Source: an uncultured Methanosarcinales archaeon | GTDB taxonomy: Archaea; Nanobdellota; Nanobdellia; Woesearchaeales; CAYSVS01 | NCBI GenBank assembly: GCA_964589485.1 | Contig: CAZPRK010000001.1 | Location: 1-48,368, forward strand | Length of the DNA: 48,368 nucleotides | Reading direction: 5' to 3' | In this document: one piece after another, positions 1-48,368 of the stretch | Layout: each line of letters opens with the position of its first letter | Numbering within the stretch: the first letter of the stretch is position 1 | Translations under genes and position numbers: made by a program | Notes under the pieces: generated by a model | The model's input: the letters and a program-made list of their open reading frames with translations, nothing else | Told to the model about the DNA's origin: nothing | Database searches by the model: none

Positions 1-85
1 TCAAATGAATATTCAGGATGAAATAGTTAGTAAACTGTCAAACTTGGGTTATATGATTTTTCAACTTAAGCCATTTTTCATATAA
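1..85 (+). CDS. 3' end of a gene running in from the left edge; possible sulfatase/alkaline phosphatase-superfamily C-terminus
   Basis: Manual translation from nt 2 gives QMNIQDEIVSKLSNLGYMIFQLKPFFI*. The 'E-x3-L-x2-LGY' tail is typical of sulfatase/phosphodiesterase C-termini. Only 27 codons are visible. Confidence 0.35.
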   Translation, partial: QMNIQDEIVSKLSNLGYMIFQLKPFFI

Positions 86-251
86 AAAACTCTAATTTAG
101 CTCAGTATAAAAATTAAAAATATTTTGTCAAAACCAATTAACGATATTTATTTTATTTTTATTAAATATTCACCATATTTATTTTAAAACAAGACTCGCT
201 AGCTTAAATAGTTAGCTAGTTTTATACGTTATATACTAAAAAAAATAAAAA

Positions 252-1811
252 TCACTTTCTTTTAAAAAACAAGAAAGCTATTAATATTAACAATACAATC
301 GTTATATTTGTTGTACTAAAAAGACTTCCACTATTCTCTAAGTTAACTGCAACTGCATTTACATCTATTTTTTTAACTTCTTCTTTAATCAAATAACTTA
401 CTTTTTTTAAGTCTCCTTTTTTAACTTTTCCAACATCAAAATAAAATATTGGATCTTTTTCTAAAATAACAAATCCTTCATCTAAAGCTTTAATGTCATC
501 AGTTGATTCAACTATTGACTTCGGTAAAACTTCAACAATCATCATATTATCTGCATCTTTTTCTGCTCTAAAGAGTAAAGTAACTTTTGTTCCATAGTTG
601 CTATCTTCACTTGGCTTTAAGTTAACAGTTCTATAAACTTCAGAAGCTTCTCCATTTTCTATTGCTTTCATTATATCTTCTAATTTACTTTTTGCAGAAC
701 TACTTATATCTCCAACATTCAAGAAATGTTCAGGAATAGCTTCTCTTTCTTGCTTAGGGTTTACATTAACTGAACTTTGAAATAAGCTAGTTTTTTTATT
801 GTCATAATATACTCTTCCATTTAGAGCATACCTTCCTGGTTTTTCTGGTTCAAAAAACATATCAAAGTTAACATTTTCCCCAACACCTATTTCCAATTCT
901 TCAGACTCCAATAGTTTAACTATTTCTCCATCTAATTCAATCGTTCCTTTAAATTTAGCTGAATATTTTTTTTCTCCCGTATTTCTAAATACTACAGTTA
1001 TTGGAGTAATTTGACCTACATGCATCCACCCAGTTCTAATTATTTCAATTAATTGACCTAAAGCTTTTTTTGACCCTTCTCCTAAAACATCAAAATTAAT
1101 TATTTTATTATACCCGCATTCATCAATTTCAAATTCAGTCCAATATTGTCCTTCTTCTAAAGTATTTTCAATTTCAAAAGATCTTTCATTTTTAACAGTA
1201 GGTAATATTTTATCAAAATTGATTGTTTCTGAATTAATTAAATTTTGTTCAAGGTCATAAATTTTTAATTCCATATCCGGACTTAAAAATACATTTCCTT
1301 GATTTTCTAAATAAGTTTTTACAACAATTTCTTTACTTATTTCAGCATCTTGAATATTTGCACTTATTACTTTACACTTTTTAATTTCTTGATCACTTAC
1401 TGTAATTTTAATTTTTGAAGTTACTCCTGGTAAGATTTGAACTCCTGTTTCAAGCGACACATCATCTTTTGAAACCATTCTAAAGCTTACATAACTTTCA
1501 TAATCCCCGTTAGGAACATCTAGAGGAATGTTTATCATTACTTTTACATATTTTGGCTCGGATTTAGTTGCAATAATTATTTCATTTCCAGAATCTAAAC
1601 TCACCCACTCATGGCTTCCGTCTTTTGATGAAACTTGAGACATAAAATTCAATATATTACTAGTTGTACTTAATCTTACTTTAGTTTCTGCATACCCACC
1701 TCTTACCATATTTTCATGTTCAATAGTTGCAGGTGACATTGCTAAACTCGTTGCATTAACTAAATTAACTAAATAAAAAACCATAACCATGTAAATTATT
1801 AACTTCCTCAT
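252..1811 (-). CDS. Secreted, C-terminally anchored multi-Ig/CARDB-like surface protein (519 aa)
   Basis: N-terminal Sec signal (LVNLVNA), beta-sandwich-like segments (ITVVFRNTGEK, YLENQGNV), juxtamembrane 'EVLPKSIVESTDDI...EKDP' domain, C-terminal TM plus KRK. Confidence 0.8.
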   Translation of the reverse strand: MRKLIIYMVMVFYLVNLVNATSLAMSPATIEHENMVRGGYAETKVRLSTTSNILNFMSQVSSKDGSHEWVSLDSGNEIIIATKSEPKYVKVMINIPLDVPNGDYESYVSFRMVSKDDVSLETGVQILPGVTSKIKITVSDQEIKKCKVISANIQDAEISKEIVVKTYLENQGNVFLSPDMELKIYDLEQNLINSETINFDKILPTVKNERSFEIENTLEEGQYWTEFEIDECGYNKIINFDVLGEGSKKALGQLIEIIRTGWMHVGQITPITVVFRNTGEKKYSAKFKGTIELDGEIVKLLESEELEIGVGENVNFDMFFEPEKPGRYALNGRVYYDNKKTSLFQSSVNVNPKQEREAIPEHFLNVGDISSSAKSKLEDIMKAIENGEASEVYRTVNLKPSEDSNYGTKVTLLFRAEKDADNMMIVEVLPKSIVESTDDIKALDEGFVILEKDPIFYFDVGKVKKGDLKKVSYLIKEEVKKIDVNAVAVNLENSGSLFSTTNITIVLLILIAFLFFKRK

Positions 1812-1818
1812 ACTTAAT

Positions 1819-3540
1819 TCACCCCTGAATTGCTAAAATATTAAGACTTCCATTGCAAGTTCCAGAAACCACTGGACTTATTGGAATTCCAAATCCCCAA
1901 TAAATTGTTGTATTTGTTGGTATTGTAACTGCACCATTAGTTTGTTTATTTAAATTTATCGATATGTTATTTCCATCTTGACTACTTGCTATTTTCGAAG
2001 AATATACTGTACTTGCAGTTGTCGAATATTTTAAATTTTCAATACTAATATTATTCTGAGTACACTGCATTGCACTCCCATCTTCTTCTGTAACGGCATA
2101 AGCTTTCGTAGTAACATTAAACATAACATTCCCATTATTTTTAATTAATGAAGTATAATCAGTAGTTCCAGTATTTTGATTAATTTCTAAATTACCAAAA
2201 TCAATTGAATTTTCATGAATATCTATTGCCAATAATTCATTCATTGTTGCCGTAGTGACATTTGAAGTATTTTCCGTAATTTGCGCAGTCACATTACATT
2301 CCCATGTTCCCGAATTTGCAAAAAAATATACATTAAATAAACAATTAAATGAACTTGTATCTGAATCGATAGTAGTTAAAGAACAAGAATTATTTGAATA
2401 ATGTTTAGCATTATCATCACTACTTTCGCTATTTGAGTTAGTTTTATCATAAAGTTTAGCAATTAATGAAGTAATAGAATCATAACTATACTCCACATTT
2501 CCCGAACAATTAAGTAAAGTAGTTGTTCCAGCAGTTAAATCTAATCCATTTAATAATCCATCAAAATCGTCAAGAAGTAAATTATTTATATAAAAATAAT
2601 AATCTATAATTACTAATCTTTTTTGGCTGTGTTGGTTACTTCTATTATCATAACACGTTACATTCCAATCATAATTTCCATTTGCTAAAGTAGTTGTAAA
2701 GGTTTGATTAGTATTTTGAGTTACTGAAAAATCAGTTTGATTTATAGTATTATTAAAGTACAAACTACAATTTGCAATACTTGCATCATCCGAAACATCA
2801 TATGTAAATGTATGAGTTTGGGATTTTAATGTTGTTACATTTATTGGATCAACTAAATTTACAACAGGAGGAGTTGTATCTGAAGTAATGGTTAAAACTA
2901 AATTATCTATTGTTAAATTTTCAAATTTAAAGAAAAAATCATTTGTACAACTTGAATTAACAGTAACTAAATAATCGCCTGAAGAATTAGTGGTTATATT
3001 CCAATAAGTTGTTGTTGAACTTTTTGAGGCAATATTTCCTAAACTATTACTTTCCGATCCATCATTTAAATAAATATTACTTGAGTTAAAAACAATATCC
3101 GAAGTACAAGAAGTTCCTAAAGTTTCGCCTATATTTTGTATTGTTGCATTAATAGTAAATTGAGAAAATTCCACTTTGCTTGTTGTTGGAGATGTAATCG
3201 TTGTATTTGTTTCTGATGGCCTAGTTTTGTTAAGGTATACATCAACATTACTTGTATCACCTGTTAAATTCAATATAACTTCCCCATATTTTGTAGAGTT
3301 ATATGCCCATATGTAAACCATATCGCTTATATTTGCATAAGTAGTTAAAGAATATCCTGCAGTAGAGTTAGATTTAGAAGAATTAAGATAAGTACTTTCA
3401 TTATTATATAAGTGTATATCAACATTAGAATAAACATTCGGATAATTAGAATTATGCGTAGTTCCTGAAATTACATAATAATTTTCAGCATAAGTTATTT
3501 GTACTAGTAACAATAACATCAAAATTAATAATCTCTTCAA
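1819..3540 (-). CDS. Secreted Thr/Ser/Asn-rich Ig-like/CARDB glycoprotein
   Basis: ORF 1819..3573. A TTG start at 3540 is preferred because a GGGGGGT RBS precedes it and it gives the signal peptide MKRLLILMLLLLVQITYA. Contains DTTPPVV Ig-like repeat and many N-x-S/T sequons. Confidence 0.75.
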   Translation of the reverse strand: MKRLLILMLLLLVQITYAENYYVISGTTHNSNYPNVYSNVDIHLYNNESTYLNSSKSNSTAGYSLTTYANISDMVYIWAYNSTKYGEVILNLTGDTSNVDVYLNKTRPSETNTTITSPTTSKVEFSQFTINATIQNIGETLGTSCTSDIVFNSSNIYLNDGSESNSLGNIASKSSTTTYWNITTNSSGDYLVTVNSSCTNDFFFKFENLTIDNLVLTITSDTTPPVVNLVDPINVTTLKSQTHTFTYDVSDDASIANCSLYFNNTINQTDFSVTQNTNQTFTTTLANGNYDWNVTCYDNRSNQHSQKRLVIIDYYFYINNLLLDDFDGLLNGLDLTAGTTTLLNCSGNVEYSYDSITSLIAKLYDKTNSNSESSDDNAKHYSNNSCSLTTIDSDTSSFNCLFNVYFFANSGTWECNVTAQITENTSNVTTATMNELLAIDIHENSIDFGNLEINQNTGTTDYTSLIKNNGNVMFNVTTKAYAVTEEDGSAMQCTQNNISIENLKYSTTASTVYSSKIASSQDGNNISINLNKQTNGAVTIPTNTTIYWGFGIPISPVVSGTCNGSLNILAIQG

Positions 3541-3585
3541 ATATAAACCCCCCTTTAATTTATATTTATACATAACTATTTTATA

Positions 3586-5649
3586 TTATTTTTGGTTATT
3601 CATATTAAAATGTTCTAACATTATTTGTTGCATATGTTTTGGATCTTTAGCTTCCATAAACTTTATTGATAACTTTTCAAACCCTATTAATTTAACCCAA
3701 TTCCAAAAATCACCTTTATAATGATGATGCATAAAAGTTTCATAATCTATTTTTTCTAATTTGGTATAAAGTTCATCTAAATTTCTAATAACTTCTTTAT
3801 TTTTTAAATATAAGTAATCCTTATTTTTTCTTTTTTTTATTAAAAATAAAAAAAATATTAAAACTAGTATTATAATCAAAATATAATAATTAAACTTTTT
3901 TCCTTTACTAAATTCAACTATTGCGAATTTATCACTTTGATAAATTAGTTTTAATTTATAATCTACAACTCCGTCGTTATCTATATCTAATAAAGTTTCT
4001 TGATCATTTACAGACATTATCAAATTATTTAAATTTAAATCAACTAAATCTTTACTAATTCTATCTAATTTTAAAACATACTTTTGCCCTTTATAATTAA
4101 ACTCATAATCAACTCCTTTAACTAAATCCAACTTAAAATTAAAGTAATTATCTTCAATTTTTTTAATATGTTTAAACTGTTTAGGTTCTTGTAATATTGG
4201 TTCTTTTGTTTCATTTTTATATTCTTCAATAAATTCTTGATTATAATTACATTCTTCTACTTCTTCAGGCTTATTATAATTTTTTTGACATCCATTTGTA
4301 TCTACACAATTCCTTACTCTTAAATTTTCAGATAAACACTTCCCCCATTCACTACATTCCCACCTTGAAATACATATTCCCAATCCTCCGCCCCCGCCTC
4401 CACCTGAACTACTACTTGATGAAGAACTACTTGACGAACTTGAGCTACTACTACTGCTCGAACTAGAACTACTACTTGAAGGAACATCACCTTGCCTTAT
4501 TGTAAACCCTGAATAAGATGTCGTATTGTATTCTATATAGTTTCCATCCAAATCTATTGAAACATTTTCAGTTTGTTCAACCCAAGAAGATAAACAATCT
4601 TGATTGTCAAAAGAATAATTATTACATTTATACAGTTCCAAATAAGAAGCATTTGTAAAAGGTGCACCAGAATAAGAAAAATGATTAGTTGCTAATGTAA
4701 AGTTAAAAGTATTTACCACACCATAAATTACCAAATCATCTTCACTTGTACCATTATATTTATCTATTCCAAATTCCGCATCCGGATTTTCACTTAAATT
4801 TACTCCCTCTAAAGTTAAAGAAATAGATTCATCAAATCCTTCAAAATTCAAATCAACTTCTGAATCAATTGCATCCAAAGTAATATTTTCACCAGAAGAA
4901 TTACCTTGGTTTAAGGGTACACCTCTAAATAAAATCTTTAATTTAGTTTTTGCCTTACTTGCAGTACTATTTTCGTTACTTCCTGTATTTAAATTTACTT
5001 TTAATATTACTTTCTTAAAAACTTCGAAATAATCATATACATAAGTTTCGACTTCTCCATCTGTTGCATAAAAAGTAACATTATATCTTCCAAATAAAGG
5101 AGTATTAGCATAAGTTGTATTTTGATTATTTGTTAAAGCTATTTTCTCATATGTTCCATTGGGCATTGTTACATTTGCCCACATTTCAGTTACATAATAC
5201 CCTGATGCACCCAAAGTTACACTACTTCCATTTGGCAACCCATAAGGAGCTATTGTCGTATCTAAATCAATTAATACTGTAACTCCAACTATTTGGGAAT
5301 CAACTCCCTCCATTGAATCAGTTACTGATACATTTACATCATAAAGCCCAGCATCTCCCTGTCTTGTTTTCCATTGACCTGTTGAATTAAATGGAGAAGT
5401 AAAAGCATAAGTCATAGAATGTCTATTTACATCTGTTGCACTTAAATTCCCAGTACTATTTATATCTGCAACACTCCCTTCAGTTACAGTAATATTACTT
5501 AAATTATTCAATACAGGTGGAATATTTTGTATATATACTTTAGAAACAACATCTCCAGTAATTTGATTCCCACCTTTACTAAAAAAAAACAAAGAGAATA
5601 TTACTAACAATATCAAAATCCACAAATAAATACTAAGCTTTCCCCTCAT
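3586..5649 (-). CDS. Membrane-anchored surface protein: Ig-like, PGF-pre-PGF-like domain, Ser/Gly linker, Cys motif, TM, cytoplasmic DUF5752-like tail (687 aa)
   Basis: N-terminal TM plus ITGDVV; NIPPVL Ig start; 'LELYKC...W...YNTTSYSGF'; poly-S/G; CxxxWxCxxWxxC motif; TM; tail IRNLDELY...FMHH...DFWNWV. Confidence 0.75.
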   Translation of the reverse strand: MRGKLSIYLWILILLVIFSLFFFSKGGNQITGDVVSKVYIQNIPPVLNNLSNITVTEGSVADINSTGNLSATDVNRHSMTYAFTSPFNSTGQWKTRQGDAGLYDVNVSVTDSMEGVDSQIVGVTVLIDLDTTIAPYGLPNGSSVTLGASGYYVTEMWANVTMPNGTYEKIALTNNQNTTYANTPLFGRYNVTFYATDGEVETYVYDYFEVFKKVILKVNLNTGSNENSTASKAKTKLKILFRGVPLNQGNSSGENITLDAIDSEVDLNFEGFDESISLTLEGVNLSENPDAEFGIDKYNGTSEDDLVIYGVVNTFNFTLATNHFSYSGAPFTNASYLELYKCNNYSFDNQDCLSSWVEQTENVSIDLDGNYIEYNTTSYSGFTIRQGDVPSSSSSSSSSSSSSSSSSSSSSSSSSGGGGGGGLGICISRWECSEWGKCLSENLRVRNCVDTNGCQKNYNKPEEVEECNYNQEFIEEYKNETKEPILQEPKQFKHIKKIEDNYFNFKLDLVKGVDYEFNYKGQKYVLKLDRISKDLVDLNLNNLIMSVNDQETLLDIDNDGVVDYKLKLIYQSDKFAIVEFSKGKKFNYYILIIILVLIFFLFLIKKRKNKDYLYLKNKEVIRNLDELYTKLEKIDYETFMHHHYKGDFWNWVKLIGFEKLSIKFMEAKDPKHMQQIMLEHFNMNNQK
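4384..4479 (-). repeat. Low-complexity coding linker, about Ser25-Gly7
   Basis: In-frame poly-Ser then poly-Gly built from mixed codons (TCA/AGT/TCT/TCG/AGC), so it is a protein-level linker and not a microsatellite. Confidence 0.85.
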
Positions 5650-5675
5650 TTTTTACAATAATTCTTAATTTAAAT

Positions 5676-5690
5676 TATATAAATGTTTTT
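5676..5690 (-). promoter_or_regulatory. Putative BRE-TATA promoter for the leftward 687/584/519-aa operon
   Basis: Minus strand AAAAACATTTATATA about 26 nt upstream of ATG 5649. Confidence 0.5.
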
Positions 5691-5848
5691 ATTAGGCACT
5701 ATTTCGATTAAAATAGATAAATATTTGGCACATCAAAACATCAAACAATATTAAAATAAAAGTAATAAAAATCACAATCAAATTAAAAAATGAAAAAACT
5801 AACATAACTAAAAAATAAAACAATAAAAATAATTTTAAACTAAAAATA

Positions 5849-5864
5849 CAAACATTTATAAATA
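5849..5864 (+). promoter_or_regulatory. Putative BRE-TATA promoter for the rightward RHH/CARDB operon
   Basis: CAAACATTTATAAATA about 45 nt upstream of ATG 5908. Confidence 0.5.
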
Positions 5865-5907
5865 ATTAAAAACAAAGATCATAAAAAAATAAAAATATTT
5901 TTCAAAC

Positions 5908-6066
5908 ATGGCAAGAGTTAACGTAAAAATACCGGACGATGTACACACTAAAGTTAAATTAATTTCTATATTAAAAAGAAGAACATTAAATGATTTTCTA
6001 GAAGATGCCATTAAAAGTGCAGTTGAAAAAGATAAAAATTTAATTAAAAAGTTAGGTGAAAAATGA
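5908..6066 (+). CDS. Ribbon-helix-helix (CopG/ParG-like) DNA-binding protein, 52 aa, missing from the ORF track
   Basis: MARVNVKIPDDVHTKVKLISILKRRTLNDFLEDAIKSAVEKDKNLIKKLGEK*: alternating beta strand, P-D-D-x-H helix, 'TLNDFLEDAI' second helix. Its stop overlaps the next ATG (ATGA at 6063-6066). Confidence 0.8.
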   Translation: MARVNVKIPDDVHTKVKLISILKRRTLNDFLEDAIKSAVEKDKNLIKKLGEK

Positions 6067-6821
6067 TAAAGAAAATATTAATAGGATTATGTATATTGTT
6101 CTTACCTATTTTTGTTTCTGCTTCAGAAATAGATTTTAATGATATGCCTATTGGTGACAATATTGTTAATTTAATAGTTAGTCCTATTACTTTTGACTCC
6201 ACTATTGCTAAAGATATTAAAGCAAATGTTAAAACAACTATTAAAAATTTAGGTCCTTCATCTGCAACAAACATATTAGTTAAATTTTATGTAGATGGTG
6301 AATTAAAAGATACTTTCATTTCAAATTCATTAAATAAAAATGAAGATATGAATTTAATTTTTGATTGGGTTCCTAAAAAAGACATACAATTAGTTAAAAT
6401 AGTTGTTGAAAGTTCTGAAGGCGATTCTGACTTTGAAGACAATATTGCAAATAAAAGAGTTAAAGTAGAAAATATAATGAATGTTAACATAAACAACCTA
6501 GATGCTACATTAAGTATTCCCCCTTATTTTATTTTTAAAAGCAACACAGATGTAGAAATTAAATCATTCATTACTAATTTTGGGCCAACTGAAATTAGAA
6601 ATATTCCTGTTGAGTTATCTATAGATAGTGGAATTGAAATTAAAGGTAATTCAAAAAAAACAATTTACTCTCTAAATGCTGGAGAAACTAAAGAACTAAC
6701 TTGGTTAGTTGTACCAAAAATAAAATACGATAGACCCGGAAATATTATGATAATCAAAATAGGAGACAAACCAATGTCTGATAAATTAATTACTTACGAT
6801 GGGGTGCATGGTTTCATATGA
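6063..6821 (+). CDS. Secreted CARDB-domain protein (252 aa)
   Basis: Signal peptide (PIFVSA). Two CARDB-like repeats: IKNLGPSSATNILVKFYVDG...W...DNIA and ITNFGPTEIRNI...SLNAGETKELTW. Confidence 0.8.
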   Translation: MIKKILIGLCILFLPIFVSASEIDFNDMPIGDNIVNLIVSPITFDSTIAKDIKANVKTTIKNLGPSSATNILVKFYVDGELKDTFISNSLNKNEDMNLIFDWVPKKDIQLVKIVVESSEGDSDFEDNIANKRVKVENIMNVNINNLDATLSIPPYFIFKSNTDVEIKSFITNFGPTEIRNIPVELSIDSGIEIKGNSKKTIYSLNAGETKELTWLVVPKIKYDRPGNIMIIKIGDKPMSDKLITYDGVHGFI

Positions 6822-9622
6822 TAAATAAATCATCTACTTGGATACTTGTATTTATTATGTTACTTAGTACTGTAATAGCTTCCGGATCAGTATGGACTGG
6901 TGCATTAAGCCCAAGTACTGTAAGTATTTGCGGAAATTTCACCAATCAAACAACTATTACTGCTTCTAATGTTTGGAACAGTGAATCAGTTCAACTAACT
7001 AGTGTAACTGCTGAATTAATAGTTCCAAATTCATCCGGAATTAGCTTTGTTTCGAGTAGTTCAGTTAGCTTAGGAAATATTGCTTCACAAGCCCAATCTT
7101 CAATAAACCCTTCATGGGTTATAGAATGTGATAATTCTGTATCTGGTGCAAACACATTACATGTTAATTATAGTTCATCAAACGAATATAATGGATCTTC
7201 AATAGATCAAGCAACAAGTGTTGTAACAACTTATGCAATAGTTGATAATACAGTCCCTTTAGTAACTTCACATTTACCTGGAACTTATGCAACAACATCC
7301 ACACTTCAATTATATGTTGAAACTGATGAAACATCTGATTGTAAATTTGACTCAAGCGATATTGGTTATGATTCCATGGGAACTAATTTTACAATAACTT
7401 CAAGCACTAAACACAACTATACTTTAAATGGATTATCTGAAGGAACACACAATTATTATGTTAGATGTAAAGATAACCAAGGAAATAAAATGTCTTCAAG
7501 TTATGCGATTAGCTTTACTCTGGACACAACCTTACCTAGCATTACAAGTCATGAGCCTGATGCCGTACTTGCAGGAAGTACTACAACTTTAAAAGTAGTT
7601 ACTGATGAACTTAGTATTTGTAAGTACGACACTACATCAAGTAAAGCTTTTGATGACATGAGTAACCACCTTAGTCAAGTTCATACTTTAACCCATTCAA
7701 AAACTTTACAAGGTTTAAGCGCACAACCATATAATTATTACATCAAATGTCAAGATAAAGCAGGCAATTCACAAATTAATGATTATGTTATACAATTTGA
7801 ACAAGATTTACCACCTACTGCAATTATTAATTTAAGCGAAAATGCTCCACTAAAGCCAGGAACTTATGACGTTACAGTTACTACATCTGAACCCGTTCAA
7901 TACAAACCAACATTACAATACAACATAGGGGGAAGTAGTGGGGACATACCTTTATTCGGATCAAATACTTCATGGAAAGGTTACTTAATAATTTCAAGTG
8001 GTCAAAGCGGGGTTAGTTATTTCACATTTAGTGGAACTGACCTTAGCGGAAATATTGGAAATGAAATTACAGGAGGAAGTGTATTTATTGTAGATTCAAA
8101 CAACCCTAGTATCCCTTTAGGTTTAACTGGGTCAAGCGAAGATAATGGAGATATCGAATTATCTTGGTATTTTAAAGATGATGACGTCAGTTTTTACAAA
8201 ATATACAGATCAACTTCAAAAGGAGTTTCAATAATTGATTATTTTGATAATTCTACAGATAAATCATATCTAGATGAAACTGCAAAACCAGGAAGTACAT
8301 ATTATTATGCAATTAGTGCAGTTGATAAAGCTGGCAATGAAGGTAGTTTATCTTTAGAATTTACAATCACATCTAAGTCAGGAAGTAGTAATACTTCAAC
8401 CACAGAAACAATTGAAGAAATTAAAACAGAAGAAGTAGTTGAAGCATTAGATAGTAGTTTACATTATAAAATAGATAATCAAGTTGAAAGTGTGAAAAAT
8501 TTACTTAAAGATATTGATGATGCTGAAAAAACTTTGAAGGCTTCAAATAAAGATTTAGCTAAAACATTAAATTTACTAGGAAGTTTTTCATCTTTTAGGT
8601 CAAATCTCGAAAAGATTAATTCAGATACTAATAAATTAAAAGAAAAAGCAATATCTGAAAGTAATTTAGATTCAGAGATAAGTAAATTAAAATTAAAAGC
8701 AGAGGAAATTAAAAATAAAGTTCCAGTATCTATCAAAGTAGGAGATGAAGAAAAAGAAAGTTATTATGCTAAAGAAAATGATATAATTGAAAGTGTTGAT
8801 CAGTTCTTAAGAATTAAAAGGTTAACCACAATAGAAGATTCTAAGAAAAATAAATATTTGAATGAAATTGAAAAGATGCAAAGTAACTTTATGGTTGAAA
8901 CAATTTTCAAAGAAGTTACCATCAATTATTTAGATGGAGAAAAAACTTACAACACTTTAATTGAAAAAGAAATAACTGCAAAAGGAATAGAAGGAAAAAT
9001 ACAATTAATAGAAACTATACCTAAAGAAGTTGTAGAAAGCACAGATGAAATTGATTTTTTAGATAATGATTTCAGAATAATTGAGACTGATCCAGTAATT
9101 AAATTTGATTTTGAAGCTAAAGAAGAAATTAAGTTTTCATATTTAATTAAAAAAAGAGTTGGAGAAAAAGAAGGAATTAAATCCATATTTGTTAAAGATT
9201 TAAGTATTAAAAAAGAAAATAACGAAATTACAGGTAATTTTATAAACATACAAGACAAACTTAATAACTTAGGAGAAATTAAAAACCATTTATTCATAAT
9301 AATACTATTAATCATTTTAGCATATTTAATGTATTCAAAAAAAGGTGGAAAAGGTTTTAATTTGAAAAAAACAGTTATGAAATATTTTGACAGATCTAAA
9401 CACTTAAAACTAATAAATGGAAAATACATAAAAGATCTTAACAATTTGTATTCAGAACTGAATAAAATAGAAGGGAATGTTTTTTCCTACCATCACAGAA
9501 ATAAAGAATTTAGTAACTGGGTTTCAGACAAGCTTGGTTTTAAAAAATTAGGATCAAGATTAAACATTGCAAAATCTCCAAAAGAGATGCAAAAAATCAT
9601 GATAGATTTTTTTAAAAAATGA
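6818..9622 (+). CDS. Large surface protein: Ig-like repeats, FN3, coiled coil, TM, cytoplasmic DUF5752-like tail (934 aa)
   Basis: Signal peptide; two 'VxTDExxxCKY/F...YYxxCxDxxGN' repeats; FN3 (ELSW...YKIYRS...YYYAISAVDKAGNEG); helical stalk; TM; tail IKDLNNLY...FSYHH...FSNWV. Confidence 0.8.
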   Translation: MINKSSTWILVFIMLLSTVIASGSVWTGALSPSTVSICGNFTNQTTITASNVWNSESVQLTSVTAELIVPNSSGISFVSSSSVSLGNIASQAQSSINPSWVIECDNSVSGANTLHVNYSSSNEYNGSSIDQATSVVTTYAIVDNTVPLVTSHLPGTYATTSTLQLYVETDETSDCKFDSSDIGYDSMGTNFTITSSTKHNYTLNGLSEGTHNYYVRCKDNQGNKMSSSYAISFTLDTTLPSITSHEPDAVLAGSTTTLKVVTDELSICKYDTTSSKAFDDMSNHLSQVHTLTHSKTLQGLSAQPYNYYIKCQDKAGNSQINDYVIQFEQDLPPTAIINLSENAPLKPGTYDVTVTTSEPVQYKPTLQYNIGGSSGDIPLFGSNTSWKGYLIISSGQSGVSYFTFSGTDLSGNIGNEITGGSVFIVDSNNPSIPLGLTGSSEDNGDIELSWYFKDDDVSFYKIYRSTSKGVSIIDYFDNSTDKSYLDETAKPGSTYYYAISAVDKAGNEGSLSLEFTITSKSGSSNTSTTETIEEIKTEEVVEALDSSLHYKIDNQVESVKNLLKDIDDAEKTLKASNKDLAKTLNLLGSFSSFRSNLEKINSDTNKLKEKAISESNLDSEISKLKLKAEEIKNKVPVSIKVGDEEKESYYAKENDIIESVDQFLRIKRLTTIEDSKKNKYLNEIEKMQSNFMVETIFKEVTINYLDGEKTYNTLIEKEITAKGIEGKIQLIETIPKEVVESTDEIDFLDNDFRIIETDPVIKFDFEAKEEIKFSYLIKKRVGEKEGIKSIFVKDLSIKKENNEITGNFINIQDKLNNLGEIKNHLFIIILLIILAYLMYSKKGGKGFNLKKTVMKYFDRSKHLKLINGKYIKDLNNLYSELNKIEGNVFSYHHRNKEFSNWVSDKLGFKKLGSRLNIAKSPKEMQKIMIDFFKK

Positions 9623-10101
9623 AAAAACTAATAATAATAATCAGTTGTATATTAATTTTATTAGTTGGATGTCAATTAGAATCTAAAGATTTTGTTAAAT
9701 TTTCAAATACTTTTGAATACTTAATTGAAAACAATGATTTTAAAAATAAAGAATTACAAAATAGTTGGCAATCTCATGATGTTTCTTATGTTGAAATTTC
9801 CGATAAAACAAAACCAAATAATAGAAATATAGTTACCAGTGCAAAATATGATGCTGTTGAGATATATGATTGGTTTGGCATATATTCTAAAGATGAGGTT
9901 GTTAAAATAAAAAATGAAATTATTGATTTAGATTGTGAAACAACCCCTAATACAATAAAATGTGAAAATAAAGAAAATAATGTTATTAAATACGTTTTCA
10001 TGGAAAAAAGCTACATATTTAGAATCTTATGTGTTGGAAATGATTTTAATTCTAGTGATGAAACTTGTGAAAAAATTTATTCTGAAATTAAAAGTAAATA
10101 A
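9619..10101 (+). CDS. Putative lipoprotein (160 aa)
   Basis: MKK, hydrophobic stretch, lipobox LVGC; ATGA-coupled to the upstream gene. Confidence 0.7.
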   Translation: MKKLIIIISCILILLVGCQLESKDFVKFSNTFEYLIENNDFKNKELQNSWQSHDVSYVEISDKTKPNNRNIVTSAKYDAVEIYDWFGIYSKDEVVKIKNEIIDLDCETTPNTIKCENKENNVIKYVFMEKSYIFRILCVGNDFNSSDETCEKIYSEIKSK

Positions 10102-10112
10102 GTTTTATATAT
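10098..10112 (+). promoter_or_regulatory. Putative TATA box for a leaderless acyltransferase transcript
   Basis: ATAAGTTTTATATAT ends about 22 nt before ATG 10134; no RBS present. Confidence 0.4.
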
Positions 10113-10133
10113 ATTCTTTAAAAACTAATTAAA

Positions 10134-11147
10134 ATGCAAGAAATAGATAGTAAATATATGAAATTAAAAAAAAAGGGTTTTATTTTCAAAGGAGTTCTTA
10201 GAGAAATGTTTGAAGAAGTTATAATTGAGGATAGTAATTTAAAAGAAAACGATAGAACTAAAGTTTATGTTCCAAATCACAAAAGCCTGCTTGATTTTAT
10301 TTTTTTAAGCAATTATTTTCTTGAGAAAGGTAAGCCACCTTATATTATAGGTGGGTCTAATTTATTAATCCCAGGAATAACTAGTAACCCAGCTTTACTA
10401 GTCAATTTAGAAAAATGTGGTTTGATTAGAATGCCTCGTAATTTCAGAAAACAAAGGGAAGAAGGAACTCGATTCACTAAAGATCTTACAGAAATTTTAG
10501 AAAAAGGAGAAGATTTCATGGTTTTTGCAGAAGGAGGAAGAAGTTACGAAGGTGAAATGAAAGAGCTTAAAGATGGCATTTTAAAGAAAATTTTCAATGG
10601 AAAACAATTTGAAGTTGTTCCTATAAGTTTATCATATGAAGTAGTAGCAGAAGCAAAATTATTCCCCGGGCATAAAGGTCTAAAAAGAATGACAAAATAT
10701 GCAGGAACAATTATTATGTTAAAAGATTTATTTGCATTTGGAACACATTATTTTTCTGAAAACAAAGGAAATTTGTATATAGATTTCGGAGAATCGGAAT
10801 TAGTTTCTGAGCATGAAAACCACCAAAGTCTTTGCAAAAAATTACATGAAACAATGGCAAAGAATGTAAGAGTTACTGCAACTTCATTAGTAGCTTATTC
10901 CATGACAGAAGAACCTGAAACTATAGAAGAATTATATAAAATAGTTGAAGAAAAATTACAAACGTTATCTAATAAACCTATGGCGCAAAACATTAAAGAA
11001 ATGTCTGTAAAAGAAATAACAGATAGAGGTTTACAATTCTTAGCAGCAGTAAAAGATAAACAAGGAAAACCAAGCGTTAAAGAGCATTTATTTTCATACT
11101 ACGCAAGTCATATCCAACATTATTTCATGTCACCAAGAACTTCTTGA
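10134..11147 (+). CDS. Glycerolipid acyltransferase, PlsC/GPAT (LPLAT) superfamily (337 aa)
   Basis: Block I YVPNHKSLLDF (NHx4D), block III FAEGGRS, block IV VVPISLSY, and 'YIDFGE'. Confidence 0.88.
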   Translation: MQEIDSKYMKLKKKGFIFKGVLREMFEEVIIEDSNLKENDRTKVYVPNHKSLLDFIFLSNYFLEKGKPPYIIGGSNLLIPGITSNPALLVNLEKCGLIRMPRNFRKQREEGTRFTKDLTEILEKGEDFMVFAEGGRSYEGEMKELKDGILKKIFNGKQFEVVPISLSYEVVAEAKLFPGHKGLKRMTKYAGTIIMLKDLFAFGTHYFSENKGNLYIDFGESELVSEHENHQSLCKKLHETMAKNVRVTATSLVAYSMTEEPETIEELYKIVEEKLQTLSNKPMAQNIKEMSVKEITDRGLQFLAAVKDKQGKPSVKEHLFSYYASHIQHYFMSPRTS

Positions 11148-11836
11148 GCAGCTTTAACTCTATCTTCTGCATTAGTAATAGCTCTTCCTATTACCAATAT
11201 AGTTGATCCTGCCCTTACAGCATTCCCTGGTGTAAAAACTCTTTTCTGGTCACTTCCTGCATCAGTTACAGGGCCCTTAACACCAGGTGTAACATACATA
11301 AAACCACTTGGTAATTTATCTTTAACATAATTTAAATCAGCTGCACTACAAACAATTCCATTAGCTCCACTTTCATTACTTAAAGTAGCTAAATGTAAAA
11401 CTTGTTCTTCTACTGGTCCATTAACTTTTAATTCAGTATTCATAATTTCTTGATTAATCGAAGTTAATACAGTAACACAAATCAATTTTGGTTTTCTTAA
11501 ATTAAATTTTTCAGAAGCTTCATTAATCCCAGAAACTGCAGCTTTAATCATTTCACTTCCACCTGATGCATGTACATTAAACATGTAAACTCCAAGTTTA
11601 GTTGCAGAATAAGCTGCATCTTTTACAGTGTTAGGAATATCATTATATTTCAAGTCAAGAAAAACTTCTCCGCCAATTGAATGAATCAATTTAACAACTT
11701 CAGGACCAAATTTAGTAAAACTTCCTTTACCAATTTTATACATCCCTACGTAATCTTTTAATTCAGAAACTAAAGCTCTAACTTCTTCTAAATTTTCTAA
11801 GTTATCTAGTGCTAAACAAACCTTTTCCTTCATCAT
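11120..11836 (-). CDS. pyrF: Orotidine 5'-phosphate decarboxylase
   Basis: CLALD, KIG, FLDLKYNDIPNT, NVHASGG, VTPGV, DQKRVFTP, VIGRAIT. Confidence 0.97.
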   Translation of the reverse strand: MMKEKVCLALDNLENLEEVRALVSELKDYVGMYKIGKGSFTKFGPEVVKLIHSIGGEVFLDLKYNDIPNTVKDAAYSATKLGVYMFNVHASGGSEMIKAAVSGINEASEKFNLRKPKLICVTVLTSINQEIMNTELKVNGPVEEQVLHLATLSNESGANGIVCSAADLNYVKDKLPSGFMYVTPGVKGPVTDAGSDQKRVFTPGNAVRAGSTILVIGRAITNAEDRVKAAQEVLGDMK

Positions 11837-13140
11837 AATAACCTCGTTGCCATATTTGCTAAAGCAAAAATAAAATCATCAGCATACATACTTTTTAAAG
11901 TATGAAGCATAACATTTCTTCCATTAACAATTTCAAAAAGTTCTGCTCTTTCATCAACTGAATGACTTTTTCCATTTCCTGGAACAAACAATAAACCAGA
12001 TGGAATACCTAAATTAGCAAAAACAGCCAAATCATGCCCTGGGCCAGATATCATTTCTTCACTTTTTAATTCCAAAGTTTCACAAGCTTGAACTGTATAA
12101 TTCATAATTTTAGAATCTAATTTGGGAATAGGTGTTCCCCTACTTGCAACTTCAAGAGTATAATTCATTCTTTTTTTTTCTACATGAGCTTTTACAAGTT
12201 TGTTTACTAGTAAATCCACAGAATTCAACATATCATCACTTATACTTCTAATATCCATAAAAATATTATACTCTTCAGGAACTTTAGCAGTACTATGTAG
12301 TTTAGAATTAGTCCCAGTCATTGTTGAAGACCAAACTAAGTCCTCACCATGACTATACCAATCTAAAAAATCATTTATAGCTACTTTAATCTGACTACCT
12401 AATAAATCAGCATCTTTTCTTAATTCCATAGGTTGTCCACCAGAATGTGCAGCTTCACCTATAATTTTAATTTTATATCTTAATGGAGCTCTTAATCCAG
12501 TAACAATACCAATATCTAGATCCTTTTCTAATAAATACCCAGACTGCTCTATATGTGCTTCTAAGTAAGTAGTAATATTTTCAATATTAATTGTAGAAGT
12601 ACATTTTCGAATCATTCCTGTATTGTAACCTTGAGATTCAATTGCATCTTTTAATGTTATTGGATTAATTTTCCCTTCCAAATTTAATAGTTCTGGATTT
12701 AATTTTCCAACACTTGCTAAGGCGCCCATTAATGCCTGTCCATATTGAGTAGATTTTTCTCCTCTAAATGCACCAACTACAACATTTGGGAATACATTTT
12801 CTTTACTTTCTTTAATATATTTCAAAACTTCTAGCCCAACTATAACGCCTAAAACTCCATCGTAAGTTCCCCCACCATTTATACTATCTAAATGAGAACC
12901 AATTAAAACACTCGGCTCACTAAACATATCTTCTCCTGCTGTAATAAATAAATTACCAACAGAATCTATTTTGGGTCTTAATCCATAACTATCTGCAATT
13001 CCACTAATCAATTCATGCATTTGAGTTTCTTCATCACTCCATGCTAATCTCCTAAATCCATGTTCTATTCCATCACCTAAGTTACCAATTGACATCATAG
13101 GTTCAATATATAATTTTTCTATACGTTCAGTTAACTCCAT
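11833..13140 (-). CDS. M20-family Zn amidohydrolase (hydantoinase/carbamoylase, allantoate amidohydrolase-like)
   Basis: RLAWS, DSVGN, GSHLDS..GG.YDG.LG, EAHIEQ, AHSGGQPM..RKDA, SGPGHD, GKSHSVDE. The EE motif reads EK. Confidence 0.9.
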   Translation of the reverse strand: MELTERIEKLYIEPMMSIGNLGDGIEHGFRRLAWSDEETQMHELISGIADSYGLRPKIDSVGNLFITAGEDMFSEPSVLIGSHLDSINGGGTYDGVLGVIVGLEVLKYIKESKENVFPNVVVGAFRGEKSTQYGQALMGALASVGKLNPELLNLEGKINPITLKDAIESQGYNTGMIRKCTSTINIENITTYLEAHIEQSGYLLEKDLDIGIVTGLRAPLRYKIKIIGEAAHSGGQPMELRKDADLLGSQIKVAINDFLDWYSHGEDLVWSSTMTGTNSKLHSTAKVPEEYNIFMDIRSISDDMLNSVDLLVNKLVKAHVEKKRMNYTLEVASRGTPIPKLDSKIMNYTVQACETLELKSEEMISGPGHDLAVFANLGIPSGLLFVPGNGKSHSVDERAELFEIVNGRNVMLHTLKSMYADDFIFALANMATRLL

Positions 13141-15544
13141 TTTCTATAACCTCTTTAATATCCAAATCAACTCCAAACTTTTCTTTTACAGCAGAATACA
13201 ATTCATCCAACTTCCCATTTTTATCTAAATATTCTCCATATAATTTTAAAAATTTCTTAGCTCTATCTAATTTCCCTTTAGCTGGATCAAATTCATCAAC
13301 TAAATCTAATGCTCCATTTTCAGAAAGGTAACTATGATGCCATTTTAAAGGATCACGTAAATAAAATAAATTTCTGTCAACATTATCACTATATTCATTC
13401 AAAAAATCTTCATTTATTTCAACAAAGGAATGTAAATTAACCCCTATTTTATCTAACCTATCATCTTTTTGCATTCTATCTGCAACAGCAACAACATCTT
13501 GAACATTAATTCCTTTATTTCTTAACATTGGAACCCAACCTTTTTCCATATTATCTTCAATACGAAACACACTAGAAGCCAATGTAATTAAATCAACTAT
13601 ATGAACCGCATTAGTCCCTTCAACTAAATCTCCAAAACTCCCATCTGGCATTATAACTTCTAATTTATCTTTTTCCCCAGTTTGTTTGTATAATGAAATA
13701 TGTGGAAGACCTAAAACTTTAGCAACAGGTCCAGAAAAAATCCAATCTCTTCTTTGTCCACCAGAAATAGCCCAAGGTTGAGGTTTCTTAGATAAAATTT
13801 CTTTCGCCTTACTAGATAAAATTTGAATTACTTTTGCAAAATCTAAATCATCCATCATCGCAATACAATGATTAATCATACCTAAACTATCTTCTCCATA
13901 ATCTTTAAATTTCCCACCATCTCTACATAATTTTTCAGTATTATTATAATATATACCTAATTCACCAGATGTAAAAATAACAGGTTTATCTAAATCTTTA
14001 AATGCTCCAGTTTCAAGTAATTTATTTTTTAAAAAATCTAAATCATTCTCAATCATTCCTTTTGGAAGATTTTTAATATATTCATTAATTTCTAAAACCT
14101 TAATTTTTCTATTTCTAATTTCATATTTCTGTCTACAATATCTACATTTAATTCCATTATCAAAATAAAATTTAGGAGGTACATCTTCCTTTATATCTCT
14201 TACAATACAATTACTATTTCTACATAAAAGATAAACAAATTTATCTATAACTTTTCCATTTTTAATTACATTAATTGTAGGTTCATTTGAAATAATAGAA
14301 ATACTTTTTAGTTCTCTTTCTGAAACATTCTCCATATTAGTTTTCAAAAAACTTTTACCTTCAAACTCAGAAGTAGGTGGCAAATGTGCAGGCATCGAAA
14401 CATATCCTTTATCTGCTAAACTTAATTTTGCAGCAATTTCAAATGCAGCCCCATATTCTAAATGATCAATGGAAAGACCTTCATTTAAATTATCTATAAA
14501 CAAACCTTCCTTTACTTTTTCATCAATTTTACGTTGTAATTTATTATTTCCATATAATAAATCTGAACTTAATTCTGAATCAAAAATAGTATATTCAGTA
14601 TTATTAAGAATTTCAAATAATAAAGCTTTACGCGTAAAAATTCCATTTTCAGCTTGAACTAAAAAACCTTGTGAATTTGAAAAGTAAACTTCATTTTCAA
14701 TTTCTTCCAATTCAGAATTAACAGGCATAGGATGTAATAATTTTCCATTAAAATTTTTAATTTTTTCAGCATCAATTTTATATTTTTTAATCATTCTCAT
14801 TATCTGACTATTATCAACACCCTTCATTCTCTCTAATTGAGGTCTAGTCATATAATAAAAATCAACATTTTCAAGAACTTCTTCAACATTATTATGTCGT
14901 ATTACTTTCACTCCTCTTAATTCTAATAAATCAATTAACTCTTGTGGCAGGCCTAAAAAATCTTCAGCTGCCCAATGAATAGATATATCTTTAAAATGAG
15001 ACAATAATAAACTTAAAGATCTTACAGTTCTCCCATGACTTAAATCTCCTCCAAATCCAATCTTAAGTCCATCTAAAACGCCATTATTATAAGAATATAA
15101 AGTAAAAATATCTAACAAAGATTGAGTTGGATGTTCATTCTTCCCATCTCCTCCATTAATTACAGGAATTTTTGCAACATCTGCTGCCCACTGAACACTT
15201 CCATCTATTGGATTTCTCATTACTATAACATCAAAATGATTTGCTTCCATCATTTTCACTGTATCCATTATAGATTCATTTTTTTTTACAGAAGTTCCAT
15301 CAACTCCAGAAAAACCATCTCTTTTCCCACCTAACTGGCTCATTGCCGTATCGAAACTTAATTTAGTTCTTGTACTAGGTTCATAAAACATATAAGCCAT
15401 TTTTTTATTTTTCAAAGAAGAACTCAACCCATATCTGTTATTTGATTTTTCAAGTTGTTTCATTTCATTTGCTTTATTACACAAATATAAAATTTGTTCA
15501 GAATTTAAATCTGAAATTGAAATTATATCTTTTTTTTCAAACAA
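13127..15544 (-). CDS. pyrB: Fusion of aspartate carbamoyltransferase catalytic chain, PyrI-like regulatory/Zn domain and orotate PRTase-like domain (805 aa)
   Basis: PyrB: FYEPSTRT, HPTQSLLD, GDLSHGRTVRSL, YMTRPQLER, HPMP. PyrI-like: 'GLSIDHL', CRNSNCI...CRYC. PyrE-like: FTSGELGIYY, ISGGQRRDWIFS, HIVDLITLASS. Confidence 0.9.
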   Translation of the reverse strand: MFEKKDIISISDLNSEQILYLCNKANEMKQLEKSNNRYGLSSSLKNKKMAYMFYEPSTRTKLSFDTAMSQLGGKRDGFSGVDGTSVKKNESIMDTVKMMEANHFDVIVMRNPIDGSVQWAADVAKIPVINGGDGKNEHPTQSLLDIFTLYSYNNGVLDGLKIGFGGDLSHGRTVRSLSLLLSHFKDISIHWAAEDFLGLPQELIDLLELRGVKVIRHNNVEEVLENVDFYYMTRPQLERMKGVDNSQIMRMIKKYKIDAEKIKNFNGKLLHPMPVNSELEEIENEVYFSNSQGFLVQAENGIFTRKALLFEILNNTEYTIFDSELSSDLLYGNNKLQRKIDEKVKEGLFIDNLNEGLSIDHLEYGAAFEIAAKLSLADKGYVSMPAHLPPTSEFEGKSFLKTNMENVSERELKSISIISNEPTINVIKNGKVIDKFVYLLCRNSNCIVRDIKEDVPPKFYFDNGIKCRYCRQKYEIRNRKIKVLEINEYIKNLPKGMIENDLDFLKNKLLETGAFKDLDKPVIFTSGELGIYYNNTEKLCRDGGKFKDYGEDSLGMINHCIAMMDDLDFAKVIQILSSKAKEILSKKPQPWAISGGQRRDWIFSGPVAKVLGLPHISLYKQTGEKDKLEVIMPDGSFGDLVEGTNAVHIVDLITLASSVFRIEDNMEKGWVPMLRNKGINVQDVVAVADRMQKDDRLDKIGVNLHSFVEINEDFLNEYSDNVDRNLFYLRDPLKWHHSYLSENGALDLVDEFDPAKGKLDRAKKFLKLYGEYLDKNGKLDELYSAVKEKFGVDLDIKEVIENGVN

Positions 15545-15546
15545 CT

Positions 15547-16521
15547 TTATGCACCTAAATTTTTCAATTCTTGATCAGGACTTGGATTAATGTCAACTTC
15601 TTGTACATTAAACTCAACTCTATCAAACATAACATTTCTTTTTACTCTTCCCTTTAAACCAACAATTAACCCTAAAACTTCATTTTTTAAAGTTTCAAAT
15701 TCATTCAAATTATCTTTATAAAATAAAAGTTCAGTTGAATTTTTTGATAATAACTTTTCTGCTAATTCACCAAAAAAAACACAACGTATAGTTTCAGTTC
15801 CATCATCTAAAACTGAATTTAACACAGATGAAAAAATAGGCGTAATTTCTCCATGTTCATCACAAACATATCGTTGAGATTCTTGTGCCCGAGTTCTTCT
15901 TCTACAATTAGGACAAACTTCAAAAAATCTAGGTTCAAATAATTGAACTAAAGTTCCTAATATTTCTACATTAAACTCTTCATCTTTAATTTCATTAATT
16001 TTTTTTCTCTTTGATTCATTCTTAATTTCTTCAACTGTTTCCCCTTCAGGGTTTACCATTATTTCAGAATTATCATTAATATGAATTTCTTTTCTACCTA
16101 CATTATCTTTAATATATCCATCTTTTACTAATAAAATGTCTCCTTCATTAAAAGTATCTAATTTTTTAACATAATCATTCCAAAATACAAGACGTGTAAA
16201 TCCAGATTCATCTGAAGCAAAAACATTTGCAACTTTTCCTTGCCTATCATTTTTATTAAATTCTCTAGGTTCAAATTTTTTAGTTACTCGTAAAACTACT
16301 TCAAAATGTTTCATTCCAGGAACCATATTAGTTACTTTAATCCTTGAACCTTGCTCAATTACAACTTTAACTCCTAATTCATTTGCAATAATATGACATG
16401 CTCCTTGCTCAGAAACAAGCCCAGATAATTGTTCAATTTTTTTCTCAATCTTAGAATTTAACTCTTCCTCGGTGATGTGTGCTTCTTTTATTATTTTTTG
16501 CTTCATATCTAAAATTAACAT
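15547..16521 (-). CDS. rpa: Archaeal replication protein A (OB folds plus Zn finger)
   Basis: N-terminal 'LSGLVSEQGACHIIANELG'; OB fold GKVANV..SDESG..RLVFW; CPNC...CDEHG Zn site; LDDGTETIRCVFF. ATG 16521 follows a GGGGGT RBS (ORF track starts at TTG 16533). Confidence 0.9.
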   Translation of the reverse strand: MLILDMKQKIIKEAHITEEELNSKIEKKIEQLSGLVSEQGACHIIANELGVKVVIEQGSRIKVTNMVPGMKHFEVVLRVTKKFEPREFNKNDRQGKVANVFASDESGFTRLVFWNDYVKKLDTFNEGDILLVKDGYIKDNVGRKEIHINDNSEIMVNPEGETVEEIKNESKRKKINEIKDEEFNVEILGTLVQLFEPRFFEVCPNCRRRTRAQESQRYVCDEHGEITPIFSSVLNSVLDDGTETIRCVFFGELAEKLLSKNSTELLFYKDNLNEFETLKNEVLGLIVGLKGRVKRNVMFDRVEFNVQEVDINPSPDQELKNLGA

Positions 16522-16551
16522 AAAAACCCCCAATAAAAGATTAAAATTCGA

Positions 16552-16566
16552 TTTTAAATAGTTTGC
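16552..16566 (-). promoter_or_regulatory. Putative BRE-TATA promoter for the rpa-pyr genes
   Basis: Minus strand GCAAACTATTTAAAA in the short intergenic region upstream of rpa. Confidence 0.45.
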
Positions 16567-18545
16567 TATACTTTAGTATCTAATATTCTAGAATACTCTT
16601 CAATATTAGAAGGTTTTTCTTCATTTCCTTGAAGATATACACCATAACAATCAGCTTCAGGAACATTAAAGTTCTTACTTTCAGAAGTTGCCATATTTCC
16701 TAAAATAAGAGGTTTCTTATCAAACATACTATCACATTCACCATAATAAAGATTAACTTTTAATTCTGTTTCTTTAATACTGCTAGAATCTACATTCCTA
16801 GTAGGTGAAATTACAGTTAACCCACCATATATATAAGTTATTAAAGGTTTTTCTGGGGACAAATCATCTATTGATTTAACTTTAACATAATCATTATTAC
16901 TATTTTCGGAAATAACTTTTACATAATAATCAATATTATCTTCAACTTCTAATTCAAATTTACTTTTTTCTAATTTAACTATTGTAGGTTCAATATCTAA
17001 ATTTTTAGTATAATGTAAATAATAATCTAAATCATCATAATCAAAAGTAACTTCAAGTGAATTTTCTGCATTTATTTTATCTTCAACTTTAAAACCAACT
17101 TTTTGTAAATTACTTAATTCTAATGCAAATTTATATTCATTACTTAATAAATCAGTTGAACAAAACTTATACACATTCCCTTTATTTTCATACTTCCCTT
17201 TACAATCCCAATATAATGCATTTTTTTTCACACAATTTAATTTATTCTTTGCTTTTCCACATTCATCTAAAATGATAATTGATCTTTTTTTAATATTATC
17301 TAAATATTTAATAAAATCAAAAACTTTAATTTTAACATTAGGTTTTACTTCATATACACCTGAAATTTCACGTTGAGTTGTTTTTTTATCTAACTCAATA
17401 GTTGCTTCTCCTGTAATTTTATTTCCTTGAAAACTAGTCATTATTCTTCTATGTAATTTAATCAATTTATTAGAATATTCGGAATCAGTAGCGTATCCTC
17501 CTTTATGAATTTCAATAAACATCCTTTCAGATGAATCTAAATAATTCATTGCCCCAGAATATCTTTTAAAAGAACTGATTAAGGTAGCATAATCATAAAT
17601 AGACTCACAATAATTATTATAAGCTCTAAATTTTGCTTTCACTAAACAATCATCCTTTCCAAAAGAACATTTATATTTTTTCTGATTACAATCAATTATA
17701 AAATCTTTATTTTTTTCTTGTTGACTTGAAGAATAACATTCATGGGTTTCTCTCAAACTACAACCATTTGTTCCTTCTTTTTTTGAAGTACATTTATATC
17801 CAAACAAATTATAAGCAAAAGTTTCATCAAATTTAGATTGTTTAGTTGCTAATTGACTTCTACCCCATCCACTTTCATGTATAGCTTGTGTTAATGCAAC
17901 ATCCCACGGAACTTTAGTTTCCTTTTGAACATCCAATAAACAACCACCAATTCCAACCAAAGGACTGTTTTCTGATTTTAAAAATCTATCAATTGCATTA
18001 TTACTAGGAATAAAATCAATTTGAACAGGAATATCATTTTTAATATATTCTTTATCAATTTCAGATAAATATTTCATTAAATTTAATGGTTTACCTAAAG
18101 GAAACCGTAAATCATCTTGCGCAATTGCAATCATGTTTAATTGATTTTCAGAATCATATACAAAGTCAATATGGTAATTAGGAGGTGAAGCAATAGGATA
18201 ATTTTTCAAATATTGATTAAATTTTTTACTTACTAAAATAGACATTTTTTGTTTAATATTATTAGGAAAACAATTATTTAGTTTATTAAAACCATCAATT
18301 TTTCCACAATCACTTTGTTGATATAACTCAATTAAACTTTCTTCAAATGCAAATTTAGCAGCAACATCAAAATATAATAAAATATTTTCACTTTTTTGAA
18401 CAGTGTCAAGTACTGCTAATTGTATTTCTCCAATGTAAGAACTTTGAACTTGATGTTTAGGTGAAGCTATCAACAATATTGCTAATGCAGCCATAACACT
18501 AAGAACTACAATTATTAAAGTCATACCTCCTTTTTTATTCATCAT
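16566..18545 (-). CDS. Class III signal (prepilin-like) protein carrying a GH73/FlgJ-type peptidoglycan hydrolase domain and C-terminal beta-sandwich domains
   Basis: MNKKG|GMTLIIVVL N-terminus. GH73 motifs: ALTQAIHESGWGRS, YNLFGYK, TxE, FRAY..Y.ESI.DY, KRY, GGYATD.EY..KL. Confidence 0.9.
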   Translation of the reverse strand: MMNKKGGMTLIIVVLSVMAALAILLIASPKHQVQSSYIGEIQLAVLDTVQKSENILLYFDVAAKFAFEESLIELYQQSDCGKIDGFNKLNNCFPNNIKQKMSILVSKKFNQYLKNYPIASPPNYHIDFVYDSENQLNMIAIAQDDLRFPLGKPLNLMKYLSEIDKEYIKNDIPVQIDFIPSNNAIDRFLKSENSPLVGIGGCLLDVQKETKVPWDVALTQAIHESGWGRSQLATKQSKFDETFAYNLFGYKCTSKKEGTNGCSLRETHECYSSSQQEKNKDFIIDCNQKKYKCSFGKDDCLVKAKFRAYNNYCESIYDYATLISSFKRYSGAMNYLDSSERMFIEIHKGGYATDSEYSNKLIKLHRRIMTSFQGNKITGEATIELDKKTTQREISGVYEVKPNVKIKVFDFIKYLDNIKKRSIIILDECGKAKNKLNCVKKNALYWDCKGKYENKGNVYKFCSTDLLSNEYKFALELSNLQKVGFKVEDKINAENSLEVTFDYDDLDYYLHYTKNLDIEPTIVKLEKSKFELEVEDNIDYYVKVISENSNNDYVKVKSIDDLSPEKPLITYIYGGLTVISPTRNVDSSSIKETELKVNLYYGECDSMFDKKPLILGNMATSESKNFNVPEADCYGVYLQGNEEKPSNIEEYSRILDTKV

Positions 18546-18987
18546 CCACACATCCTTTCTGTTTAAACAAATTTAAAATTAACAAATCATTACTTCCTTT
18601 TATTGGTAAAGTTACACTTGCAGTTTTTATGCTATTTGGACAATTAAAATTATTTTTCCATAATATTTTTTGTTTTTCTTCATTCTTGTATATTGTTAAT
18701 TGCCAATTTTGTTGATAAAATGTAGATTTAAAAAAATCACTTGCATTAATATGAAAATATTCATAATTATCATTTTCAACACTACTATAAATTAAATCAA
18801 TATTCTGTCTTGAAAATTCTCTTAAAATTTCTTGATATTCAATGTCAGTAACTATATTTTCAGTATTTTCATTAATATTAATTTGTTTAACTTCCTGAAA
18901 CCCCATAAAAGAAAATAATAAAATCATTAACAAAATAACTGAAACTACTATTTCCACAATATCATAAGTAATTGCTTTTTTATTCAT
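18535..18987 (-). CDS. Class III signal peptide (pilin-like) protein (150 aa)
   Basis: MNKKA|ITYDIVEIVVSVILLMILL; GAGGTGA RBS; overlaps neighbours. Confidence 0.8.
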   Translation of the reverse strand: MNKKAITYDIVEIVVSVILLMILLFSFMGFQEVKQININENTENIVTDIEYQEILREFSRQNIDLIYSSVENDNYEYFHINASDFFKSTFYQQNWQLTIYKNEEKQKILWKNNFNCPNSIKTASVTLPIKGSNDLLILNLFKQKGCVDDE

Positions 18988-19414
18988 TGTTCACCTCAAT
19001 AAATAATTTACTTTCTTTATTATTTACATAAACTTGCTTTGAAAAAGTTCTTTGTGGTAATCCATTCCAATTTTTAGTTTGAATTACTTTATCATTAAGG
19101 GTCAATCTAAACGCAACACCTTTATCTACATTATAACATTTTGAAAATTGTTCGTTATTAAATTTACCCATATCTATATACAGGGGATAAACTCTATCAG
19201 ATAAAGTATCATACGTAGCAAAACAATACGGAGAATATACAAACCGTTGTACATATACTAAACTCTTTAATTCTTTAGGAACACTTCCTGCATCTTGTAC
19301 ATATTTTGAAGCAACCATAAAAAAAACTACAATAATTAACCCAATAAAAGTAATTCTAATCAAATTAGTTATTGTAAACCAAGTTGTAGTAATACCTTTT
19401 TTATTCAACATCAT
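18980..19414 (-). CDS. Class III signal peptide (pilin-like) protein
   Basis: MMLNKKG|ITTTWF plus hydrophobic helix; 'RFVYSPYCF' motif; start trimmed from 19426 to the ATG after GGAG. Confidence 0.78.
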   Translation of the reverse strand: MMLNKKGITTTWFTITNLIRITFIGLIIVVFFMVASKYVQDAGSVPKELKSLVYVQRFVYSPYCFATYDTLSDRVYPLYIDMGKFNNEQFSKCYNVDKGVAFRLTLNDKVIQTKNWNGLPQRTFSKQVYVNNKESKLFIEVNNE

Positions 19415-20183
19415 AAAACTCCGCAACTGCTAATTGTATATATTGAAAAGATGCAATAACATCTGGCAACTCTAAAATTATACTATTTTCATATTCCAAA
19501 TCATCTTTTGGAATTATAACTAAATCTTCTTGAATAATTTCATTTACAAATAATCTAGTTCTTATATTTTGTAATAAATCATAATTTGAAATACTTTCTT
19601 TAGAAGGAAAATAACCTTTTGGCTTTTCACCTTCCCTTAAAAAAACATTTAAAACATTTTCTTCATCTTTGGGATTTTTAACTAATAAAGAATTGTCTAA
19701 TAATAAAGCTATATCTAATTCATTTTCATTTATATAATAAACTTTATCTAACTTAATTTTTTTATTTGTAAATGATTTTTTAATTTTTCTAGTATACTTC
19801 CCGGGGAAAGTATTACTTATAGCTAAATGTCCACCAAAATATTGAATCACTAAATTATCTTTAATTTCTAAATCCATATCTAAATCACCAATCGGAACAA
19901 AACGTTTAGTTACTTTAGTTGGTTCAAAATCATTTTCTTTCACAGATAATGTATTATCTTTAATTTCGTTAACAAAAGAACTATTATAATTTACAAAAAC
20001 ATTTCCAGGAACTGAATATAAAGTATCTATTAATAATACTTCATCTCCCGCTACATATAATTTATCAACCGCATATCCATTTACAAAAGAGTTTGCAGCT
20101 TGAAGAAAAAACCATCCAACTACTACCCCTAAAACTAATAACAATAACTCTTGCATTGATAAATCAATAGATCCTTTTTTCAT
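19401..20183 (-). CDS. Class III signal peptide protein with a possible degenerate Amidase_3-like C-terminal domain (260 aa)
   Basis: MKKG|SIDLSMQELLLLVLGVVV; 'LLIDTLYSVPGNVFVNY' pilin-like core; alpha/beta C-terminus ending SIILELP...IQLAVAEFY. Confidence 0.75.
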   Translation of the reverse strand: MKKGSIDLSMQELLLLVLGVVVGWFFLQAANSFVNGYAVDKLYVAGDEVLLIDTLYSVPGNVFVNYNSSFVNEIKDNTLSVKENDFEPTKVTKRFVPIGDLDMDLEIKDNLVIQYFGGHLAISNTFPGKYTRKIKKSFTNKKIKLDKVYYINENELDIALLLDNSLLVKNPKDEENVLNVFLREGEKPKGYFPSKESISNYDLLQNIRTRLFVNEIIQEDLVIIPKDDLEYENSIILELPDVIASFQYIQLAVAEFYDVE

Positions 20184-20698
20184 TTTTCACATGGTAATGT
20201 TGTACATATACCCATTGTTTGTTCATCAGTCTTTATAGAATATATTGTATTTGAAGTAATATCTGAAACTAAATTATTATCAACAATAACTCCGCCTGCA
20301 TAACCTTCAATATTTGTAAAAAAGCTTTCAGTCTTAACATCTCTACAAATCATATTACCTTTCAAAGTAGTAGTAAATTCACACCTACTACAAAAACAAA
20401 CACAAGCTTTATTCTGACAAGTTAATGGTTTTTCTATTTCTTTATCTGAAAAACTTATTTCGTTAGTATCTTTATCAAAAAAAAAGAAAGCACTTCCTTC
20501 ATTTAAAATTGAAACAAATTTTCCTGATTCATCTAAATCAAGTTTATTTAATCCTTCATCTAAAGCATTAAAAGCATCTTTTTCAGAATAAGTATTTTGT
20601 GCATCTGTGTAACTTCTAAAAATCCCAAGAAAAGCAAATATCAATATAACTCCCATAATCAAAGAAACTAAAGCTTTAGTTGCCATTCCTTTTTTCAT
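20180..20698 (-). CDS. Class III signal peptide (pilin-like) Cys-rich protein (172 aa)
   Basis: MKKG|MATKALVSLIMGVILIF; 'KPLTCQNKACVCFC'; ATGA overlaps. Confidence 0.8.
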   Translation of the reverse strand: MKKGMATKALVSLIMGVILIFAFLGIFRSYTDAQNTYSEKDAFNALDEGLNKLDLDESGKFVSILNEGSAFFFFDKDTNEISFSDKEIEKPLTCQNKACVCFCSRCEFTTTLKGNMICRDVKTESFFTNIEGYAGGVIVDNNLVSDITSNTIYSIKTDEQTMGICTTLPCEK

Positions 20699-20952
20699 TT
20701 TGCCCTCAATAATATTTCACAATTCCTGCTACTTGTTGGACATTTTTCATGTTCTCCAGAATCACAAGGACATTTATCAATTACATCTTTAATTCCATCA
20801 TCATCAAAATCAGTACTTAATCTTGAAATTTGAGTTTCTCCAACTTCACTTTGTTTTCCTAATAAATTTTTATACACAAACATTAATATTACTGCAATAG
20901 CTATAACTAGTATTGCTTTAACTAAAAATTCGAAAGCTAACCCTTTTTTCAT
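20695..20952 (-). CDS. Small pilin-like protein with a TSP3-like Ca-binding motif (85 aa)
   Basis: MKKG|LAFEFLVKAILVIAIAV; DFDDDGIKDVIDKCPC. Confidence 0.8.
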   Translation of the reverse strand: MKKGLAFEFLVKAILVIAIAVILMFVYKNLLGKQSEVGETQISRLSTDFDDDGIKDVIDKCPCDSGEHEKCPTSSRNCEILLRAK

Positions 20953-21611
20953 TTATTTTCACCACATTTATTTAACTCAACTTCAAAACAATCATCATCC
21001 AATAATCCATCTGCATCACACCAAAGATTTCCCCTTTTTGTTGGAATAAAACACACATGACTTTCGTCAGGGTAATATAACTTTTCAACTGTTCGTTTAC
21101 CAAATTCAATATCATCTATAATAAAATCAAAACCTTCTATTATTATATTATCAACTTCTCTGAAAGTTTTTGAATTTGAAGAAGAACCTTCATTAAAATA
21201 CTTATTATAAAATCCTTGAGCTTCAACTACACATGGAACTTTCCCAGGAATATTTGTATTAATTAAACTTAAACCATCTTCAGTTATTACTTGTACTAAC
21301 ATTCCATCACTTACTTTTGAAACTATGATTTTATTATTTCCTATAATGAGATCATAATCAATAAAACAATTTTTATTTGTTTTTCGTAACTTTTCAAATA
21401 AATCCAAATAAGATTTCTCAAGTCTAGGATTTATCTCGGTATACTCTTGCTTAATATCAACTGTTTCTTGAGGTAATTCTCCTCGTAATAACTCATCAGT
21501 TGAAAGTTCTAACCCAGGTAACCAATATCTAATAAAAATTCCTGCAACTAACACTAATACTAATATTCCTAATGTCCAACCAACAACTTCAGAAAACCCT
21601 TTCTTAGACAT
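20949..21611 (-). CDS. Class III signal peptide (pilin-like) protein (220 aa)
   Basis: MSKKG|FSEVVGWTLGILVLVLV; GAGGT RBS; Cys-containing C-terminus. Confidence 0.8.
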   Translation of the reverse strand: MSKKGFSEVVGWTLGILVLVLVAGIFIRYWLPGLELSTDELLRGELPQETVDIKQEYTEINPRLEKSYLDLFEKLRKTNKNCFIDYDLIIGNNKIIVSKVSDGMLVQVITEDGLSLINTNIPGKVPCVVEAQGFYNKYFNEGSSSNSKTFREVDNIIIEGFDFIIDDIEFGKRTVEKLYYPDESHVCFIPTKRGNLWCDADGLLDDDCFEVELNKCGENK

Positions 21612-21733
21612 TAAAAATACCTCGTTACAATTTCTAACATATCAGTTCTCATTTTACTTATAAAAAAAAGTATAGCGATAAGTAATAACAACAACAATAA
21701 AATCCCCAATATTTGATTTCTTGCAAACTCCAT
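21611..21733 (-). CDS. Uncalled 40-aa single-TM micro-protein
   Basis: MEFARNQILGILLLLLLLIAILFFISKMRTDMLEIVTRYF*. GGTGA RBS 7 nt upstream; its TAA overlaps the next ATG; fills the gap exactly. Confidence 0.75.
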   Translation of the reverse strand: MEFARNQILGILLLLLLLIAILFFISKMRTDMLEIVTRYF

Positions 21734-21744
21734 CTTAATTTCAC

Positions 21745-22923
21745 CTAATTTTGAATATTACAATAATTTTGTACTCTTTGATATGGACTAACCAATACAT
21801 AATTTAAATCATCACTTAACTTTGCAGTTTCACTCCCTACTATAGTTCCTATTGTTCCTAAAGTAGCTGATCCCGCTACTGCTCCCGCCACAGCTCCACT
21901 GACAGTAAGTGCCACAGGTGTTAATAATCCTCCTGAAGTGGCAGTTATTATTGTACCCACAAATGTTCCTGCAATAGCTGCTCCAGTAGTAGCGCCGCCC
22001 CATGTACCAAGAACTCCTCCTAATAAAGAAGTTGAAGCCATAACACCTTCTAAAGCATCAGTATTTGCAACAAAAGTTATTGCATAAACTTGTTCATCTT
22101 CAACAAAATTTTCCAATATACCATCAAATACAACTCTTCCTGGTCCTTTTGACCTTTGAACATAATCTAAATAATTATAGTGATTTTCTTTTTTGACGCA
22201 ACATTTATTTCCAGAAGAACAACCCCACGTAGAATACTCAGCAGTTCCTTCTCCACAAGAACCACTACATTCTCCGCCATTATTTAAACAAGTATGTCCA
22301 CTAAAACAACAACCATTATCAGTTACATATTTAGTTTTACATTTATTACTTTTTTCATTAAACTTAAAACCAAGGGTAGATAAACAATCTTCTTCTGATT
22401 CAAATTTACTATTGCCAACACAAAATCCACCACCTAATGTACAACCATCACTTTCAGCATTTACAACTTTTACTTGATCTACCATAAAATTAATTTGTTC
22501 AGTTACAGGAAATCTATCAATATCTTTCCCATTATTTTCCAAATCAGTTATTGTAGTTAAGTAACATACATTACAATTATTATCCCACAAACTCAAATCT
22601 AATGCATTCCTTGATAATGCACCTTCTAAATTCATGTACCAACATTGAGAAATTAAATCTGCCATATTTTTTTGTACTTCTTTTACTTCTTTTCCTTTGA
22701 AAGGAATATCTTTTTGTTGAGCTTTACATTTTGGTTTAAATAAAACTTGCTTACCTAATATTGCAGCATTATTAGCTTCAGCCATACTTATTCTACAAAT
22801 TTCTTCATTGAAATTATCTTGACTTTTATCTAAAACAGTTTTTTCTAAATTTAATACTACAATACTACTTACTAAAACAATAATTAATCCTACAATAAAA
22901 GAAGCTCTTGCTTTTTTATTCAT
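21745..22923 (-). CDS. Pilin-like protein with Cys-rich (defensin-like) modules and a C-terminal glycine-zipper hydrophobic segment (392 aa)
   Basis: MNKKA|RASFIVGLIIVLV; 'MADLISQCW' core; CLNNGGEC...C...CC; GGVLGTWGGATTGAAIAG...GAVAGAVAG. Confidence 0.82.
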   Translation of the reverse strand: MNKKARASFIVGLIIVLVSSIVVLNLEKTVLDKSQDNFNEEICRISMAEANNAAILGKQVLFKPKCKAQQKDIPFKGKEVKEVQKNMADLISQCWYMNLEGALSRNALDLSLWDNNCNVCYLTTITDLENNGKDIDRFPVTEQINFMVDQVKVVNAESDGCTLGGGFCVGNSKFESEEDCLSTLGFKFNEKSNKCKTKYVTDNGCCFSGHTCLNNGGECSGSCGEGTAEYSTWGCSSGNKCCVKKENHYNYLDYVQRSKGPGRVVFDGILENFVEDEQVYAITFVANTDALEGVMASTSLLGGVLGTWGGATTGAAIAGTFVGTIITATSGGLLTPVALTVSGAVAGAVAGSATLGTIGTIVGSETAKLSDDLNYVLVSPYQRVQNYCNIQN

Positions 22924-23030
22924 GCTCCAACCGCCACCGAGAATTTCTGTCTAATAATCCATAGAACAAAGGCAAATATTGCTAAATATATTATAATCTG
23001 AATCCAACTCATTTGCCCTCTTTTAAACAT
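22920..23030 (-). CDS. Uncalled 36-aa minimal prepilin-like peptide
   Basis: MFKRG|QMSWIQIIIYLAIFAFVLWIIRQKFSVAVGA*. Class III motif, ATGA overlap with the 392-aa gene, canonical promoter directly upstream. Confidence 0.8.
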   Translation of the reverse strand: MFKRGQMSWIQIIIYLAIFAFVLWIIRQKFSVAVGA

Positions 23031-23051
23031 TTATTTATAAACAGAAACAAG

Positions 23052-23068
23052 ATATAAAAGCTTTTCGG
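23052..23068 (-). promoter_or_regulatory. Canonical archaeal BRE-TATA promoter (leaderless) for the 23030-16566 sub-operon
   Basis: Minus strand CCGAAAAGCTTTTATAT; TATA centre about 25 nt upstream of ATG 23030. Confidence 0.7.
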
Positions 23069-23071
23069 TGA

Positions 23072-23308
23072 CTAGCTTTTCAAGTTAATACAACACATTC
23101 TTTCTTCGCCACAATCCACATCTGGAATTATTTGATCACACTGTCCATCTAATGGAAGACACGCCCCACCTTTAGTAAAACATGAACTTAAATCTTCAGA
23201 AATATCGCTAGTTTTACTTTGAAAAATTGCTAAAAGTATTACCAAAACAACTATAGCAATAACTGCCATAATTATTACATTAAACGGTAATCCTTGAGCT
23301 TTTTTCAT
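23072..23308 (-). CDS. Small archaeal type IV pilin-like protein with a Cys-rich head (78 aa)
   Basis: MKKA|QGLPFNVIIMAVIAIVVLVILL; CFTKGGAC...C...C...CC. Confidence 0.85.
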   Translation of the reverse strand: MKKAQGLPFNVIIMAVIAIVVLVILLAIFQSKTSDISEDLSSCFTKGGACLPLDGQCDQIIPDVDCGEERMCCINLKS

Positions 23309-23325
23309 TTTAAAAAATAAAAAAA
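23309..23325 (-). terminator. Possible oligo-T terminator after the 91-aa pilin
   Basis: Minus strand TTTTTTTATTTTTT immediately after the stop codon. Confidence 0.4.
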
Positions 23326-23601
23326 TTATTCTTGCTCATAACAGAGCTTCGGATCAGTACAATCTATCCAACCAGCAGCTGGAACTTCCGCTTCCACATA
23401 TCCATCAGGTTGTGATTCTAAACAAACTCTATCTGCTCTTAAACAAACATTTTGAACTCCTACTTCGCTAGTTGTATCTACACCTTTTCCGAATACATTG
23501 ATTCTTCCAGTGAATATAGCTACTAATAATACTAAAACAACTAAACCTATTGCAGCAATTATGATCACATTTAAACTAATTCCTTGAGCTTTCTTATACA
23601 T
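23326..23601 (-). CDS. Candidate major type IV pilin (91 aa)
   Basis: MYKKA|QGISLNVIIIAAIGLVVLVLLVAIFTG; own promoter and a strong GAGGTGA RBS. Confidence 0.85.
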   Translation of the reverse strand: MYKKAQGISLNVIIIAAIGLVVLVLLVAIFTGRINVFGKGVDTTSEVGVQNVCLRADRVCLESQPDGYVEAEVPAAGWIDCTDPKLCYEQE

Positions 23602-23634
23602 AAACTCACCTCATATCTAATTTAACAACTTTAA

Positions 23635-23649
23635 TATTTAAATCTTGCG
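23635..23649 (-). promoter_or_regulatory. BRE-TATA promoter for the 91-aa pilin
   Basis: Minus strand CGCAAGATTTAAATA followed by the GAGGTGA RBS. Confidence 0.6.
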
Positions 23650-23650
23650 A

Positions 23651-24139
23651 TTAAGAACATATCTCTAACCTTACAAACATTGTTTTCCCACTTGCAGTAG
23701 GAGTTGGAATTTCTGCAACTTCAGCTTCTCCTGTGCACTTAATAGTACCAAAATTCATTACTTCATTATCAATACTTAATGAAAAATAATACTTTTTTTT
23801 CCAAGTATCTAAAGTTTGTTCAAATATTTTTGTCATAGAGTTATCAATATACTTGCATGAATCCATTATATCACTAGGACTATTTAAATTATTACAACTA
23901 ATATATTTATTAGTCATACAATCTTCAAACAATTCTTCCAAAGTAGTTTTTTTACATCCAGAAGAAGTTCTTAATATAGAAGTTAACATATTATTAGTTT
24001 GTTGAGACTCAGTATAAACTTTCTGTATACTTTCTCCAGGTTCTTTTAACACAAAAAACTGAAAAACTAACAACATTCCAAAAGATAACAATAAAACAAC
24101 AATTGCTAATCCTAATATTTCCATTTGAGCTTTTTTCAT
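23651..24139 (-). CDS. Class III signal peptide (minor pilin-like) protein (162 aa)
   Basis: MKKA|QMEILGLAIVVLLLSF; multiple Cys. Confidence 0.85.
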   Translation of the reverse strand: MKKAQMEILGLAIVVLLLSFGMLLVFQFFVLKEPGESIQKVYTESQQTNNMLTSILRTSSGCKKTTLEELFEDCMTNKYISCNNLNSPSDIMDSCKYIDNSMTKIFEQTLDTWKKKYYFSLSIDNEVMNFGTIKCTGEAEVAEIPTPTASGKTMFVRLEICS

Positions 24140-24618
24140 TTAAAAACCTCAATTGTTAATACTCCTATTGAATACTCGTCATTCACAGGATCATATAAAG
24201 AAATAGGTAATTGTGTTTGAGTTGAATCTACATTTTCTAAAGATCTATCATATACAACATATTCTTCTTCTCCTAAAAAAACTTTCTTTACAATAATTTT
24301 ACTATTTTTAAATTTATCAAAGTAAATAGTATCTCGATAAATATTGTTATCTTTTAAATATTGTTTAAAAACTTCTATTTTTTCAATATCAAAACAATAC
24401 CCTTCATATACATTAAAACCCTTTGAACATAATAATTCTGGCAAGTTCAACACTAATTGATTTATACTCACTGTAGATAACTGAGAAAACTCTTCTTTTT
24501 TAGTATCAACTGAAGTTTTTTGTAACCCCACATAAAACACTAAACCAAAAACCAATAAAATAAAAAAAACTACTAAAATTCCAATATTTTCTGCAATTTG
24601 TAATTGTCCTTTTTTCAT
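24136..24618 (-). CDS. Class III signal peptide (minor pilin-like) protein (160 aa)
   Basis: MKKG|QLQIAENIGILVVFFILL. Start at 24618 (TGATG overlap, GGTGA RBS) preferred over 24636. Motifs LPELLCS and PISLYDP. Confidence 0.85.
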   Translation of the reverse strand: MKKGQLQIAENIGILVVFFILLVFGLVFYVGLQKTSVDTKKEEFSQLSTVSINQLVLNLPELLCSKGFNVYEGYCFDIEKIEVFKQYLKDNNIYRDTIYFDKFKNSKIIVKKVFLGEEEYVVYDRSLENVDSTQTQLPISLYDPVNDEYSIGVLTIEVFK

Positions 24619-25601
24619 CAGTATATCACCGGACAAGATAGTTGTCTTAATTGATTATTGTTTCCTTCAATAGTTAAATGATCACTTTTATCAAATGCAT
24701 TTGATTTTAGATCATTAAATTTACATGAATTAAAATCATTCATACAAGAAGTTACTTCTGTTTTAAAAATATCATATTTTACTTTAGACCAAAAAACACA
24801 TTTTAAATTTTCTAAATTTTCAAATCTAGTATAAGATAAATCTGAAATAATTTTTAACTTTTTCATAGCGTTAGTCATCATACAATCATAATGTTCTTTA
24901 TTCTCGGAAAATATAGCTGCGTAAACTAATTCATTATTATCTTGATCTATATTAATTTCTTCATTATTTAGTTTTTTATTTTCAATATTAAAAACACTAT
25001 ATTTATCTTCACCGAAAGCTTTTTTTAGGTCATTATCATCTACATCAACATCTGTAACAACCCTAACATGATGATTATTTTGATCTTCAAGATTAGTCCA
25101 ACAATCATCTTTTTTATCACAAACTTCTTTATTTAATTCCTTAGGTAACTCAGCTTCAAGTAATTTTATTCGGTCACAATTAGAATCACAAACAAAAATA
25201 TATCTAACATTATCAGTTGTTAAATATAAAAAATTTCCAACTTTCATTGGATAGTTCCAACTTTTACTCCAAGTAATTAAATTTCTTCCTTTAATGGAAG
25301 CAGGAGAAAATAACATACTATTTTCTAAATTCCTAGATGCACTTCCAACCCTAAAACTACTACAATCTACATTAATTTCTATATTTGGAAAAGGTACTTT
25401 AGTTGCAGTCCCATCGCTAACTCTTGCACCTGTAAAAATTGCATCTAAATCAACAGCTATTGTAGTTTCTAATGCAACATTACTTGAATCTTTTTGCATT
25501 GCAATAAAACCGACAAAGAAAGCTAAAATAACTCCACCTGCAATTAAAACAAACATCCAATTAAATTGAATTCCAACTTGTCCCCTACTTCCAAGCTTCA
25601 A
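24618..25601 (-). CDS. Class III signal peptide (minor pilin-like) protein, about 327 aa
   Basis: TTG 25601 after GGGGTG gives MKLGSRG|QVGIQFNWMFVLIAGGVILAFF; ends CPVIY. Confidence 0.8.
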   Translation of the reverse strand: MKLGSRGQVGIQFNWMFVLIAGGVILAFFVGFIAMQKDSSNVALETTIAVDLDAIFTGARVSDGTATKVPFPNIEINVDCSSFRVGSASRNLENSMLFSPASIKGRNLITWSKSWNYPMKVGNFLYLTTDNVRYIFVCDSNCDRIKLLEAELPKELNKEVCDKKDDCWTNLEDQNNHHVRVVTDVDVDDNDLKKAFGEDKYSVFNIENKKLNNEEINIDQDNNELVYAAIFSENKEHYDCMMTNAMKKLKIISDLSYTRFENLENLKCVFWSKVKYDIFKTEVTSCMNDFNSCKFNDLKSNAFDKSDHLTIEGNNNQLRQLSCPVIY

Positions 25602-26067
25602 TCTTAACACCCCGTCCAACTCCTTCAAGACGTAAGTTTATGAAACCATCGGCAGAATCTAAACAAATAAAAGGGTCATCTTCATTTTTAATATAACTTA
25701 TTTTTTCTGTACCCATTCGTAAAGCTTTAAAATTTTTTCCTATTAAAAAAACATTATCTCCAGTTTTACTATCAACGCTATCTTTAATTAAAGGATATTG
25801 ATCAATTGAAAGAGCATTACCCAAATCAACAAAACATATAGCATCGAACCCTACAGGCAAAACAGCTTTATGTTGTTTTACATTTCCATACTTTGCATAA
25901 GTTGTTTTAATAACTCCATTTAATTCATTCTCAAAATCAATTAAACTTGCCTGTTCACTAGTTTCTTTTATTTTTGTAAATGAACTATACCCAAATAACA
26001 TTATACCAGAAACTAAAAAAATAGATACAATTATTCCAAATATTTGAGCTTGTTGACCTTTTTTCAT
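25585..26067 (-). CDS. Class III signal peptide (minor pilin-like) protein (160 aa)
   Basis: MKKG|QQAQIFGIIVSIFLVSGIMLFGY; 'ICFVD', 'NVFL', 'LRLEG' motifs. Confidence 0.85.
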   Translation of the reverse strand: MKKGQQAQIFGIIVSIFLVSGIMLFGYSSFTKIKETSEQASLIDFENELNGVIKTTYAKYGNVKQHKAVLPVGFDAICFVDLGNALSIDQYPLIKDSVDSKTGDNVFLIGKNFKALRMGTEKISYIKNEDDPFICLDSADGFINLRLEGVGRGVKIEAWK

Positions 26068-29000
26068 TTTTTAACCCACTTTCTTAATTTATCTAAACTT
26101 TTTTTCTTATCCATATCCTTACGCAAGTTTGCTAATTTATTAAAAGTACTAGCTCGGTTTGCTAACTCTTTCGCTTTAAGTTTATCTCTTAAAATTTTTT
26201 GATCTTTAACTTTATCTCTAAATTCTTTCTTACCCATATATTTTACAAAATCTTGAACTTTTTCATCTCCTAACTTTCTAGGCTGTAAAACTTGTTTAGC
26301 TGAAATATTTTTTAATCGTTCAGTTGGACTTTTAGGAATTAAATCTTGAACTTTTTCAAATGTACTTTCTTTAGATTTAAATTTCTTGAAAACTTTACTT
26401 AAATCTTGACGCTTTGCCCTTACTTTATTCATAAAAGCACCATGCATATTTGGAGCAGGTCTACTAATTACTTTTGGTTTAGACAAAGTTTTTGGTTGAA
26501 AACTTGGTTTTGCAAAATTAACTCTAGGTAAAGATTTCTTTCTGAACTTTTTATAAGCAACATAACCAAACCCTCCGCCCATCATTAATATTCCCAAACT
26601 TAAAAATATAACAGCTAAAATTGGTTGCGGTTTACTATTAGGATCAGTTGGATCAAACCCACCATCAACTTCTCTTTTATCATCATATCCATCTTGATCA
26701 GTATCCTTATCTAAAGGATTCAAATCACCTAAATATCCACCAGTTACTGTTAATTCATACTCTTCCCTGTTAGTTAATCCATCTTTATCAGGATCTTGAA
26801 TTGCGTCACTTGGATCTCTTGGATTTAATTTATATTTTTCTTCCCAAGTATCATCCATTCCATCTCCATCTCTATCATTTTTTTCTTCATTAAAGTTAGG
26901 TTCTCTTCCTAATCTATATTCTTCTAAGTTTGATTTCCCATCTTTATCTAAGTCATCATCTTTATCATCTTTAGATGTATCTAACCCGTATAAATTTTCC
27001 CATTCATCACCTAAAGTATCACATTCAATATCAAAGGTACAGTCACTTACACATCCTGAAGAAGTTAAAGGATTATAATCATTACAATCAGGACCATTTT
27101 CACAACCTAAACCAAAACCGTCAGTATCTAAATCTAAGACACATTTTGAATCACAACCAACATGTTCAGATTTTTGACCATCATTACAATCTCCTTTACA
27201 TCCATAACCAAAACCATCTCCATCTCCGTCATGTATACAACCACTCGAACAATCTTCAGAAGTCCCAGAATCAGTATCATCACAATCATAACCACAATTA
27301 AACCCTGAACCATCCCCATCACTATCTTGCGAACATCCACTTACACAACCTATATGCTTACTAGAAAGAGTATCATCACAATCTAATCCTGCTTGACAAC
27401 CTAACCCATAACCATCTCCATCATTATCAATATAACATTTATTTGAACAAATACTGTTTAAACCATAATTTGTTTCATCACAATCATTTCCTAAATCACA
27501 TCCCATTCCGTAACCATCACCATCACTATCTTGTCTACAACCATTAGTACAATCTAAGCCTCTAAAATTATCAGCATCATTACAATCATTTCCTTTAATA
27601 CAACCTAAACCATATTCATCTCCATCATTATCTTGTCTACAACCACTTGCACATACACTTGTTAAAGTTGCATCTTGATCATTACAATCTTGACCATTAG
27701 TACAACCCATACCAAAACCGTCACCATCTCCATCAGACCTACAACCATTTAAACATCCTTTAAATTTACTTGAATCTTGATCATTACAATCTAAACCATT
27801 ATAACATCCGTAACCATATCCATCATTATCATTATCAATTAAACATCCTTCTTGAGAAGCTGGTTCACATGCATCTCCTACCCCGTCAAAATCAGAATCA
27901 ATTTGATTAGGATTTACAACATTAGGACAATTATCTGCACCATTAATAATCCCATCTCCATCTGTATCTTTAGATAACTTTGATAAGTTAATATAATGAA
28001 ACCCTTCTCCTACATTTTCCGCTTTATCTTCAGCATACCAACATAACCAAGTATTTTGTTCAACAAAAAAATTCCCATCATAATCATTATCAGAATTAAA
28101 ACAAAGATCTTTCTGTGAAGATAATCCATATTTAGTTTTATTATTATTACATCCACTAGGGAACCTATTATCTCTTCCCTCCTTATCTCTACAATTTAAA
28201 GTTATATTAGCTTTCAAACTATTACCTTTTTCAATTACAACAATATAAGGCGGCATATTTTCTAAACATTCTACATCAGTATTACGTTTAGCTTTAAATG
28301 CTTCAGATAATACTTCAGTTGAATATGATCCTGCTTTATTCATAGCTCTAACTTTAAATTTATAATCCTGGTTATAAGATAAATTAATATCTCCGCCATT
28401 TGGCAAAGAATCTACTCTAACTTCATTCTCAGTTGTTTTCACCCAATCAAAGATACCTTCTAATTTATATTCATAAAAATCAATCCCAGATTCATTATCT
28501 TCAGCATTAAATTCCAAATCCATAACAAAACTATCATCTCTTTTACATGCATTTTCACTTACAGTAATATTTTGAATTAAAGGTTTAGTTAAATCAACAG
28601 TAAACTCAACAGTTTTAGTAACAGTTTGACTACTTTCACATTCAATTTCATAAGTATGTTTTCCAGCAACTAAATTCGATAATAATTTAGAATGTTCTTT
28701 TGCTACTGGACCTAAAGAATCTGATTCGTCAAAACATTCAGCTTCCCTATTTGTACTTAAATTCAACCAAATCCTATTAGTAGAAACATATTCAGGAGTA
28801 TTTACAGTTATTTCCAAAGGTGCACTAAAATCTAATTTAACAGTTACAGTTTGAACTTCAGATAACGCTCCACCTTTATTTTCACATCTTACATTATAAT
28901 TAAAAGATTGTTGATCTTGATCTTCAGTGTATTTAATTGAATGAGTATGTTGTTTAACAAAAGTATTTTCGTCTTGATCGTCCCATCCAGGAAATACGTT

Positions 29001-29732
29001 AGACATTTTATGATAATCTGTTTCAACATTGTCAAATTTACAAATAGTATCGTCATCTGTATCTACAATTAAAGTAGTTTCTCTATCATCAACTACAGGA
29101 TTCGGATTTGCAACAAATCTTGAAATAACAGGAGGTGTTGAATCTAATGTAATATCAAATAATTTAGGAGTTACTTCATAAGTATCATTACATAACATAT
29201 AAATCGAAATTCCATTTCTAATTCTCCAATTTAAACTTGAGTGAGTATGAATTATTCCATCAGTTACTGGAAACAACGGAGCTCTATCTAAAGGTAAAGT
29301 AAAGTCATCTTCTTTACTATATTTACATAAAGCCTCTACTTCAGTTTCGATTTCTAAAGTGAAAGGTTCAGAAGTTGCATACCCAAACCTTGGCTTTAAT
29401 AAATCAATTTTCAAAGGAACAATTTCAATTGGAAAAGTAAACCGTTTACTAGGGTTTCCAGCTACATCAACTGCTTTTACTATTAAATCATATTCTCCTA
29501 AAGGTAAAACGTCTAAAGATTGAAACCTGTAAGTTTTATTCAAAGGATTTTTATAAATTTGAACTCTAAAAATTTCAAAATCATTAGTTATAGTTGCATC
29601 TTCAACATAAGAAGATTCTAAAAAAGTTACACTAACCATTGGTAACCTGTCAGAGGTAGAAAATTCAACAGCAGTTACATTTACAGCTAACAAAATAAAT
29701 AAAACTCCCAATATACCTCTTTTTTTCATCAT
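26064..29732 (-). CDS. Large membrane-anchored adhesin-like protein: Ig-like repeats, FN3, TSP3 repeats, Cys/Asp repeats, TM, Lys-rich cytoplasmic tail (about 1220 aa)
   Basis: MMKKRGILGVLFILLAVNVTA signal; DTDGDGIINGADNCPNVVNPNQIDSDFDGVGDAC (TSP3); 8 Cys-rich repeats; D-x-D-x-DG repeats; TM; about 160-aa basic tail. Confidence 0.85.
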   Translation of the reverse strand: MMKKRGILGVLFILLAVNVTAVEFSTSDRLPMVSVTFLESSYVEDATITNDFEIFRVQIYKNPLNKTYRFQSLDVLPLGEYDLIVKAVDVAGNPSKRFTFPIEIVPLKIDLLKPRFGYATSEPFTLEIETEVEALCKYSKEDDFTLPLDRAPLFPVTDGIIHTHSSLNWRIRNGISIYMLCNDTYEVTPKLFDITLDSTPPVISRFVANPNPVVDDRETTLIVDTDDDTICKFDNVETDYHKMSNVFPGWDDQDENTFVKQHTHSIKYTEDQDQQSFNYNVRCENKGGALSEVQTVTVKLDFSAPLEITVNTPEYVSTNRIWLNLSTNREAECFDESDSLGPVAKEHSKLLSNLVAGKHTYEIECESSQTVTKTVEFTVDLTKPLIQNITVSENACKRDDSFVMDLEFNAEDNESGIDFYEYKLEGIFDWVKTTENEVRVDSLPNGGDINLSYNQDYKFKVRAMNKAGSYSTEVLSEAFKAKRNTDVECLENMPPYIVVIEKGNSLKANITLNCRDKEGRDNRFPSGCNNNKTKYGLSSQKDLCFNSDNDYDGNFFVEQNTWLCWYAEDKAENVGEGFHYINLSKLSKDTDGDGIINGADNCPNVVNPNQIDSDFDGVGDACEPASQEGCLIDNDNDGYGYGCYNGLDCNDQDSSKFKGCLNGCRSDGDGDGFGMGCTNGQDCNDQDATLTSVCASGCRQDNDGDEYGLGCIKGNDCNDADNFRGLDCTNGCRQDSDGDGYGMGCDLGNDCDETNYGLNSICSNKCYIDNDGDGYGLGCQAGLDCDDTLSSKHIGCVSGCSQDSDGDGSGFNCGYDCDDTDSGTSEDCSSGCIHDGDGDGFGYGCKGDCNDGQKSEHVGCDSKCVLDLDTDGFGLGCENGPDCNDYNPLTSSGCVSDCTFDIECDTLGDEWENLYGLDTSKDDKDDDLDKDGKSNLEEYRLGREPNFNEEKNDRDGDGMDDTWEEKYKLNPRDPSDAIQDPDKDGLTNREEYELTVTGGYLGDLNPLDKDTDQDGYDDKREVDGGFDPTDPNSKPQPILAVIFLSLGILMMGGGFGYVAYKKFRKKSLPRVNFAKPSFQPKTLSKPKVISRPAPNMHGAFMNKVRAKRQDLSKVFKKFKSKESTFEKVQDLIPKSPTERLKNISAKQVLQPRKLGDEKVQDFVKYMGKKEFRDKVKDQKILRDKLKAKELANRASTFNKLANLRKDMDKKKSLDKLRKWVKK
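27042..27845 (-). repeat. Eight tandem 32-34 aa coding repeats, CxxDxDGDGxGxGCxxGxDCNDx8C
   Basis: Read directly from the translation (CLIDNDNDGYGYGC... to CVLDLDTDGFGLGC...). Confidence 0.85.
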
Positions 29733-29733
29733 A

Positions 29734-32700
29734 TTAATATTGTTCAAAACTTATTCCAATATTTGCATCAGCCTTTCTTTCTTTTGCTGAAACTAACCTT
29801 GCACTTTCAACTCCTCTAAACTTCTCATCATGAATAATTAAGCCAGTTTTATCATTATACCTTTCTCCATTATAAGCCAAAACTTCATAGTCGTTAAAAG
29901 TAGTTTCTTTATTTTCATCATTAAACAAATATATATTATGTGCAAATTTATTATTTTCATCTAAAGTTAATAATTCACTTTTGAAGTTAGGAGAATTTGC
30001 TAAAGTTAATTCTACTTTACTTATAGGAACTACAGATGTAACATATCCTCTAAATTCATAACTTTCATTTTTAGTAATACTAGGCGGAATAGGATCTAAA
30101 TAAGGTCTTGGAGCCAAAGGATCATAATGAAATTTAATAAACTCAGTTTCTCCTGCTTCTCCTTCTTGGTCAATTGAAATTACACCAATTGAATAATCTC
30201 CCACTTCCAAAATAGGCAAATTAGCAGTCATTACATTTCCATCACTAGTTGTAGAAACATCAATACGCATTTCTTCGTTAACTTCATCAGTTTTTATATT
30301 ATCTAACCTAGTAAAATTAAAAATACTATTTTCTATATCTAATGCATCTGTTAACAAATAATATTGCATCCAAGTATGAGTTGAGTTATATTTATTATTA
30401 GAATCATAATAAGTTTTATCTAAACCTTTCAAATCTTCCCATGCATCCGGTAAACCATCTTGATCATCATCAAAGATACTAAAAGTTACAATTGCTTGTT
30501 CATATGAATCAGTTACTTCAATGTTAATATTTACAACAGGTCCTTCTGAATTATAAATAACCATAACACTATCTTCCCCAGTGTTATAAGTCAATTCATC
30601 TACTGCTAAAACAGTAATAGTATTTTGTCCTCTGGATAAAGCTAATAAATTAAAATTAAAATCACCAGTAGATTTAGCTTGAGATTGTAACCTTGCAGTA
30701 TACTCGTTATTTACATAAGCTTTCAAAATAACATTAGGAGGAGCAGTTCCTTTTACATTAATTAAAGGATATTCAAAGACTTCTCCTTCAACTGGAGCAA
30801 TAATATCAACATTTAATCCTTGTTGTGTACATTCATCTCTACATCTATATATCCCTTCAGGAGTTCTTAAAAAATTACATACCCAGAACGGATTTCTTTT
30901 AGTAATTATTCTATTACCGCCAGCATCTGTTACACTAACTGCAAAATCATATAAAGAATCATCATATCCATTCAAAGGTAAATCTACTTTACATTCTGCT
31001 TTATTATTATCTAATAAAGTTAAATCAAATTGACCGCCATCTGTTTTAACATTATTTACATCTGATATATCCACTATACATTTCCCTTCATTAAACCCAT
31101 TATCAGATTCAAAAGTCATTGTAACTTCAAGGTCATCTCTTTTATATTTATTAAAATATTTTCTTGTTGAATATAATCCATCAATTGAACTTAATGATGG
31201 TCCTTCTTTAACAAAAGTTCTAGAAATATCATATCCAGTTTCACTATCTGAGTTTCCTGCTCCATCAAAAACATCTACTTCAACATAATAAATACCAGAA
31301 TCTAATCCATCTTGATAATCCCAGATACAATCAGTATTATGTTCATTTTGAGTAATTAAATTATCTGTTGTTTTGTCATACATTCTAAAATTACAATAAT
31401 AAATCCCAGTTCCAGAATCACTAGCTAAAGCAGTTATCAATGCACCTTCAGGGTTTGTTGAAACAATAAGTTCTTCAAATTCAGGAGCAACATTTTCCAA
31501 AACTTTAATATTTAATGTAGATATTTTTTCTTGATCTGTTCCTACCCTTCCAATTAAATTAATTCTAGATTGACCAACTGTTGTTGCTTTATATGCAAAA
31601 GTACTATCAATTTTAACTCTTGCATTATCTGTAAATGGTTCAATTTGCCCACCATAAGTTTTAACAGTATAACTAACTGAATCTTGTTTATTTGAATTTG
31701 AATCTAAATTAAAATTATCATTTAAATTACTTAAAGGATTTTGATCATCACCTACAAAGAAAGTCATTCCTAATTCTTCAGTTCCTTTAAGATTTAATTT
31801 AAAGAAATCACCTTTCTTAACATATTTATTATATGAAGCTATTACTGTTCCTTCTTCAACCTTACCAAAACTTCCTCCGAAAGATAAGTCATCATTATAT
31901 TCCCAAACTTCATCAGGAAGTGTTAACCCAGTTAAATCAGTATTAGGACAATCTGATGTACAATCGCTATCTTGACAATCTTTTAAACCATCGTTATCAT
32001 CATCTAATCCATTGTTACAAACTTCATTTAAACTAGTTTCGCAGTTATTATTTTTACATGTTGAACCAATTCCACAAATTTGTCCATCGCAATCACTATC
32101 TGCACAATTTGCAACATTATCAACAGCTGCATCTTCATTCCCTGTTGCTAAATAACTAGGTGAAGCCATACAACTATCAAGTGTAATACTTTCAGTAATA
32201 GGACTAGGATAACAATTCCCAGTAGTACAAGCAGGATCAGGAGGCAATCCATTACAACCTAAATAATCACAAAACCCATTTCCATCATTATCAAATCCAT
32301 CATCACAACTAACTTCTTTTTCAAATTCACAACTTTGTTCAGTATTAGGTTTAGTAACTCCGTTACAATCTACATCTCTACAATCAATTCCATTTGCAGT
32401 TGATCCGCCAGAATAAACTTTATCAGGTGCATCTAAATCATTATCCTTTCCATCAAAACATTGTGCAGCATCAAACCCAAATGACTTAGTTTGACCTTCA
32501 GTTACTGGACAAGTTCTTTTTCCATCAATAGTATCTGCTTCAATTCCTCTACAATCATAATCTTCACAATCCATACCTGAACTTTCATCTCTATCTAAAT
32601 TTCCAGCACCATCATCGAAATCATCATCCTTACCATTATGACACCATGCAGGATTATTATTTTCAAATGCCGGACAAGGATTTGTTATTTCATTATCTGA

Positions 32701-35700
32701 TCTTCCACCAGCGCCCCAACAACTTCCTGCATCATAACAATCAACACTTCCATCTGCATCATTATCAAATTCGTCTTTACAACTAGAAGGATAATTTTTT
32801 CCTTCTCCTAATGGACCAACAGGAGTAAGATCATCAGAATTATTAATACCATCTCCATCAATATCTCCATCATTAATATTTAATTTACCGTCTCCATCAT
32901 TATCTCCTAAAGGATTTAATACAATATTTTCATATTTTTTATCAACTCTCCCGTCACCATTTGCATCAGGATCATCTCCATTTAATATTCCATCATTATC
33001 AATATCTTCATCATCAATATCTACTGTACCGTCTCCATCAGTATCAGTAATTGAATCAAATACAATATCATCGTATCTTAAATCAACTATTCCATCACCA
33101 TTTGCATCAGGATCATGTTTATTTTCAATTCCATCTCCATCAATATCATTATCATCGATATCTAATATACCATCATTATCAGTGTCAGGATCATCTACTA
33201 TATCTTCATATTGAGTATCTATTTCTCCATCTTCATTTGCATCAGGGTCATTTCCGTTTAATATTCCATCTCCGTCAATATCATCATCATTAATATCTAA
33301 GTTACCATCACCATCGGTATCTTTTTCTACATCTTTAATTATATCTTTATATCTATTGTCAACTATTCCGTCACCGTTTGCATCAGGATCATCATCATTC
33401 AATATTCCATCATTGTCAATATCTTCATCATTAATGTCTAATTTACCATCATTATCAGTATCCACAGTTTTATCAGGAACTACATCTTTATATCTATCGT
33501 CAACTATTCCGTCACCATTAGCATCAGGGTCGTCTCCATTTAATATCCCATCATTATCAATATCCTTATCATTAATATCAACTATCCCATCTCCATCAGT
33601 ATCTTTTTCTACATCTATAACTACATCTTTATACTTATCATCAACTACACCATCTCCGTTAGCATCAGGATCATCTCCATTTTCTATCCCATCTCCATCG
33701 ATATCTTCATCATTTACATTTAACAAACCATCATTATCAATATCAGGATCAGAAACTATATCTTTGTAATTATCATCTACTTCTCCATCATTATCAGCAT
33801 CAGGATCATTTCCATTTTTAGTTCCATCCCCATCTAAGTCATCATCTTGCACATCAGGAATTCCATCATTATCAGAATCTACAGTTGTATCAATAGAATA
33901 TTCACATAAACATCCACCTGTAATTTTACAATTTGCAAAACCACTTCTACCATCACAATCTACATCTAAACAATCAGTTAACGCAATTCCATCAGATAAA
34001 TCTTGATATGATTTAGAAATTCTAGGTTGACCGTATTTTCCAAAATCAAAATCATCATTATTTCCATTATTACAATTTGTTTCTTTTACTAAACAAGCTT
34101 CCGCTGTAACTTTACTTCCAGCTTGTTTAAAACAATCAGTATCAAAACAATCTAAAAATCTTCCTTTTGGACTTATAAAAGTTCCATCTTGATAATCTTC
34201 AATTAATTGTGCATATCCACTTGACTTTAAAATTAAAGGATCATCCATATCATTATCAAAACCATCATTACAACTTAATTCAGTATTTAATTCACATTTA
34301 TTTCCTAGATTGTTTACAATTAAACCATTACAATCATCATCTCTACAATCAGCTTTATCTCCACCATATTTATCAAATTCAAAAGGACTATCTAAATCAT
34401 TATCAACTCCATCATTACAATAACTGTAAACACCATTATTTAGTAAAGCTTCAGAATTAACTAAACTAGCTTTTTTATTATTTCTAATTTCAAATAATTC
34501 AAGTTCAGTAACTGCTTGCCTATTATTTCCTTCAACATCAGTAATAACTTGAACTTTTGGTTTATTTTCACCTTCTATAGCTTCAATTATTTTTAAATTC
34601 ATTAATGCTCTTATATTTTCAGGAGTTGCACATTTAATTTCACCACTTATATCTGACTTAATAAATTCACCACCTTCACAATTTGTAAAGGTACTTTGTC
34701 CAAATGTCCCAGTAAAATCATATACTTGAAAATTATTTTTTACAGTATTTGAATTAGACATTTCAAATCTAACTTTTAAATTTCCAGTAGTAGATGCGTA
34801 TTTATTATAAAACCCAGTAACTCCTAAGTCTCTAATTTTAAACATACAAAATTGATCATTATAACAAGGATCATCTAAAACAATTGATTGTTGAAAATCT
34901 TTTAAATTTCTAATTTTATAATAAATAGAAGCACATGCTCTAGTGTTTACTGCATTTTCACCCTCACAATCAAAACCTTCTTCATTAAATTCTTCATTAC
35001 CAAATTCTTTATTAAAAGCATACATATTTTGAACATCAAAGTCATAAGGACAATTTTCTTCATTAAAGAAATATCCAGGCTTTGAATTACATGAAATTGA
35101 ATTTTCTAAATCAACATTAGTAAACGTATTTTTTAAATGTACAACAACTTTTTCTCTAACAGCTCCAGGATATGTTAAATAAATAAATTTCCAACCATCT
35201 TGATGTTCATTATCTTCATCTATTTCATAACTTAAATAATAAACTCCATCTTCTTCCCATGTAATATATTTATCAGATGAAAATGTAGAATCCAAATTAC
35301 TCAAATCTGCACCAATTAAAGATTTAGAAGTTCCTTCTTCTAAGAAAAATTGAAATACAATTGTATCTCCATCACCATAGAATAATCTATTTTGTTTGGG
35401 GTGAACTAATTGATAAGTATATTCTTTTTCTAATTCCCCATTAAACACTCCCTCACATTTAAAATTCAAAGTATGATTTGCATCTAAATATTTAGGATTT
35501 TCAATGTATTCATTTGGAACATTTCCTTCAATTCCTGCCTTTTCTTTTACATTTAAGTGAGTTATTTTTCTTTCAGGCAACGGCTCCGAATCAAAATTCA
35601 AAAAATATTCATTTCCAGTATTAAACTCTTCTTTATCATCTAAAGTATAACCACATTTTATAGGTAAATTAGATTCTAATCTAAACTTTGGACTTAGGTC

Positions 35701-38700
35701 CATTGTTGGATTATCCATAATAATATTCAATTTTGCAGGTTCTGTTGTATAAATAAAACTTGCATCTACTATTGTATCTTTACTTTGTCCATCATCAGTT
35801 TCTTTATTAGCTGTAATGTTAATAAAATATTTTGATTCAATTAAATCCCCAGTTAAAGGTAAATTATATCTAGTATATGTGTTTCTTTTTTTTGCATTTT
35901 CATTTGGCTCATAACTAATAATCAAATCACTTATTTTTAAAGCACCTGGTGCATCTATTAAATTACCAAAACCATCACCTATAGAAACAGGAATTGTACA
36001 CATTCCTTCATCATCTATTTCACAATTTGAAAGTAAAGTGTTTAAGTTAGTAGTAAAGTCTCTGAAAACTTCACCATTAAATGCTACATCATTTGTAATA
36101 AAATCATAAACAATATCTGTTCCAAAATTAACCCATGGTTTTTTAGCATAAGCATCATTATTCATTAACCCAGTTACTTTAAATTGAGCATTTGTAATTT
36201 CAACATCTTGAAGAATTTTAAAACTTAAATCATAATCTTCAGAATTTAAATTCAAAGTAGCTTCATCTCCCTGAATAAATGTAGTAATAGTATCAAAACT
36301 TGGAATTACCTCTTCAGCTACATAAGAAACATCAATAAAATTTTTATTTTCATCTTGCAATGTTAATTTAGTTATTGTAACAGTTTTCCCCATATCATCT
36401 AAAAAGTTTAAATTAATTATTGGATTAGCTACGTTAGTAAACCCAATCCTATTTACAGTTATACCTGGCTCTAAATCAATAATAGGATTATGAGGAACTT
36501 CAGCATCAACTTCAAACCAATTAGATTCTTCTCCTAAACTTCCAACAGTATCTGTTGCATAAACTGTATATTCATAAATTGAAACAGGAAATTCTTTAGT
36601 TAATGTTAAAATAGCTTTTCTTTCTGTTTCTTCTAATGTTCCTCCGAATTGATCAGTACATTTTAATTCTTCATCTGAGCATTTAAATTCTTGAGTAAAT
36701 ACTTCATTTTCACCTGACCTTCTTGACTTTAATTCTATTTTTAATGAAGATAAATCTAATAAAGAATCTTCTTCAAATATTGTAGCTTTAATAAGCTCAG
36801 GAGCTATAGCAGATACTTTAGCCGGTGGAGCATCTATTGTAATTATAGGAGGATTTGGATCAGATACAATTTCATAATAATCAGTTTTTGTACCCAAATT
36901 ACCATATTGATCAAGTTCTACTGAATAAAGATAATTTTTACCTATCAATAAAGGAACTTCTGCACTAAACCAACCAGTAGGATATTGTTTAGAATGTAAG
37001 TTAACTAATTTATTTTCATCAACGCCTTTAATTAAAGGAGGAAAAATTGTTAAAACAGTAAATTCATCGTTAGCTTCATTTGATTCTATTTTATAATATG
37101 ATTTGTCTGTTAAATCATGACCAGGTAAGTCTATATAACCTTCAAAATTTGCTTTATTTCCTTTCAAATAAATTAAATTCCCACTATCAATAGATCTTTG
37201 AAGTTCCACTGTATCTACTACTGAATTTTCAGAAAATGAAGTAGTTTCTATAAAATCCCACGCATTTGAAATACTTGCATCGTATTGATCTTTAAAATTT
37301 TCAGTTGTGTAATAAGTCCTAATTTTAAAATTAGATTGTTCTTCATGTGCAAACCCTAAAACTGTAATTTTATTACTAGGTTGGTTTTGATTTCCAGTTG
37401 GATAAAATATACTTGGAGCTGGAGGTCCTTTAGTATCTATTTCAAAAGATTTAATTTGATCTACTTGTTCAATTGTACTTTCTACTCCATGTAAGTCGAA
37501 AGCACTTAATACAAAATTTGCATCACCTTCAATATCATCAAAATTTGTTGTTAATGGTACTTCAAAACTTCCTTTCCATAATTTAGGGTTCGTTGAAGTT
37601 AATATTATATCAGAAGACGCAGATGCACCAAATACTTCATAACTTAATTTAACTTCTTTTAAATCTTCATCTGATGTTAACGTAACAAAATATTTATTAT
37701 TTCTTAACACTATTGGAACTTCAGTCTTACCAAGTTCATTCAAAGAAATAGAAATCAGAGCAGGAGTATTATCTACATTAACCGCAGTACAAATTTTATT
37801 TTCTAAGTTCTCACCTTTATCTACACTTTGATAACAAATTTCATCCCCTTCATTAATATTAATAGGCAACTCAAAAACTAAATCAGGTTCACAATCTACA
37901 CCAAAACAATAATTAATTTTATCACAACCAAATCCTCCCAATTCTCCTAAGTGATTATAATTTTTTGAATTAAATTTTTCATCTACACATTTTAATTCAA
38001 ATTCATGAGCTTCTTTCCAATCTCCTAAATTATAAACTTCATCTGTACCTGGAACTAAAACTTGAGTTGTTGGAGATTTATCATCTACAGTAAACAAAAT
38101 TTCTTTAAACGGATTATTTTCATCATTACAAATTACTTTATATTTATAAGTATCAGATTCAAGATCTAATTGATCAGATGTATGTCTATAAAAATCAACA
38201 ATATCATCTAAATCTTCTTCCAATATTATATTTTTTTGTAAAAGTGTTCCAAAACTTGAATCATATTCTTCAATTGTCAAATCATCATAATATCTACAAT
38301 CAACATTCGCAGTTGTATCTACAGATAATATAGCCTCAGAAGTATGAATATTCGTATACGGTTTAGCATTTCTTATTCTTCTATCTGCTTCAGTTCTAGT
38401 TTCTAATATTTTGTTATAAGTATTACCTGCTGCATCTTCACAAGTTACATCATAATAATAAGTTCCATCAGCTAAATCTTCATACTTTCTTTTGAAAGAT
38501 TCTCCAAATTCATTTTCAATTTTCAAACTATCCCATATTTGATCAGATCCTGCTTTGTATAAATCAGCACTACAATACCCAGGACCATCAACTAAATTAA
38601 TATCAAATGTAACTTCGGAATATTTATACTCAGCATTACCAAACTTTTTAGTATATATATTAACATCAGTCGCTTCAACAGTAAAAGCAGCTTCTTTTGT

Positions 38701-41700
38701 GTCCATTCTTACTTTAAAAAAATCAATAGGATATTCTAAATTACTAGAATCATCTTCTGAAAACATATAAACTGTATAAATTCCATCTTTATATTCATCC
38801 ACTATTTTATCAAATTCTAAATCAAATTTACCTTCAACTAATTGCTTAGGATAAGATACTTGCGATGGTTCTTCATTAATTCCTTTTGTATCTTTAAAAA
38901 TTGTATAATAAGTTACAAATTCATTAATACTAGGTAAATCATCTTTAATAAATAATTCTAAACTAGGATTCCGTGTACAATTTGCACCATGACAATAAAC
39001 CTTAGAAGAATCATAATAAGTTGTAGGAGATTTTTGATCTAAAACACAATCCCTATCAGTATCTGAACAATCTCTTTTATAATTATCACTATCTTTATAA
39101 CAATATTCTTCCTCTTTATTCCATTTACATCTTCCAATATCTAAAGAATCTTTACTTGGGTTAAGGAATTCATGAGTTCCGCTTACTTTTAACTCTTCAC
39201 TCCAAATTACATCAACATCTAACTCTTCTCCACCTGTACAATCTTGTTCAGTGTCATAATCTTCACAACCAATTTCAGTTTTAGCAGTACAAGATCCGCA
39301 AATTCCGTTTTCATCCATATTATCACAGTAACATGAACCATATAATCCACACCTTGTTTTATCACAAACTCCATAAACATCATTTAATCCAGGTTGAGTA
39401 CATAAATTACAATTATCTTCTTTTTCTACTTCTTCACATACTCCTCCTCCTAATTCATCATATCTAGGGTCAGCATTCCATTGACAATTTCTGTTTAAAC
39501 ATCTATTGTTATACTTTCCATCTATATCTCCGTCTTGTTTTAAATTAGGATTTCCTTCACAAGCTCTTTTACTTTGATAATTATAACAACTAGTTACACC
39601 ACTACAAGGATAATAAGTATCTACTGAACTATATGTAGAATCATAATAACATAAAGGAATATTTTCACATGCTTCTGAAACTTCATTTGTTTGTAAAAAA
39701 TATGAAACTTTTGTACTCACTTCAGGACTTGCAAACAATCCTAATGGAGATGAACAAGTTGAACAATCACTTTGATAACTACAAAATGCATCTCCTTCTG
39801 AAGTTGGTCCAAGACATTTAAGACCACTTATTTTATTACAATCTTGAACAGCTGCATTTGCTTTTTTATTTCCATTACATTGCCAAACTTTATTATCGTC
39901 ACAAAATCTTCCACTTTGCTTTAAACAAGAATCATGGAAAGGCCCAACACATACTTGTTCAGATGAAACAATACCAGCATATTCATCATCATCATATTTA
40001 GCATTAACTGTATAACAATATTCAATTCCACCTTCAATTTCAGTATCTGTATATTCTAAAACATTAGAATTAAATTCTTCAATAGGAATTAAATTAGTAT
40101 CGCACACATTAGGATTTTCAACAGAATCATCATAACATTTACTTAAAGAAATATTCATAGGTAAACAATCATACCCCCAAGTTAAGTCTACTTGAGGTTT
40201 ATTTTCAATTATATTTATTTCAAGCCTAGGTTTAGGTCTATCTCTTCCACAATGAATTGGTTCAAGTTCAAAATTTTCATTCTGTTTATTTCCATCTAAA
40301 GTAATAGATTTAGTTTGAGGTTCAAAACCATTTGCTTTAGCTTCAACAAAAATACTACCTTCATATACATTTTCAACAATGTAATTTCCACCTTGTACAG
40401 TTTTTGTTCCAAAAGCTCCATCTATAAGTATAGTTGCTCCTTCGATCCCTTCACCTTCTTTTGATTCTACTTTCCCCTCTAACCGATATTTAACTTTTTC
40501 AAATAATTGGATAGTATATTCTTTATCACCATCTATATAAAAATCAATTATATCATTTTTTAATGCATAAGGATAATCATGATATCCTTTATAACTTACT
40601 TCTAGTTTATAAGGGTCTGTAGACATTTCTACATTAAAAAAAATAAACCTTCCATTATCTTTAACATAATAAATTTTACTTTCAGAATAAGTTCCATCTA
40701 AATAAAATTCAACTTTTGCTCCAGAAATGAGTTCATTGTTTTCATCGACTACAATCCCAGTAACAACTGCACCTTGTTTTTCTACACATTGTTTTTTATA
40801 ACAAACTTTATTAGCTGCACATCTTAATCCACTACATGCATCATCTTCACAATTAGCTCCATCAATTCCATCTTCATCATTATTCTCATCATCATCACAA
40901 ATTTCTTTATTACAGCTACTTGAACAAGTATCTGGTAACTGACCATTATTACAATTTTTAATTTTCTCCTTTGGACAACAAGTATCTAAAGAATTATCAC
41001 CATCTGAATCATAAGAATAACTTTCTTTACAATTTGTTCCATCTGCAGTATTACATTTTTGTTGTGTTTGAAAACAATCAGAATCCATACAATCAATTAA
41101 ACCATCCCCGTCATCATCAACTCCATTACTACAGATTTCTCCACAATTACAACCGCTATCACTTTTTCCAACAAAACAATCAATTTTTCCATCACAATCG
41201 TTATCTATCCTATCATTACATAATTCTTCTCCACTTTCACCTACATGATCTTCAGAATCATCAAGATTTACTGATTTATAGGTAAAAGTATCAACATTAG
41301 GAAGGTAAGCTTTAGGGAAAGAAGCTTCAAGTAATGAACCTGCACAATCACTATCACAAATATCTATTGCTAAATCTCCATCATCATCTACTTTATTACC
41401 ACAACCATTCTCGAATTCATTTTCACTTTTACATTCATCATCAGCATAATTAAACAAACCATCACAATCATTATCAAAATTATCATCACAAATTTCAGAA
41501 GTTTTAGCTAAAATTCCTTCAACAGGTTCATTATCTCCGTAATTATAACTTAAATGCGTCCAACAATCTTTATCACAACCGTCTACATAACCATCTAAAT
41601 CCTCATCTATACCATTCCCACATAAATCTATAGAATTTTCAGAAGTACTTTGTCCACCTTGTGCTTCAGGTGCTTTACATGTACACCCATTTGTTTCACC

Positions 41701-42543
41701 TGGAGAAATACAAGTATTTAATCCGTCACAATCATTATCAGTCTCACATGTTTCTTCAGCTTCCACAATTAAATTACCACAAACAGATTGTACAATACCT
41801 AAAGTAAAATCTAAAACATTTTCATCTTCATCTAAGTCAAGTAATATTGAATTTGAAGCACTTTCAAAACCAAATTTAGAAACTTCAACTAAAAATTGAT
41901 TTAATTCAGTAAAAGTAAGCGTATATGTTCCTTCTTTACCAGTTATAACACTTTTTTCATTTGATTCTGTAGCTTCTACTAAAGCACCTTCAATAACTAC
42001 ATCTTTTTCACTACTTGTAACAGTTCCAGTTAAAGTATACGATTCACTTGCTTGATTACACGCAGTATCACAAGAACCTTGAGATGAATAAACATAAGTA
42101 GTTTCTGCATTAACACAACAATATTGTCCTACTTGCGCATCTATTCCATTACAAGAACATGAACTTGACAAAGATCCTTCACAAGAAGATAAACTAGAAG
42201 AACAAACTGTAGGAATCATTTCACTTGCACAAGTTGAAGCACAAGCATCTTCATCAATAACTCCATAATTATAATCACCTAATTTAGTATCGCAGCCTTT
42301 TTTTGTAGATAATTCTTGACCATTTGTCAAACAACAACATTCTAAACTCATTTCTGGATCAGTACTGGGACATTCATCATGAAAAATAGCATCCTCATCA
42401 CTTTCACATATAGCTTGAGAAACTTCTTCTACACCATAATATCTTCCACCGTCATCACAACAAGGAACTGATACAACAGATTGAGAATTAGCTAATAGAA
42501 AAATAGTTACAATAAGTAATACACTAATCCCTCTTTTTCTCAA
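29734..42543 (-). CDS. Giant secreted Cys/Asp-rich surface protein/adhesin (4269 aa)
   Basis: TTG start with AGGGTG RBS; MRKRGISVLLIV signal; three carboxypeptidase-regulatory-like (prealbumin) domains; FN3/Ig-like domains; many CxDGxDNDxDGxxDCxDxDC modules; Asp-rich tandem repeats; no C-terminal TM. Confidence 0.88.
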   Translation of the reverse strand: MRKRGISVLLIVTIFLLANSQSVVSVPCCDDGGRYYGVEEVSQAICESDEDAIFHDECPSTDPEMSLECCCLTNGQELSTKKGCDTKLGDYNYGVIDEDACASTCASEMIPTVCSSSLSSCEGSLSSSCSCNGIDAQVGQYCCVNAETTYVYSSQGSCDTACNQASESYTLTGTVTSSEKDVVIEGALVEATESNEKSVITGKEGTYTLTFTELNQFLVEVSKFGFESASNSILLDLDEDENVLDFTLGIVQSVCGNLIVEAEETCETDNDCDGLNTCISPGETNGCTCKAPEAQGGQSTSENSIDLCGNGIDEDLDGYVDGCDKDCWTHLSYNYGDNEPVEGILAKTSEICDDNFDNDCDGLFNYADDECKSENEFENGCGNKVDDDGDLAIDICDSDCAGSLLEASFPKAYLPNVDTFTYKSVNLDDSEDHVGESGEELCNDRIDNDCDGKIDCFVGKSDSGCNCGEICSNGVDDDGDGLIDCMDSDCFQTQQKCNTADGTNCKESYSYDSDGDNSLDTCCPKEKIKNCNNGQLPDTCSSSCNKEICDDDENNDEDGIDGANCEDDACSGLRCAANKVCYKKQCVEKQGAVVTGIVVDENNELISGAKVEFYLDGTYSESKIYYVKDNGRFIFFNVEMSTDPYKLEVSYKGYHDYPYALKNDIIDFYIDGDKEYTIQLFEKVKYRLEGKVESKEGEGIEGATILIDGAFGTKTVQGGNYIVENVYEGSIFVEAKANGFEPQTKSITLDGNKQNENFELEPIHCGRDRPKPRLEINIIENKPQVDLTWGYDCLPMNISLSKCYDDSVENPNVCDTNLIPIEEFNSNVLEYTDTEIEGGIEYCYTVNAKYDDDEYAGIVSSEQVCVGPFHDSCLKQSGRFCDDNKVWQCNGNKKANAAVQDCNKISGLKCLGPTSEGDAFCSYQSDCSTCSSPLGLFASPEVSTKVSYFLQTNEVSEACENIPLCYYDSTYSSVDTYYPCSGVTSCYNYQSKRACEGNPNLKQDGDIDGKYNNRCLNRNCQWNADPRYDELGGGVCEEVEKEDNCNLCTQPGLNDVYGVCDKTRCGLYGSCYCDNMDENGICGSCTAKTEIGCEDYDTEQDCTGGEELDVDVIWSEELKVSGTHEFLNPSKDSLDIGRCKWNKEEEYCYKDSDNYKRDCSDTDRDCVLDQKSPTTYYDSSKVYCHGANCTRNPSLELFIKDDLPSINEFVTYYTIFKDTKGINEEPSQVSYPKQLVEGKFDLEFDKIVDEYKDGIYTVYMFSEDDSSNLEYPIDFFKVRMDTKEAAFTVEATDVNIYTKKFGNAEYKYSEVTFDINLVDGPGYCSADLYKAGSDQIWDSLKIENEFGESFKRKYEDLADGTYYYDVTCEDAAGNTYNKILETRTEADRRIRNAKPYTNIHTSEAILSVDTTANVDCRYYDDLTIEEYDSSFGTLLQKNIILEEDLDDIVDFYRHTSDQLDLESDTYKYKVICNDENNPFKEILFTVDDKSPTTQVLVPGTDEVYNLGDWKEAHEFELKCVDEKFNSKNYNHLGELGGFGCDKINYCFGVDCEPDLVFELPININEGDEICYQSVDKGENLENKICTAVNVDNTPALISISLNELGKTEVPIVLRNNKYFVTLTSDEDLKEVKLSYEVFGASASSDIILTSTNPKLWKGSFEVPLTTNFDDIEGDANFVLSAFDLHGVESTIEQVDQIKSFEIDTKGPPAPSIFYPTGNQNQPSNKITVLGFAHEEQSNFKIRTYYTTENFKDQYDASISNAWDFIETTSFSENSVVDTVELQRSIDSGNLIYLKGNKANFEGYIDLPGHDLTDKSYYKIESNEANDEFTVLTIFPPLIKGVDENKLVNLHSKQYPTGWFSAEVPLLIGKNYLYSVELDQYGNLGTKTDYYEIVSDPNPPIITIDAPPAKVSAIAPELIKATIFEEDSLLDLSSLKIELKSRRSGENEVFTQEFKCSDEELKCTDQFGGTLEETERKAILTLTKEFPVSIYEYTVYATDTVGSLGEESNWFEVDAEVPHNPIIDLEPGITVNRIGFTNVANPIINLNFLDDMGKTVTITKLTLQDENKNFIDVSYVAEEVIPSFDTITTFIQGDEATLNLNSEDYDLSFKILQDVEITNAQFKVTGLMNNDAYAKKPWVNFGTDIVYDFITNDVAFNGEVFRDFTTNLNTLLSNCEIDDEGMCTIPVSIGDGFGNLIDAPGALKISDLIISYEPNENAKKRNTYTRYNLPLTGDLIESKYFINITANKETDDGQSKDTIVDASFIYTTEPAKLNIIMDNPTMDLSPKFRLESNLPIKCGYTLDDKEEFNTGNEYFLNFDSEPLPERKITHLNVKEKAGIEGNVPNEYIENPKYLDANHTLNFKCEGVFNGELEKEYTYQLVHPKQNRLFYGDGDTIVFQFFLEEGTSKSLIGADLSNLDSTFSSDKYITWEEDGVYYLSYEIDEDNEHQDGWKFIYLTYPGAVREKVVVHLKNTFTNVDLENSISCNSKPGYFFNEENCPYDFDVQNMYAFNKEFGNEEFNEEGFDCEGENAVNTRACASIYYKIRNLKDFQQSIVLDDPCYNDQFCMFKIRDLGVTGFYNKYASTTGNLKVRFEMSNSNTVKNNFQVYDFTGTFGQSTFTNCEGGEFIKSDISGEIKCATPENIRALMNLKIIEAIEGENKPKVQVITDVEGNNRQAVTELELFEIRNNKKASLVNSEALLNNGVYSYCNDGVDNDLDSPFEFDKYGGDKADCRDDDCNGLIVNNLGNKCELNTELSCNDGFDNDMDDPLILKSSGYAQLIEDYQDGTFISPKGRFLDCFDTDCFKQAGSKVTAEACLVKETNCNNGNNDDFDFGKYGQPRISKSYQDLSDGIALTDCLDVDCDGRSGFANCKITGGCLCEYSIDTTVDSDNDGIPDVQDDDLDGDGTKNGNDPDADNDGEVDDNYKDIVSDPDIDNDGLLNVNDEDIDGDGIENGDDPDANGDGVVDDKYKDVVIDVEKDTDGDGIVDINDKDIDNDGILNGDDPDANGDGIVDDRYKDVVPDKTVDTDNDGKLDINDEDIDNDGILNDDDPDANGDGIVDNRYKDIIKDVEKDTDGDGNLDINDDDIDGDGILNGNDPDANEDGEIDTQYEDIVDDPDTDNDGILDIDDNDIDGDGIENKHDPDANGDGIVDLRYDDIVFDSITDTDGDGTVDIDDEDIDNDGILNGDDPDANGDGRVDKKYENIVLNPLGDNDGDGKLNINDGDIDGDGINNSDDLTPVGPLGEGKNYPSSCKDEFDNDADGSVDCYDAGSCWGAGGRSDNEITNPCPAFENNNPAWCHNGKDDDFDDGAGNLDRDESSGMDCEDYDCRGIEADTIDGKRTCPVTEGQTKSFGFDAAQCFDGKDNDLDAPDKVYSGGSTANGIDCRDVDCNGVTKPNTEQSCEFEKEVSCDDGFDNDGNGFCDYLGCNGLPPDPACTTGNCYPSPITESITLDSCMASPSYLATGNEDAAVDNVANCADSDCDGQICGIGSTCKNNNCETSLNEVCNNGLDDDNDGLKDCQDSDCTSDCPNTDLTGLTLPDEVWEYNDDLSFGGSFGKVEEGTVIASYNKYVKKGDFFKLNLKGTEELGMTFFVGDDQNPLSNLNDNFNLDSNSNKQDSVSYTVKTYGGQIEPFTDNARVKIDSTFAYKATTVGQSRINLIGRVGTDQEKISTLNIKVLENVAPEFEELIVSTNPEGALITALASDSGTGIYYCNFRMYDKTTDNLITQNEHNTDCIWDYQDGLDSGIYYVEVDVFDGAGNSDSETGYDISRTFVKEGPSLSSIDGLYSTRKYFNKYKRDDLEVTMTFESDNGFNEGKCIVDISDVNNVKTDGGQFDLTLLDNNKAECKVDLPLNGYDDSLYDFAVSVTDAGGNRIITKRNPFWVCNFLRTPEGIYRCRDECTQQGLNVDIIAPVEGEVFEYPLINVKGTAPPNVILKAYVNNEYTARLQSQAKSTGDFNFNLLALSRGQNTITVLAVDELTYNTGEDSVMVIYNSEGPVVNINIEVTDSYEQAIVTFSIFDDDQDGLPDAWEDLKGLDKTYYDSNNKYNSTHTWMQYYLLTDALDIENSIFNFTRLDNIKTDEVNEEMRIDVSTTSDGNVMTANLPILEVGDYSIGVISIDQEGEAGETEFIKFHYDPLAPRPYLDPIPPSITKNESYEFRGYVTSVVPISKVELTLANSPNFKSELLTLDENNKFAHNIYLFNDENKETTFNDYEVLAYNGERYNDKTGLIIHDEKFRGVESARLVSAKERKADANIGISFEQY
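32830..33879 (-). repeat. Seven full plus one partial 45/47-aa Asp-rich (TSP3-like Ca-binding) tandem repeats
   Basis: Consensus DTDGDGxxDINDxDIDxDGIxNGDDPDANGDGxVDxxYxDIV, also visible as DNA repeats (gcatcaggatc...). Confidence 0.9.
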
Positions 42544-42584
42544 ATAAACACCCTATATATATTTAATATATTAAATATTATATC

Positions 42585-42600
42585 ATTTATAAATGTTGCG
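42585..42600 (-). promoter_or_regulatory. BRE-TATA promoter for the giant-protein operon
   Basis: Minus strand CGCAACATTTATAAAT about 40 nt upstream of TTG 42543. Confidence 0.6.
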
Positions 42601-42629
42601 ATGAGAAATAATAAGTAAATATAAAGAAT

Positions 42630-45600
42630 TTAATCATCAGAGTCATCATCAGAAGTAGGAGTAAAAATACAATTTTTACAAGTGCCCCCATTTACAGATT
42701 TTTTTAATGTTCGTTGAAGATAACTAATTCCATCACAAATAGCATTATCTCCATCATTTTTACATTCACAAGAAGAAGTTATTCTTTTCGTACAACCTCG
42801 GTTACTTGGACCACCACATTGCGCATTACATTGATACAAACTTCCACTTTTTTCATATTCATAAGCCTCATTACAAATTCCATCAGCATTTGGGTCTTTC
42901 AAAAAACTTTTTTCAAAACTTTCACCTGGTCCATAAGCATAACAACCACCGCCAACTTTAGAATCTCCTGAACCCGGACAAGTATTAACATTACACTCAT
43001 CATTACCAGGTGCACAAGGTCCAAAACAAGATTCATCTTCACCACTTTTTTTATCAGGACAAATATTTACAACATTATATTTTTCAATCACTTTTCCAGT
43101 ACAAACATTACCTCTATCTCCTCCACATTTTTGAGTAAAAGTTCTTTTGTAAATATCATTAGATATTTTATTTTGCTTTTCATTATTTGAAATAATTTCT
43201 AAAGTTTCAAATTCATTAGCTTCAACTATATCTCTCCAATCATCACCTTCAAATTCAGGATTAGTAAAAGGATAACATGAATTTCTATCATCTTGAAAAC
43301 AAACAGTATCTTCATTTGCAATAGTCCCCCATTGTAAAGTATCCACTTCTTGATTTAATCTACTTAACCAGTTTGCGACATTTACTAAATATTCTTTATT
43401 ATTTTCATTTTCTAAATTTTCATTAATCAACCTATCAACAGAACCATCTATTAATTTCTTTTGAAACCTTTGATTAGAAGATGTTTCTCGTACTGCAGCA
43501 TAAACATTATTAATACATGCTTGAGTACCATCGGTAATAATATTCGTAAAACCACCAATAGTTTCGATATTTACAGGATTAAAAACAGTAGGTGAAACAG
43601 AATTCATAATTTCATGGTTTTGAGAAATTTCATTAAGATTATGACAAGCAGTAGTAGATTTTTTATAACCAAGAGGGGCATATTGAGACATATCTTCAGT
43701 GACAAAAAGCGCAATCGAATTTTTATCCCTTTTATTAAAACGGTTTAATTTTAAATTTTCTCCACCATCAGTATCTTCCCTAGCAACAACCCATACTTGA
43801 TCATAAGCATCTAAAGTTCCAGGAAGTATAGTTTTAAGATCAACACTAAACCCATTACCCTCAAGTAAATTTTCAAGTTTTTCATACTTATTAATTTGAT
43901 CACCTTTAATAAAAACTAAAATGTTTTTACCATTTGTTTCAGTCGCACCAGAAACACAACAAGAATGATCACCTAAAAAATCCATATAAGGATTAGTTTC
44001 ATCATACTCATCATGAAGTTTAATAAAAGGATAACTTGGCAAATTACTTTTATGAGGTAAACAAGGATATACTTCAACATTAAAAATTTCAGTCCCTAAT
44101 GTTTCCACACTATCTTTAACAGTTAATTGAATCTCATGTGATTGAGAAGCTAAATCATCACCAACATCTTCAAAAGGAAGATTATCCATTTTTATTATAT
44201 CAAAAACAGGAGGAACGATTGCAATTTTTCCACTAATATCAAAAAATTCAGTTAAATCTCTCCAATTATATTCAACATTTTGTCTTCCAGGAATTTTACT
44301 TTCACTTGAATTTAAAATAAAAGGATCTTCAATAGAAGCACTTAAAGTTGGAATGTCATTAAAAATATTATGTCCAAATGCTTTTACAATAGGAACATCT
44401 AAAATTTTAAATTTAATATTTTGCCAATCTTTTACACTAGAACCTTCTTCTTTAACACTAAATTTAACTTCATGATCTCCAACGTGTCCCATCGTATTTA
44501 ATGTATAAATAGGACCAATACCAGTATCAACATTATATTCAACTTCAACCCATTCATCAACAACTATTCCTCCTGAAACTGTTTCTAATTCAAACTCCAA
44601 TTCATCCCCATCAGGATCAACCGCTTTAGGTTCAAGAACTATTTCATCTCCTTCATTGACAACATAATGAAACCCTTCACTTGCCCATGCTCCACCTGGT
44701 GCAGTTCCTTGAATTAAATCTAAAATAGGAGGTCTATTTTTAACTGCAAATTTTAATCCTAATTCTTGACCTTTTATTAATGACCTAGAATCAGTAACAT
44801 AAATTAAATAATCAGAACCAATCTTAGATTTTTGAACATCAATAAAATTATCCCAAAGTAAAGTATTTTTTCCACTTTTTAATCCTAAATGATCTTTAAG
44901 AAAATCAAAATCAAATTTTTTAATTTCTTGATCAACTATTTTTGCAGCAAGTTCAAAAACTTTTTTAATTCTTACATTTTTTTTAATATCTAAAGAAATA
45001 TTTTTCAAAAAAGGTTCTTGATCAGGTAAAGAAAATTCAAAAGGATAATTTAATTTAACTAAAACATCATCTTCACCATACAATACGTCTACGGAAGGTT
45101 TACCTTTTTCTACAAGTTCATAATTAAATTTAGTTCTAATTACATCTAAATCTAAACATTTTTTTGATCTATTTGCAATATAAAAACTCAACAATTCTTG
45201 TAAAGTAAAATCATCAAGTATACCCCCATACGAAGAAACATCACATGTTGAAACTAAACTAGAACTAGGATTATTTGGACCTTTTTTATCACAAATCCTA
45301 GGAAATTCTCTATCACCTAAATTATTTACGTCATCAATTTTAGCATTCGGTGTATAATACCCATAGTCATTATCTGTTTCAAGTTCATTATAAATCCCAT
45401 AATTTACTTTTTGTCCATCAACCACCATAAATTTAGTTTCAGCTATTTTTTCAATAACATCTTCATCATCAGAAGAATCTTCATACAAAATTCCACCTTG
45501 TTCTGCAGCTCTAACTAAAGCTTCATTGGTTGCTTCCTCTAAACAAGAACTAATGTAATATTCCAATGCAGTAGTTTGTAACAAATCAGTTGTTAACAAA

Positions 45601-45719
45601 TTAACTTGTTGTTTAATTTGTTGTTCTGTTGTTATTTGCGCAAATATGAATATCCCTCCAAATACAGAAACTACTACTACACCTAATAAAATAAAAGCCG
45701 TAATTTGCGCTCTTTTCAA
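42630..45719 (-). CDS. Large class III signal peptide protein: pilin-like N-domain, Ig/PKD-like domains, GIFT/DUF4350-like domain, Cys-rich C-terminus (1029 aa)
   Basis: MKRA|QITAFILLGVVVV; 'YISSCLEE...QGG'; NRPPILD; 'YEKLENLLEGNGFSV...YDQVWV...NKEYLVNVANWL'; GAGGT RBS. Confidence 0.82.
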   Translation of the reverse strand: MKRAQITAFILLGVVVVSVFGGIFIFAQITTEQQIKQQVNLLTTDLLQTTALEYYISSCLEEATNEALVRAAEQGGILYEDSSDDEDVIEKIAETKFMVVDGQKVNYGIYNELETDNDYGYYTPNAKIDDVNNLGDREFPRICDKKGPNNPSSSLVSTCDVSSYGGILDDFTLQELLSFYIANRSKKCLDLDVIRTKFNYELVEKGKPSVDVLYGEDDVLVKLNYPFEFSLPDQEPFLKNISLDIKKNVRIKKVFELAAKIVDQEIKKFDFDFLKDHLGLKSGKNTLLWDNFIDVQKSKIGSDYLIYVTDSRSLIKGQELGLKFAVKNRPPILDLIQGTAPGGAWASEGFHYVVNEGDEIVLEPKAVDPDGDELEFELETVSGGIVVDEWVEVEYNVDTGIGPIYTLNTMGHVGDHEVKFSVKEEGSSVKDWQNIKFKILDVPIVKAFGHNIFNDIPTLSASIEDPFILNSSESKIPGRQNVEYNWRDLTEFFDISGKIAIVPPVFDIIKMDNLPFEDVGDDLASQSHEIQLTVKDSVETLGTEIFNVEVYPCLPHKSNLPSYPFIKLHDEYDETNPYMDFLGDHSCCVSGATETNGKNILVFIKGDQINKYEKLENLLEGNGFSVDLKTILPGTLDAYDQVWVVAREDTDGGENLKLNRFNKRDKNSIALFVTEDMSQYAPLGYKKSTTACHNLNEISQNHEIMNSVSPTVFNPVNIETIGGFTNIITDGTQACINNVYAAVRETSSNQRFQKKLIDGSVDRLINENLENENNKEYLVNVANWLSRLNQEVDTLQWGTIANEDTVCFQDDRNSCYPFTNPEFEGDDWRDIVEANEFETLEIISNNEKQNKISNDIYKRTFTQKCGGDRGNVCTGKVIEKYNVVNICPDKKSGEDESCFGPCAPGNDECNVNTCPGSGDSKVGGGCYAYGPGESFEKSFLKDPNADGICNEAYEYEKSGSLYQCNAQCGGPSNRGCTKRITSSCECKNDGDNAICDGISYLQRTLKKSVNGGTCKNCIFTPTSDDDSDD

Positions 45720-45773
45720 TTTTAAACCTCTTTAATTAAAAAATAGAAAGTATATTATTTAAAATTAATGATT

Positions 45774-47593
45774 CTAAGAACATTTAACCCAAGAACCTAA
45801 AACTGATTCAGAAGATAATAAACTTGTTTTTAATAATTCACTTGCTATTGAATTTTGGTTAATATTTTTCCAACCTTTTCCTTGATCTCCGTTTGGTAAA
45901 GTTCTATCATTTGAATCAACTGCTGAAAAATCAAAAACATAAATCTTATCAACATTATTTTTACAAACATTTCTGTTATAAGTTTGTAAATTTTGATCTA
46001 AAATTGCACCTAAACTTACTAAATTCCATCCACGTTTCAAGTTACTAACTCTATATTCGTTTACAGCCGGCATTTCAATTTCACAATCTCGAGTTGATTT
46101 AATCCAAAACCCTTTACCTCTAGGTATTCCATTTGTAAAATGATTTAAAAATTTAGAATTATCTTTTCCATTTGTATAACTATACCAAATATTATCATAC
46201 ACCCATAATTTATAATCTCCACAATTATTAAATTTAGAAATTAAAATATTTTCATTAGCTCCTAATAAAGCCCAACTTTTAGGTAAAGTAAATTTAATAT
46301 CTTCAACACAAGCTCCATCGATACATTTCCCATTACATTTTGACCATTGTGTTTGTGCACTTCCACTTGTACAAGTTCCTTCCCTTAAATAAAATCCTGC
46401 ATCGTTTTCATAACATAAATCATCTAAATAAGCTTCTTTAAATTGATCTTGTAAATAATAACTATAACTTACTCTTCCTTTAGTTTGTCTTGATGTTCCA
46501 TCAGTATCTACACAAGATCTACTACTACTAGGAGTACAACCTTCATCTACTATTGTATCTCCACATTGATTATTTTTTCCATCACATAACTCAGGAGCAC
46601 CTGGATATACTGAACTTCCATCAAAAGGGTTATCATCACAATCATTAGTTCCTTTTGAACATATTGCTGGACTTCCTACTATAATTGCATTATCTGAACA
46701 ATATCCGTCATTATCAGCATCACAACCTTCATCAACTAACCCTTGCCCAGATCCAGAACATTGATTATCTACATCATCACAAATTTCAGGAGCACCGGGG
46801 TATACTTTGTTATTATTATCATTACAATCATCTCCGCAAGGAGAAGCTTCATGTCCATCTCCNNNNNNNNNNNNNNNNNNNNNNNNNNNNNNNNNNNNNN
46901 NNNNNNNNNNNNNNNNNNNNNNNNNNNNNNNNNNNNNNNNNNNNNNNNNNNNNNNNNNNNNNTACTACATTGATTATCTATCCCATCACATAACTCAGGA
47001 GCTCCAGGATAAACTTTAGAATTATCATCATTACAATCAACTTTATCTCCGCAATTTTTGAAAAAACCATCTTTATCTGAATCCACACAAGGTTCTTTAT
47101 CACTTAAAATTACTGAAAAATCGAAATTAGAATTTTGATATCCAAAAATTTGAATTTGCAAAGAACTTAAGCCACCCTGAAATAATCCATTAGAAGTTTG
47201 AGCTCCATAATGTTCTAATTTAAGCTTCATTACATTACCTGCACAACTAATTAGTGTAGGTTTTCCAACATTATATGAAGCAGTTAAAGAATTAAGTGGA
47301 CTAGGACTTGTACCTAAACTAACTTCACAATTTATTAATTGTTTTGGAAAAGTAATTTCAACAGTTGTAGAAAGCACAGTATTAGTAAATTTTGCATAAG
47401 ACTTACCTTTAACATCTAAACAAGTTTCATCACTACAAATTATAGAACTAACTGTAGTTTCACCAGATCCATCCTTACTTGTTATTTCTCGTTGCAATTG
47501 AAATTCTTTAACAGATTTCATATCAACAGTAAAAGCACCTACAAAACTACTTAAAAGAGTTATTAACAACAACGACATAATTACTTTCTTCAT
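45774..47593 (-). CDS. Secreted protein with MopE-like putative metal-binding repeats, split by an assembly gap (joins ORF-track 46769..47608 and 45774..46202)
   Basis: ATG 47593 (ATGA overlap), signal MKKVIMSLLL. DCNDDNSKVYPGAPELCDGIDNQC occurs before the gap. After the gap the 45774 frame is open from 46862 with two more such repeats. Confidence 0.8.
46863..46962. other. Assembly gap (100 N)
   Basis: Run of Ns inside a repeat-coding region. Confidence 0.98.
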
Positions 47594-48368
47594 CCGCATA
47601 ACACCCAAGTTCCTAAATGTGAATTTATATTTGAATTCATATTAGATTCTTTTCCTAAATTAATTTTACTCCATCTAGTTTTACCAAACTTTTCTTGTGA
47701 AGCAATAACATCTATATTATTTTTATTATCATATATCCAAGCTTTTAATTGTTTATTTCTACATACTTTTTTATTTACTGTAATCAAATCTTCATCTAAC
47801 AATGAACCAAAATTAATCAAGTTCCAACCATTAGGTAAATTGTTTGCTTGATAATCTTTATTTAATGGAATATTAATTTGACAACTTTCTTTAGATAACA
47901 CCCAAAAACCTCTTCCTTTTGGTATTTTAAGACCAAACTTTTGAATATACTTGTTATTATCAGCAGCACTAAAAGAGTACCATTGTCCATCAAATAATTG
48001 AATTTTATAATCACGACAATCTTTAAAAATTTCCAAACTCAATTCTTTATTAGCTCCCAATAAATGCCATCCAGGATCTAATGTAATTAATTTATCTGAA
48101 ACGCATTTTCCATTTGAACATATACCTGAACATTTTTTAAAATCATTCTGGAACTTATTACCATCGCAATATCCTTCTACAGCATAATGTCCATCTTGAT
48201 TTTGATAACATGAATCTATTATACTTTCTTCTCGATCCCCAGTTGAATATGCATATTTATAATTAATTTCACCTTTATTAAAAATATTATTTCCATCGCT
48301 ATCGGAACAAGAAACATAATTAACTTCAGATAAATCAGGAACAAATTCTACATAAATTTCAAATACTT
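47590..48368 (-). CDS. 5'-truncated paralog of the 45774..47593 protein (C-terminal part only)
   Basis: The frame stays open past TTG 48060 to the window edge (...CSDSDGNNIFNKG...CSNGKCVSDKLITLDPGWHLLGANK...). It shares 'IPxGxGFW' and 'GWNL' motifs with the downstream gene. Confidence 0.8.
   Translation of the reverse strand, partial: VFEIYVEFVPDLSEVNYVSCSDSDGNNIFNKGEINYKYAYSTGDREESIIDSCYQNQDGHYAVEGYCDGNKFQNDFKKCSGICSNGKCVSDKLITLDPGWHLLGANKELSLEIFKDCRDYKIQLFDGQWYSFSAADNNKYIQKFGLKIPKGRGFWVLSKESCQINIPLNKDYQANNLPNGWNLINFGSLLDEDLITVNKKVCRNKQLKAWIYDNKNNIDVIASQEKFGKTRWSKINLGKESNMNSNINSHLGTWVLCG

Follow-up and report, generated by a model that had tools for sequence, protein, structure and literature searches.

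Among the described archaeal filaments, the Epd pilus of Methanococcus maripaludis ("system 1") comes closest to the locus presented here. Its EppA substrates are reported to have leaders of 5–13 aa ending in Gly, Gln at position +1 and small pilins of 67–76 aa (PMC3875500), and methanococcal type IV pilus loci are reported to contain large adhesins (PMC4858521). According to a 2026 survey, system-1 pilins occur in 1990 Nanobdellati genomes, and DPANN archaea keep ATPase and platform genes side by side but the pilins elsewhere, a scattered layout being usual (PMC13705601). In bacteria, modular type IV pilins such as PilB and PilC of Streptococcus sanguinis join a pilin-like N-terminal carrier to a functional module for filament display; a survey of more than 1,200 such proteins includes a predicted peptidase module, and the same paper portrays GspK as a pilin into which a domain has been inserted and PilY1 as an adhesin that four minor pilins hold in place (PMC8179133). 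Bacterial-type murein hydrolase domains, PF01832 included, are found in the archaeal proteins Woldo and Danwoldo of Halogranum salarium, described as soluble proteins with Tat/Sec signals and peptidoglycan-binding domains, and the same source calls archaeal peptidoglycan hydrolases especially common in Nanoarchaeota (PMC12352652). Furthermore, large lytic transglycosylases of family GH23 have been described from Woesearchaeota and Pacearchaeota (Castelle 2021, fam00969; Vigneron 2022), and murein degradation by Woesearchaeota has already been proposed in print (PMC8204110, PMC9723730, PMC12352652).

Here, we describe an operon of a small-celled, Woesearchaeota-type DPANN archaeon, which we read, with a probability of roughly 60%, as the subunit set, modular effector pilins included, of an Epd/Tad-like type IV filament that resembles archaeal "system 1". 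ORF calling over the window, meaning the whole stretch of 48,368 nucleotides analysed, gave 19 consecutive ORFs on the minus strand at 16566–45719, counted as 17 ORFs of at least 78 aa and two mini-ORFs (36 and 40 aa) found in gaps. Twelve of the 18 junctions in this run overlap, by 4 nt (ATGA) in six cases, by 1 nt (TGATG, TAATG) in two and by 8, 8, 11, 14 and 44 nt in the others, and six are separated by gaps of 11–86 nt; the 19 mostly coupled genes claimed by an earlier, sequence-only reading are borne out. There is little paralogy among the operon members, which are for the most part one-of-a-kind, minor-type proteins whose heads are big, and the number of Cys is even in 17/17 operon proteins (composition count), which we take as pointing to an extracellular location. 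The genome has a GC content of approximately 28%. The contig is archaeal and DPANN-like (Woesearchaeota-type): a replication factor A gene is a neighbour of the run, and the names Woesearchaeota, Nanoarchaeota or Nanoarchaeia stand in the titles of 20 of the 37 related loci.

The run stands out by its N-termini. Our own leader rule, used in place of FlaFind or SignalP, asked for [KR][GA] in the first 30 aa, followed within 8 aa by the start of a 19-aa window with a Kyte-Doolittle (KD) mean of at least 2.0. It picked out 17/17 large ORFs and 1/2 mini-ORFs in the run vs 1/14 ORFs outside (Fisher p 6.8e-8). The two giant proteins of 4269 and 1227 aa passed weakly (KD 2.1–2.2), and among orthologs of the latter that have an N-terminal helix, KR-G/A/S occurs in 6/17 and Gln in 0/17; because of the weak pass and the motif not being kept, both are read as Sec-type. 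This leaves 15 proteins and the 36-aa mini-ORF in which a short basic leader with Gly or Ala as its last residue runs directly into some 20 hydrophobic residues, which agrees with the sixteen class III motifs noticed from the sequence alone. Gln occupies +1 in 8/16 of these leaders (three KKAQ, two KKGQ, and one each of SRGQ, KRAQ and KRGQ), and the [KR]-[GAS]-Gln motif is conserved among orthologs of 24–52% identity, with [KR][GAS]Q retained in 28/29 orthologs of p162, 18/24 of p160 and 10/12 of p91. These comparisons support leaders that behave as conserved class III signals with a +1 Gln, like the Methanococcus EppA substrates.

The locus shares with the Epd pilus short Gly-ending leaders, Gln at +1 and several larger minor pilins. 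It differs from the Epd pilus in that Ala or Ser often occupies −1, Glu at +5 is not conserved (p162 has its Glu at +3, p166 at +6, and the other members have none) and Epd pilin families are not matched by profile. Searches of Pfam and NCBIfam matched neither the window proteins (13 proteins at E≤10, 19 proteins at E≤1) nor 21 members of the small-pilin family to a profile for pilins, archaellins or class III signals. The bacterial prepilin N-terminal methylation domain was likewise missing, the sole match being that of p150 to the NCBIfam prepilin-type model (E 0.64, 10.6 bits vs a cutoff of 86), and the BasA/B/C models were not matched above cutoff, the p166 N-terminus giving E 0.0099 and 15.8 bits vs a cutoff of 230 for NCBIfam BasB.

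A genome scan with p336, a 336-aa protein, yielded 37 loci in Woesearchaeota and Nanoarchaeota MAGs. Their common gene order is large adhesins, p160, p336, p166, p162, small pilins and variable pilin-like genes. Four adjacent genes form the core (all genes given here and below lie on the minus strand). p160 (25585–26067; MKKGQ) has homologs in 24/37 loci, and p336 (24618–25628; SRGQ...QFNW) is the most conserved operon member, present in 37/37 loci and with a family of 2213 representatives at E≤1e-3. In this family, 142/145 members with xFNW have [KR][GAS] at most 9 aa upstream, with a fixed [KR][GAS]-x4-xFNW spacing. p166 (24136–24636, likely ATG at 24618; MKKGQ) has homologs in 29/37 loci, with Gln at +1 and Glu at +6 conserved to at least 90% in 30 sequences. 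The family of p162 (23651–24139; MKKAQMEILG; homologs in 28/37 loci) shows no variation at Gln +1, Glu +3, Gly +6 or three Cys across 28 sequences of 23–52% identity. p162 and p166 have the N-terminal 28 profile columns alone in common (hhalign probability 88.5), an N-terminus-only likeness such as pilins show.

AlphaFold2 models covered two of the 16 members with class III-like leaders. For p336 (pLDDT 89.7), a helix spanning residues 19–70 (52 residues) is followed by a globular domain, and for p166 (pLDDT 92.7), a helix at residues 2–56 (55 residues) carries an alpha/beta head. Both predicted helices run 30 residues past the hydrophobic part and are far longer than a membrane anchor requires. 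Foldseek searches of the PDB with these two models gave no match at E≤0.001 (best E 0.023 and 0.026, TM≤0.25), and the predicted head folds are unlike solved pilins; profile searches with four families met generic transmembrane matches or nothing among PDB sequences. The pilin interpretation of the sequence-only reading is supported by the leaders and the helices of 52–55 residues in two models, and is weakened by the lack of a match to any pilin profile or solved pilin fold. The four core families, folds included, are undescribed. In layout, four adjacent, always co-occurring pilin-like genes beside adhesins, with one of the four much larger (336 aa), resemble the minor-pilin tip complexes GspH-I-J-K of type II secretion systems and PilHIJK-PilC/PilY1 of type IVa pili; this likeness is one of arrangement only, with no match in sequence or fold.

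Upstream of the core, large surface proteins dominate the operon. Its first gene encodes p1029 (42630–45719; MKRAQ leader, TTG start), a large pilin-like protein with a conserved N-terminal domain of about 400 aa and a Cys-rich C-terminal extension. Profile searches assigned it to no Pfam family; its N-terminal ~340–590 aa align with head-of-operon proteins in 8/37 loci, five of which (5/8) have [KR][GAS]Q. The giant secreted repeat protein A4269 (29734–42543; homologs in 19/37 loci) has a Sec-like leader, 164 Cys and 20% Asp+Glu, matches CarboxypepD_reg with 97.8 bits over three stretches and shows weak Big_13/Ig-like matches (Pfam). A1227 (26064–29747; homologs in 26/37 loci) is a large repeat protein, rich in Cys and Asp, that has a transmembrane anchor near its C-terminus (residues 1043–1061) and a basic tail. 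It stays below the TSP_3 cutoff itself (21.4 bits, cutoff 25), but many of its homologs match TSP3_bac above cutoff, and TSP3_bac or TSP_3 lies above cutoff in 16/32 large proteins of the related loci. The locus resembles the Castelle and Vigneron proteins in lineage, proposed murein target and giant extracellular proteins, but the enzyme family is GH23 there and GH73 here, and no lytic transglycosylase domain was detected in the window's giant proteins or in the 32 large proteins of related loci.

Downstream of the core, two short genes encode the candidate major subunits p91 (23326–23601; MYKKAQ; four Cys in the head) and p78 (23072–23308; MKKAQ; six-Cys, defensin-like head), which are paralogs (E 7e-6). 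At 78 and 91 aa they compare with the very short major-type pilins of 67–76 aa given for the Epd pilus (PMC3875500). p78 matches Inhibitor_I68 (Pfam, 27.1 bits, cutoff 25), and members of this small-pilin family give defensin-type Pfam matches. Short genes of the p91/p78 type are retained in relatives, often in two to three tandem copies (L002, L013, L019), as is typical of major subunits. The 36-aa mini-ORF (22920–23030; MFKRGQ plus one helix) overlaps the start of p392 by 4 nt, and mini-ORFs occur at the same spot just upstream of the p392-like gene in four related loci (L001, L002, L014, L017). The 40-aa mini-ORF (21611–21733) is a single helix without the K/R-G/A motif; its counterpart in L002 precedes the p220-like gene.

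The assembly machinery named in the sequence-only reading did not turn up nearby: profile scans of 30 window ORFs and of 238 proteins (48+103+55+32) from the 37 loci detected neither a secretion ATPase nor a platform protein nor a prepilin peptidase. In the Epd pilus, too, pilin genes may sit apart from ATPase and platform genes (PMC3875500, PMC13705601).

The last operon gene encodes a pilin-like scaffold of 661 aa (16566–18551; MNKKGG) bearing a GH73 module (Glucosaminidase, PF01832) at 17442–17933, corresponding to residues 207–370 and including a Cys-rich insert. With E 2.4e-24 and 86.8 bits vs a cutoff of 30.2, the Pfam match confirms the GH73 domain on a pilin-like protein that the sequence-only reading had proposed. 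Aligned with Salmonella FlgJ (PDB 5dn5, E 1.8e-14), the module shares the ESGWG and GYATD motifs, of which E-S-G-W-G is the catalytic Glu motif of GH73 enzymes and Y-A-T-D a further motif. Where a second acidic residue would be expected on the beta-hairpin, the module has an insert of about 40 aa, rich in Cys, that does not align with FlgJ. The module is apparently intact and is predicted to be a muramidase. Orthologs in L001 and L002, the two closest, align with the 661-aa protein at residues 6–174 and 368–448 only and lack the module, which is a lineage-specific insertion within a conserved scaffold. Bacterial modular pilins differ in that their defining IPR012902 domain is unmatched here, while the host here is archaeal and the module is a murein glycosidase inserted mid-scaffold rather than appended. 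The protein also differs from Woldo and Danwoldo, since it combines a class III-like leader, a pilin-like scaffold and an operon of pilin-like genes with no peptidoglycan-binding domain (Pfam).

A distant locus, L014, encodes two pilin-like proteins with VanY (29.9 bits vs 25) and Amidase_3 (69.6 vs 27), and with Glucosaminidase matched weakly at 22 bits (cutoff 30.2). These proteins show no similarity to the window's GH73 protein (best E 1.0), and L014 is an independent second case of murein hydrolases on pilin-like proteins. Among the loci with at least 5 kb visible downstream of the core, peptidoglycan hydrolase domains occur in 1/17 (L014), giving a hydrolase in 2/18 operons with a visible distal part when the window is included. 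The hydrolase cargo is sporadic and no defining feature of the operon; the conservation expected for it did not hold, with GH73 missing from L001 and L002 and no recognisable hydrolase in 16/17 loci.

Such cargo might serve murein foraging, with GH73 and the L014 modules digesting the peptidoglycan of dead cells or shed material for amino sugars and peptides and the scaffold keeping the enzymes cell-bound. We consider this possible, if rather doubtful. The glycosidase-like, amidase and D,D-peptidase modules of L014 form a depolymerising set, not a single breaching enzyme, DPANN biosynthesis is described as limited (PMC8204110, PMC9723730), and sporadic cargo (1/17 loci) is what a niche-specific nutritional add-on would show. 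The operon invests heavily in adhesins, however, and its enzyme is held on a pilin-like scaffold, an arrangement suited to a target cell already bound, and secreted archaeal hydrolases, a PF01832 enzyme included, have been studied as bactericidal (PMC12352652). The points on both sides do not separate foraging from attack.

It is unlikely that the processed class III proteins instead build an envelope-embedded pseudopilus or bindosome-like scaffold, a short structure holding adhesins and enzymes at the surface or contact zone. Most members are indeed unique, minor-type and big-headed with two short shaft-type subunits only, A1227 is itself membrane-anchored, and the Sulfolobus bindosome offers a precedent for class III leaders on non-filament proteins (cited in PMC3875500). 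However, the retained tandem copies of p91/p78-type genes look like major subunits, and the weak N-terminal p166 match to BasB (15.8 bits vs 230), which would favour a bindosome, is far under its cutoff.

More improbable still is the full model of the sequence-only reading, a dedicated, conserved attack pilus whose defining task would be to open bacterial envelopes with the muramidase, amidase and glycine-zipper elements on display. Among the distal genes, p392 (21745–22923; MNKKAR; 18 Cys; homologs in 8/37 loci) encodes a pilin-like protein whose Gly-rich hydrophobic C-terminal segment is kept in 8/37 loci. Pfam and profile searches gave no family for p392, and the Atlas returned "hypothetical" Woesearchaeota/Nanobdellota clusters only; in L014, the p392-like protein matches ApoL below threshold (23 bits vs 25.9). 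Of the claimed glycine zipper, the Gly-rich hydrophobic C-terminus is thus present but no family was matched. Further distal pilin-like genes are p220 (20949–21611; MSKKGF), with orthologs in L001 and L002 only, p85 (20695–20952; MKKGL), short and with an Asp-rich TSP3-like motif (TSP_3, 18.2 bits, below cutoff), p172 (20180–20698; MKKGM; 8 Cys) and p150 (18535–18987; MNKKAI), the last three also with orthologs in L001 and L002, as well as p148 (18980–19426; MLNKKGI), with homologs in 4/37 loci. Residues 2–69 of p260 (19401–20183; MKKGS) align with the N-terminus of the Amidase_3-carrying L014 protein, and profile searches found no amidase in any window protein, p260 included, so that the possible amidase fold is not upheld. 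GH73 on a pilin-like protein, the second hydrolase case in L014 and the p392 C-terminus with the ApoL match speak for the attack model; against it, the two closest orthologs lack GH73, 16/17 loci with a visible distal part hold no recognisable murein hydrolase, the window holds no amidase, and profile searches detected no lytic domain in the conserved core (p160, p336, p166, p162 and adhesins). With hydrolases sporadic and the core without lytic domain, the general role is more likely adhesion or contact. The GH73 module hints that the structure touches bacteria; an "attack pilus" opening bacterial envelopes is no more than inference.

Finally, uncleaved type II signal anchors on surface proteins that are unrelated to one another and build no type IV filament, with MKK-G/A arising from AT-rich starts and the positive-inside rule, would fit the missing pilin profiles and folds, the machinery genes not found nearby (30 window ORFs, 238 locus proteins) and the Lys-rich starts expected at ~28% GC, but are very improbable, as they leave unexplained the invariant p162 Gln+1/Glu+3/Gly+6 (28 sequences) and the fixed p336 [KR][GAS]-x4-xFNW spacing, while Sec-type surface proteins in the window lack the motif (1/14), the predicted helices extend 30 residues beyond the hydrophobic part and the 36-aa gene consists of leader and helix only.

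For the type IV filament with modular effector pilins, the following sequence of events may be envisaged. Pre-proteins would insert into the membrane, where a class III signal peptidase encoded elsewhere would cut after Gly or Ala, and an ATPase and platform protein, likewise encoded elsewhere, would polymerise the subunits. The short, Cys-knotted p91 and p78 would form the shaft, and the four core proteins a priming or tip complex through which it connects with the large adhesins (Ca-binding/Ig-like). Modular minor pilins displaying effector modules would come from the distal genes, which vary between lineages; in the window operon, the effector would be a muramidase nicking bacterial murein at the contact point. 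Undescribed core families and folds, enzyme modules on pilin-like proteins and a DPANN host would set such a filament apart from the Epd pilus.

A further-reaching and, in our view, improbable interpretation is that p160-p336-p166-p162 and the giant adhesins constitute the core of an organelle for host contact that is specific to DPANN, derives from a type IV filament and has interchangeable effector-pilin slots. If true, this organelle would occur in thousands of Woesearchaeota/Nanoarchaeota lineages and consist of folds without a solved relative. Its slots would be filled by GH73 here and by VanY, amidase and GH73-like modules in L014, with the shaft subunit's six-Cys, defensin-like heads and the Gly-rich, membrane-active p392 tail as further fillers. 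No earlier archaeal filament would then have been shown to bring wall- and membrane-active modules onto bacteria, and the organelle would give molecular support for cross-domain DPANN episymbiosis with, or predation on, bacteria.

In a Woesearchaeota-type archaeon, the minus-strand operon at 16566-45719 probably encodes the subunits of an Epd/Tad-like type IV filament, with one minor pilin displaying a GH73 domain; we put the probability of this reading at roughly 0.6. A sequence-only reading had described 19 consecutive minus-strand genes here, with class III-like leaders and a GH73 domain, and this underlying observation was correct: 17 minus-strand ORFs of 78–4269 aa lie between these positions, and two mini-ORFs of 36 and 40 aa in the gaps bring the operon to 19 genes. 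Taking the ATG nearest each leader as the gene start, neighboring genes overlap at 12/18 junctions (six ATGA overlaps, two of 1 nt, TGATG and TAATG, and the remainder of 8–44 nt), while the other 6/18 are gaps of 11–86 nt. The window is AT-rich (GC 0.24–0.33), and a tRNA scan found no tRNA genes in it. Sigma-70 promoter and terminator counts equaled the shuffled expectation (70 vs 70.0 and 1 vs 1.8), the underlying bacterial model being uninformative for an archaeon.

The filament reading starts from the N-termini. Fifteen proteins and the 36-aa ORF carry a short basic stretch ending in Gly/Ala, with the motifs KKAQ, KKGQ, KRAQ, SRGQ, KRGQ, KKG-x and KKA-x, followed by a very hydrophobic helix (Kyte-Doolittle 19-aa mean 2.1–3.7). 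Under a single fixed leader rule, 17/17 large ORFs and 1/2 mini-ORFs in the run were positive, compared with 1/14 ORFs outside it (Fisher p 6.8e-8). The giant repeat proteins A4269 and A1227 (4269 and 1227 aa) were marginal under this rule, and among the A1227 orthologs with an N-terminal helix the leader motif was present in 6/17 and the Gln in none; from their sequences, both read as ordinary Sec substrates. Leader conservation was high in the orthologs of the pilin-like proteins, which are named here by length in aa: the motif [KR][GAS]Q was found in 28/29 orthologs of p162, 18/24 of p160, 10/12 of p91 and 6/8 of p78, and the orthologs keeping it share 23–52% identity. Gln+1, Glu+3 and Gly+6 are invariant in the p162 alignment (28 sequences), and the p166 alignment (30 sequences) shows at least 90% conservation at Gln+1 and Glu+6. 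The p336 family contains an xFNW motif in 145/159 members, with [KR][GAS] at most nine residues upstream in 142/145, the most frequent distance being four residues. The operon leaders match those of the Methanococcus maripaludis EppA substrates, reported as 5–13-aa leaders ending in Gly with Gln at +1 on small pilins of 67–76 aa (PMC3875500); in contrast, the Glu at +5 that is conserved among those substrates is missing from the operon proteins.

Outside the N-termini, the operon proteins are mutually unrelated except for the paralog pair p78/p91 (E 7e-6). A profile-profile comparison of p166 and p162 aligned only the first 28 columns (probability 88.5), and such a common N-terminus combined with apparently unrelated heads is a pattern typical of pilins. 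The cysteine count is even in 17/17 large operon proteins (0 to 164), which fits disulfide-bonded extracellular proteins.

The gene order is conserved well beyond this contig. A search with p336 retrieved 15 full-length relatives, and scanning genome contigs with an alignment of six p336 relatives yielded 37 loci, in which ORFs were called and compared with the window proteins by BLASTP (E≤1e-3). The recurring order is p1029-like, giant protein, A1227-like, p160, p336, p166, p162, then 1–3 small pilins, a p392-like gene and more pilin-like genes. Matches were obtained for p336 in 37/37 loci, p166 in 29/37, p162 in 28/37, A1227 in 26/37, p160 in 24/37, A4269 in 19/37, p78 in 12/37, p91 in 9/37, p392 and p1029 in 8/37 each, and p260 and p148 in 4/37 each. 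p220, p85, p172, p150, the scaffold of the GH73 protein and the replication factor A gene recur in 2/37 loci each, exclusively in L001 and L002, the closest relatives, to which the whole operon is common. Many loci are broken by contig ends; among the 17 that extend 5 kb or more downstream of the p160-p336-p166-p162 core, 10 contain at least three additional class III-like ORFs, and the rest represent a short form with the core alone. In L001, L002, L014 and L017, a mini-ORF consisting of a leader and one helix directly precedes the p392-like gene. Searching a 50%-identity library with a profile of 47 sequences returned 2213 p336 representatives at E≤1e-3 (1231 at E≤1e-30), and the core is thus a very large, unannotated family.

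Some loci show further variation in architecture. L037 carries the p336-p166-p162 module twice on one contig in opposite orientation (389-2394, minus; 9329-12001, plus). In some loci with a "long" form of the operon, additional genes separate the core from the distal pilin-like genes, including a MazE/AbrB-domain protein (L012:14933-15820 and L018:5930-6811, minus strand) and an AsnC/Lrp-type regulator (L012:15922-16404, L018:6922-7407 and L019:14856-15335, plus strand), which may be local regulators.

AlphaFold2 models based on family alignments gave a helix at residues 2-56 followed by a small alpha/beta head with four strands for p166 (pLDDT 92.7), and a helix at 19-70 followed by a beta-rich domain and a C-terminal helical bundle for p336 (pLDDT 89.7). 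The long N-terminal helix predicted for both is a pilin hallmark. Foldseek comparison of both models with the PDB yielded no match at E≤0.001 (best E 0.023 and 0.026, TM≤0.25), and HMM searches of PDB sequences with p166, small-pilin, p336 and p162 profiles gave generic transmembrane matches or none. Likewise, no window protein matched the pilin, archaellin or class III signal models of Pfam and NCBIfam, even at E≤10. As homology to known pilins was not detectable by these searches, membership in the pilin superfamily rests on leader, helix and operon logic.

Neither the window ORFs nor the 238 locus proteins scanned (48+103+55+32) matched a secretion ATPase, platform protein or prepilin peptidase family. 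This counts little against a filament because the DPANN layout is itself scattered: a 2026 survey reports that ordered type IV filament loci are rare in DPANN, with ATPase and platform genes together and pilins scattered (PMC13705601). According to the same survey, type IV filament components occur in 2942 DPANN genomes, most of which carry the core set, and "system 1" (Epd-like) pilins occur in 1990 genomes. Makarova et al. 2016 noted nanoarchaeal ATPases without identifiable pilins, as well as large PilY-like adhesins in methanococcal loci (PMC4858521).

Two main alternatives have to be weighed against this background. The proteins could form a short pseudopilus embedded in the envelope instead of a filament, or they could be plain signal-anchored surface proteins that form no filament. 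A filament is supported by the conservation of the leaders, the length of the helices, the logic of the operon and the literature context, yet it stays provisional because homology to known pilins and the machinery were not seen in the searches described. In the filament reading, the subunit set would include a conserved four-protein core, short Cys-knotted proteins as shaft subunits, large Ca-binding/Ig-like adhesins belonging to the system, and lineage-variable modular minor pilins, one of which would display the GH73 muramidase here. A Pam pilus was rejected since this donor-strand-exchange system is, according to a published abstract, exclusive to CPR, and the PamR match of A4269 is weak (E 0.0036; 16.2 bits vs cutoff 300).

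A bacterial (CPR) origin of the contig was also rejected. An archaeal replication factor A (RPA) gene lies immediately downstream of the operon, and the flanks of related loci contain archaeal housekeeping genes (thermosome, RtcB, archease and tRNA-intron endonuclease). The loci are titled Woesearchaeota (13/37), Nanoarchaeota/Nanoarchaeia (7/37), "archaeon" (5/37), "uncultured Methanosarcinales archaeon" (11/37, a third-party assembly label) and, for a 2-kb contig, "Rhodobacter sp." (1/37); the window's own species is absent among them, with 38% identity for the best match. In the ESM Atlas, p336 and p392 look-alikes fall into "hypothetical protein" clusters from Nanobdellota/Woesearchaeota. 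Based on the RPA neighbor, locus titles, flanks and Atlas clusters, the contig is archaeal and belongs to DPANN.

The last operon gene (16566-18551) encodes a 661-aa protein with a Glucosaminidase/GH73 domain (PF01832) at residues 207-370 (E 2.4e-24, 86.8 bits vs cutoff 30.2). Its best NCBIfam matches are the GsmA and FlgJ models, all under equivalog cutoffs, and among PDB sequences it matched Salmonella FlgJ (5dn5, E 1.8e-14), with aligned ESGWG and GYATD motifs separated by a Cys-rich insert of ~40 aa. The orthologs in L001 (649 aa) and L002 (524 aa) align to residues 6-174 and 368-448, the former additionally to 461-657, and contain no Glucosaminidase domain detectable with Pfam even at E≤0.1. 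Given that the blocks flanking the GH73 region abut in the L001 ortholog, GH73 (~175-367) is an insertion into a conserved pilin-like scaffold. The insertion is shared only with P0002, a 511-aa marine metagenome fragment (44% identity; PF01832 E 1.5e-24), which was the one full-length relative in a whole-protein search alongside six bacterial-type domain-only matches; residues 1-200 retrieved only the protein itself.

Murein hydrolase domains were found in just 1/17 loci with a visible distal part, in Pfam scans covering plus-strand ORFs of at least 120 aa and minus-strand ORFs of at least 150 aa outside the core families, and excluding L006:19619-20848, L036:7640-8917 (running off the locus) and L016:64-5901. 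This locus, L014 from a Woesearchaeota MAG, encodes a 612-aa class III-like protein with a VanY match (29.9 bits vs cutoff 25) and a Glucosaminidase match that stays below the cutoff (22 bits vs 30.2), followed by a 349-aa protein with Amidase_3 (69.6 bits vs 27) whose N-terminus aligns to p260. Compared pairwise, the 612-aa protein and the window GH73 protein show no similarity (best E 1.0), so recruitment of hydrolase modules onto pilin-like carriers has occurred at least twice independently. A possible amidase fold proposed for the window found no support, as no window protein matched an amidase, even at E≤10, and Amidase_3 occurred in L014 alone. A lytic transglycosylase was found neither in the window giants nor in large locus proteins and was likewise rejected.

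The hydrolase is consequently an occasional add-on and not a core or defining feature. Of the proposed "attack pilus with hydrolase cargo", the operon observation stands, while hydrolase as the defining cargo does not, and the "attack" reading should not be generalized to the whole p336 family. The GH73 muramidase may be used to attack a living bacterial host or, alternatively, to forage on murein. The idea that Woesearchaeota/Pacearchaeota have bacterial hosts or prey, and their large murein lytic transglycosylase proteins, have already been published (PMC8204110, PMC9723730). A 2025 survey reports archaeal murein hydrolases in 175/3706 genomes, prominently in Nanoarchaeota, with a Sec or Tat signal on only 32%; two from Halogranum salarium, one of them PF01832, were studied for bactericidal activity (PMC12352652). 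The "modular pilin", a carrier pilin with an effector module, is described as established for bacteria (PMC8179133).

Among the other domains, A4269 contains CarboxypepD_reg domains and weak Ig-like matches, and A1227 has Asp-rich thrombospondin-type-3-like repeats (under cutoff) and a C-terminal membrane anchor that precedes a basic tail. The head of p78 (23072-23308) matches Pfam Inhibitor_I68 (27.1 bits vs cutoff 25) and shows a beta-defensin-like six-Cys pattern, C-6-C-6-C-8-C-5-CC. In 21 small-pilin relatives (spacing C-6-C-3..9-C-8..11-C-5..6-CC), four match Inhibitor_I68, three AtDEF-like (best E 8.4e-6) and two Defensin_beta_2. As a lead, this candidate shaft subunit may bear a small defensin-like six-Cys knot; small Cys-rich matches are easily overrated. 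The p392-like protein L014:12918-14018 has a sub-threshold Apolipoprotein L match (23 bits vs 25.9, residues 246-297), corresponding to the Gly-rich hydrophobic tail of p392.

Directly upstream of the operon, 45774-46202 and 47590-48366 encode paralogs of unknown function (40% identity, E 1.2e-25) with neither a class III-like leader nor a Pfam or NCBIfam match, and a 100-N scaffold gap at 46863-46962 breaks the ORF at 46769-47608. On the other side, 13127-15544 encodes an 805-aa PyrB-PyrI fusion of aspartate carbamoyltransferase catalytic and regulatory chains (Pfam, NCBIfam PRK13376) with an extra C-terminal ~325 aa lacking a family match, adjoined by OMP decarboxylase and a carbamoylase-type M20 amidase. 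This archaeal contig also has a bacterial-type lipid enzyme, a PlsB/PlsC-type glycerol-phosphate acyltransferase domain at 10134-11147, consistent with bacterial fatty-acid genes reported for Woesearchaeota (PMC8204110). The Sec-type surface proteins at 3586-5649 and 6818-9622, with CARDB/Ig-like neighbors, share a ~70-aa C-terminal tail beyond the membrane anchor (42% identity, E 1.3e-12), which may be a conserved cytoplasmic module.

In the literature covered, we saw neither the operon nor its core families described, nor any archaeal class III protein carrying a murein hydrolase; the survey supplements of PMC13705601, PMC8204110 and PMC12352652 lay outside this check and may list some of these families or proteins. 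Altogether, the operon points to a large, uncharacterized DPANN surface system. Most Woesearchaeota and their relatives lack cultured representatives and known hosts, and no function is predicted for the majority of their lineage-specific proteins. The operon links a very large orphan family to a recognizable machine of type IV filament subunits and adhesins, and the p336 family (2213 representatives at 50% identity) gives antibody, proteomics and cryo-ET work on enrichments a concrete, conserved target. Pilin-like carriers with grafted hydrolase modules provide a display route for some hydrolases without a Sec/Tat signal, and such hydrolase-bearing carriers flag lineages that are likely to touch bacteria, not archaea.

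Follow-up and report, generated by a model that had tools for sequence, protein, structure and literature searches.

A conserved operon of prepilin-like proteins with exchangeable peptidoglycan-hydrolase cargo: a candidate contact filament of woesearchaeal archaea

Woesearchaeota form a very large group of uncultured archaea. Wall hydrolases in this group and the idea of bacterial hosts are already published, as passages of PMC8204110, PMC9723730 and PMC12352652 attest. In this context, the family fam00969 (Castelle 2021) is described as comprising large extracellular lytic-transglycosylase proteins of Woesearchaeota and Pacearchaeota, single-TM proteins of about 2,000 aa (median 1,947 aa) with GH23 in half of them; the main text of that paper contains neither 'pili', 'pilus' nor 'operon' (PMC8204110). 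Similarly, peptidoglycan hydrolases of archaea, described with Woldo, Danwoldo and a PF01832 enzyme among them, are noted to be prominent in Nanoarchaeota (PMC12352652), and 'pili' is missing from the main texts of both PMC12352652 and PMC9723730. As for filaments, system 1-type pilins were assigned to 1,990 Nanobdellati genomes in a 2026 study whose main text does not use the words 'peptidoglycan', 'Woese' or 'Pacearch' (PMC13705601), and whose pilin set probably misses the operon described here. In the literature covered, mostly texts outside subscription journals and outside the supplementary tables of PMC13705601 and PMC12352652, we found no paper that joins this operon to wall hydrolases.

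The operon lies in a window of 48,368 nucleotides, the whole stretch of DNA that was analysed. A sequence-only reading had described 19 consecutive minus-strand genes, sixteen of them with class III-type starts, and had proposed a type IV filament that attaches to bacterial envelopes and opens them. The gene count is borne out by the ORF list of the window: on the minus strand, positions 16566-45719 hold 17 ORFs with a length of 60 aa or more plus two small ones of 36 and 40 aa, and therefore 19 genes (Table 1). With the start codons that we picked, on which these counts depend, neighbouring genes overlap at 12 of the 18 junctions (six ATGA, two TGATG/TAATG and four of 8-17 nt), while one junction leaves a 1-nt gap and five leave gaps of 11-86 nt. 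The contig proved archaeal: a bacterial origin was rejected because an archaeal RPA gene adjoins the operon and relatives of the operon occur in named Woesearchaeota, Nanoarchaeota and Nanobdellati records.

Table 1. Features of the operon and its downstream neighbour, in window positions; the arrow separates the predicted leader from the residues that follow.
Feature	Position	Strand	Leader	Remarks
1029-aa class III protein	42630..45719	-	KRA↓Q	first gene; C-terminus Cys-rich
4269-aa giant surface protein	29734..42543	-		carboxypeptidase-regulatory-like/Ig domains, 164 Cys, 39 DxDxDG-type repeats
1227-aa surface protein	26064..29747	-		Ig/Fn3-like and TSP3 repeats; C-terminal membrane anchor near residue 1039
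160-aa core class III protein	25585..26067	-	KKG↓Q	
336-aa core class III protein	24618..25628	-	SRG↓Q	start codon uncertain
166-aa core class III protein	24136..24636	-	KKG↓Q	likely ATG 24618
162-aa core class III protein	23651..24139	-	KKA↓QMEI	
91-aa small Cys-tipped class III protein	23326..23601	-	KKA↓QG	multi-copy family
78-aa small Cys-tipped class III protein	23072..23308	-	KKA↓QG	
36-aa helix-only class III peptide	22920..23030	-	KRG↓Q	
392-aa class III protein	21745..22923	-	KKA↓R	Cys-rich insert and uncharged Gly/Ala-rich hairpin
40-aa hydrophobic peptide	21611..21733	-		without basic leader; orthologous to ~55-aa class III peptides of same slot
220-aa class III protein	20949..21611	-	KKG↓F	slot length varies strongly among relatives
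85-aa small class III protein	20695..20952	-	KKG↓L	one DxDxDG loop and 4 Cys
172-aa class III protein	20180..20698	-	KKG↓M	
260-aa class III protein	19401..20183	-	KKG↓S	C-terminal degenerate Amidase_3-like domain
148-aa core class III protein	18980..19426	-	KKG↓I	likely ATG 19411
150-aa core class III protein	18535..18987	-	KKA↓I	
661-aa terminal class III scaffold	16566..18551	-	KKG↓G	likely ATG 18542
GH73 (FlgJ-like) peptidoglycan hydrolase domain	17442..17933	-		motifs ESGWG, NLFG, TxE, YATD
Archaeal RPA	15547..16533	-		directly downstream of operon

Predicted class III starts, resembling those of type IV prepilins (K/R/S-K/R-G/A followed by a hydrophobic helix), are found in 16 of the 19 genes, which agrees with the earlier count. 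Only the two giants and the 40-aa peptide deviate, and in a genome of the same genus the orthologue of this peptide retains a KKA↓Q leader. One detector applied genome-wide picked out 13 of the 17 larger ORFs in the cluster, compared with 16 of the 1,253 ORFs elsewhere, many of the latter being multi-pass membrane proteins. Leaders of the KK-G/A type are conserved in every core family, with K/R-K/R-G/A/S strict and Gln+1 frequent; among 35 aligned members of the 162-aa family Gln+1, Glu+3 and Gly+6 are invariant. The giants, which the sequence-only reading had named as adhesins beside the prepilin-like genes, look like Sec substrates, since a class III-like start occurs in just 6 of 28 orthologues, and they were rejected as pilins. 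Judged by their sequences, both Ig/Cys/Asp-repeat proteins, the 4269-aa and the 1227-aa one, are probably ordinary substrates exported via Sec.

A basic leader followed by a helix might also be a plain membrane anchor, in which case the proteins and the giants would together make up a static complex of the envelope or of an attachment organelle, with no filament at all. We consider this improbable. It would account for the lack of any match between the Pfam and NCBIfam pilin models and the window proteins, and for two structure models that found no solved pilin in the PDB, namely the 160-aa protein (best Z 4.8, an unrelated protein) and the first 200 residues of the scaffold without its second half (best Z 6.9, unrelated). 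KKR/KKG-type starts are also seen in those few orthologues of the giants and in further membrane proteins, and a second GH73 encoded by the genome belongs to an ordinary membrane protein that has no class III leader. However, an absent PDB match does not exclude a pilin fold, and the 160-aa model (pLDDT 94) shows a long unbroken N-terminal helix of 57 residues with a beta-rich head. The strict conservation of the leaders likewise argues for a filament, as do the nearest named Atlas clusters, which include Class_IIIsignal (0.82; a lead only), and the linkage to assembly genes.

A secretion ATPase and an A24 prepilin peptidase, such as the earlier proposal would seek elsewhere in the genome, were both located there. 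The genome holds a single secretion ATPase gene (PF00437), on contig C3 and not on the operon contig, and directly after it, at a conserved position, a 748-aa multi-pass protein with about 10 hydrophobic segments. This platform candidate matches neither PF00482 (T2SSF) nor any NCBIfam model and is possibly a fusion of two platform genes. At eight loci from other orders, the orthologue of the ATPase lies just upstream of the operon in four, that of its membrane partner in five, and that of the peptidase near the operon in one. One genome carries a different ATPase/TadC set beside the operon, and adjacency is therefore no proof of partnership. The A24 prepilin peptidase is encoded at C4:52853-53695, with PF01478 above cut-off, a weak Arc_PepC_II match, a match to the FlaK model below cut-off (E 7e-16) and 8 hydrophobic segments by a crude count. 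Another A24 gene, near the operon at C1:63078-64031, was rejected as the pilin peptidase, since its neighbours are radical SAM genes and a 76-aa peptide rich in His.

Many single-copy subunits in a fixed order would also suit a pseudopilus working like a piston, which exports the giants or puts them in position, or takes up DNA and nucleotides from breached cells, the hydrolase just clearing the path. Its neighbours could be counted in favour, as RPA, probably a housekeeping neighbour, is found at 85 and RadA at 44 of the 102 loci holding a scaffold gene. Such a role nevertheless has little probability in our judgement: RadA lies on a different contig in the present genome, the giants start like Sec substrates, and the 1227-aa family carries an anchor of its own. 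Furthermore, ComEC and DprA found no match in this 99.9% complete genome, and classical competence was rejected on that ground.

Comparison with relatives shows that gene order is kept at about 100 loci, both in this order of Woesearchaeota type and in orders related to it. A profile of the scaffold finds matches in 313 of 401 genomes of the phylum, most often a single one per genome, in a tally that takes in five unpublished genomes and whose weak matches may be paralogues; five loci in named records were found with one protein as query. With the full-length 661-aa protein as query, a homologue search gave GH73-bearing proteins only, and the genome search revealed its N-terminal module. The family of this last operon gene is a scaffold of about 260 aa with a fixed insertion point that GH73 occupies here, the layout being a first half (residues 4-151), the inserted domain, a second half (378-481) and a tail, which relatives show as Fn3-like. 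The GH73 muramidase named in the sequence-only reading is upheld by PF01832 (residues 207-370, E 2e-24, above cut-off), and the domain is intact, with the catalytic Glu and the YATD motif in place.

Scaffold relatives were picked by the N-terminal module and not by cargo; 79 were found, with lengths of 166-1,414 aa, and 75 were scanned, four short ones being left out. Peptidoglycan-hydrolase Pfam matches occur in 54 of the 75, a number that leaves aside five inserts with a weak likeness to M15/NlpC and three of other kinds, and they belong to seven unrelated families (SLT, M23, M15, amidase, NlpC/P60, 3D and GH73). Among the first 80 loci, L096 and L110 are without a scaffold gene and were dropped from the counts. 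In 33 of 33 interrupted scaffolds the hydrolase sits within the gap; as a control, 71 large class III-flagged proteins of other slots yielded 3 clear hydrolase matches and one C39. Well-supported sister taxa carry unlike cargo in the tree, and 36 cargo changes were counted on 68 rows (shuffled mean 43, minimum 36). The catalytic Glu-Ser is kept in 18 of 21 SLT inserts and both motifs in 13 of 22 M23 inserts, some copies being without motifs. Outside the operon, an SLT protein is present in 56 and M23 in 47 of 80 genomes, about a third of the M23 matches in that tally falling in the scaffold slot by our own count; hydrolase capture is therefore a general habit of these genomes.

Gene order and hydrolase cargo, whose conservation the sequence-only reading had named as a check, are both conserved, the cargo as an optional trait. 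A second same-order sample has it in 6 of 12 scaffolds; it is absent from both same-genus relatives, from about 12 of the 75 scanned scaffolds and from all 8 of 8 loci of other orders, and was undetected at 3 of 3 named loci. The machine would therefore not depend on cargo. The amidase fold suspected in the 260-aa protein is real at the family level, where 9 of 45 members match PF01520 and DxGH is retained in 7 of 53 long members. In this genome it is degenerate by sequence, as the Zn ligands (DxGH, Glu, His) and the catalytic Glu are absent, and an active amidase was rejected here because the metal ligands are lost. The hydrolase claim has accordingly become stronger than could be seen at first, since the enzyme class is swapped at one fixed site, and also weaker, since the cargo is optional and the amidase degenerate in this genome.

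The remaining subunits show features of their own. The N-module of the 1029-aa protein weakly resembles that of the scaffold, and 8 orthologues were found among 20 upstream loci; longer forms of the 172-aa slot in relatives sometimes hold 3D or SLT, and the domain scan of the 4269-aa giant gave no hydrolase. The 91-aa protein is a candidate for the major subunit, and the helix-only 36-aa peptide presumably resembles Flp in size. The glycine-rich element noted earlier holds up as a family trait: the Gly/Ala-rich hairpin of the 392-aa protein (residues ~290-362, window 21838-22056) recurs in 48 of 116 family members.

Hydrolases held by a type IV machine could instead serve scavenging, as a bindosome-like display that digests dead fragments of bacterial walls or grips particles, with no living bacterial host. 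To this we assign a low but appreciable likelihood. Class III proteins whose functional C-termini vary are described as widespread and as proposed to functionalise archaeal filaments for scavenging (PMC13705601), the degenerate copies of the amidase and of M23 suit a role in binding, and the cargo is optional. Yet no ABC-linked substrate-binding domain or sugar-binding module was found among 75 + 23 scaffold proteins, and the seven cargo families cut different bonds and share only their substrate, intact murein. The rapid turnover of cargo fits changing targets, and scavenging leaves the membrane-like Gly/Ala hairpin without a role.

We favour, with a probability of roughly 0.6, the reading that the operon supplies the subunits for a type IV filament specific to this archaeal lineage, a pilus or short pseudopilus, which serves contact with other cells and in this order has repeatedly been armed against bacterial peptidoglycan. 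The class III proteins would enter the membrane, where the C4 A24 peptidase, present together with the matching motifs, would trim the basic leaders. The single ATPase and the adjacent 748-aa protein on C3, both present and linked to the operon in relatives, would assemble the subunits; by analogy, small multi-copy ones may build the shaft and single-copy ones of 150-400 aa a tip or base complex. At the end of the operon the scaffold, in which insertion and swapping were observed, would display its loop-inserted hydrolase, GH73 here, and the enzyme would locally thin the wall of a bound bacterium. More speculatively, the giant Ig/Ca-repeat proteins could tether the cells, and the 392-aa subunit may insert its Gly/Ala-rich hairpin into the target membrane. 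The ground state would be a cargo-free adhesion or contact filament. Against bacterial targets stands that cultivated DPANN so far live on archaea, all of them according to a 2024 abstract (PMC11291902). Of the envelope-opening machine first proposed, the operon and its hydrolase stand, and the swapping of enzymes at one site strengthens the case; the optional cargo and the degenerate amidase weaken it, and attack on living bacteria is something we infer. Swappable cargo in a pilus-like operon suggests a surface filament attaching to or opening bacteria.

Only tentatively can this favoured reading be widened, to most Woesearchaeales being epibionts or predators of bacteria; the operon would then be an ancestral host-contact type IV filament, with terminal-subunit cargo matched to host peptidoglycan chemistry and a glycine-rich subunit opening the host membrane. 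If true, the operon would encode the first contact-dependent machine of archaea that is directed at bacteria, and the type of host could be predicted from that of the cargo.

Among known systems, FlgJ is a filament-associated enzyme that opens a wall, as proposed for the GH73 insert here. FlgJ cuts the wall of its own cell for rod assembly; archaea are established to lack murein, so that this archaeon would have none for its GH73 to cut. The insert matches the FlgJ muramidase (GH73; PDB 5dn5) with E 2e-14, the catalytic motifs being common to both. Similarly, the small-genome symbionts Saccharibacteria are described as finding bacterial hosts with type IV pili, in their case bacterial ones (PMC9894109, PMC11623550). 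In its published description, fam00969 shares with the operon the lineage, a membrane-anchored GH23 cargo and a proposed attachment to bacterial walls (PMC8204110); compared by description, its median length exceeds the length of any scaffold found here, and GH23 occurs in none of the 19 large upstream proteins scanned. Horizontally acquired wall hydrolases are also reported for Woldo/Danwoldo (PMC12352652) and 'vampiristic' Woesearchaeota (PMC9723730), there described as Tat-secreted enzymes with wall-binding domains or as unlinked GH23 genes. The Sulfolobales bindosome, as presented in PMC13705601, resembles the scaffold in its constant class III N-terminus and variable functional C-terminal part; its cargo consists of ABC-type substrate-binding domains in separate genes, whereas here catalytic domains sit inside the scaffold of a pilin operon.

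Closest in architecture are the accounts of the system 1 or Epd pilus of Methanococcus maripaludis (PMC13705601, PMC4858521), with which the operon shares class III leaders, a role in adhesion (proposed here), many minor pilins per operon and a tiny headless subunit, a feature apparently represented by the 36- and 40-aa peptides here and by ~50-58-aa ones in relatives. Epd has two platform genes, whereas the present system has one long platform candidate, possibly such a pair fused, and hydrolase inserts. Further marks of Epd are a clade 1 ATPase and the 9-TM EppA peptidase; the crude count for the C4 peptidase is the one given above. Pilin genes of Nanobdellati are described as scattered (PMC13705601), in contrast to the ordered 16-member operon found here, an arrangement that qualifies this 2026 view of how filament genes are distributed in the kingdom. 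That unrelated enzymes which cut murein have repeatedly entered a single slot of a conserved surface machine is strong evidence, at the genomic level, that selection has favoured action on bacterial walls at contact range.

Contig C1 begins with the window (48 kb), and the genome of 1.16 Mb is rated 99.9% complete. The operon comprises 17 ORFs of 60 aa or more plus two of 36 and 40 aa, all on the minus strand, and a class III leader (short, basic, with Gly or Ala as last residue before a hydrophobic helix) opens 16 of them, which agrees with the run of 19 genes and 16 prepilin-like starts of the sequence-only reading. The leader detector was positive in 13/17 larger operon ORFs against 16/1,253 remaining ORFs of the genome. 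Coupling by overlaps, claimed for most genes, holds at 12 of 18 junctions but is absent at the other six. The contig, which might have proved bacterial, is archaeal, as judged by the adjoining archaeal RPA gene and the labels of five named loci retrieved with the 162-aa protein (Woesearchaeota 3, Nanoarchaeota 1, Nanobdellati 1).

Among the neighbouring genes, a similar cytoplasmic tail ends the 687- and 934-aa proteins of the Ig/CARDB/Fn3 cluster, and the acyltransferase is a lipid enzyme of bacterial type in an archaeon. The C-terminal domain of the 805-aa fusion has no Pfam match and looks phosphoribosyltransferase-like; an M20 hydrolase and pyrF follow this gene. The region directly upstream of the operon contains an assembly gap (N) near 46900, and large secreted proteins also occur upstream of the operon in relatives' loci.

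Coordinates of the operon and of further features (G000, window genome; C, contig; L, fetched locus)
Feature	Location	Strand	Content
Operon	window 16566-45719	-	19 genes
Scaffold gene	window 16566-18551	-	661-aa product
Secreted Ig/CARDB/Fn3 protein cluster, the second	window 252-9622		519, 584, 687, 252, 934 aa
PlsC/GPAT-type acyltransferase	window 10134-11147	+	PF01553, E 3e-14
805-aa fusion	window 13127-15544	-	aspartate carbamoyltransferase catalytic and regulatory domains, ~300-aa C-terminal domain
Genes directly upstream of the operon	window 45774-48368 and G000:C1:47590-60225	-	4,211-aa secreted protein, Cys-rich ORFs
His-Xaa-Ser-like peptide cluster	G000:C1:61015-70126		radical SAM genes, AMP-binding enzyme, own A24 peptidase
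Stand-alone class III protein	G000:C1:178286-179488		400 aa
ATPase flanks	G000:C3:29011-31902 and L142-L144		two coiled-coil-like genes, three small multi-pass membrane paralogues
Divergent GH73	L140:1-1373 (G000:C21)		multi-pass membrane protein without class III leader

The N-terminal part of the terminal 661-aa protein, the scaffold, has matches in 113/301 genomes of the order, and a scaffold-module profile matches 313/401 genomes of the phylum with E no higher than 1e-5, as a rule a single time per genome; both tallies include five unpublished genomes, and weak matches may be paralogues. The GH73 part has nearly no matches in the 301 genomes. From the 113 matching loci 80 were fetched by score and contig size, skipping unpublished genomes, and 78 hold the terminal scaffold gene. 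With families built from the window proteins, a common order recurs across these loci (giant, 1227, 160, 336, 166, 162, small Cys-tipped, 392, ~55-aa peptide, 220, 85, 172, 260, 148, 150, 661, RPA), and a shorter form occurs in other orders, which answers the call for a synteny check. Leaders are conserved in every family, with 73/80, 64/70, 61/73 and 67/72 in the last four. Leaders and gene order are demonstrated, and the operon system is real and widely conserved.

The GH73 domain proposed from the sequence is well founded: it scores over the Pfam cut-off, carries the motifs ESGWG, NLFG, TxE and YATD, and has sequence matches to FlgJ structures (E 2e-14), its activity being predicted. Scanning relatives' terminal genes (79 copies, 75 of sufficient length) at E 1e-3 or better revealed a peptidoglycan-hydrolase family in 54 of the 75: M23 in 21, SLT in 18, M15/VanY in 5, Amidase_2 in 4, NlpC/P60 in 3, 3D in 2 and GH73 in 1, counting one family per protein where several copies have two or three, and with a few matches below the curated cut-off. 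Five further copies are weakly M15- or NlpC-like. A second, profile-found sample has cargo in 6/12 loci of the order, 0/3 named loci and 0/8 loci from other orders of the class. Conservation of hydrolase cargo, the lack of which would have told against the sequence-only reading, is seen within the order; none was detected in the eight loci from other orders, and the window's two same-genus relatives have no insert. As a control, 71 large class III-flagged proteins (at least 330 aa) encoded elsewhere in the loci were scanned, with matches to 3D (1), SLT (2) and C39 (1), and genome-wide lists add a few more hydrolase matches in such slots.

A scaffold profile of 259 positions, built from 16 cargo-free copies, shows where the enzymes sit. 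Among 80 copies, a break near position 160 divides 35; another 19 run uninterrupted, a few of these with the enzyme at the C-terminus instead, and 26 hold the first half only, the second often lying in the next gene. The hydrolase falls inside the gap in all 33 interrupted relatives with a Pfam match, and likewise in the window (scaffold 4-151 and 378-481, GH73 207-370). A tree built from five concatenated genes (68 rows, deep branches poorly resolved) requires at least 36 cargo changes, where shuffling gives 43 on average. It is demonstrated that the insertion site is fixed and that unrelated enzymes have repeatedly replaced one another there. By simple patterns, catalytic motifs are retained in 18/21 SLT and 13/22 M23 copies. 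Many SLT and M23 genes also lie outside the slot in the same 80 genomes; in the window genome SLT, M23 and NlpC are without a match, and GH73 occurs once more, in a divergent form. Extra cargo on the scaffold or next gene (L068, L086, L073, L092) includes GDSL lipases, a TPM domain, a metallophosphoesterase and an alpha/beta-hydrolase-like insert.

The possible amidase fold exists at family level: proteins of the 260-aa family end in an Amidase_3-like domain (PF01520 in 9/45 members; DxGH in 7/53 long members), but the window copy lacks the ligands. The suggested glycine-zipper element corresponds to an uncharged Gly/Ala-rich segment that 48/116 members of the 392-aa family have; the remaining operon families lack it, and it recurs in 5/478 unassigned proteins. 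This segment may insert into membranes. At least four cysteines occur in 113/114 small subunits. The 220-aa slot has grown to proteins of about 1,000-1,290 aa in six loci (L041, L052, L070, L094, L100, L101), five of which were scanned without a Pfam match. The 160-aa subunit is modelled at pLDDT 94 as a 57-residue helix with a beta-rich head, the predicted layout being that expected of a pilin; a fold search matched no solved structure. The first 200 scaffold residues (pLDDT 79) gave no meaningful structural match. Atlas neighbours are unnamed Woesearchaeota/Nanobdellota clusters at 0.96, with weak leads near 0.8 to euryarchaeal Class_IIIsignal and DUF7266/7287/7311 clusters. L144 has, close to its operon, a KKG|Q gene similar to that of the stand-alone class III protein. 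Across 20 upstream loci the 1029-aa class III gene recurs (8 orthologues), as do the giants, which span about 800 to 5,600 aa, are sometimes fused and have Ig, carboxypeptidase-regulatory-like and TSP3 repeats; 19 large upstream proteins scanned contained no hydrolase domain, and a start of class III type is seen in only 6/28 orthologues of the giants.

The search for assembly genes elsewhere in the genome located a single secretion ATPase on C3 and an A24 peptidase on C4; the TadC candidate, encoded just after the ATPase, is 748 aa long with about ten hydrophobic segments and has no T2SSF match. Eight loci from other orders carry the shorter operon. Immediately upstream of it, or separated from it by a few genes, lies an ATPase orthologue in four of them (E 1e-266 or better) and an orthologue of the 748-aa protein in five, and one locus also has the peptidase orthologue; presence of the machinery genes and their linkage are thus shown. 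Adjacency alone is not decisive for partnership, because in one locus of the same order a different ATPase and two TadC-like genes stand beside the operon. The genes flanking the ATPase, here and in other orders, are likely further machine parts. Another A24 gene, at a distance of 17 kb, was set aside as the operon's peptidase, as it appears part of the His-Xaa-Ser-like cluster, whose 76-aa His-rich precursor weakly matches HxsA3 (E 0.005). A pseudopilus for export or DNA uptake is an improbable reading, with no ComEC or DprA match in the window genome; a static anchored complex seems equally improbable.

The common substrate of the swapped, unrelated enzymes is murein, which to our knowledge archaea do not make. 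Scavenging of dead wall appears rather unlikely. We favour, at roughly 60% for the whole, a contact machine in which class III leaders would be cleaved, subunits would assemble into a filament or tip complex, and the cargo would locally thin the wall of a bound bacterium while the giants keep the two cells together.

The idea of bacterial hosts is already in print: in the portions available, Castelle 2021 (PMC8204110) and Vigneron 2022 (PMC9723730) describe GH23 proteins from Woesearchaeota and suggest that bacteria are hosts or prey, and Strock 2025 (PMC12352652) describes archaeal hydrolases that kill bacteria. Our literature search found no published paper on this operon. As far as the available text of each goes, one paper notes an M23 and type IV pili in a single DPANN genome and draws no connection between them (PMC8561730), a 2026 survey of archaeal type IV filaments terms Nanobdellati genes scattered and leaves peptidoglycan unmentioned (PMC13705601), and clades were defined by Makarova 2016 (PMC4858521). 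The present analysis adds the fixed insertion site, the slot control and the cargo-free state in other orders with motor genes adjoining the operon; the system is probably a variety of the archaeal type IV filament, distinguished by a swappable wall-hydrolase slot.

Follow-up and report, generated by a model that had tools for sequence, protein, structure and literature searches.

The window, which is the whole stretch of 48,368 nucleotides analysed here, carries a gene for a protein that holds a complete GH73 glycosidase between two domains of another kind (Table 1). The stop codon of this gene occupies 16566-16568, and a GTG at 18551 offers an alternative start that gives an ORF of 661 aa (16566..18551, minus strand). 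The gene is the final member of a block of ORFs with KK[G/A] leaders, which includes proteins of 4269, 1227 and 1029 aa and whose section from 18535 to 26067 is collinear with two loci from archaeal metagenome-assembled genomes (MAGs), L001 and L002. Neither tRNAs nor Rfam families were found when the window was scanned for them. In GC content (0.25-0.29) the GH73 segment is no different from its flanks (0.20-0.29), and it therefore bears no sign of recent transfer. The C-terminal part of the protein is predicted to form beta-sandwiches, its model giving tandem FN3 matches in Foldseek at E about 3e-5, in line with an earlier note on this DNA that had placed beta-sandwich domains there. PF01832 is the sole Pfam match; cell-wall-binding domains (LysM, PG_binding, SH3) were not found by Pfam, which counts against the explanation favoured below, as it leaves no known means of targeting the enzyme to its substrate.

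Table 1. Features of the GH73-bearing gene and of the ORF block upstream of it.
Feature	Positions	Strand	Residues	Basis or remarks
Whole gene	16566..18542	-	658 aa	From ATG at 18542; database copy P0002 starts MNKKGG
Leader MNKKGG and hydrophobic helix	18459..18542	-	aa 4-31	
N-domain, conserved	18048..18458	-	aa 32-168	Family alignments, HMM, Atlas clusters, fold search
Enzyme module, inserted	17430..18038	-	aa ~172-374	Conserved lead-in IDxFLxxxxSPLxGxGxC, then GH73 domain
GH73/PF01832 catalytic domain	17442..17933	-	aa 207-370	Pfam, FlgJ 5dn4, Foldseek, pLDDT
E226 in HESGWG	17874..17876	-		Aligned to general acid/base E184 of Salmonella FlgJ
E271 in T-H-E-C	17739..17741	-		Aligned to beta-hairpin Glu (StFlgJ E223, 'TTTEY')
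Cys-rich hairpin-tip expansion	17646..17738	-	aa 272-302	C272, C288, C295, C302
Y353 of GGYATD	17493..17495	-		Y in 39/39 clade members
C-domain	16569..17429	-	aa 375-661	Conserved start GNKITG...SGVYEVKPNVKIKVFDF, Cys-containing helical part, then FN3-like beta-sandwiches
16 upstream co-directional ORFs	18535..45719	-		[KR][GAS] and hydrophobic helix at each start

The enzyme itself is recognised with little ambiguity, as PF01832 (Glucosaminidase) is matched with E=2.4e-24; the score is 86.8 bits where the cutoff is 30.2, and the match covers positions 6-121 of the 123 in the profile. The earlier note had claimed an intact GH73 domain at 17440..18000 and named this search as its check; the match falls inside that interval, and its score and position together exclude chance. 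All of the motifs listed in that claim are present, namely QAIHESGWG (E226), NLFGYK (N248), RETHE (T269, E271), FRAY (308-311) and GGYATD (Y353). In a sequence match to FlgJ (5dn4, E=1.5e-12), E226 stands opposite the Glu of ALESGWG, and the alignment has E at the general acid/base position in 38 of the 39 clade members. The position of the hairpin Glu, aligned with the TTE of FlgJ-type rows, holds E in 29 of these 39 and in all six outgroup rows. The roles assigned to the two residues follow those of E184 (general acid/base) and E223 (beta-hairpin) in Salmonella FlgJ as given in PMC4752226. The model of the domain, with pLDDT values of 92-98 across its length, matches the folds of FlgJ, Auto and AtlA in Foldseek (5dn5_A, E=2.6e-7, TMt 0.75; 3fi7, TMt 0.67; 7qfu, TMt 0.69), and both the alpha-lobe and the beta-hairpin of the GH73 fold are present in it. 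Profile, catalytic residues and fold thus agree on an intact GH73, for which hydrolysis of murein glycan strands is the predicted activity. The description of the protein as FlgJ-like, on the other hand, holds for the catalytic domain and not for the whole: the rod-binding domain PF10135 has no Pfam match in the 661-aa ORF, and NCBIfam FlgJ models stay far below cutoff, TIGR02541 reaching 72.6 bits against 193 with the C-terminal part alone matching. The best NCBIfam match is NF038016 (GsmA-type; E=4.2e-27), with a score of 95 against a cutoff of 240.

What sets this GH73 apart is its hairpin. The stretch from NLFG to FRAY is 56 aa long and contains six cysteines (C254, C264, C272, C288, C295 and C302), compared with 28-31 aa and 0-1 Cys in the FlgJ-type matches from the same search, which bears out the Cys-rich hairpin insert that had been noticed before. 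All six are kept in P0003, a relative at 44% identity, as are all eight cysteines of the enzyme module, out of 16 in the whole protein. In the model, strands at 260-271 and 296-306 enclose a short helix. As a lytic enzyme that is stable, such a disulfide-knotted variant may be of interest to enzymology. In the GH73 tree, all ten scaffold GH73s fall within one clade of 39 rows (SH-aLRT 99), with FlgJ-type and 4-Cys-type rows apart from it. A phylogeny had been proposed as a means of tracing the donor and the spread of the domain; it yielded this separate clade. Descent from the 4-Cys (GsmA-like) group was considered and is unsupported, the 4-Cys rows lying in the other main branch.

The carrier of this enzyme belongs to a family that we define by a KK[G/A/S] leader, an N-domain with a Cys pair, an optional enzyme slot, and a C-domain with the motif GNxITG...IYEVxPN. 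The GH73 carrier has all of these features, as judged by a local HMM of the N-domain (E=2.4e-52 against the carrier), alignments and positional orthology. The N-domain is an alpha/beta domain whose Cys pair (C82/C94) is invariant in the family at the first position and nearly so at the second; it matches no known family in Pfam or NCBIfam, and its model (pLDDT 78) gave no PDB match at E<=1e-3, the best being at E=0.58. The claim that the enzyme is inserted is upheld by the orthologs at the same position in the syntenic loci, P0010 (L001) and P0011 (L002), which share the N- and C-domains of the GH73 carrier, have no Pfam match and hold no counterpart of the GH73: in both, as in P0014, the N-domain runs straight into the GNxITG C-domain. 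At least 21 distinct N-domain proteins occur among the stored matches, a census made up of the best 150 of an exhaustive search together with word-index matches and biased towards GH73, as the query itself carried one. Within it the slot holds GH73 alone in nine proteins, and GH73 with M23, SLT (P0102 and P0158 being the SLT-bearing members), M23 with SLT, and Amidase_2 in one protein each; seven have no enzyme, and one has a weak CHAP/NlpC match below cutoff (E=0.014). The word-index search has low sensitivity for this family, a search with the family alignment A1 among proteins of similar length giving only six, and the same alignment found no match among proteins of 1137-3245 aa in that index. 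The GH73 module is therefore a cassette in a carrier protein, and modules are swapped among its relatives.

This swapping bears on the substrate. Bacterial murein is the only substrate common to GH73, SLT, Amidase_2 and M23, and the foreign target proposed earlier, bacterial murein, is strengthened because the same scaffold carries SLT, Amidase_2 and M23 elsewhere; we infer it on these grounds. A very improbable alternative is that the enzyme acts on something else, whether GlcNAc glycans in the envelope of an archaeal host, chitin-like polymers, or the cell's own surface glycans during assembly of an appendage. The hosts known for cultured DPANN are archaea, which are without murein, and the Pfam family takes its name from a glycoprotein endo-beta-N-acetylglucosaminidase activity; moreover, the protein lacks a murein-binding domain and the hairpin tip lining the substrate groove is remodelled. 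However, the slot of the relatives includes Amidase_2, a MurNAc-L-Ala amidase, the catalytic residues are those of murein-cleaving GH73 enzymes, and characterised GH73 enzymes, as covered in PMC4752226, act on peptidoglycan.

The surroundings of the gene are archaeal, as had been supposed. The adjoining gene encodes archaeal replication factor A (RPA; Pfam Rep_fac-A_C, with NCBIfam NF006255 at E=6e-52, below its cutoff), 62-63% identical to its orthologs in L001 and L002. Window ORFs are matched in order by 15 ORFs in L001 and 16 in L002, with one opposite-strand shadow ORF in L001 besides; PyrB-PyrI is 66% identical to the L002 ortholog, and L001 has a Rad51/HHH_5 match of the archaeal RadA type, a homolog of which was recognised by eye in L002. 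Archaea account for 95-100% of the Atlas neighbours of the N-domain and of one neighbouring operon protein, and Nanobdellota/Woesearchaeota are the taxa met most often; the N-domain clusters by themselves are 96-100% archaeal. The host is most likely an uncultured AT-rich archaeon of the DPANN/Nanobdellota kind, while the MAGs of L001 and L002 are labelled 'Methanosarcinales' and not DPANN. P0001, used as a single query, found no relative in the contigs of species-representative genomes. An origin in bacteria (CPR) is ruled out by RPA, RadA, synteny and the Atlas taxa. A mobile element or virus is an unlikely source, because RPA, PyrB-PyrI and RadA flank the operon in the same order in three genomes.

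How the protein is displayed depends on the reading of its N-terminus, where some 22 hydrophobic residues come after a short KKGG leader. The sequence, MNKKG and then GMTLIIVVLSVMAALAILLIAS, fits a short charged leader with G/A/S before a hydrophobic stretch of ~20 residues, and residues 3-26 (P0002 numbering) are modelled as a helix with pLDDT 74-93; the leader serves as a class-III-like signal or else anchors the protein in the membrane by its N-terminus. A purpose-made leader heuristic ([KR][GAS] followed by ~20 hydrophobic residues) fits each of the 17 ORFs that follow one another between 16566 and 45719. It is not specific, as 12 proteins placed in the tree's other main branch, outside the query clade, were flagged by it as well. 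Several of these ORFs are pilin-sized (78-170 aa), the order of the leader ORFs is conserved in L001 and L002, and one small ORF has a sub-threshold match (E=0.024) to the Sulfolobus bindosome pilin-like BasB. These observations, and the bacterial 'modular pilins' with grafted functional modules established in PMC8179133, allow a tentative picture in which the protein is a modular minor pilin, cut at a class III site and built into or capping a type IV filament of small KK[G/A]Q-leader proteins, so that GH73 at the tip would drill through walls at a distance. However, pilin or class III models were absent for the N-domain and 8-9 operon proteins (Pfam to E=10, NCBIfam to E=1). The N-domain model is broken after the membrane helix, with low pLDDT at about 29-35 before the next helix, and no pilin was among the PDB rows listed for it; nor did the scanned ORFs of the 48-kb window include a type IV filament ATPase, a platform protein or a prepilin peptidase. 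In addition, according to a 2026 survey, recognised type IV filament systems occur widely across most phyla of archaea, with Asgard and DPANN as exceptions (PMC13705601). The prepilin-like character given to the protein in the earlier note thus stands for the motif, KK[G/A] and a hydrophobic stretch, and not for the pilin model, the pilin fold or the assembly genes, and a prepilin-like N-domain is weakly supported by its sequence.

The filament picture is a sharper version of the explanation that we favour, in which the protein is probably a surface-held GH73 cassette that cuts bacterial murein on contact, in a DPANN-type archaeon. The KK-G leader and single hydrophobic helix would provide membrane anchoring or class III cleavage of a surface protein, whose family-specific N-domain and FN3-like C-terminal domains would hold the intact glycosidase between them, outside the archaeal cell and stabilised by disulfides. 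On contact, GH73 would cut the GlcNAc-MurNAc glycan strands of bacterial peptidoglycan, and so may breach a bacterium's wall, or loosen it, whether that bacterium is host, prey or competitor, or it may release wall fragments. An unlikely alternative is an enzyme that is released or tethered to the surface for feeding on dead bacterial wall or for distant killing, with no role in attachment and with unrelated surface proteins as neighbours. Haloarchaea secrete GH73 and M23 enzymes that kill bacteria, scavenging being an open alternative there, and the module's occurrence in some close relatives and its lack in others fit the patchy, arms-race-like distribution described in the same work (PMC12352652). 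Yet the module sits inside the protein, flanked by two conserved carrier domains, and not at a free end; relatives without any enzyme keep the carrier, whose place in a conserved operon of surface proteins is fixed; and no recognised murein-binding domain would keep a free enzyme on its substrate.

The favoured surface-held cassette has consequences for the way of life of its bearer. Archaea are not known to make murein, and a murein hydrolase that is found whole on one of their surface proteins therefore points to direct dealings with bacteria. The fixed slot, the swapped enzymes and the empty-slot orthologs amount to a clean natural experiment, the same operon with and without the enzyme, which could serve to find out whether particular uncultured ultrasmall archaea feed on bacteria or attach to them. 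It is conceivable, though rather doubtful, that the class-III-leader proteins form an appendage of which the last one is the tip or anchor, a 'tool-holder' whose slot is filled with GH73, GH23/SLT, an amidase or M23, or left empty. If so, the appendage would open walls in a contact-dependent way, which would imply that bacteria, rather than other archaea, are what a sizeable branch of DPANN lives on or preys on.

A literature search found no description of the carrier scaffold, the swap slot or the operon context, and comparison with known systems proceeds part by part. FlgJ (Salmonella 5DN4/5DN5; Sphingomonas 2ZYC/3VWO) is the best match of the archaeal GH73 in both sequence and fold and shares with it the general-acid Glu of ESGWG, the hairpin Glu of T-x-E and the Tyr of YATD. 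The archaeal protein differs in being without the rod-binding domain and flagellar context, and its hairpin of 56 aa and six Cys compares with about 30 aa and none in FlgJ. GsmA-type or 4-Cys GH73s (NF038016) agree with it in the first three Cys positions of the hairpin (K-C ... G-C ... T-x-E-C), but lack the extra three-Cys tip insert, in addition to their place in the tree and the low score of their model given above. The modular type IV pilins of bacteria (Raynaud et al. 2021, PMC8179133) are alike in that a module is grafted onto a carrier with a class-III-type leader and displayed outside; their pilin module (IPR012902) has a canonical fold, whereas no pilin model or fold was detected in the archaeal carrier, and the terms 'hydrolase' and 'archaea' do not occur in the main text of that paper.

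Closer in organism are the lytic transglycosylases of family GH23 that Vigneron et al. (2022, PMC9723730; AR20 cited there) reported from Woesearchaeota MAGs. These are likewise murein-glycan-cleaving enzymes of DPANN-type archaea, and they are read there as pointing to an attack on bacteria; SLT is also found in the N-domain scaffold family (P0102, P0158). The enzyme here is GH73 instead, and a carrier scaffold, slot and operon context are not described in the sections of PMC9723730 considered here. Closest in function are the archaeal peptidoglycan hydrolases of Strock et al. (2025, PMC12352652), which kill bacteria and include a tested GH73, Danwoldo of Halogranum salarium, made up of PF01832 and two PG_binding_1 domains. 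In that survey, hydrolase homologs are prominent in Nanoarchaeota. Both cases concern archaeal PF01832 proteins aimed at a polymer absent from their producer, and the swapping of catalytic domains on a constant partner is noted there too (PMC12352652). In contrast, the GH73 carrier lacks both a Tat motif and any known binding domain, and has instead a KKG leader, a new carrier of N-domain and FN3 domains, and a place in a surface-protein operon; the terms 'pilin' and 'class III' are absent from the main text of PMC12352652. The survey selected for a known Pfam cell-wall-binding domain and used SignalP 6, with reported signals of the Sec or Tat kind (PMC12352652), and the carrier, in whose 661-aa ORF PF01832 stands alone, falls outside its definition of a modular hydrolase. 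The N-domain family as such escapes a definition that needs a known wall-binding domain, and the anti-bacterial repertoire of archaea is therefore probably larger than has been counted.

The gene encodes 661 aa when counted from its GTG start, the numbering used here, and has an identical database copy (P0002) that begins at the ATG at 18542 and comprises 658 aa. An earlier note had read it as an intact FlgJ-like GH73 enzyme at 17440..18000, inserted in an archaeal prepilin-like protein, and that observation is confirmed overall, the enzyme identity included: PF01832 (Glucosaminidase, GH73 family) matches aa 207-370 (E=2.4e-24; 86.8 bits against the Pfam cutoff of 30.2), within that range, and the named motifs HESGWG (E226), NLFGYK, RETHE (E271), FRAY and GGYATD (Y353) are all present. 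The closest solved structures by sequence are FlgJ GH73 domains (5dn4, E=1.5e-12), aligned in two pieces, aa 210-260 and 303-372, that leave the hairpin region unaligned. An AlphaFold2 model built on an alignment 42 sequences deep has a mean pLDDT of 81.9, with 92-98 in the enzyme part; Foldseek matches the modelled enzyme to FlgJ (5dn5_A, TMt 0.75), Auto (3fi7, 0.67) and AtlA (7qfu, 0.69), and the modelled C-terminal part to tandem FN3 domains.

Positions of the GH73-bearing gene and of other features in the window
Position	Strand	Feature	Remarks
252..9622	both	Several secreted/surface proteins	CARDB, Big_13, fn3 domains
10134..11147	+	PlsC-type acyltransferase	PF01553, E=3e-14; bacterial-type lipid enzyme family in archaeal context
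11120..11836		PyrF	
13127..15544	-	PyrB (OTCace_N, OTCace) fused to PyrI (PyrI, PyrI_C)	805 aa; further ~330-aa C-terminal part without Pfam match; ortholog in locus L002 has 511 aa and stops after PyrI
16566..18551	-	GH73-bearing gene	
17442..17933	-	PF01832 match	
16566..45719	-	Block of leader-bearing ORFs	4269-aa protein with CarboxypepD_reg repeats and 164 Cys; 1227-aa protein with 48 Cys
23072..23308	-	78-aa leader-bearing protein	Cys-rich C-terminal 43 aa; these match Pfam Inhibitor_I68 (carboxypeptidase inhibitor) at 27.1 bits, cutoff 25
24618..25628		ORF with one 'KKAQ..QFNW..' segment	Orthologs at 1378..2697 (L001) and 874..2064 (L002)

The term 'inserted' holds, and more strongly than could be known when the note was written. 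The enzyme module lies in a slot between an N-domain (aa 32-168) and an FN3-like C-domain (aa 375-661), together the carrier, and in three relatives (P0010, P0011 and P0014), none of which has any Pfam match, the N-domain continues directly into the C-domain (...LRIxLG... followed by GNxITG...SGIYEVxPNxKxKIFD...). Two of the three, P0010 from locus L001 and P0011 from locus L002, hold the position of the window gene in collinear archaeal MAG loci, and since these closest syntenic orthologs join the two domains with the slot empty, the window protein carries a ~200-aa insertion (aa ~172-374) at the domain boundary, relative to them, with gain here or loss there both fitting. When 1.84 billion representatives were searched exhaustively with phmmer, 1629 matched at E<=1e-3, and the majority of the best 150 did so through GH73 alone. 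By a local HMM of aa 1-165, the N-domain was present in at least 21 distinct proteins among the matches listed, a census that is skewed to GH73 by the GH73-bearing query and contains one clear fragment (P0003) and possibly another (P0037, 184 aa, N-domain only). Glycosidases, lytic transglycosylases, MurNAc-L-Ala amidases and peptide-bridge endopeptidases have bacterial peptidoglycan as their common substrate. This shared substrate of the different slot enzymes is the strongest argument found that murein would be the target.

Contents of the slot in 21 proteins with the N-domain, assigned with Pfam
Slot content	Proteins	Remarks
GH73 only	9/21	
GH73 + Peptidase_M23	1/21	P0018
SLT	1/21	P0102
M23 + SLT	1/21	P0158
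Amidase_2	1/21	P0138
CHAP/NlpC_P60 only	1/21	P0110; sub-threshold, E=0.014-0.018
No enzyme	7/21	P0157 with weak fn3 match only

The central helix of Salmonella FlgJ bears one residue used in catalysis, E184, and a mobile beta-hairpin bears the other, E223 (PMC4752226). E226 of the window protein aligns with FlgJ E184, and in a local alignment E271 (T-H-E-C) stands opposite the 'TTE' of FlgJ-type proteins. Across the 39 members of the query's GH73 clade, position 226 is Glu in 38 and position 353 Tyr in all 39, while position 271 is Glu in 29, a CC-motif subgroup having Q or K there. The hairpin sets the enzyme apart from FlgJ-type matches, in which the stretch from NLFG to FRAY has 28-31 aa and 0-1 Cys, compared with 56 aa and 6 Cys in the window protein; a second group of GH73 matches has 31-35 aa and 4 Cys. 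What makes the hairpin longer is an expansion of its tip (aa 272-302) with 3 Cys; archaeal-type relatives have it at the same position, and the model is of high confidence there. Eight of the protein's 16 Cys lie within the enzyme module, all eight being conserved in P0003 (44% identical), and they may pair as disulfides outside the cell.

A quick IQ-TREE analysis (145 GH73 domains, 147 columns), its rows being library representatives without taxon labels, its insert columns removed by a 50% fill filter and many of its forks unresolved, recovers the 39-row clade (SH-aLRT 99, stem length 0.45). The clade takes in all GH73s borne on the carrier (10/10), 13 further proteins that start with KK[G/A]+helix, and 16 others, polytopic membrane proteins with C-terminal GH73 among them; the FlgJ-type rows and the 4-Cys rows, which include relatives of GsmA (the best NCBIfam match), fall outside it. 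This topology would fit a single old acquisition of GH73 followed by shuffling among carriers, and the GC content of the GH73 segment gives no sign of recent transfer. In P0021, P0025 and P0026 (830-970 aa), a GH73 that belongs to this clade stands at the C-terminus, behind a long polytopic membrane region at the N-terminus and a Cys-rich central region; this architecture amounts to a second carrier of the same enzyme type, unrelated to the first.

The window gene closes a series of 17 consecutive minus-strand ORFs, all of which begin, by an ad hoc rule, with [KR][GAS] followed by ~20 hydrophobic residues; several have 78-170 aa and KKAQ or KKGQ starts, and the giants have 1029, 1227 and 4269 aa. 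We take these starts to resemble archaeal class III leaders. The same rule is satisfied by 19 of 31 ORFs across the whole window and, in the GH73 tree, by 12 proteins of the main branch to which the query's clade does not belong. In the orthologs of ORF 24618..25628, two to three tandem 'KKAQ..QFNW..' segments precede the hydrophobic helix, which may be repeated leaders or reflect a mis-set start. The claim of a prepilin-like protein draws weak support from its leader-type start (KK-G and a hydrophobic helix), but even at lenient thresholds no pilin or class III model of Pfam or NCBIfam matched either the N-domain or the small proteins of the operon, the sole related match among the latter being a sub-threshold one to the bindosome protein BasB. 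In the model of the N-domain (pLDDT 78), which has no PDB match at E<=1e-3, a low-confidence break sets the membrane helix off from a separate alpha/beta domain, and the window contains no filament ATPase, platform protein or prepilin peptidase. According to a 2026 survey (PMC13705601), recognised type IV filament systems are widespread in archaea, the two exceptions including DPANN. Given these results and so unspecific a rule, the protein is likely displayed outside the cell on its N-terminal helix, whereas its assembly into a filament is doubtful, the pilin reading being the weak point of the earlier note.

The archaeal context had been judged correctly. The window has a GC content of 28%, and the downstream neighbour gene encodes an archaeal-type replication factor A (RPA; Pfam Rep_fac-A_C; NCBIfam NF006255 at E=6e-52, under the equivalog cutoff). 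A genome-contig search with the window protein alone found no relative, while the C-domain alignment found L001 and L002, whose source MAGs are both titled 'uncultured Methanosarcinales archaeon'. By blastp, 15 window ORFs are matched in the same order in L001, with one additional match to an opposite-strand shadow ORF, and 16 in L002; the collinear stretch extends from 26067 to the RPA gene (62-63% identity to both loci) and in L002 further, to the PyrB-PyrI gene (66%). A Rad51/HHH_5 match in L001 is of the archaeal RadA type, and its homolog in L002 was recognised by eye. In the ESM Atlas, the neighbours of the N-domain, like those of a nearby 392-aa operon protein, are 95-100% Archaea. Nanobdellota and Candidatus Woesearchaeota are the most frequent phyla, but Methanobacteriota make up most of one of the three clusters for the N-domain. 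An archaeal origin of the gene is well supported by RPA, synteny, RadA and the Atlas taxa together; placement of the host in DPANN is likely, at odds with the titles of the two MAGs.

PGH homologs have been reported in 175 of 3,706 archaeal genomes, prominently in Nanoarchaeota, and killing of a bacterium has been shown for two PGHs from haloarchaea, including a PF01832 protein (Strock et al. 2025, PMC12352652). The definition stated there asks for a known Pfam cell-wall-binding domain; the window protein has none and would not be counted under it, and neither 'pilin' nor 'class III' occurs in that paper's main text. GH23 enzymes are described in Woesearchaeota MAGs (Vigneron et al. 2022, PMC9723730), and bacterial modular pilins were defined by Raynaud et al. 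(2021, PMC8179133), the main text of which mentions neither 'hydrolase' nor 'archaea'. The open-access literature searched yielded no description of the carrier family, the slot or the operon. Archaeal murein hydrolases as such are thus already published, whereas the architecture is new, and the added interest of the finding comes from the exchangeable slot and from orthologs in which that slot is empty.
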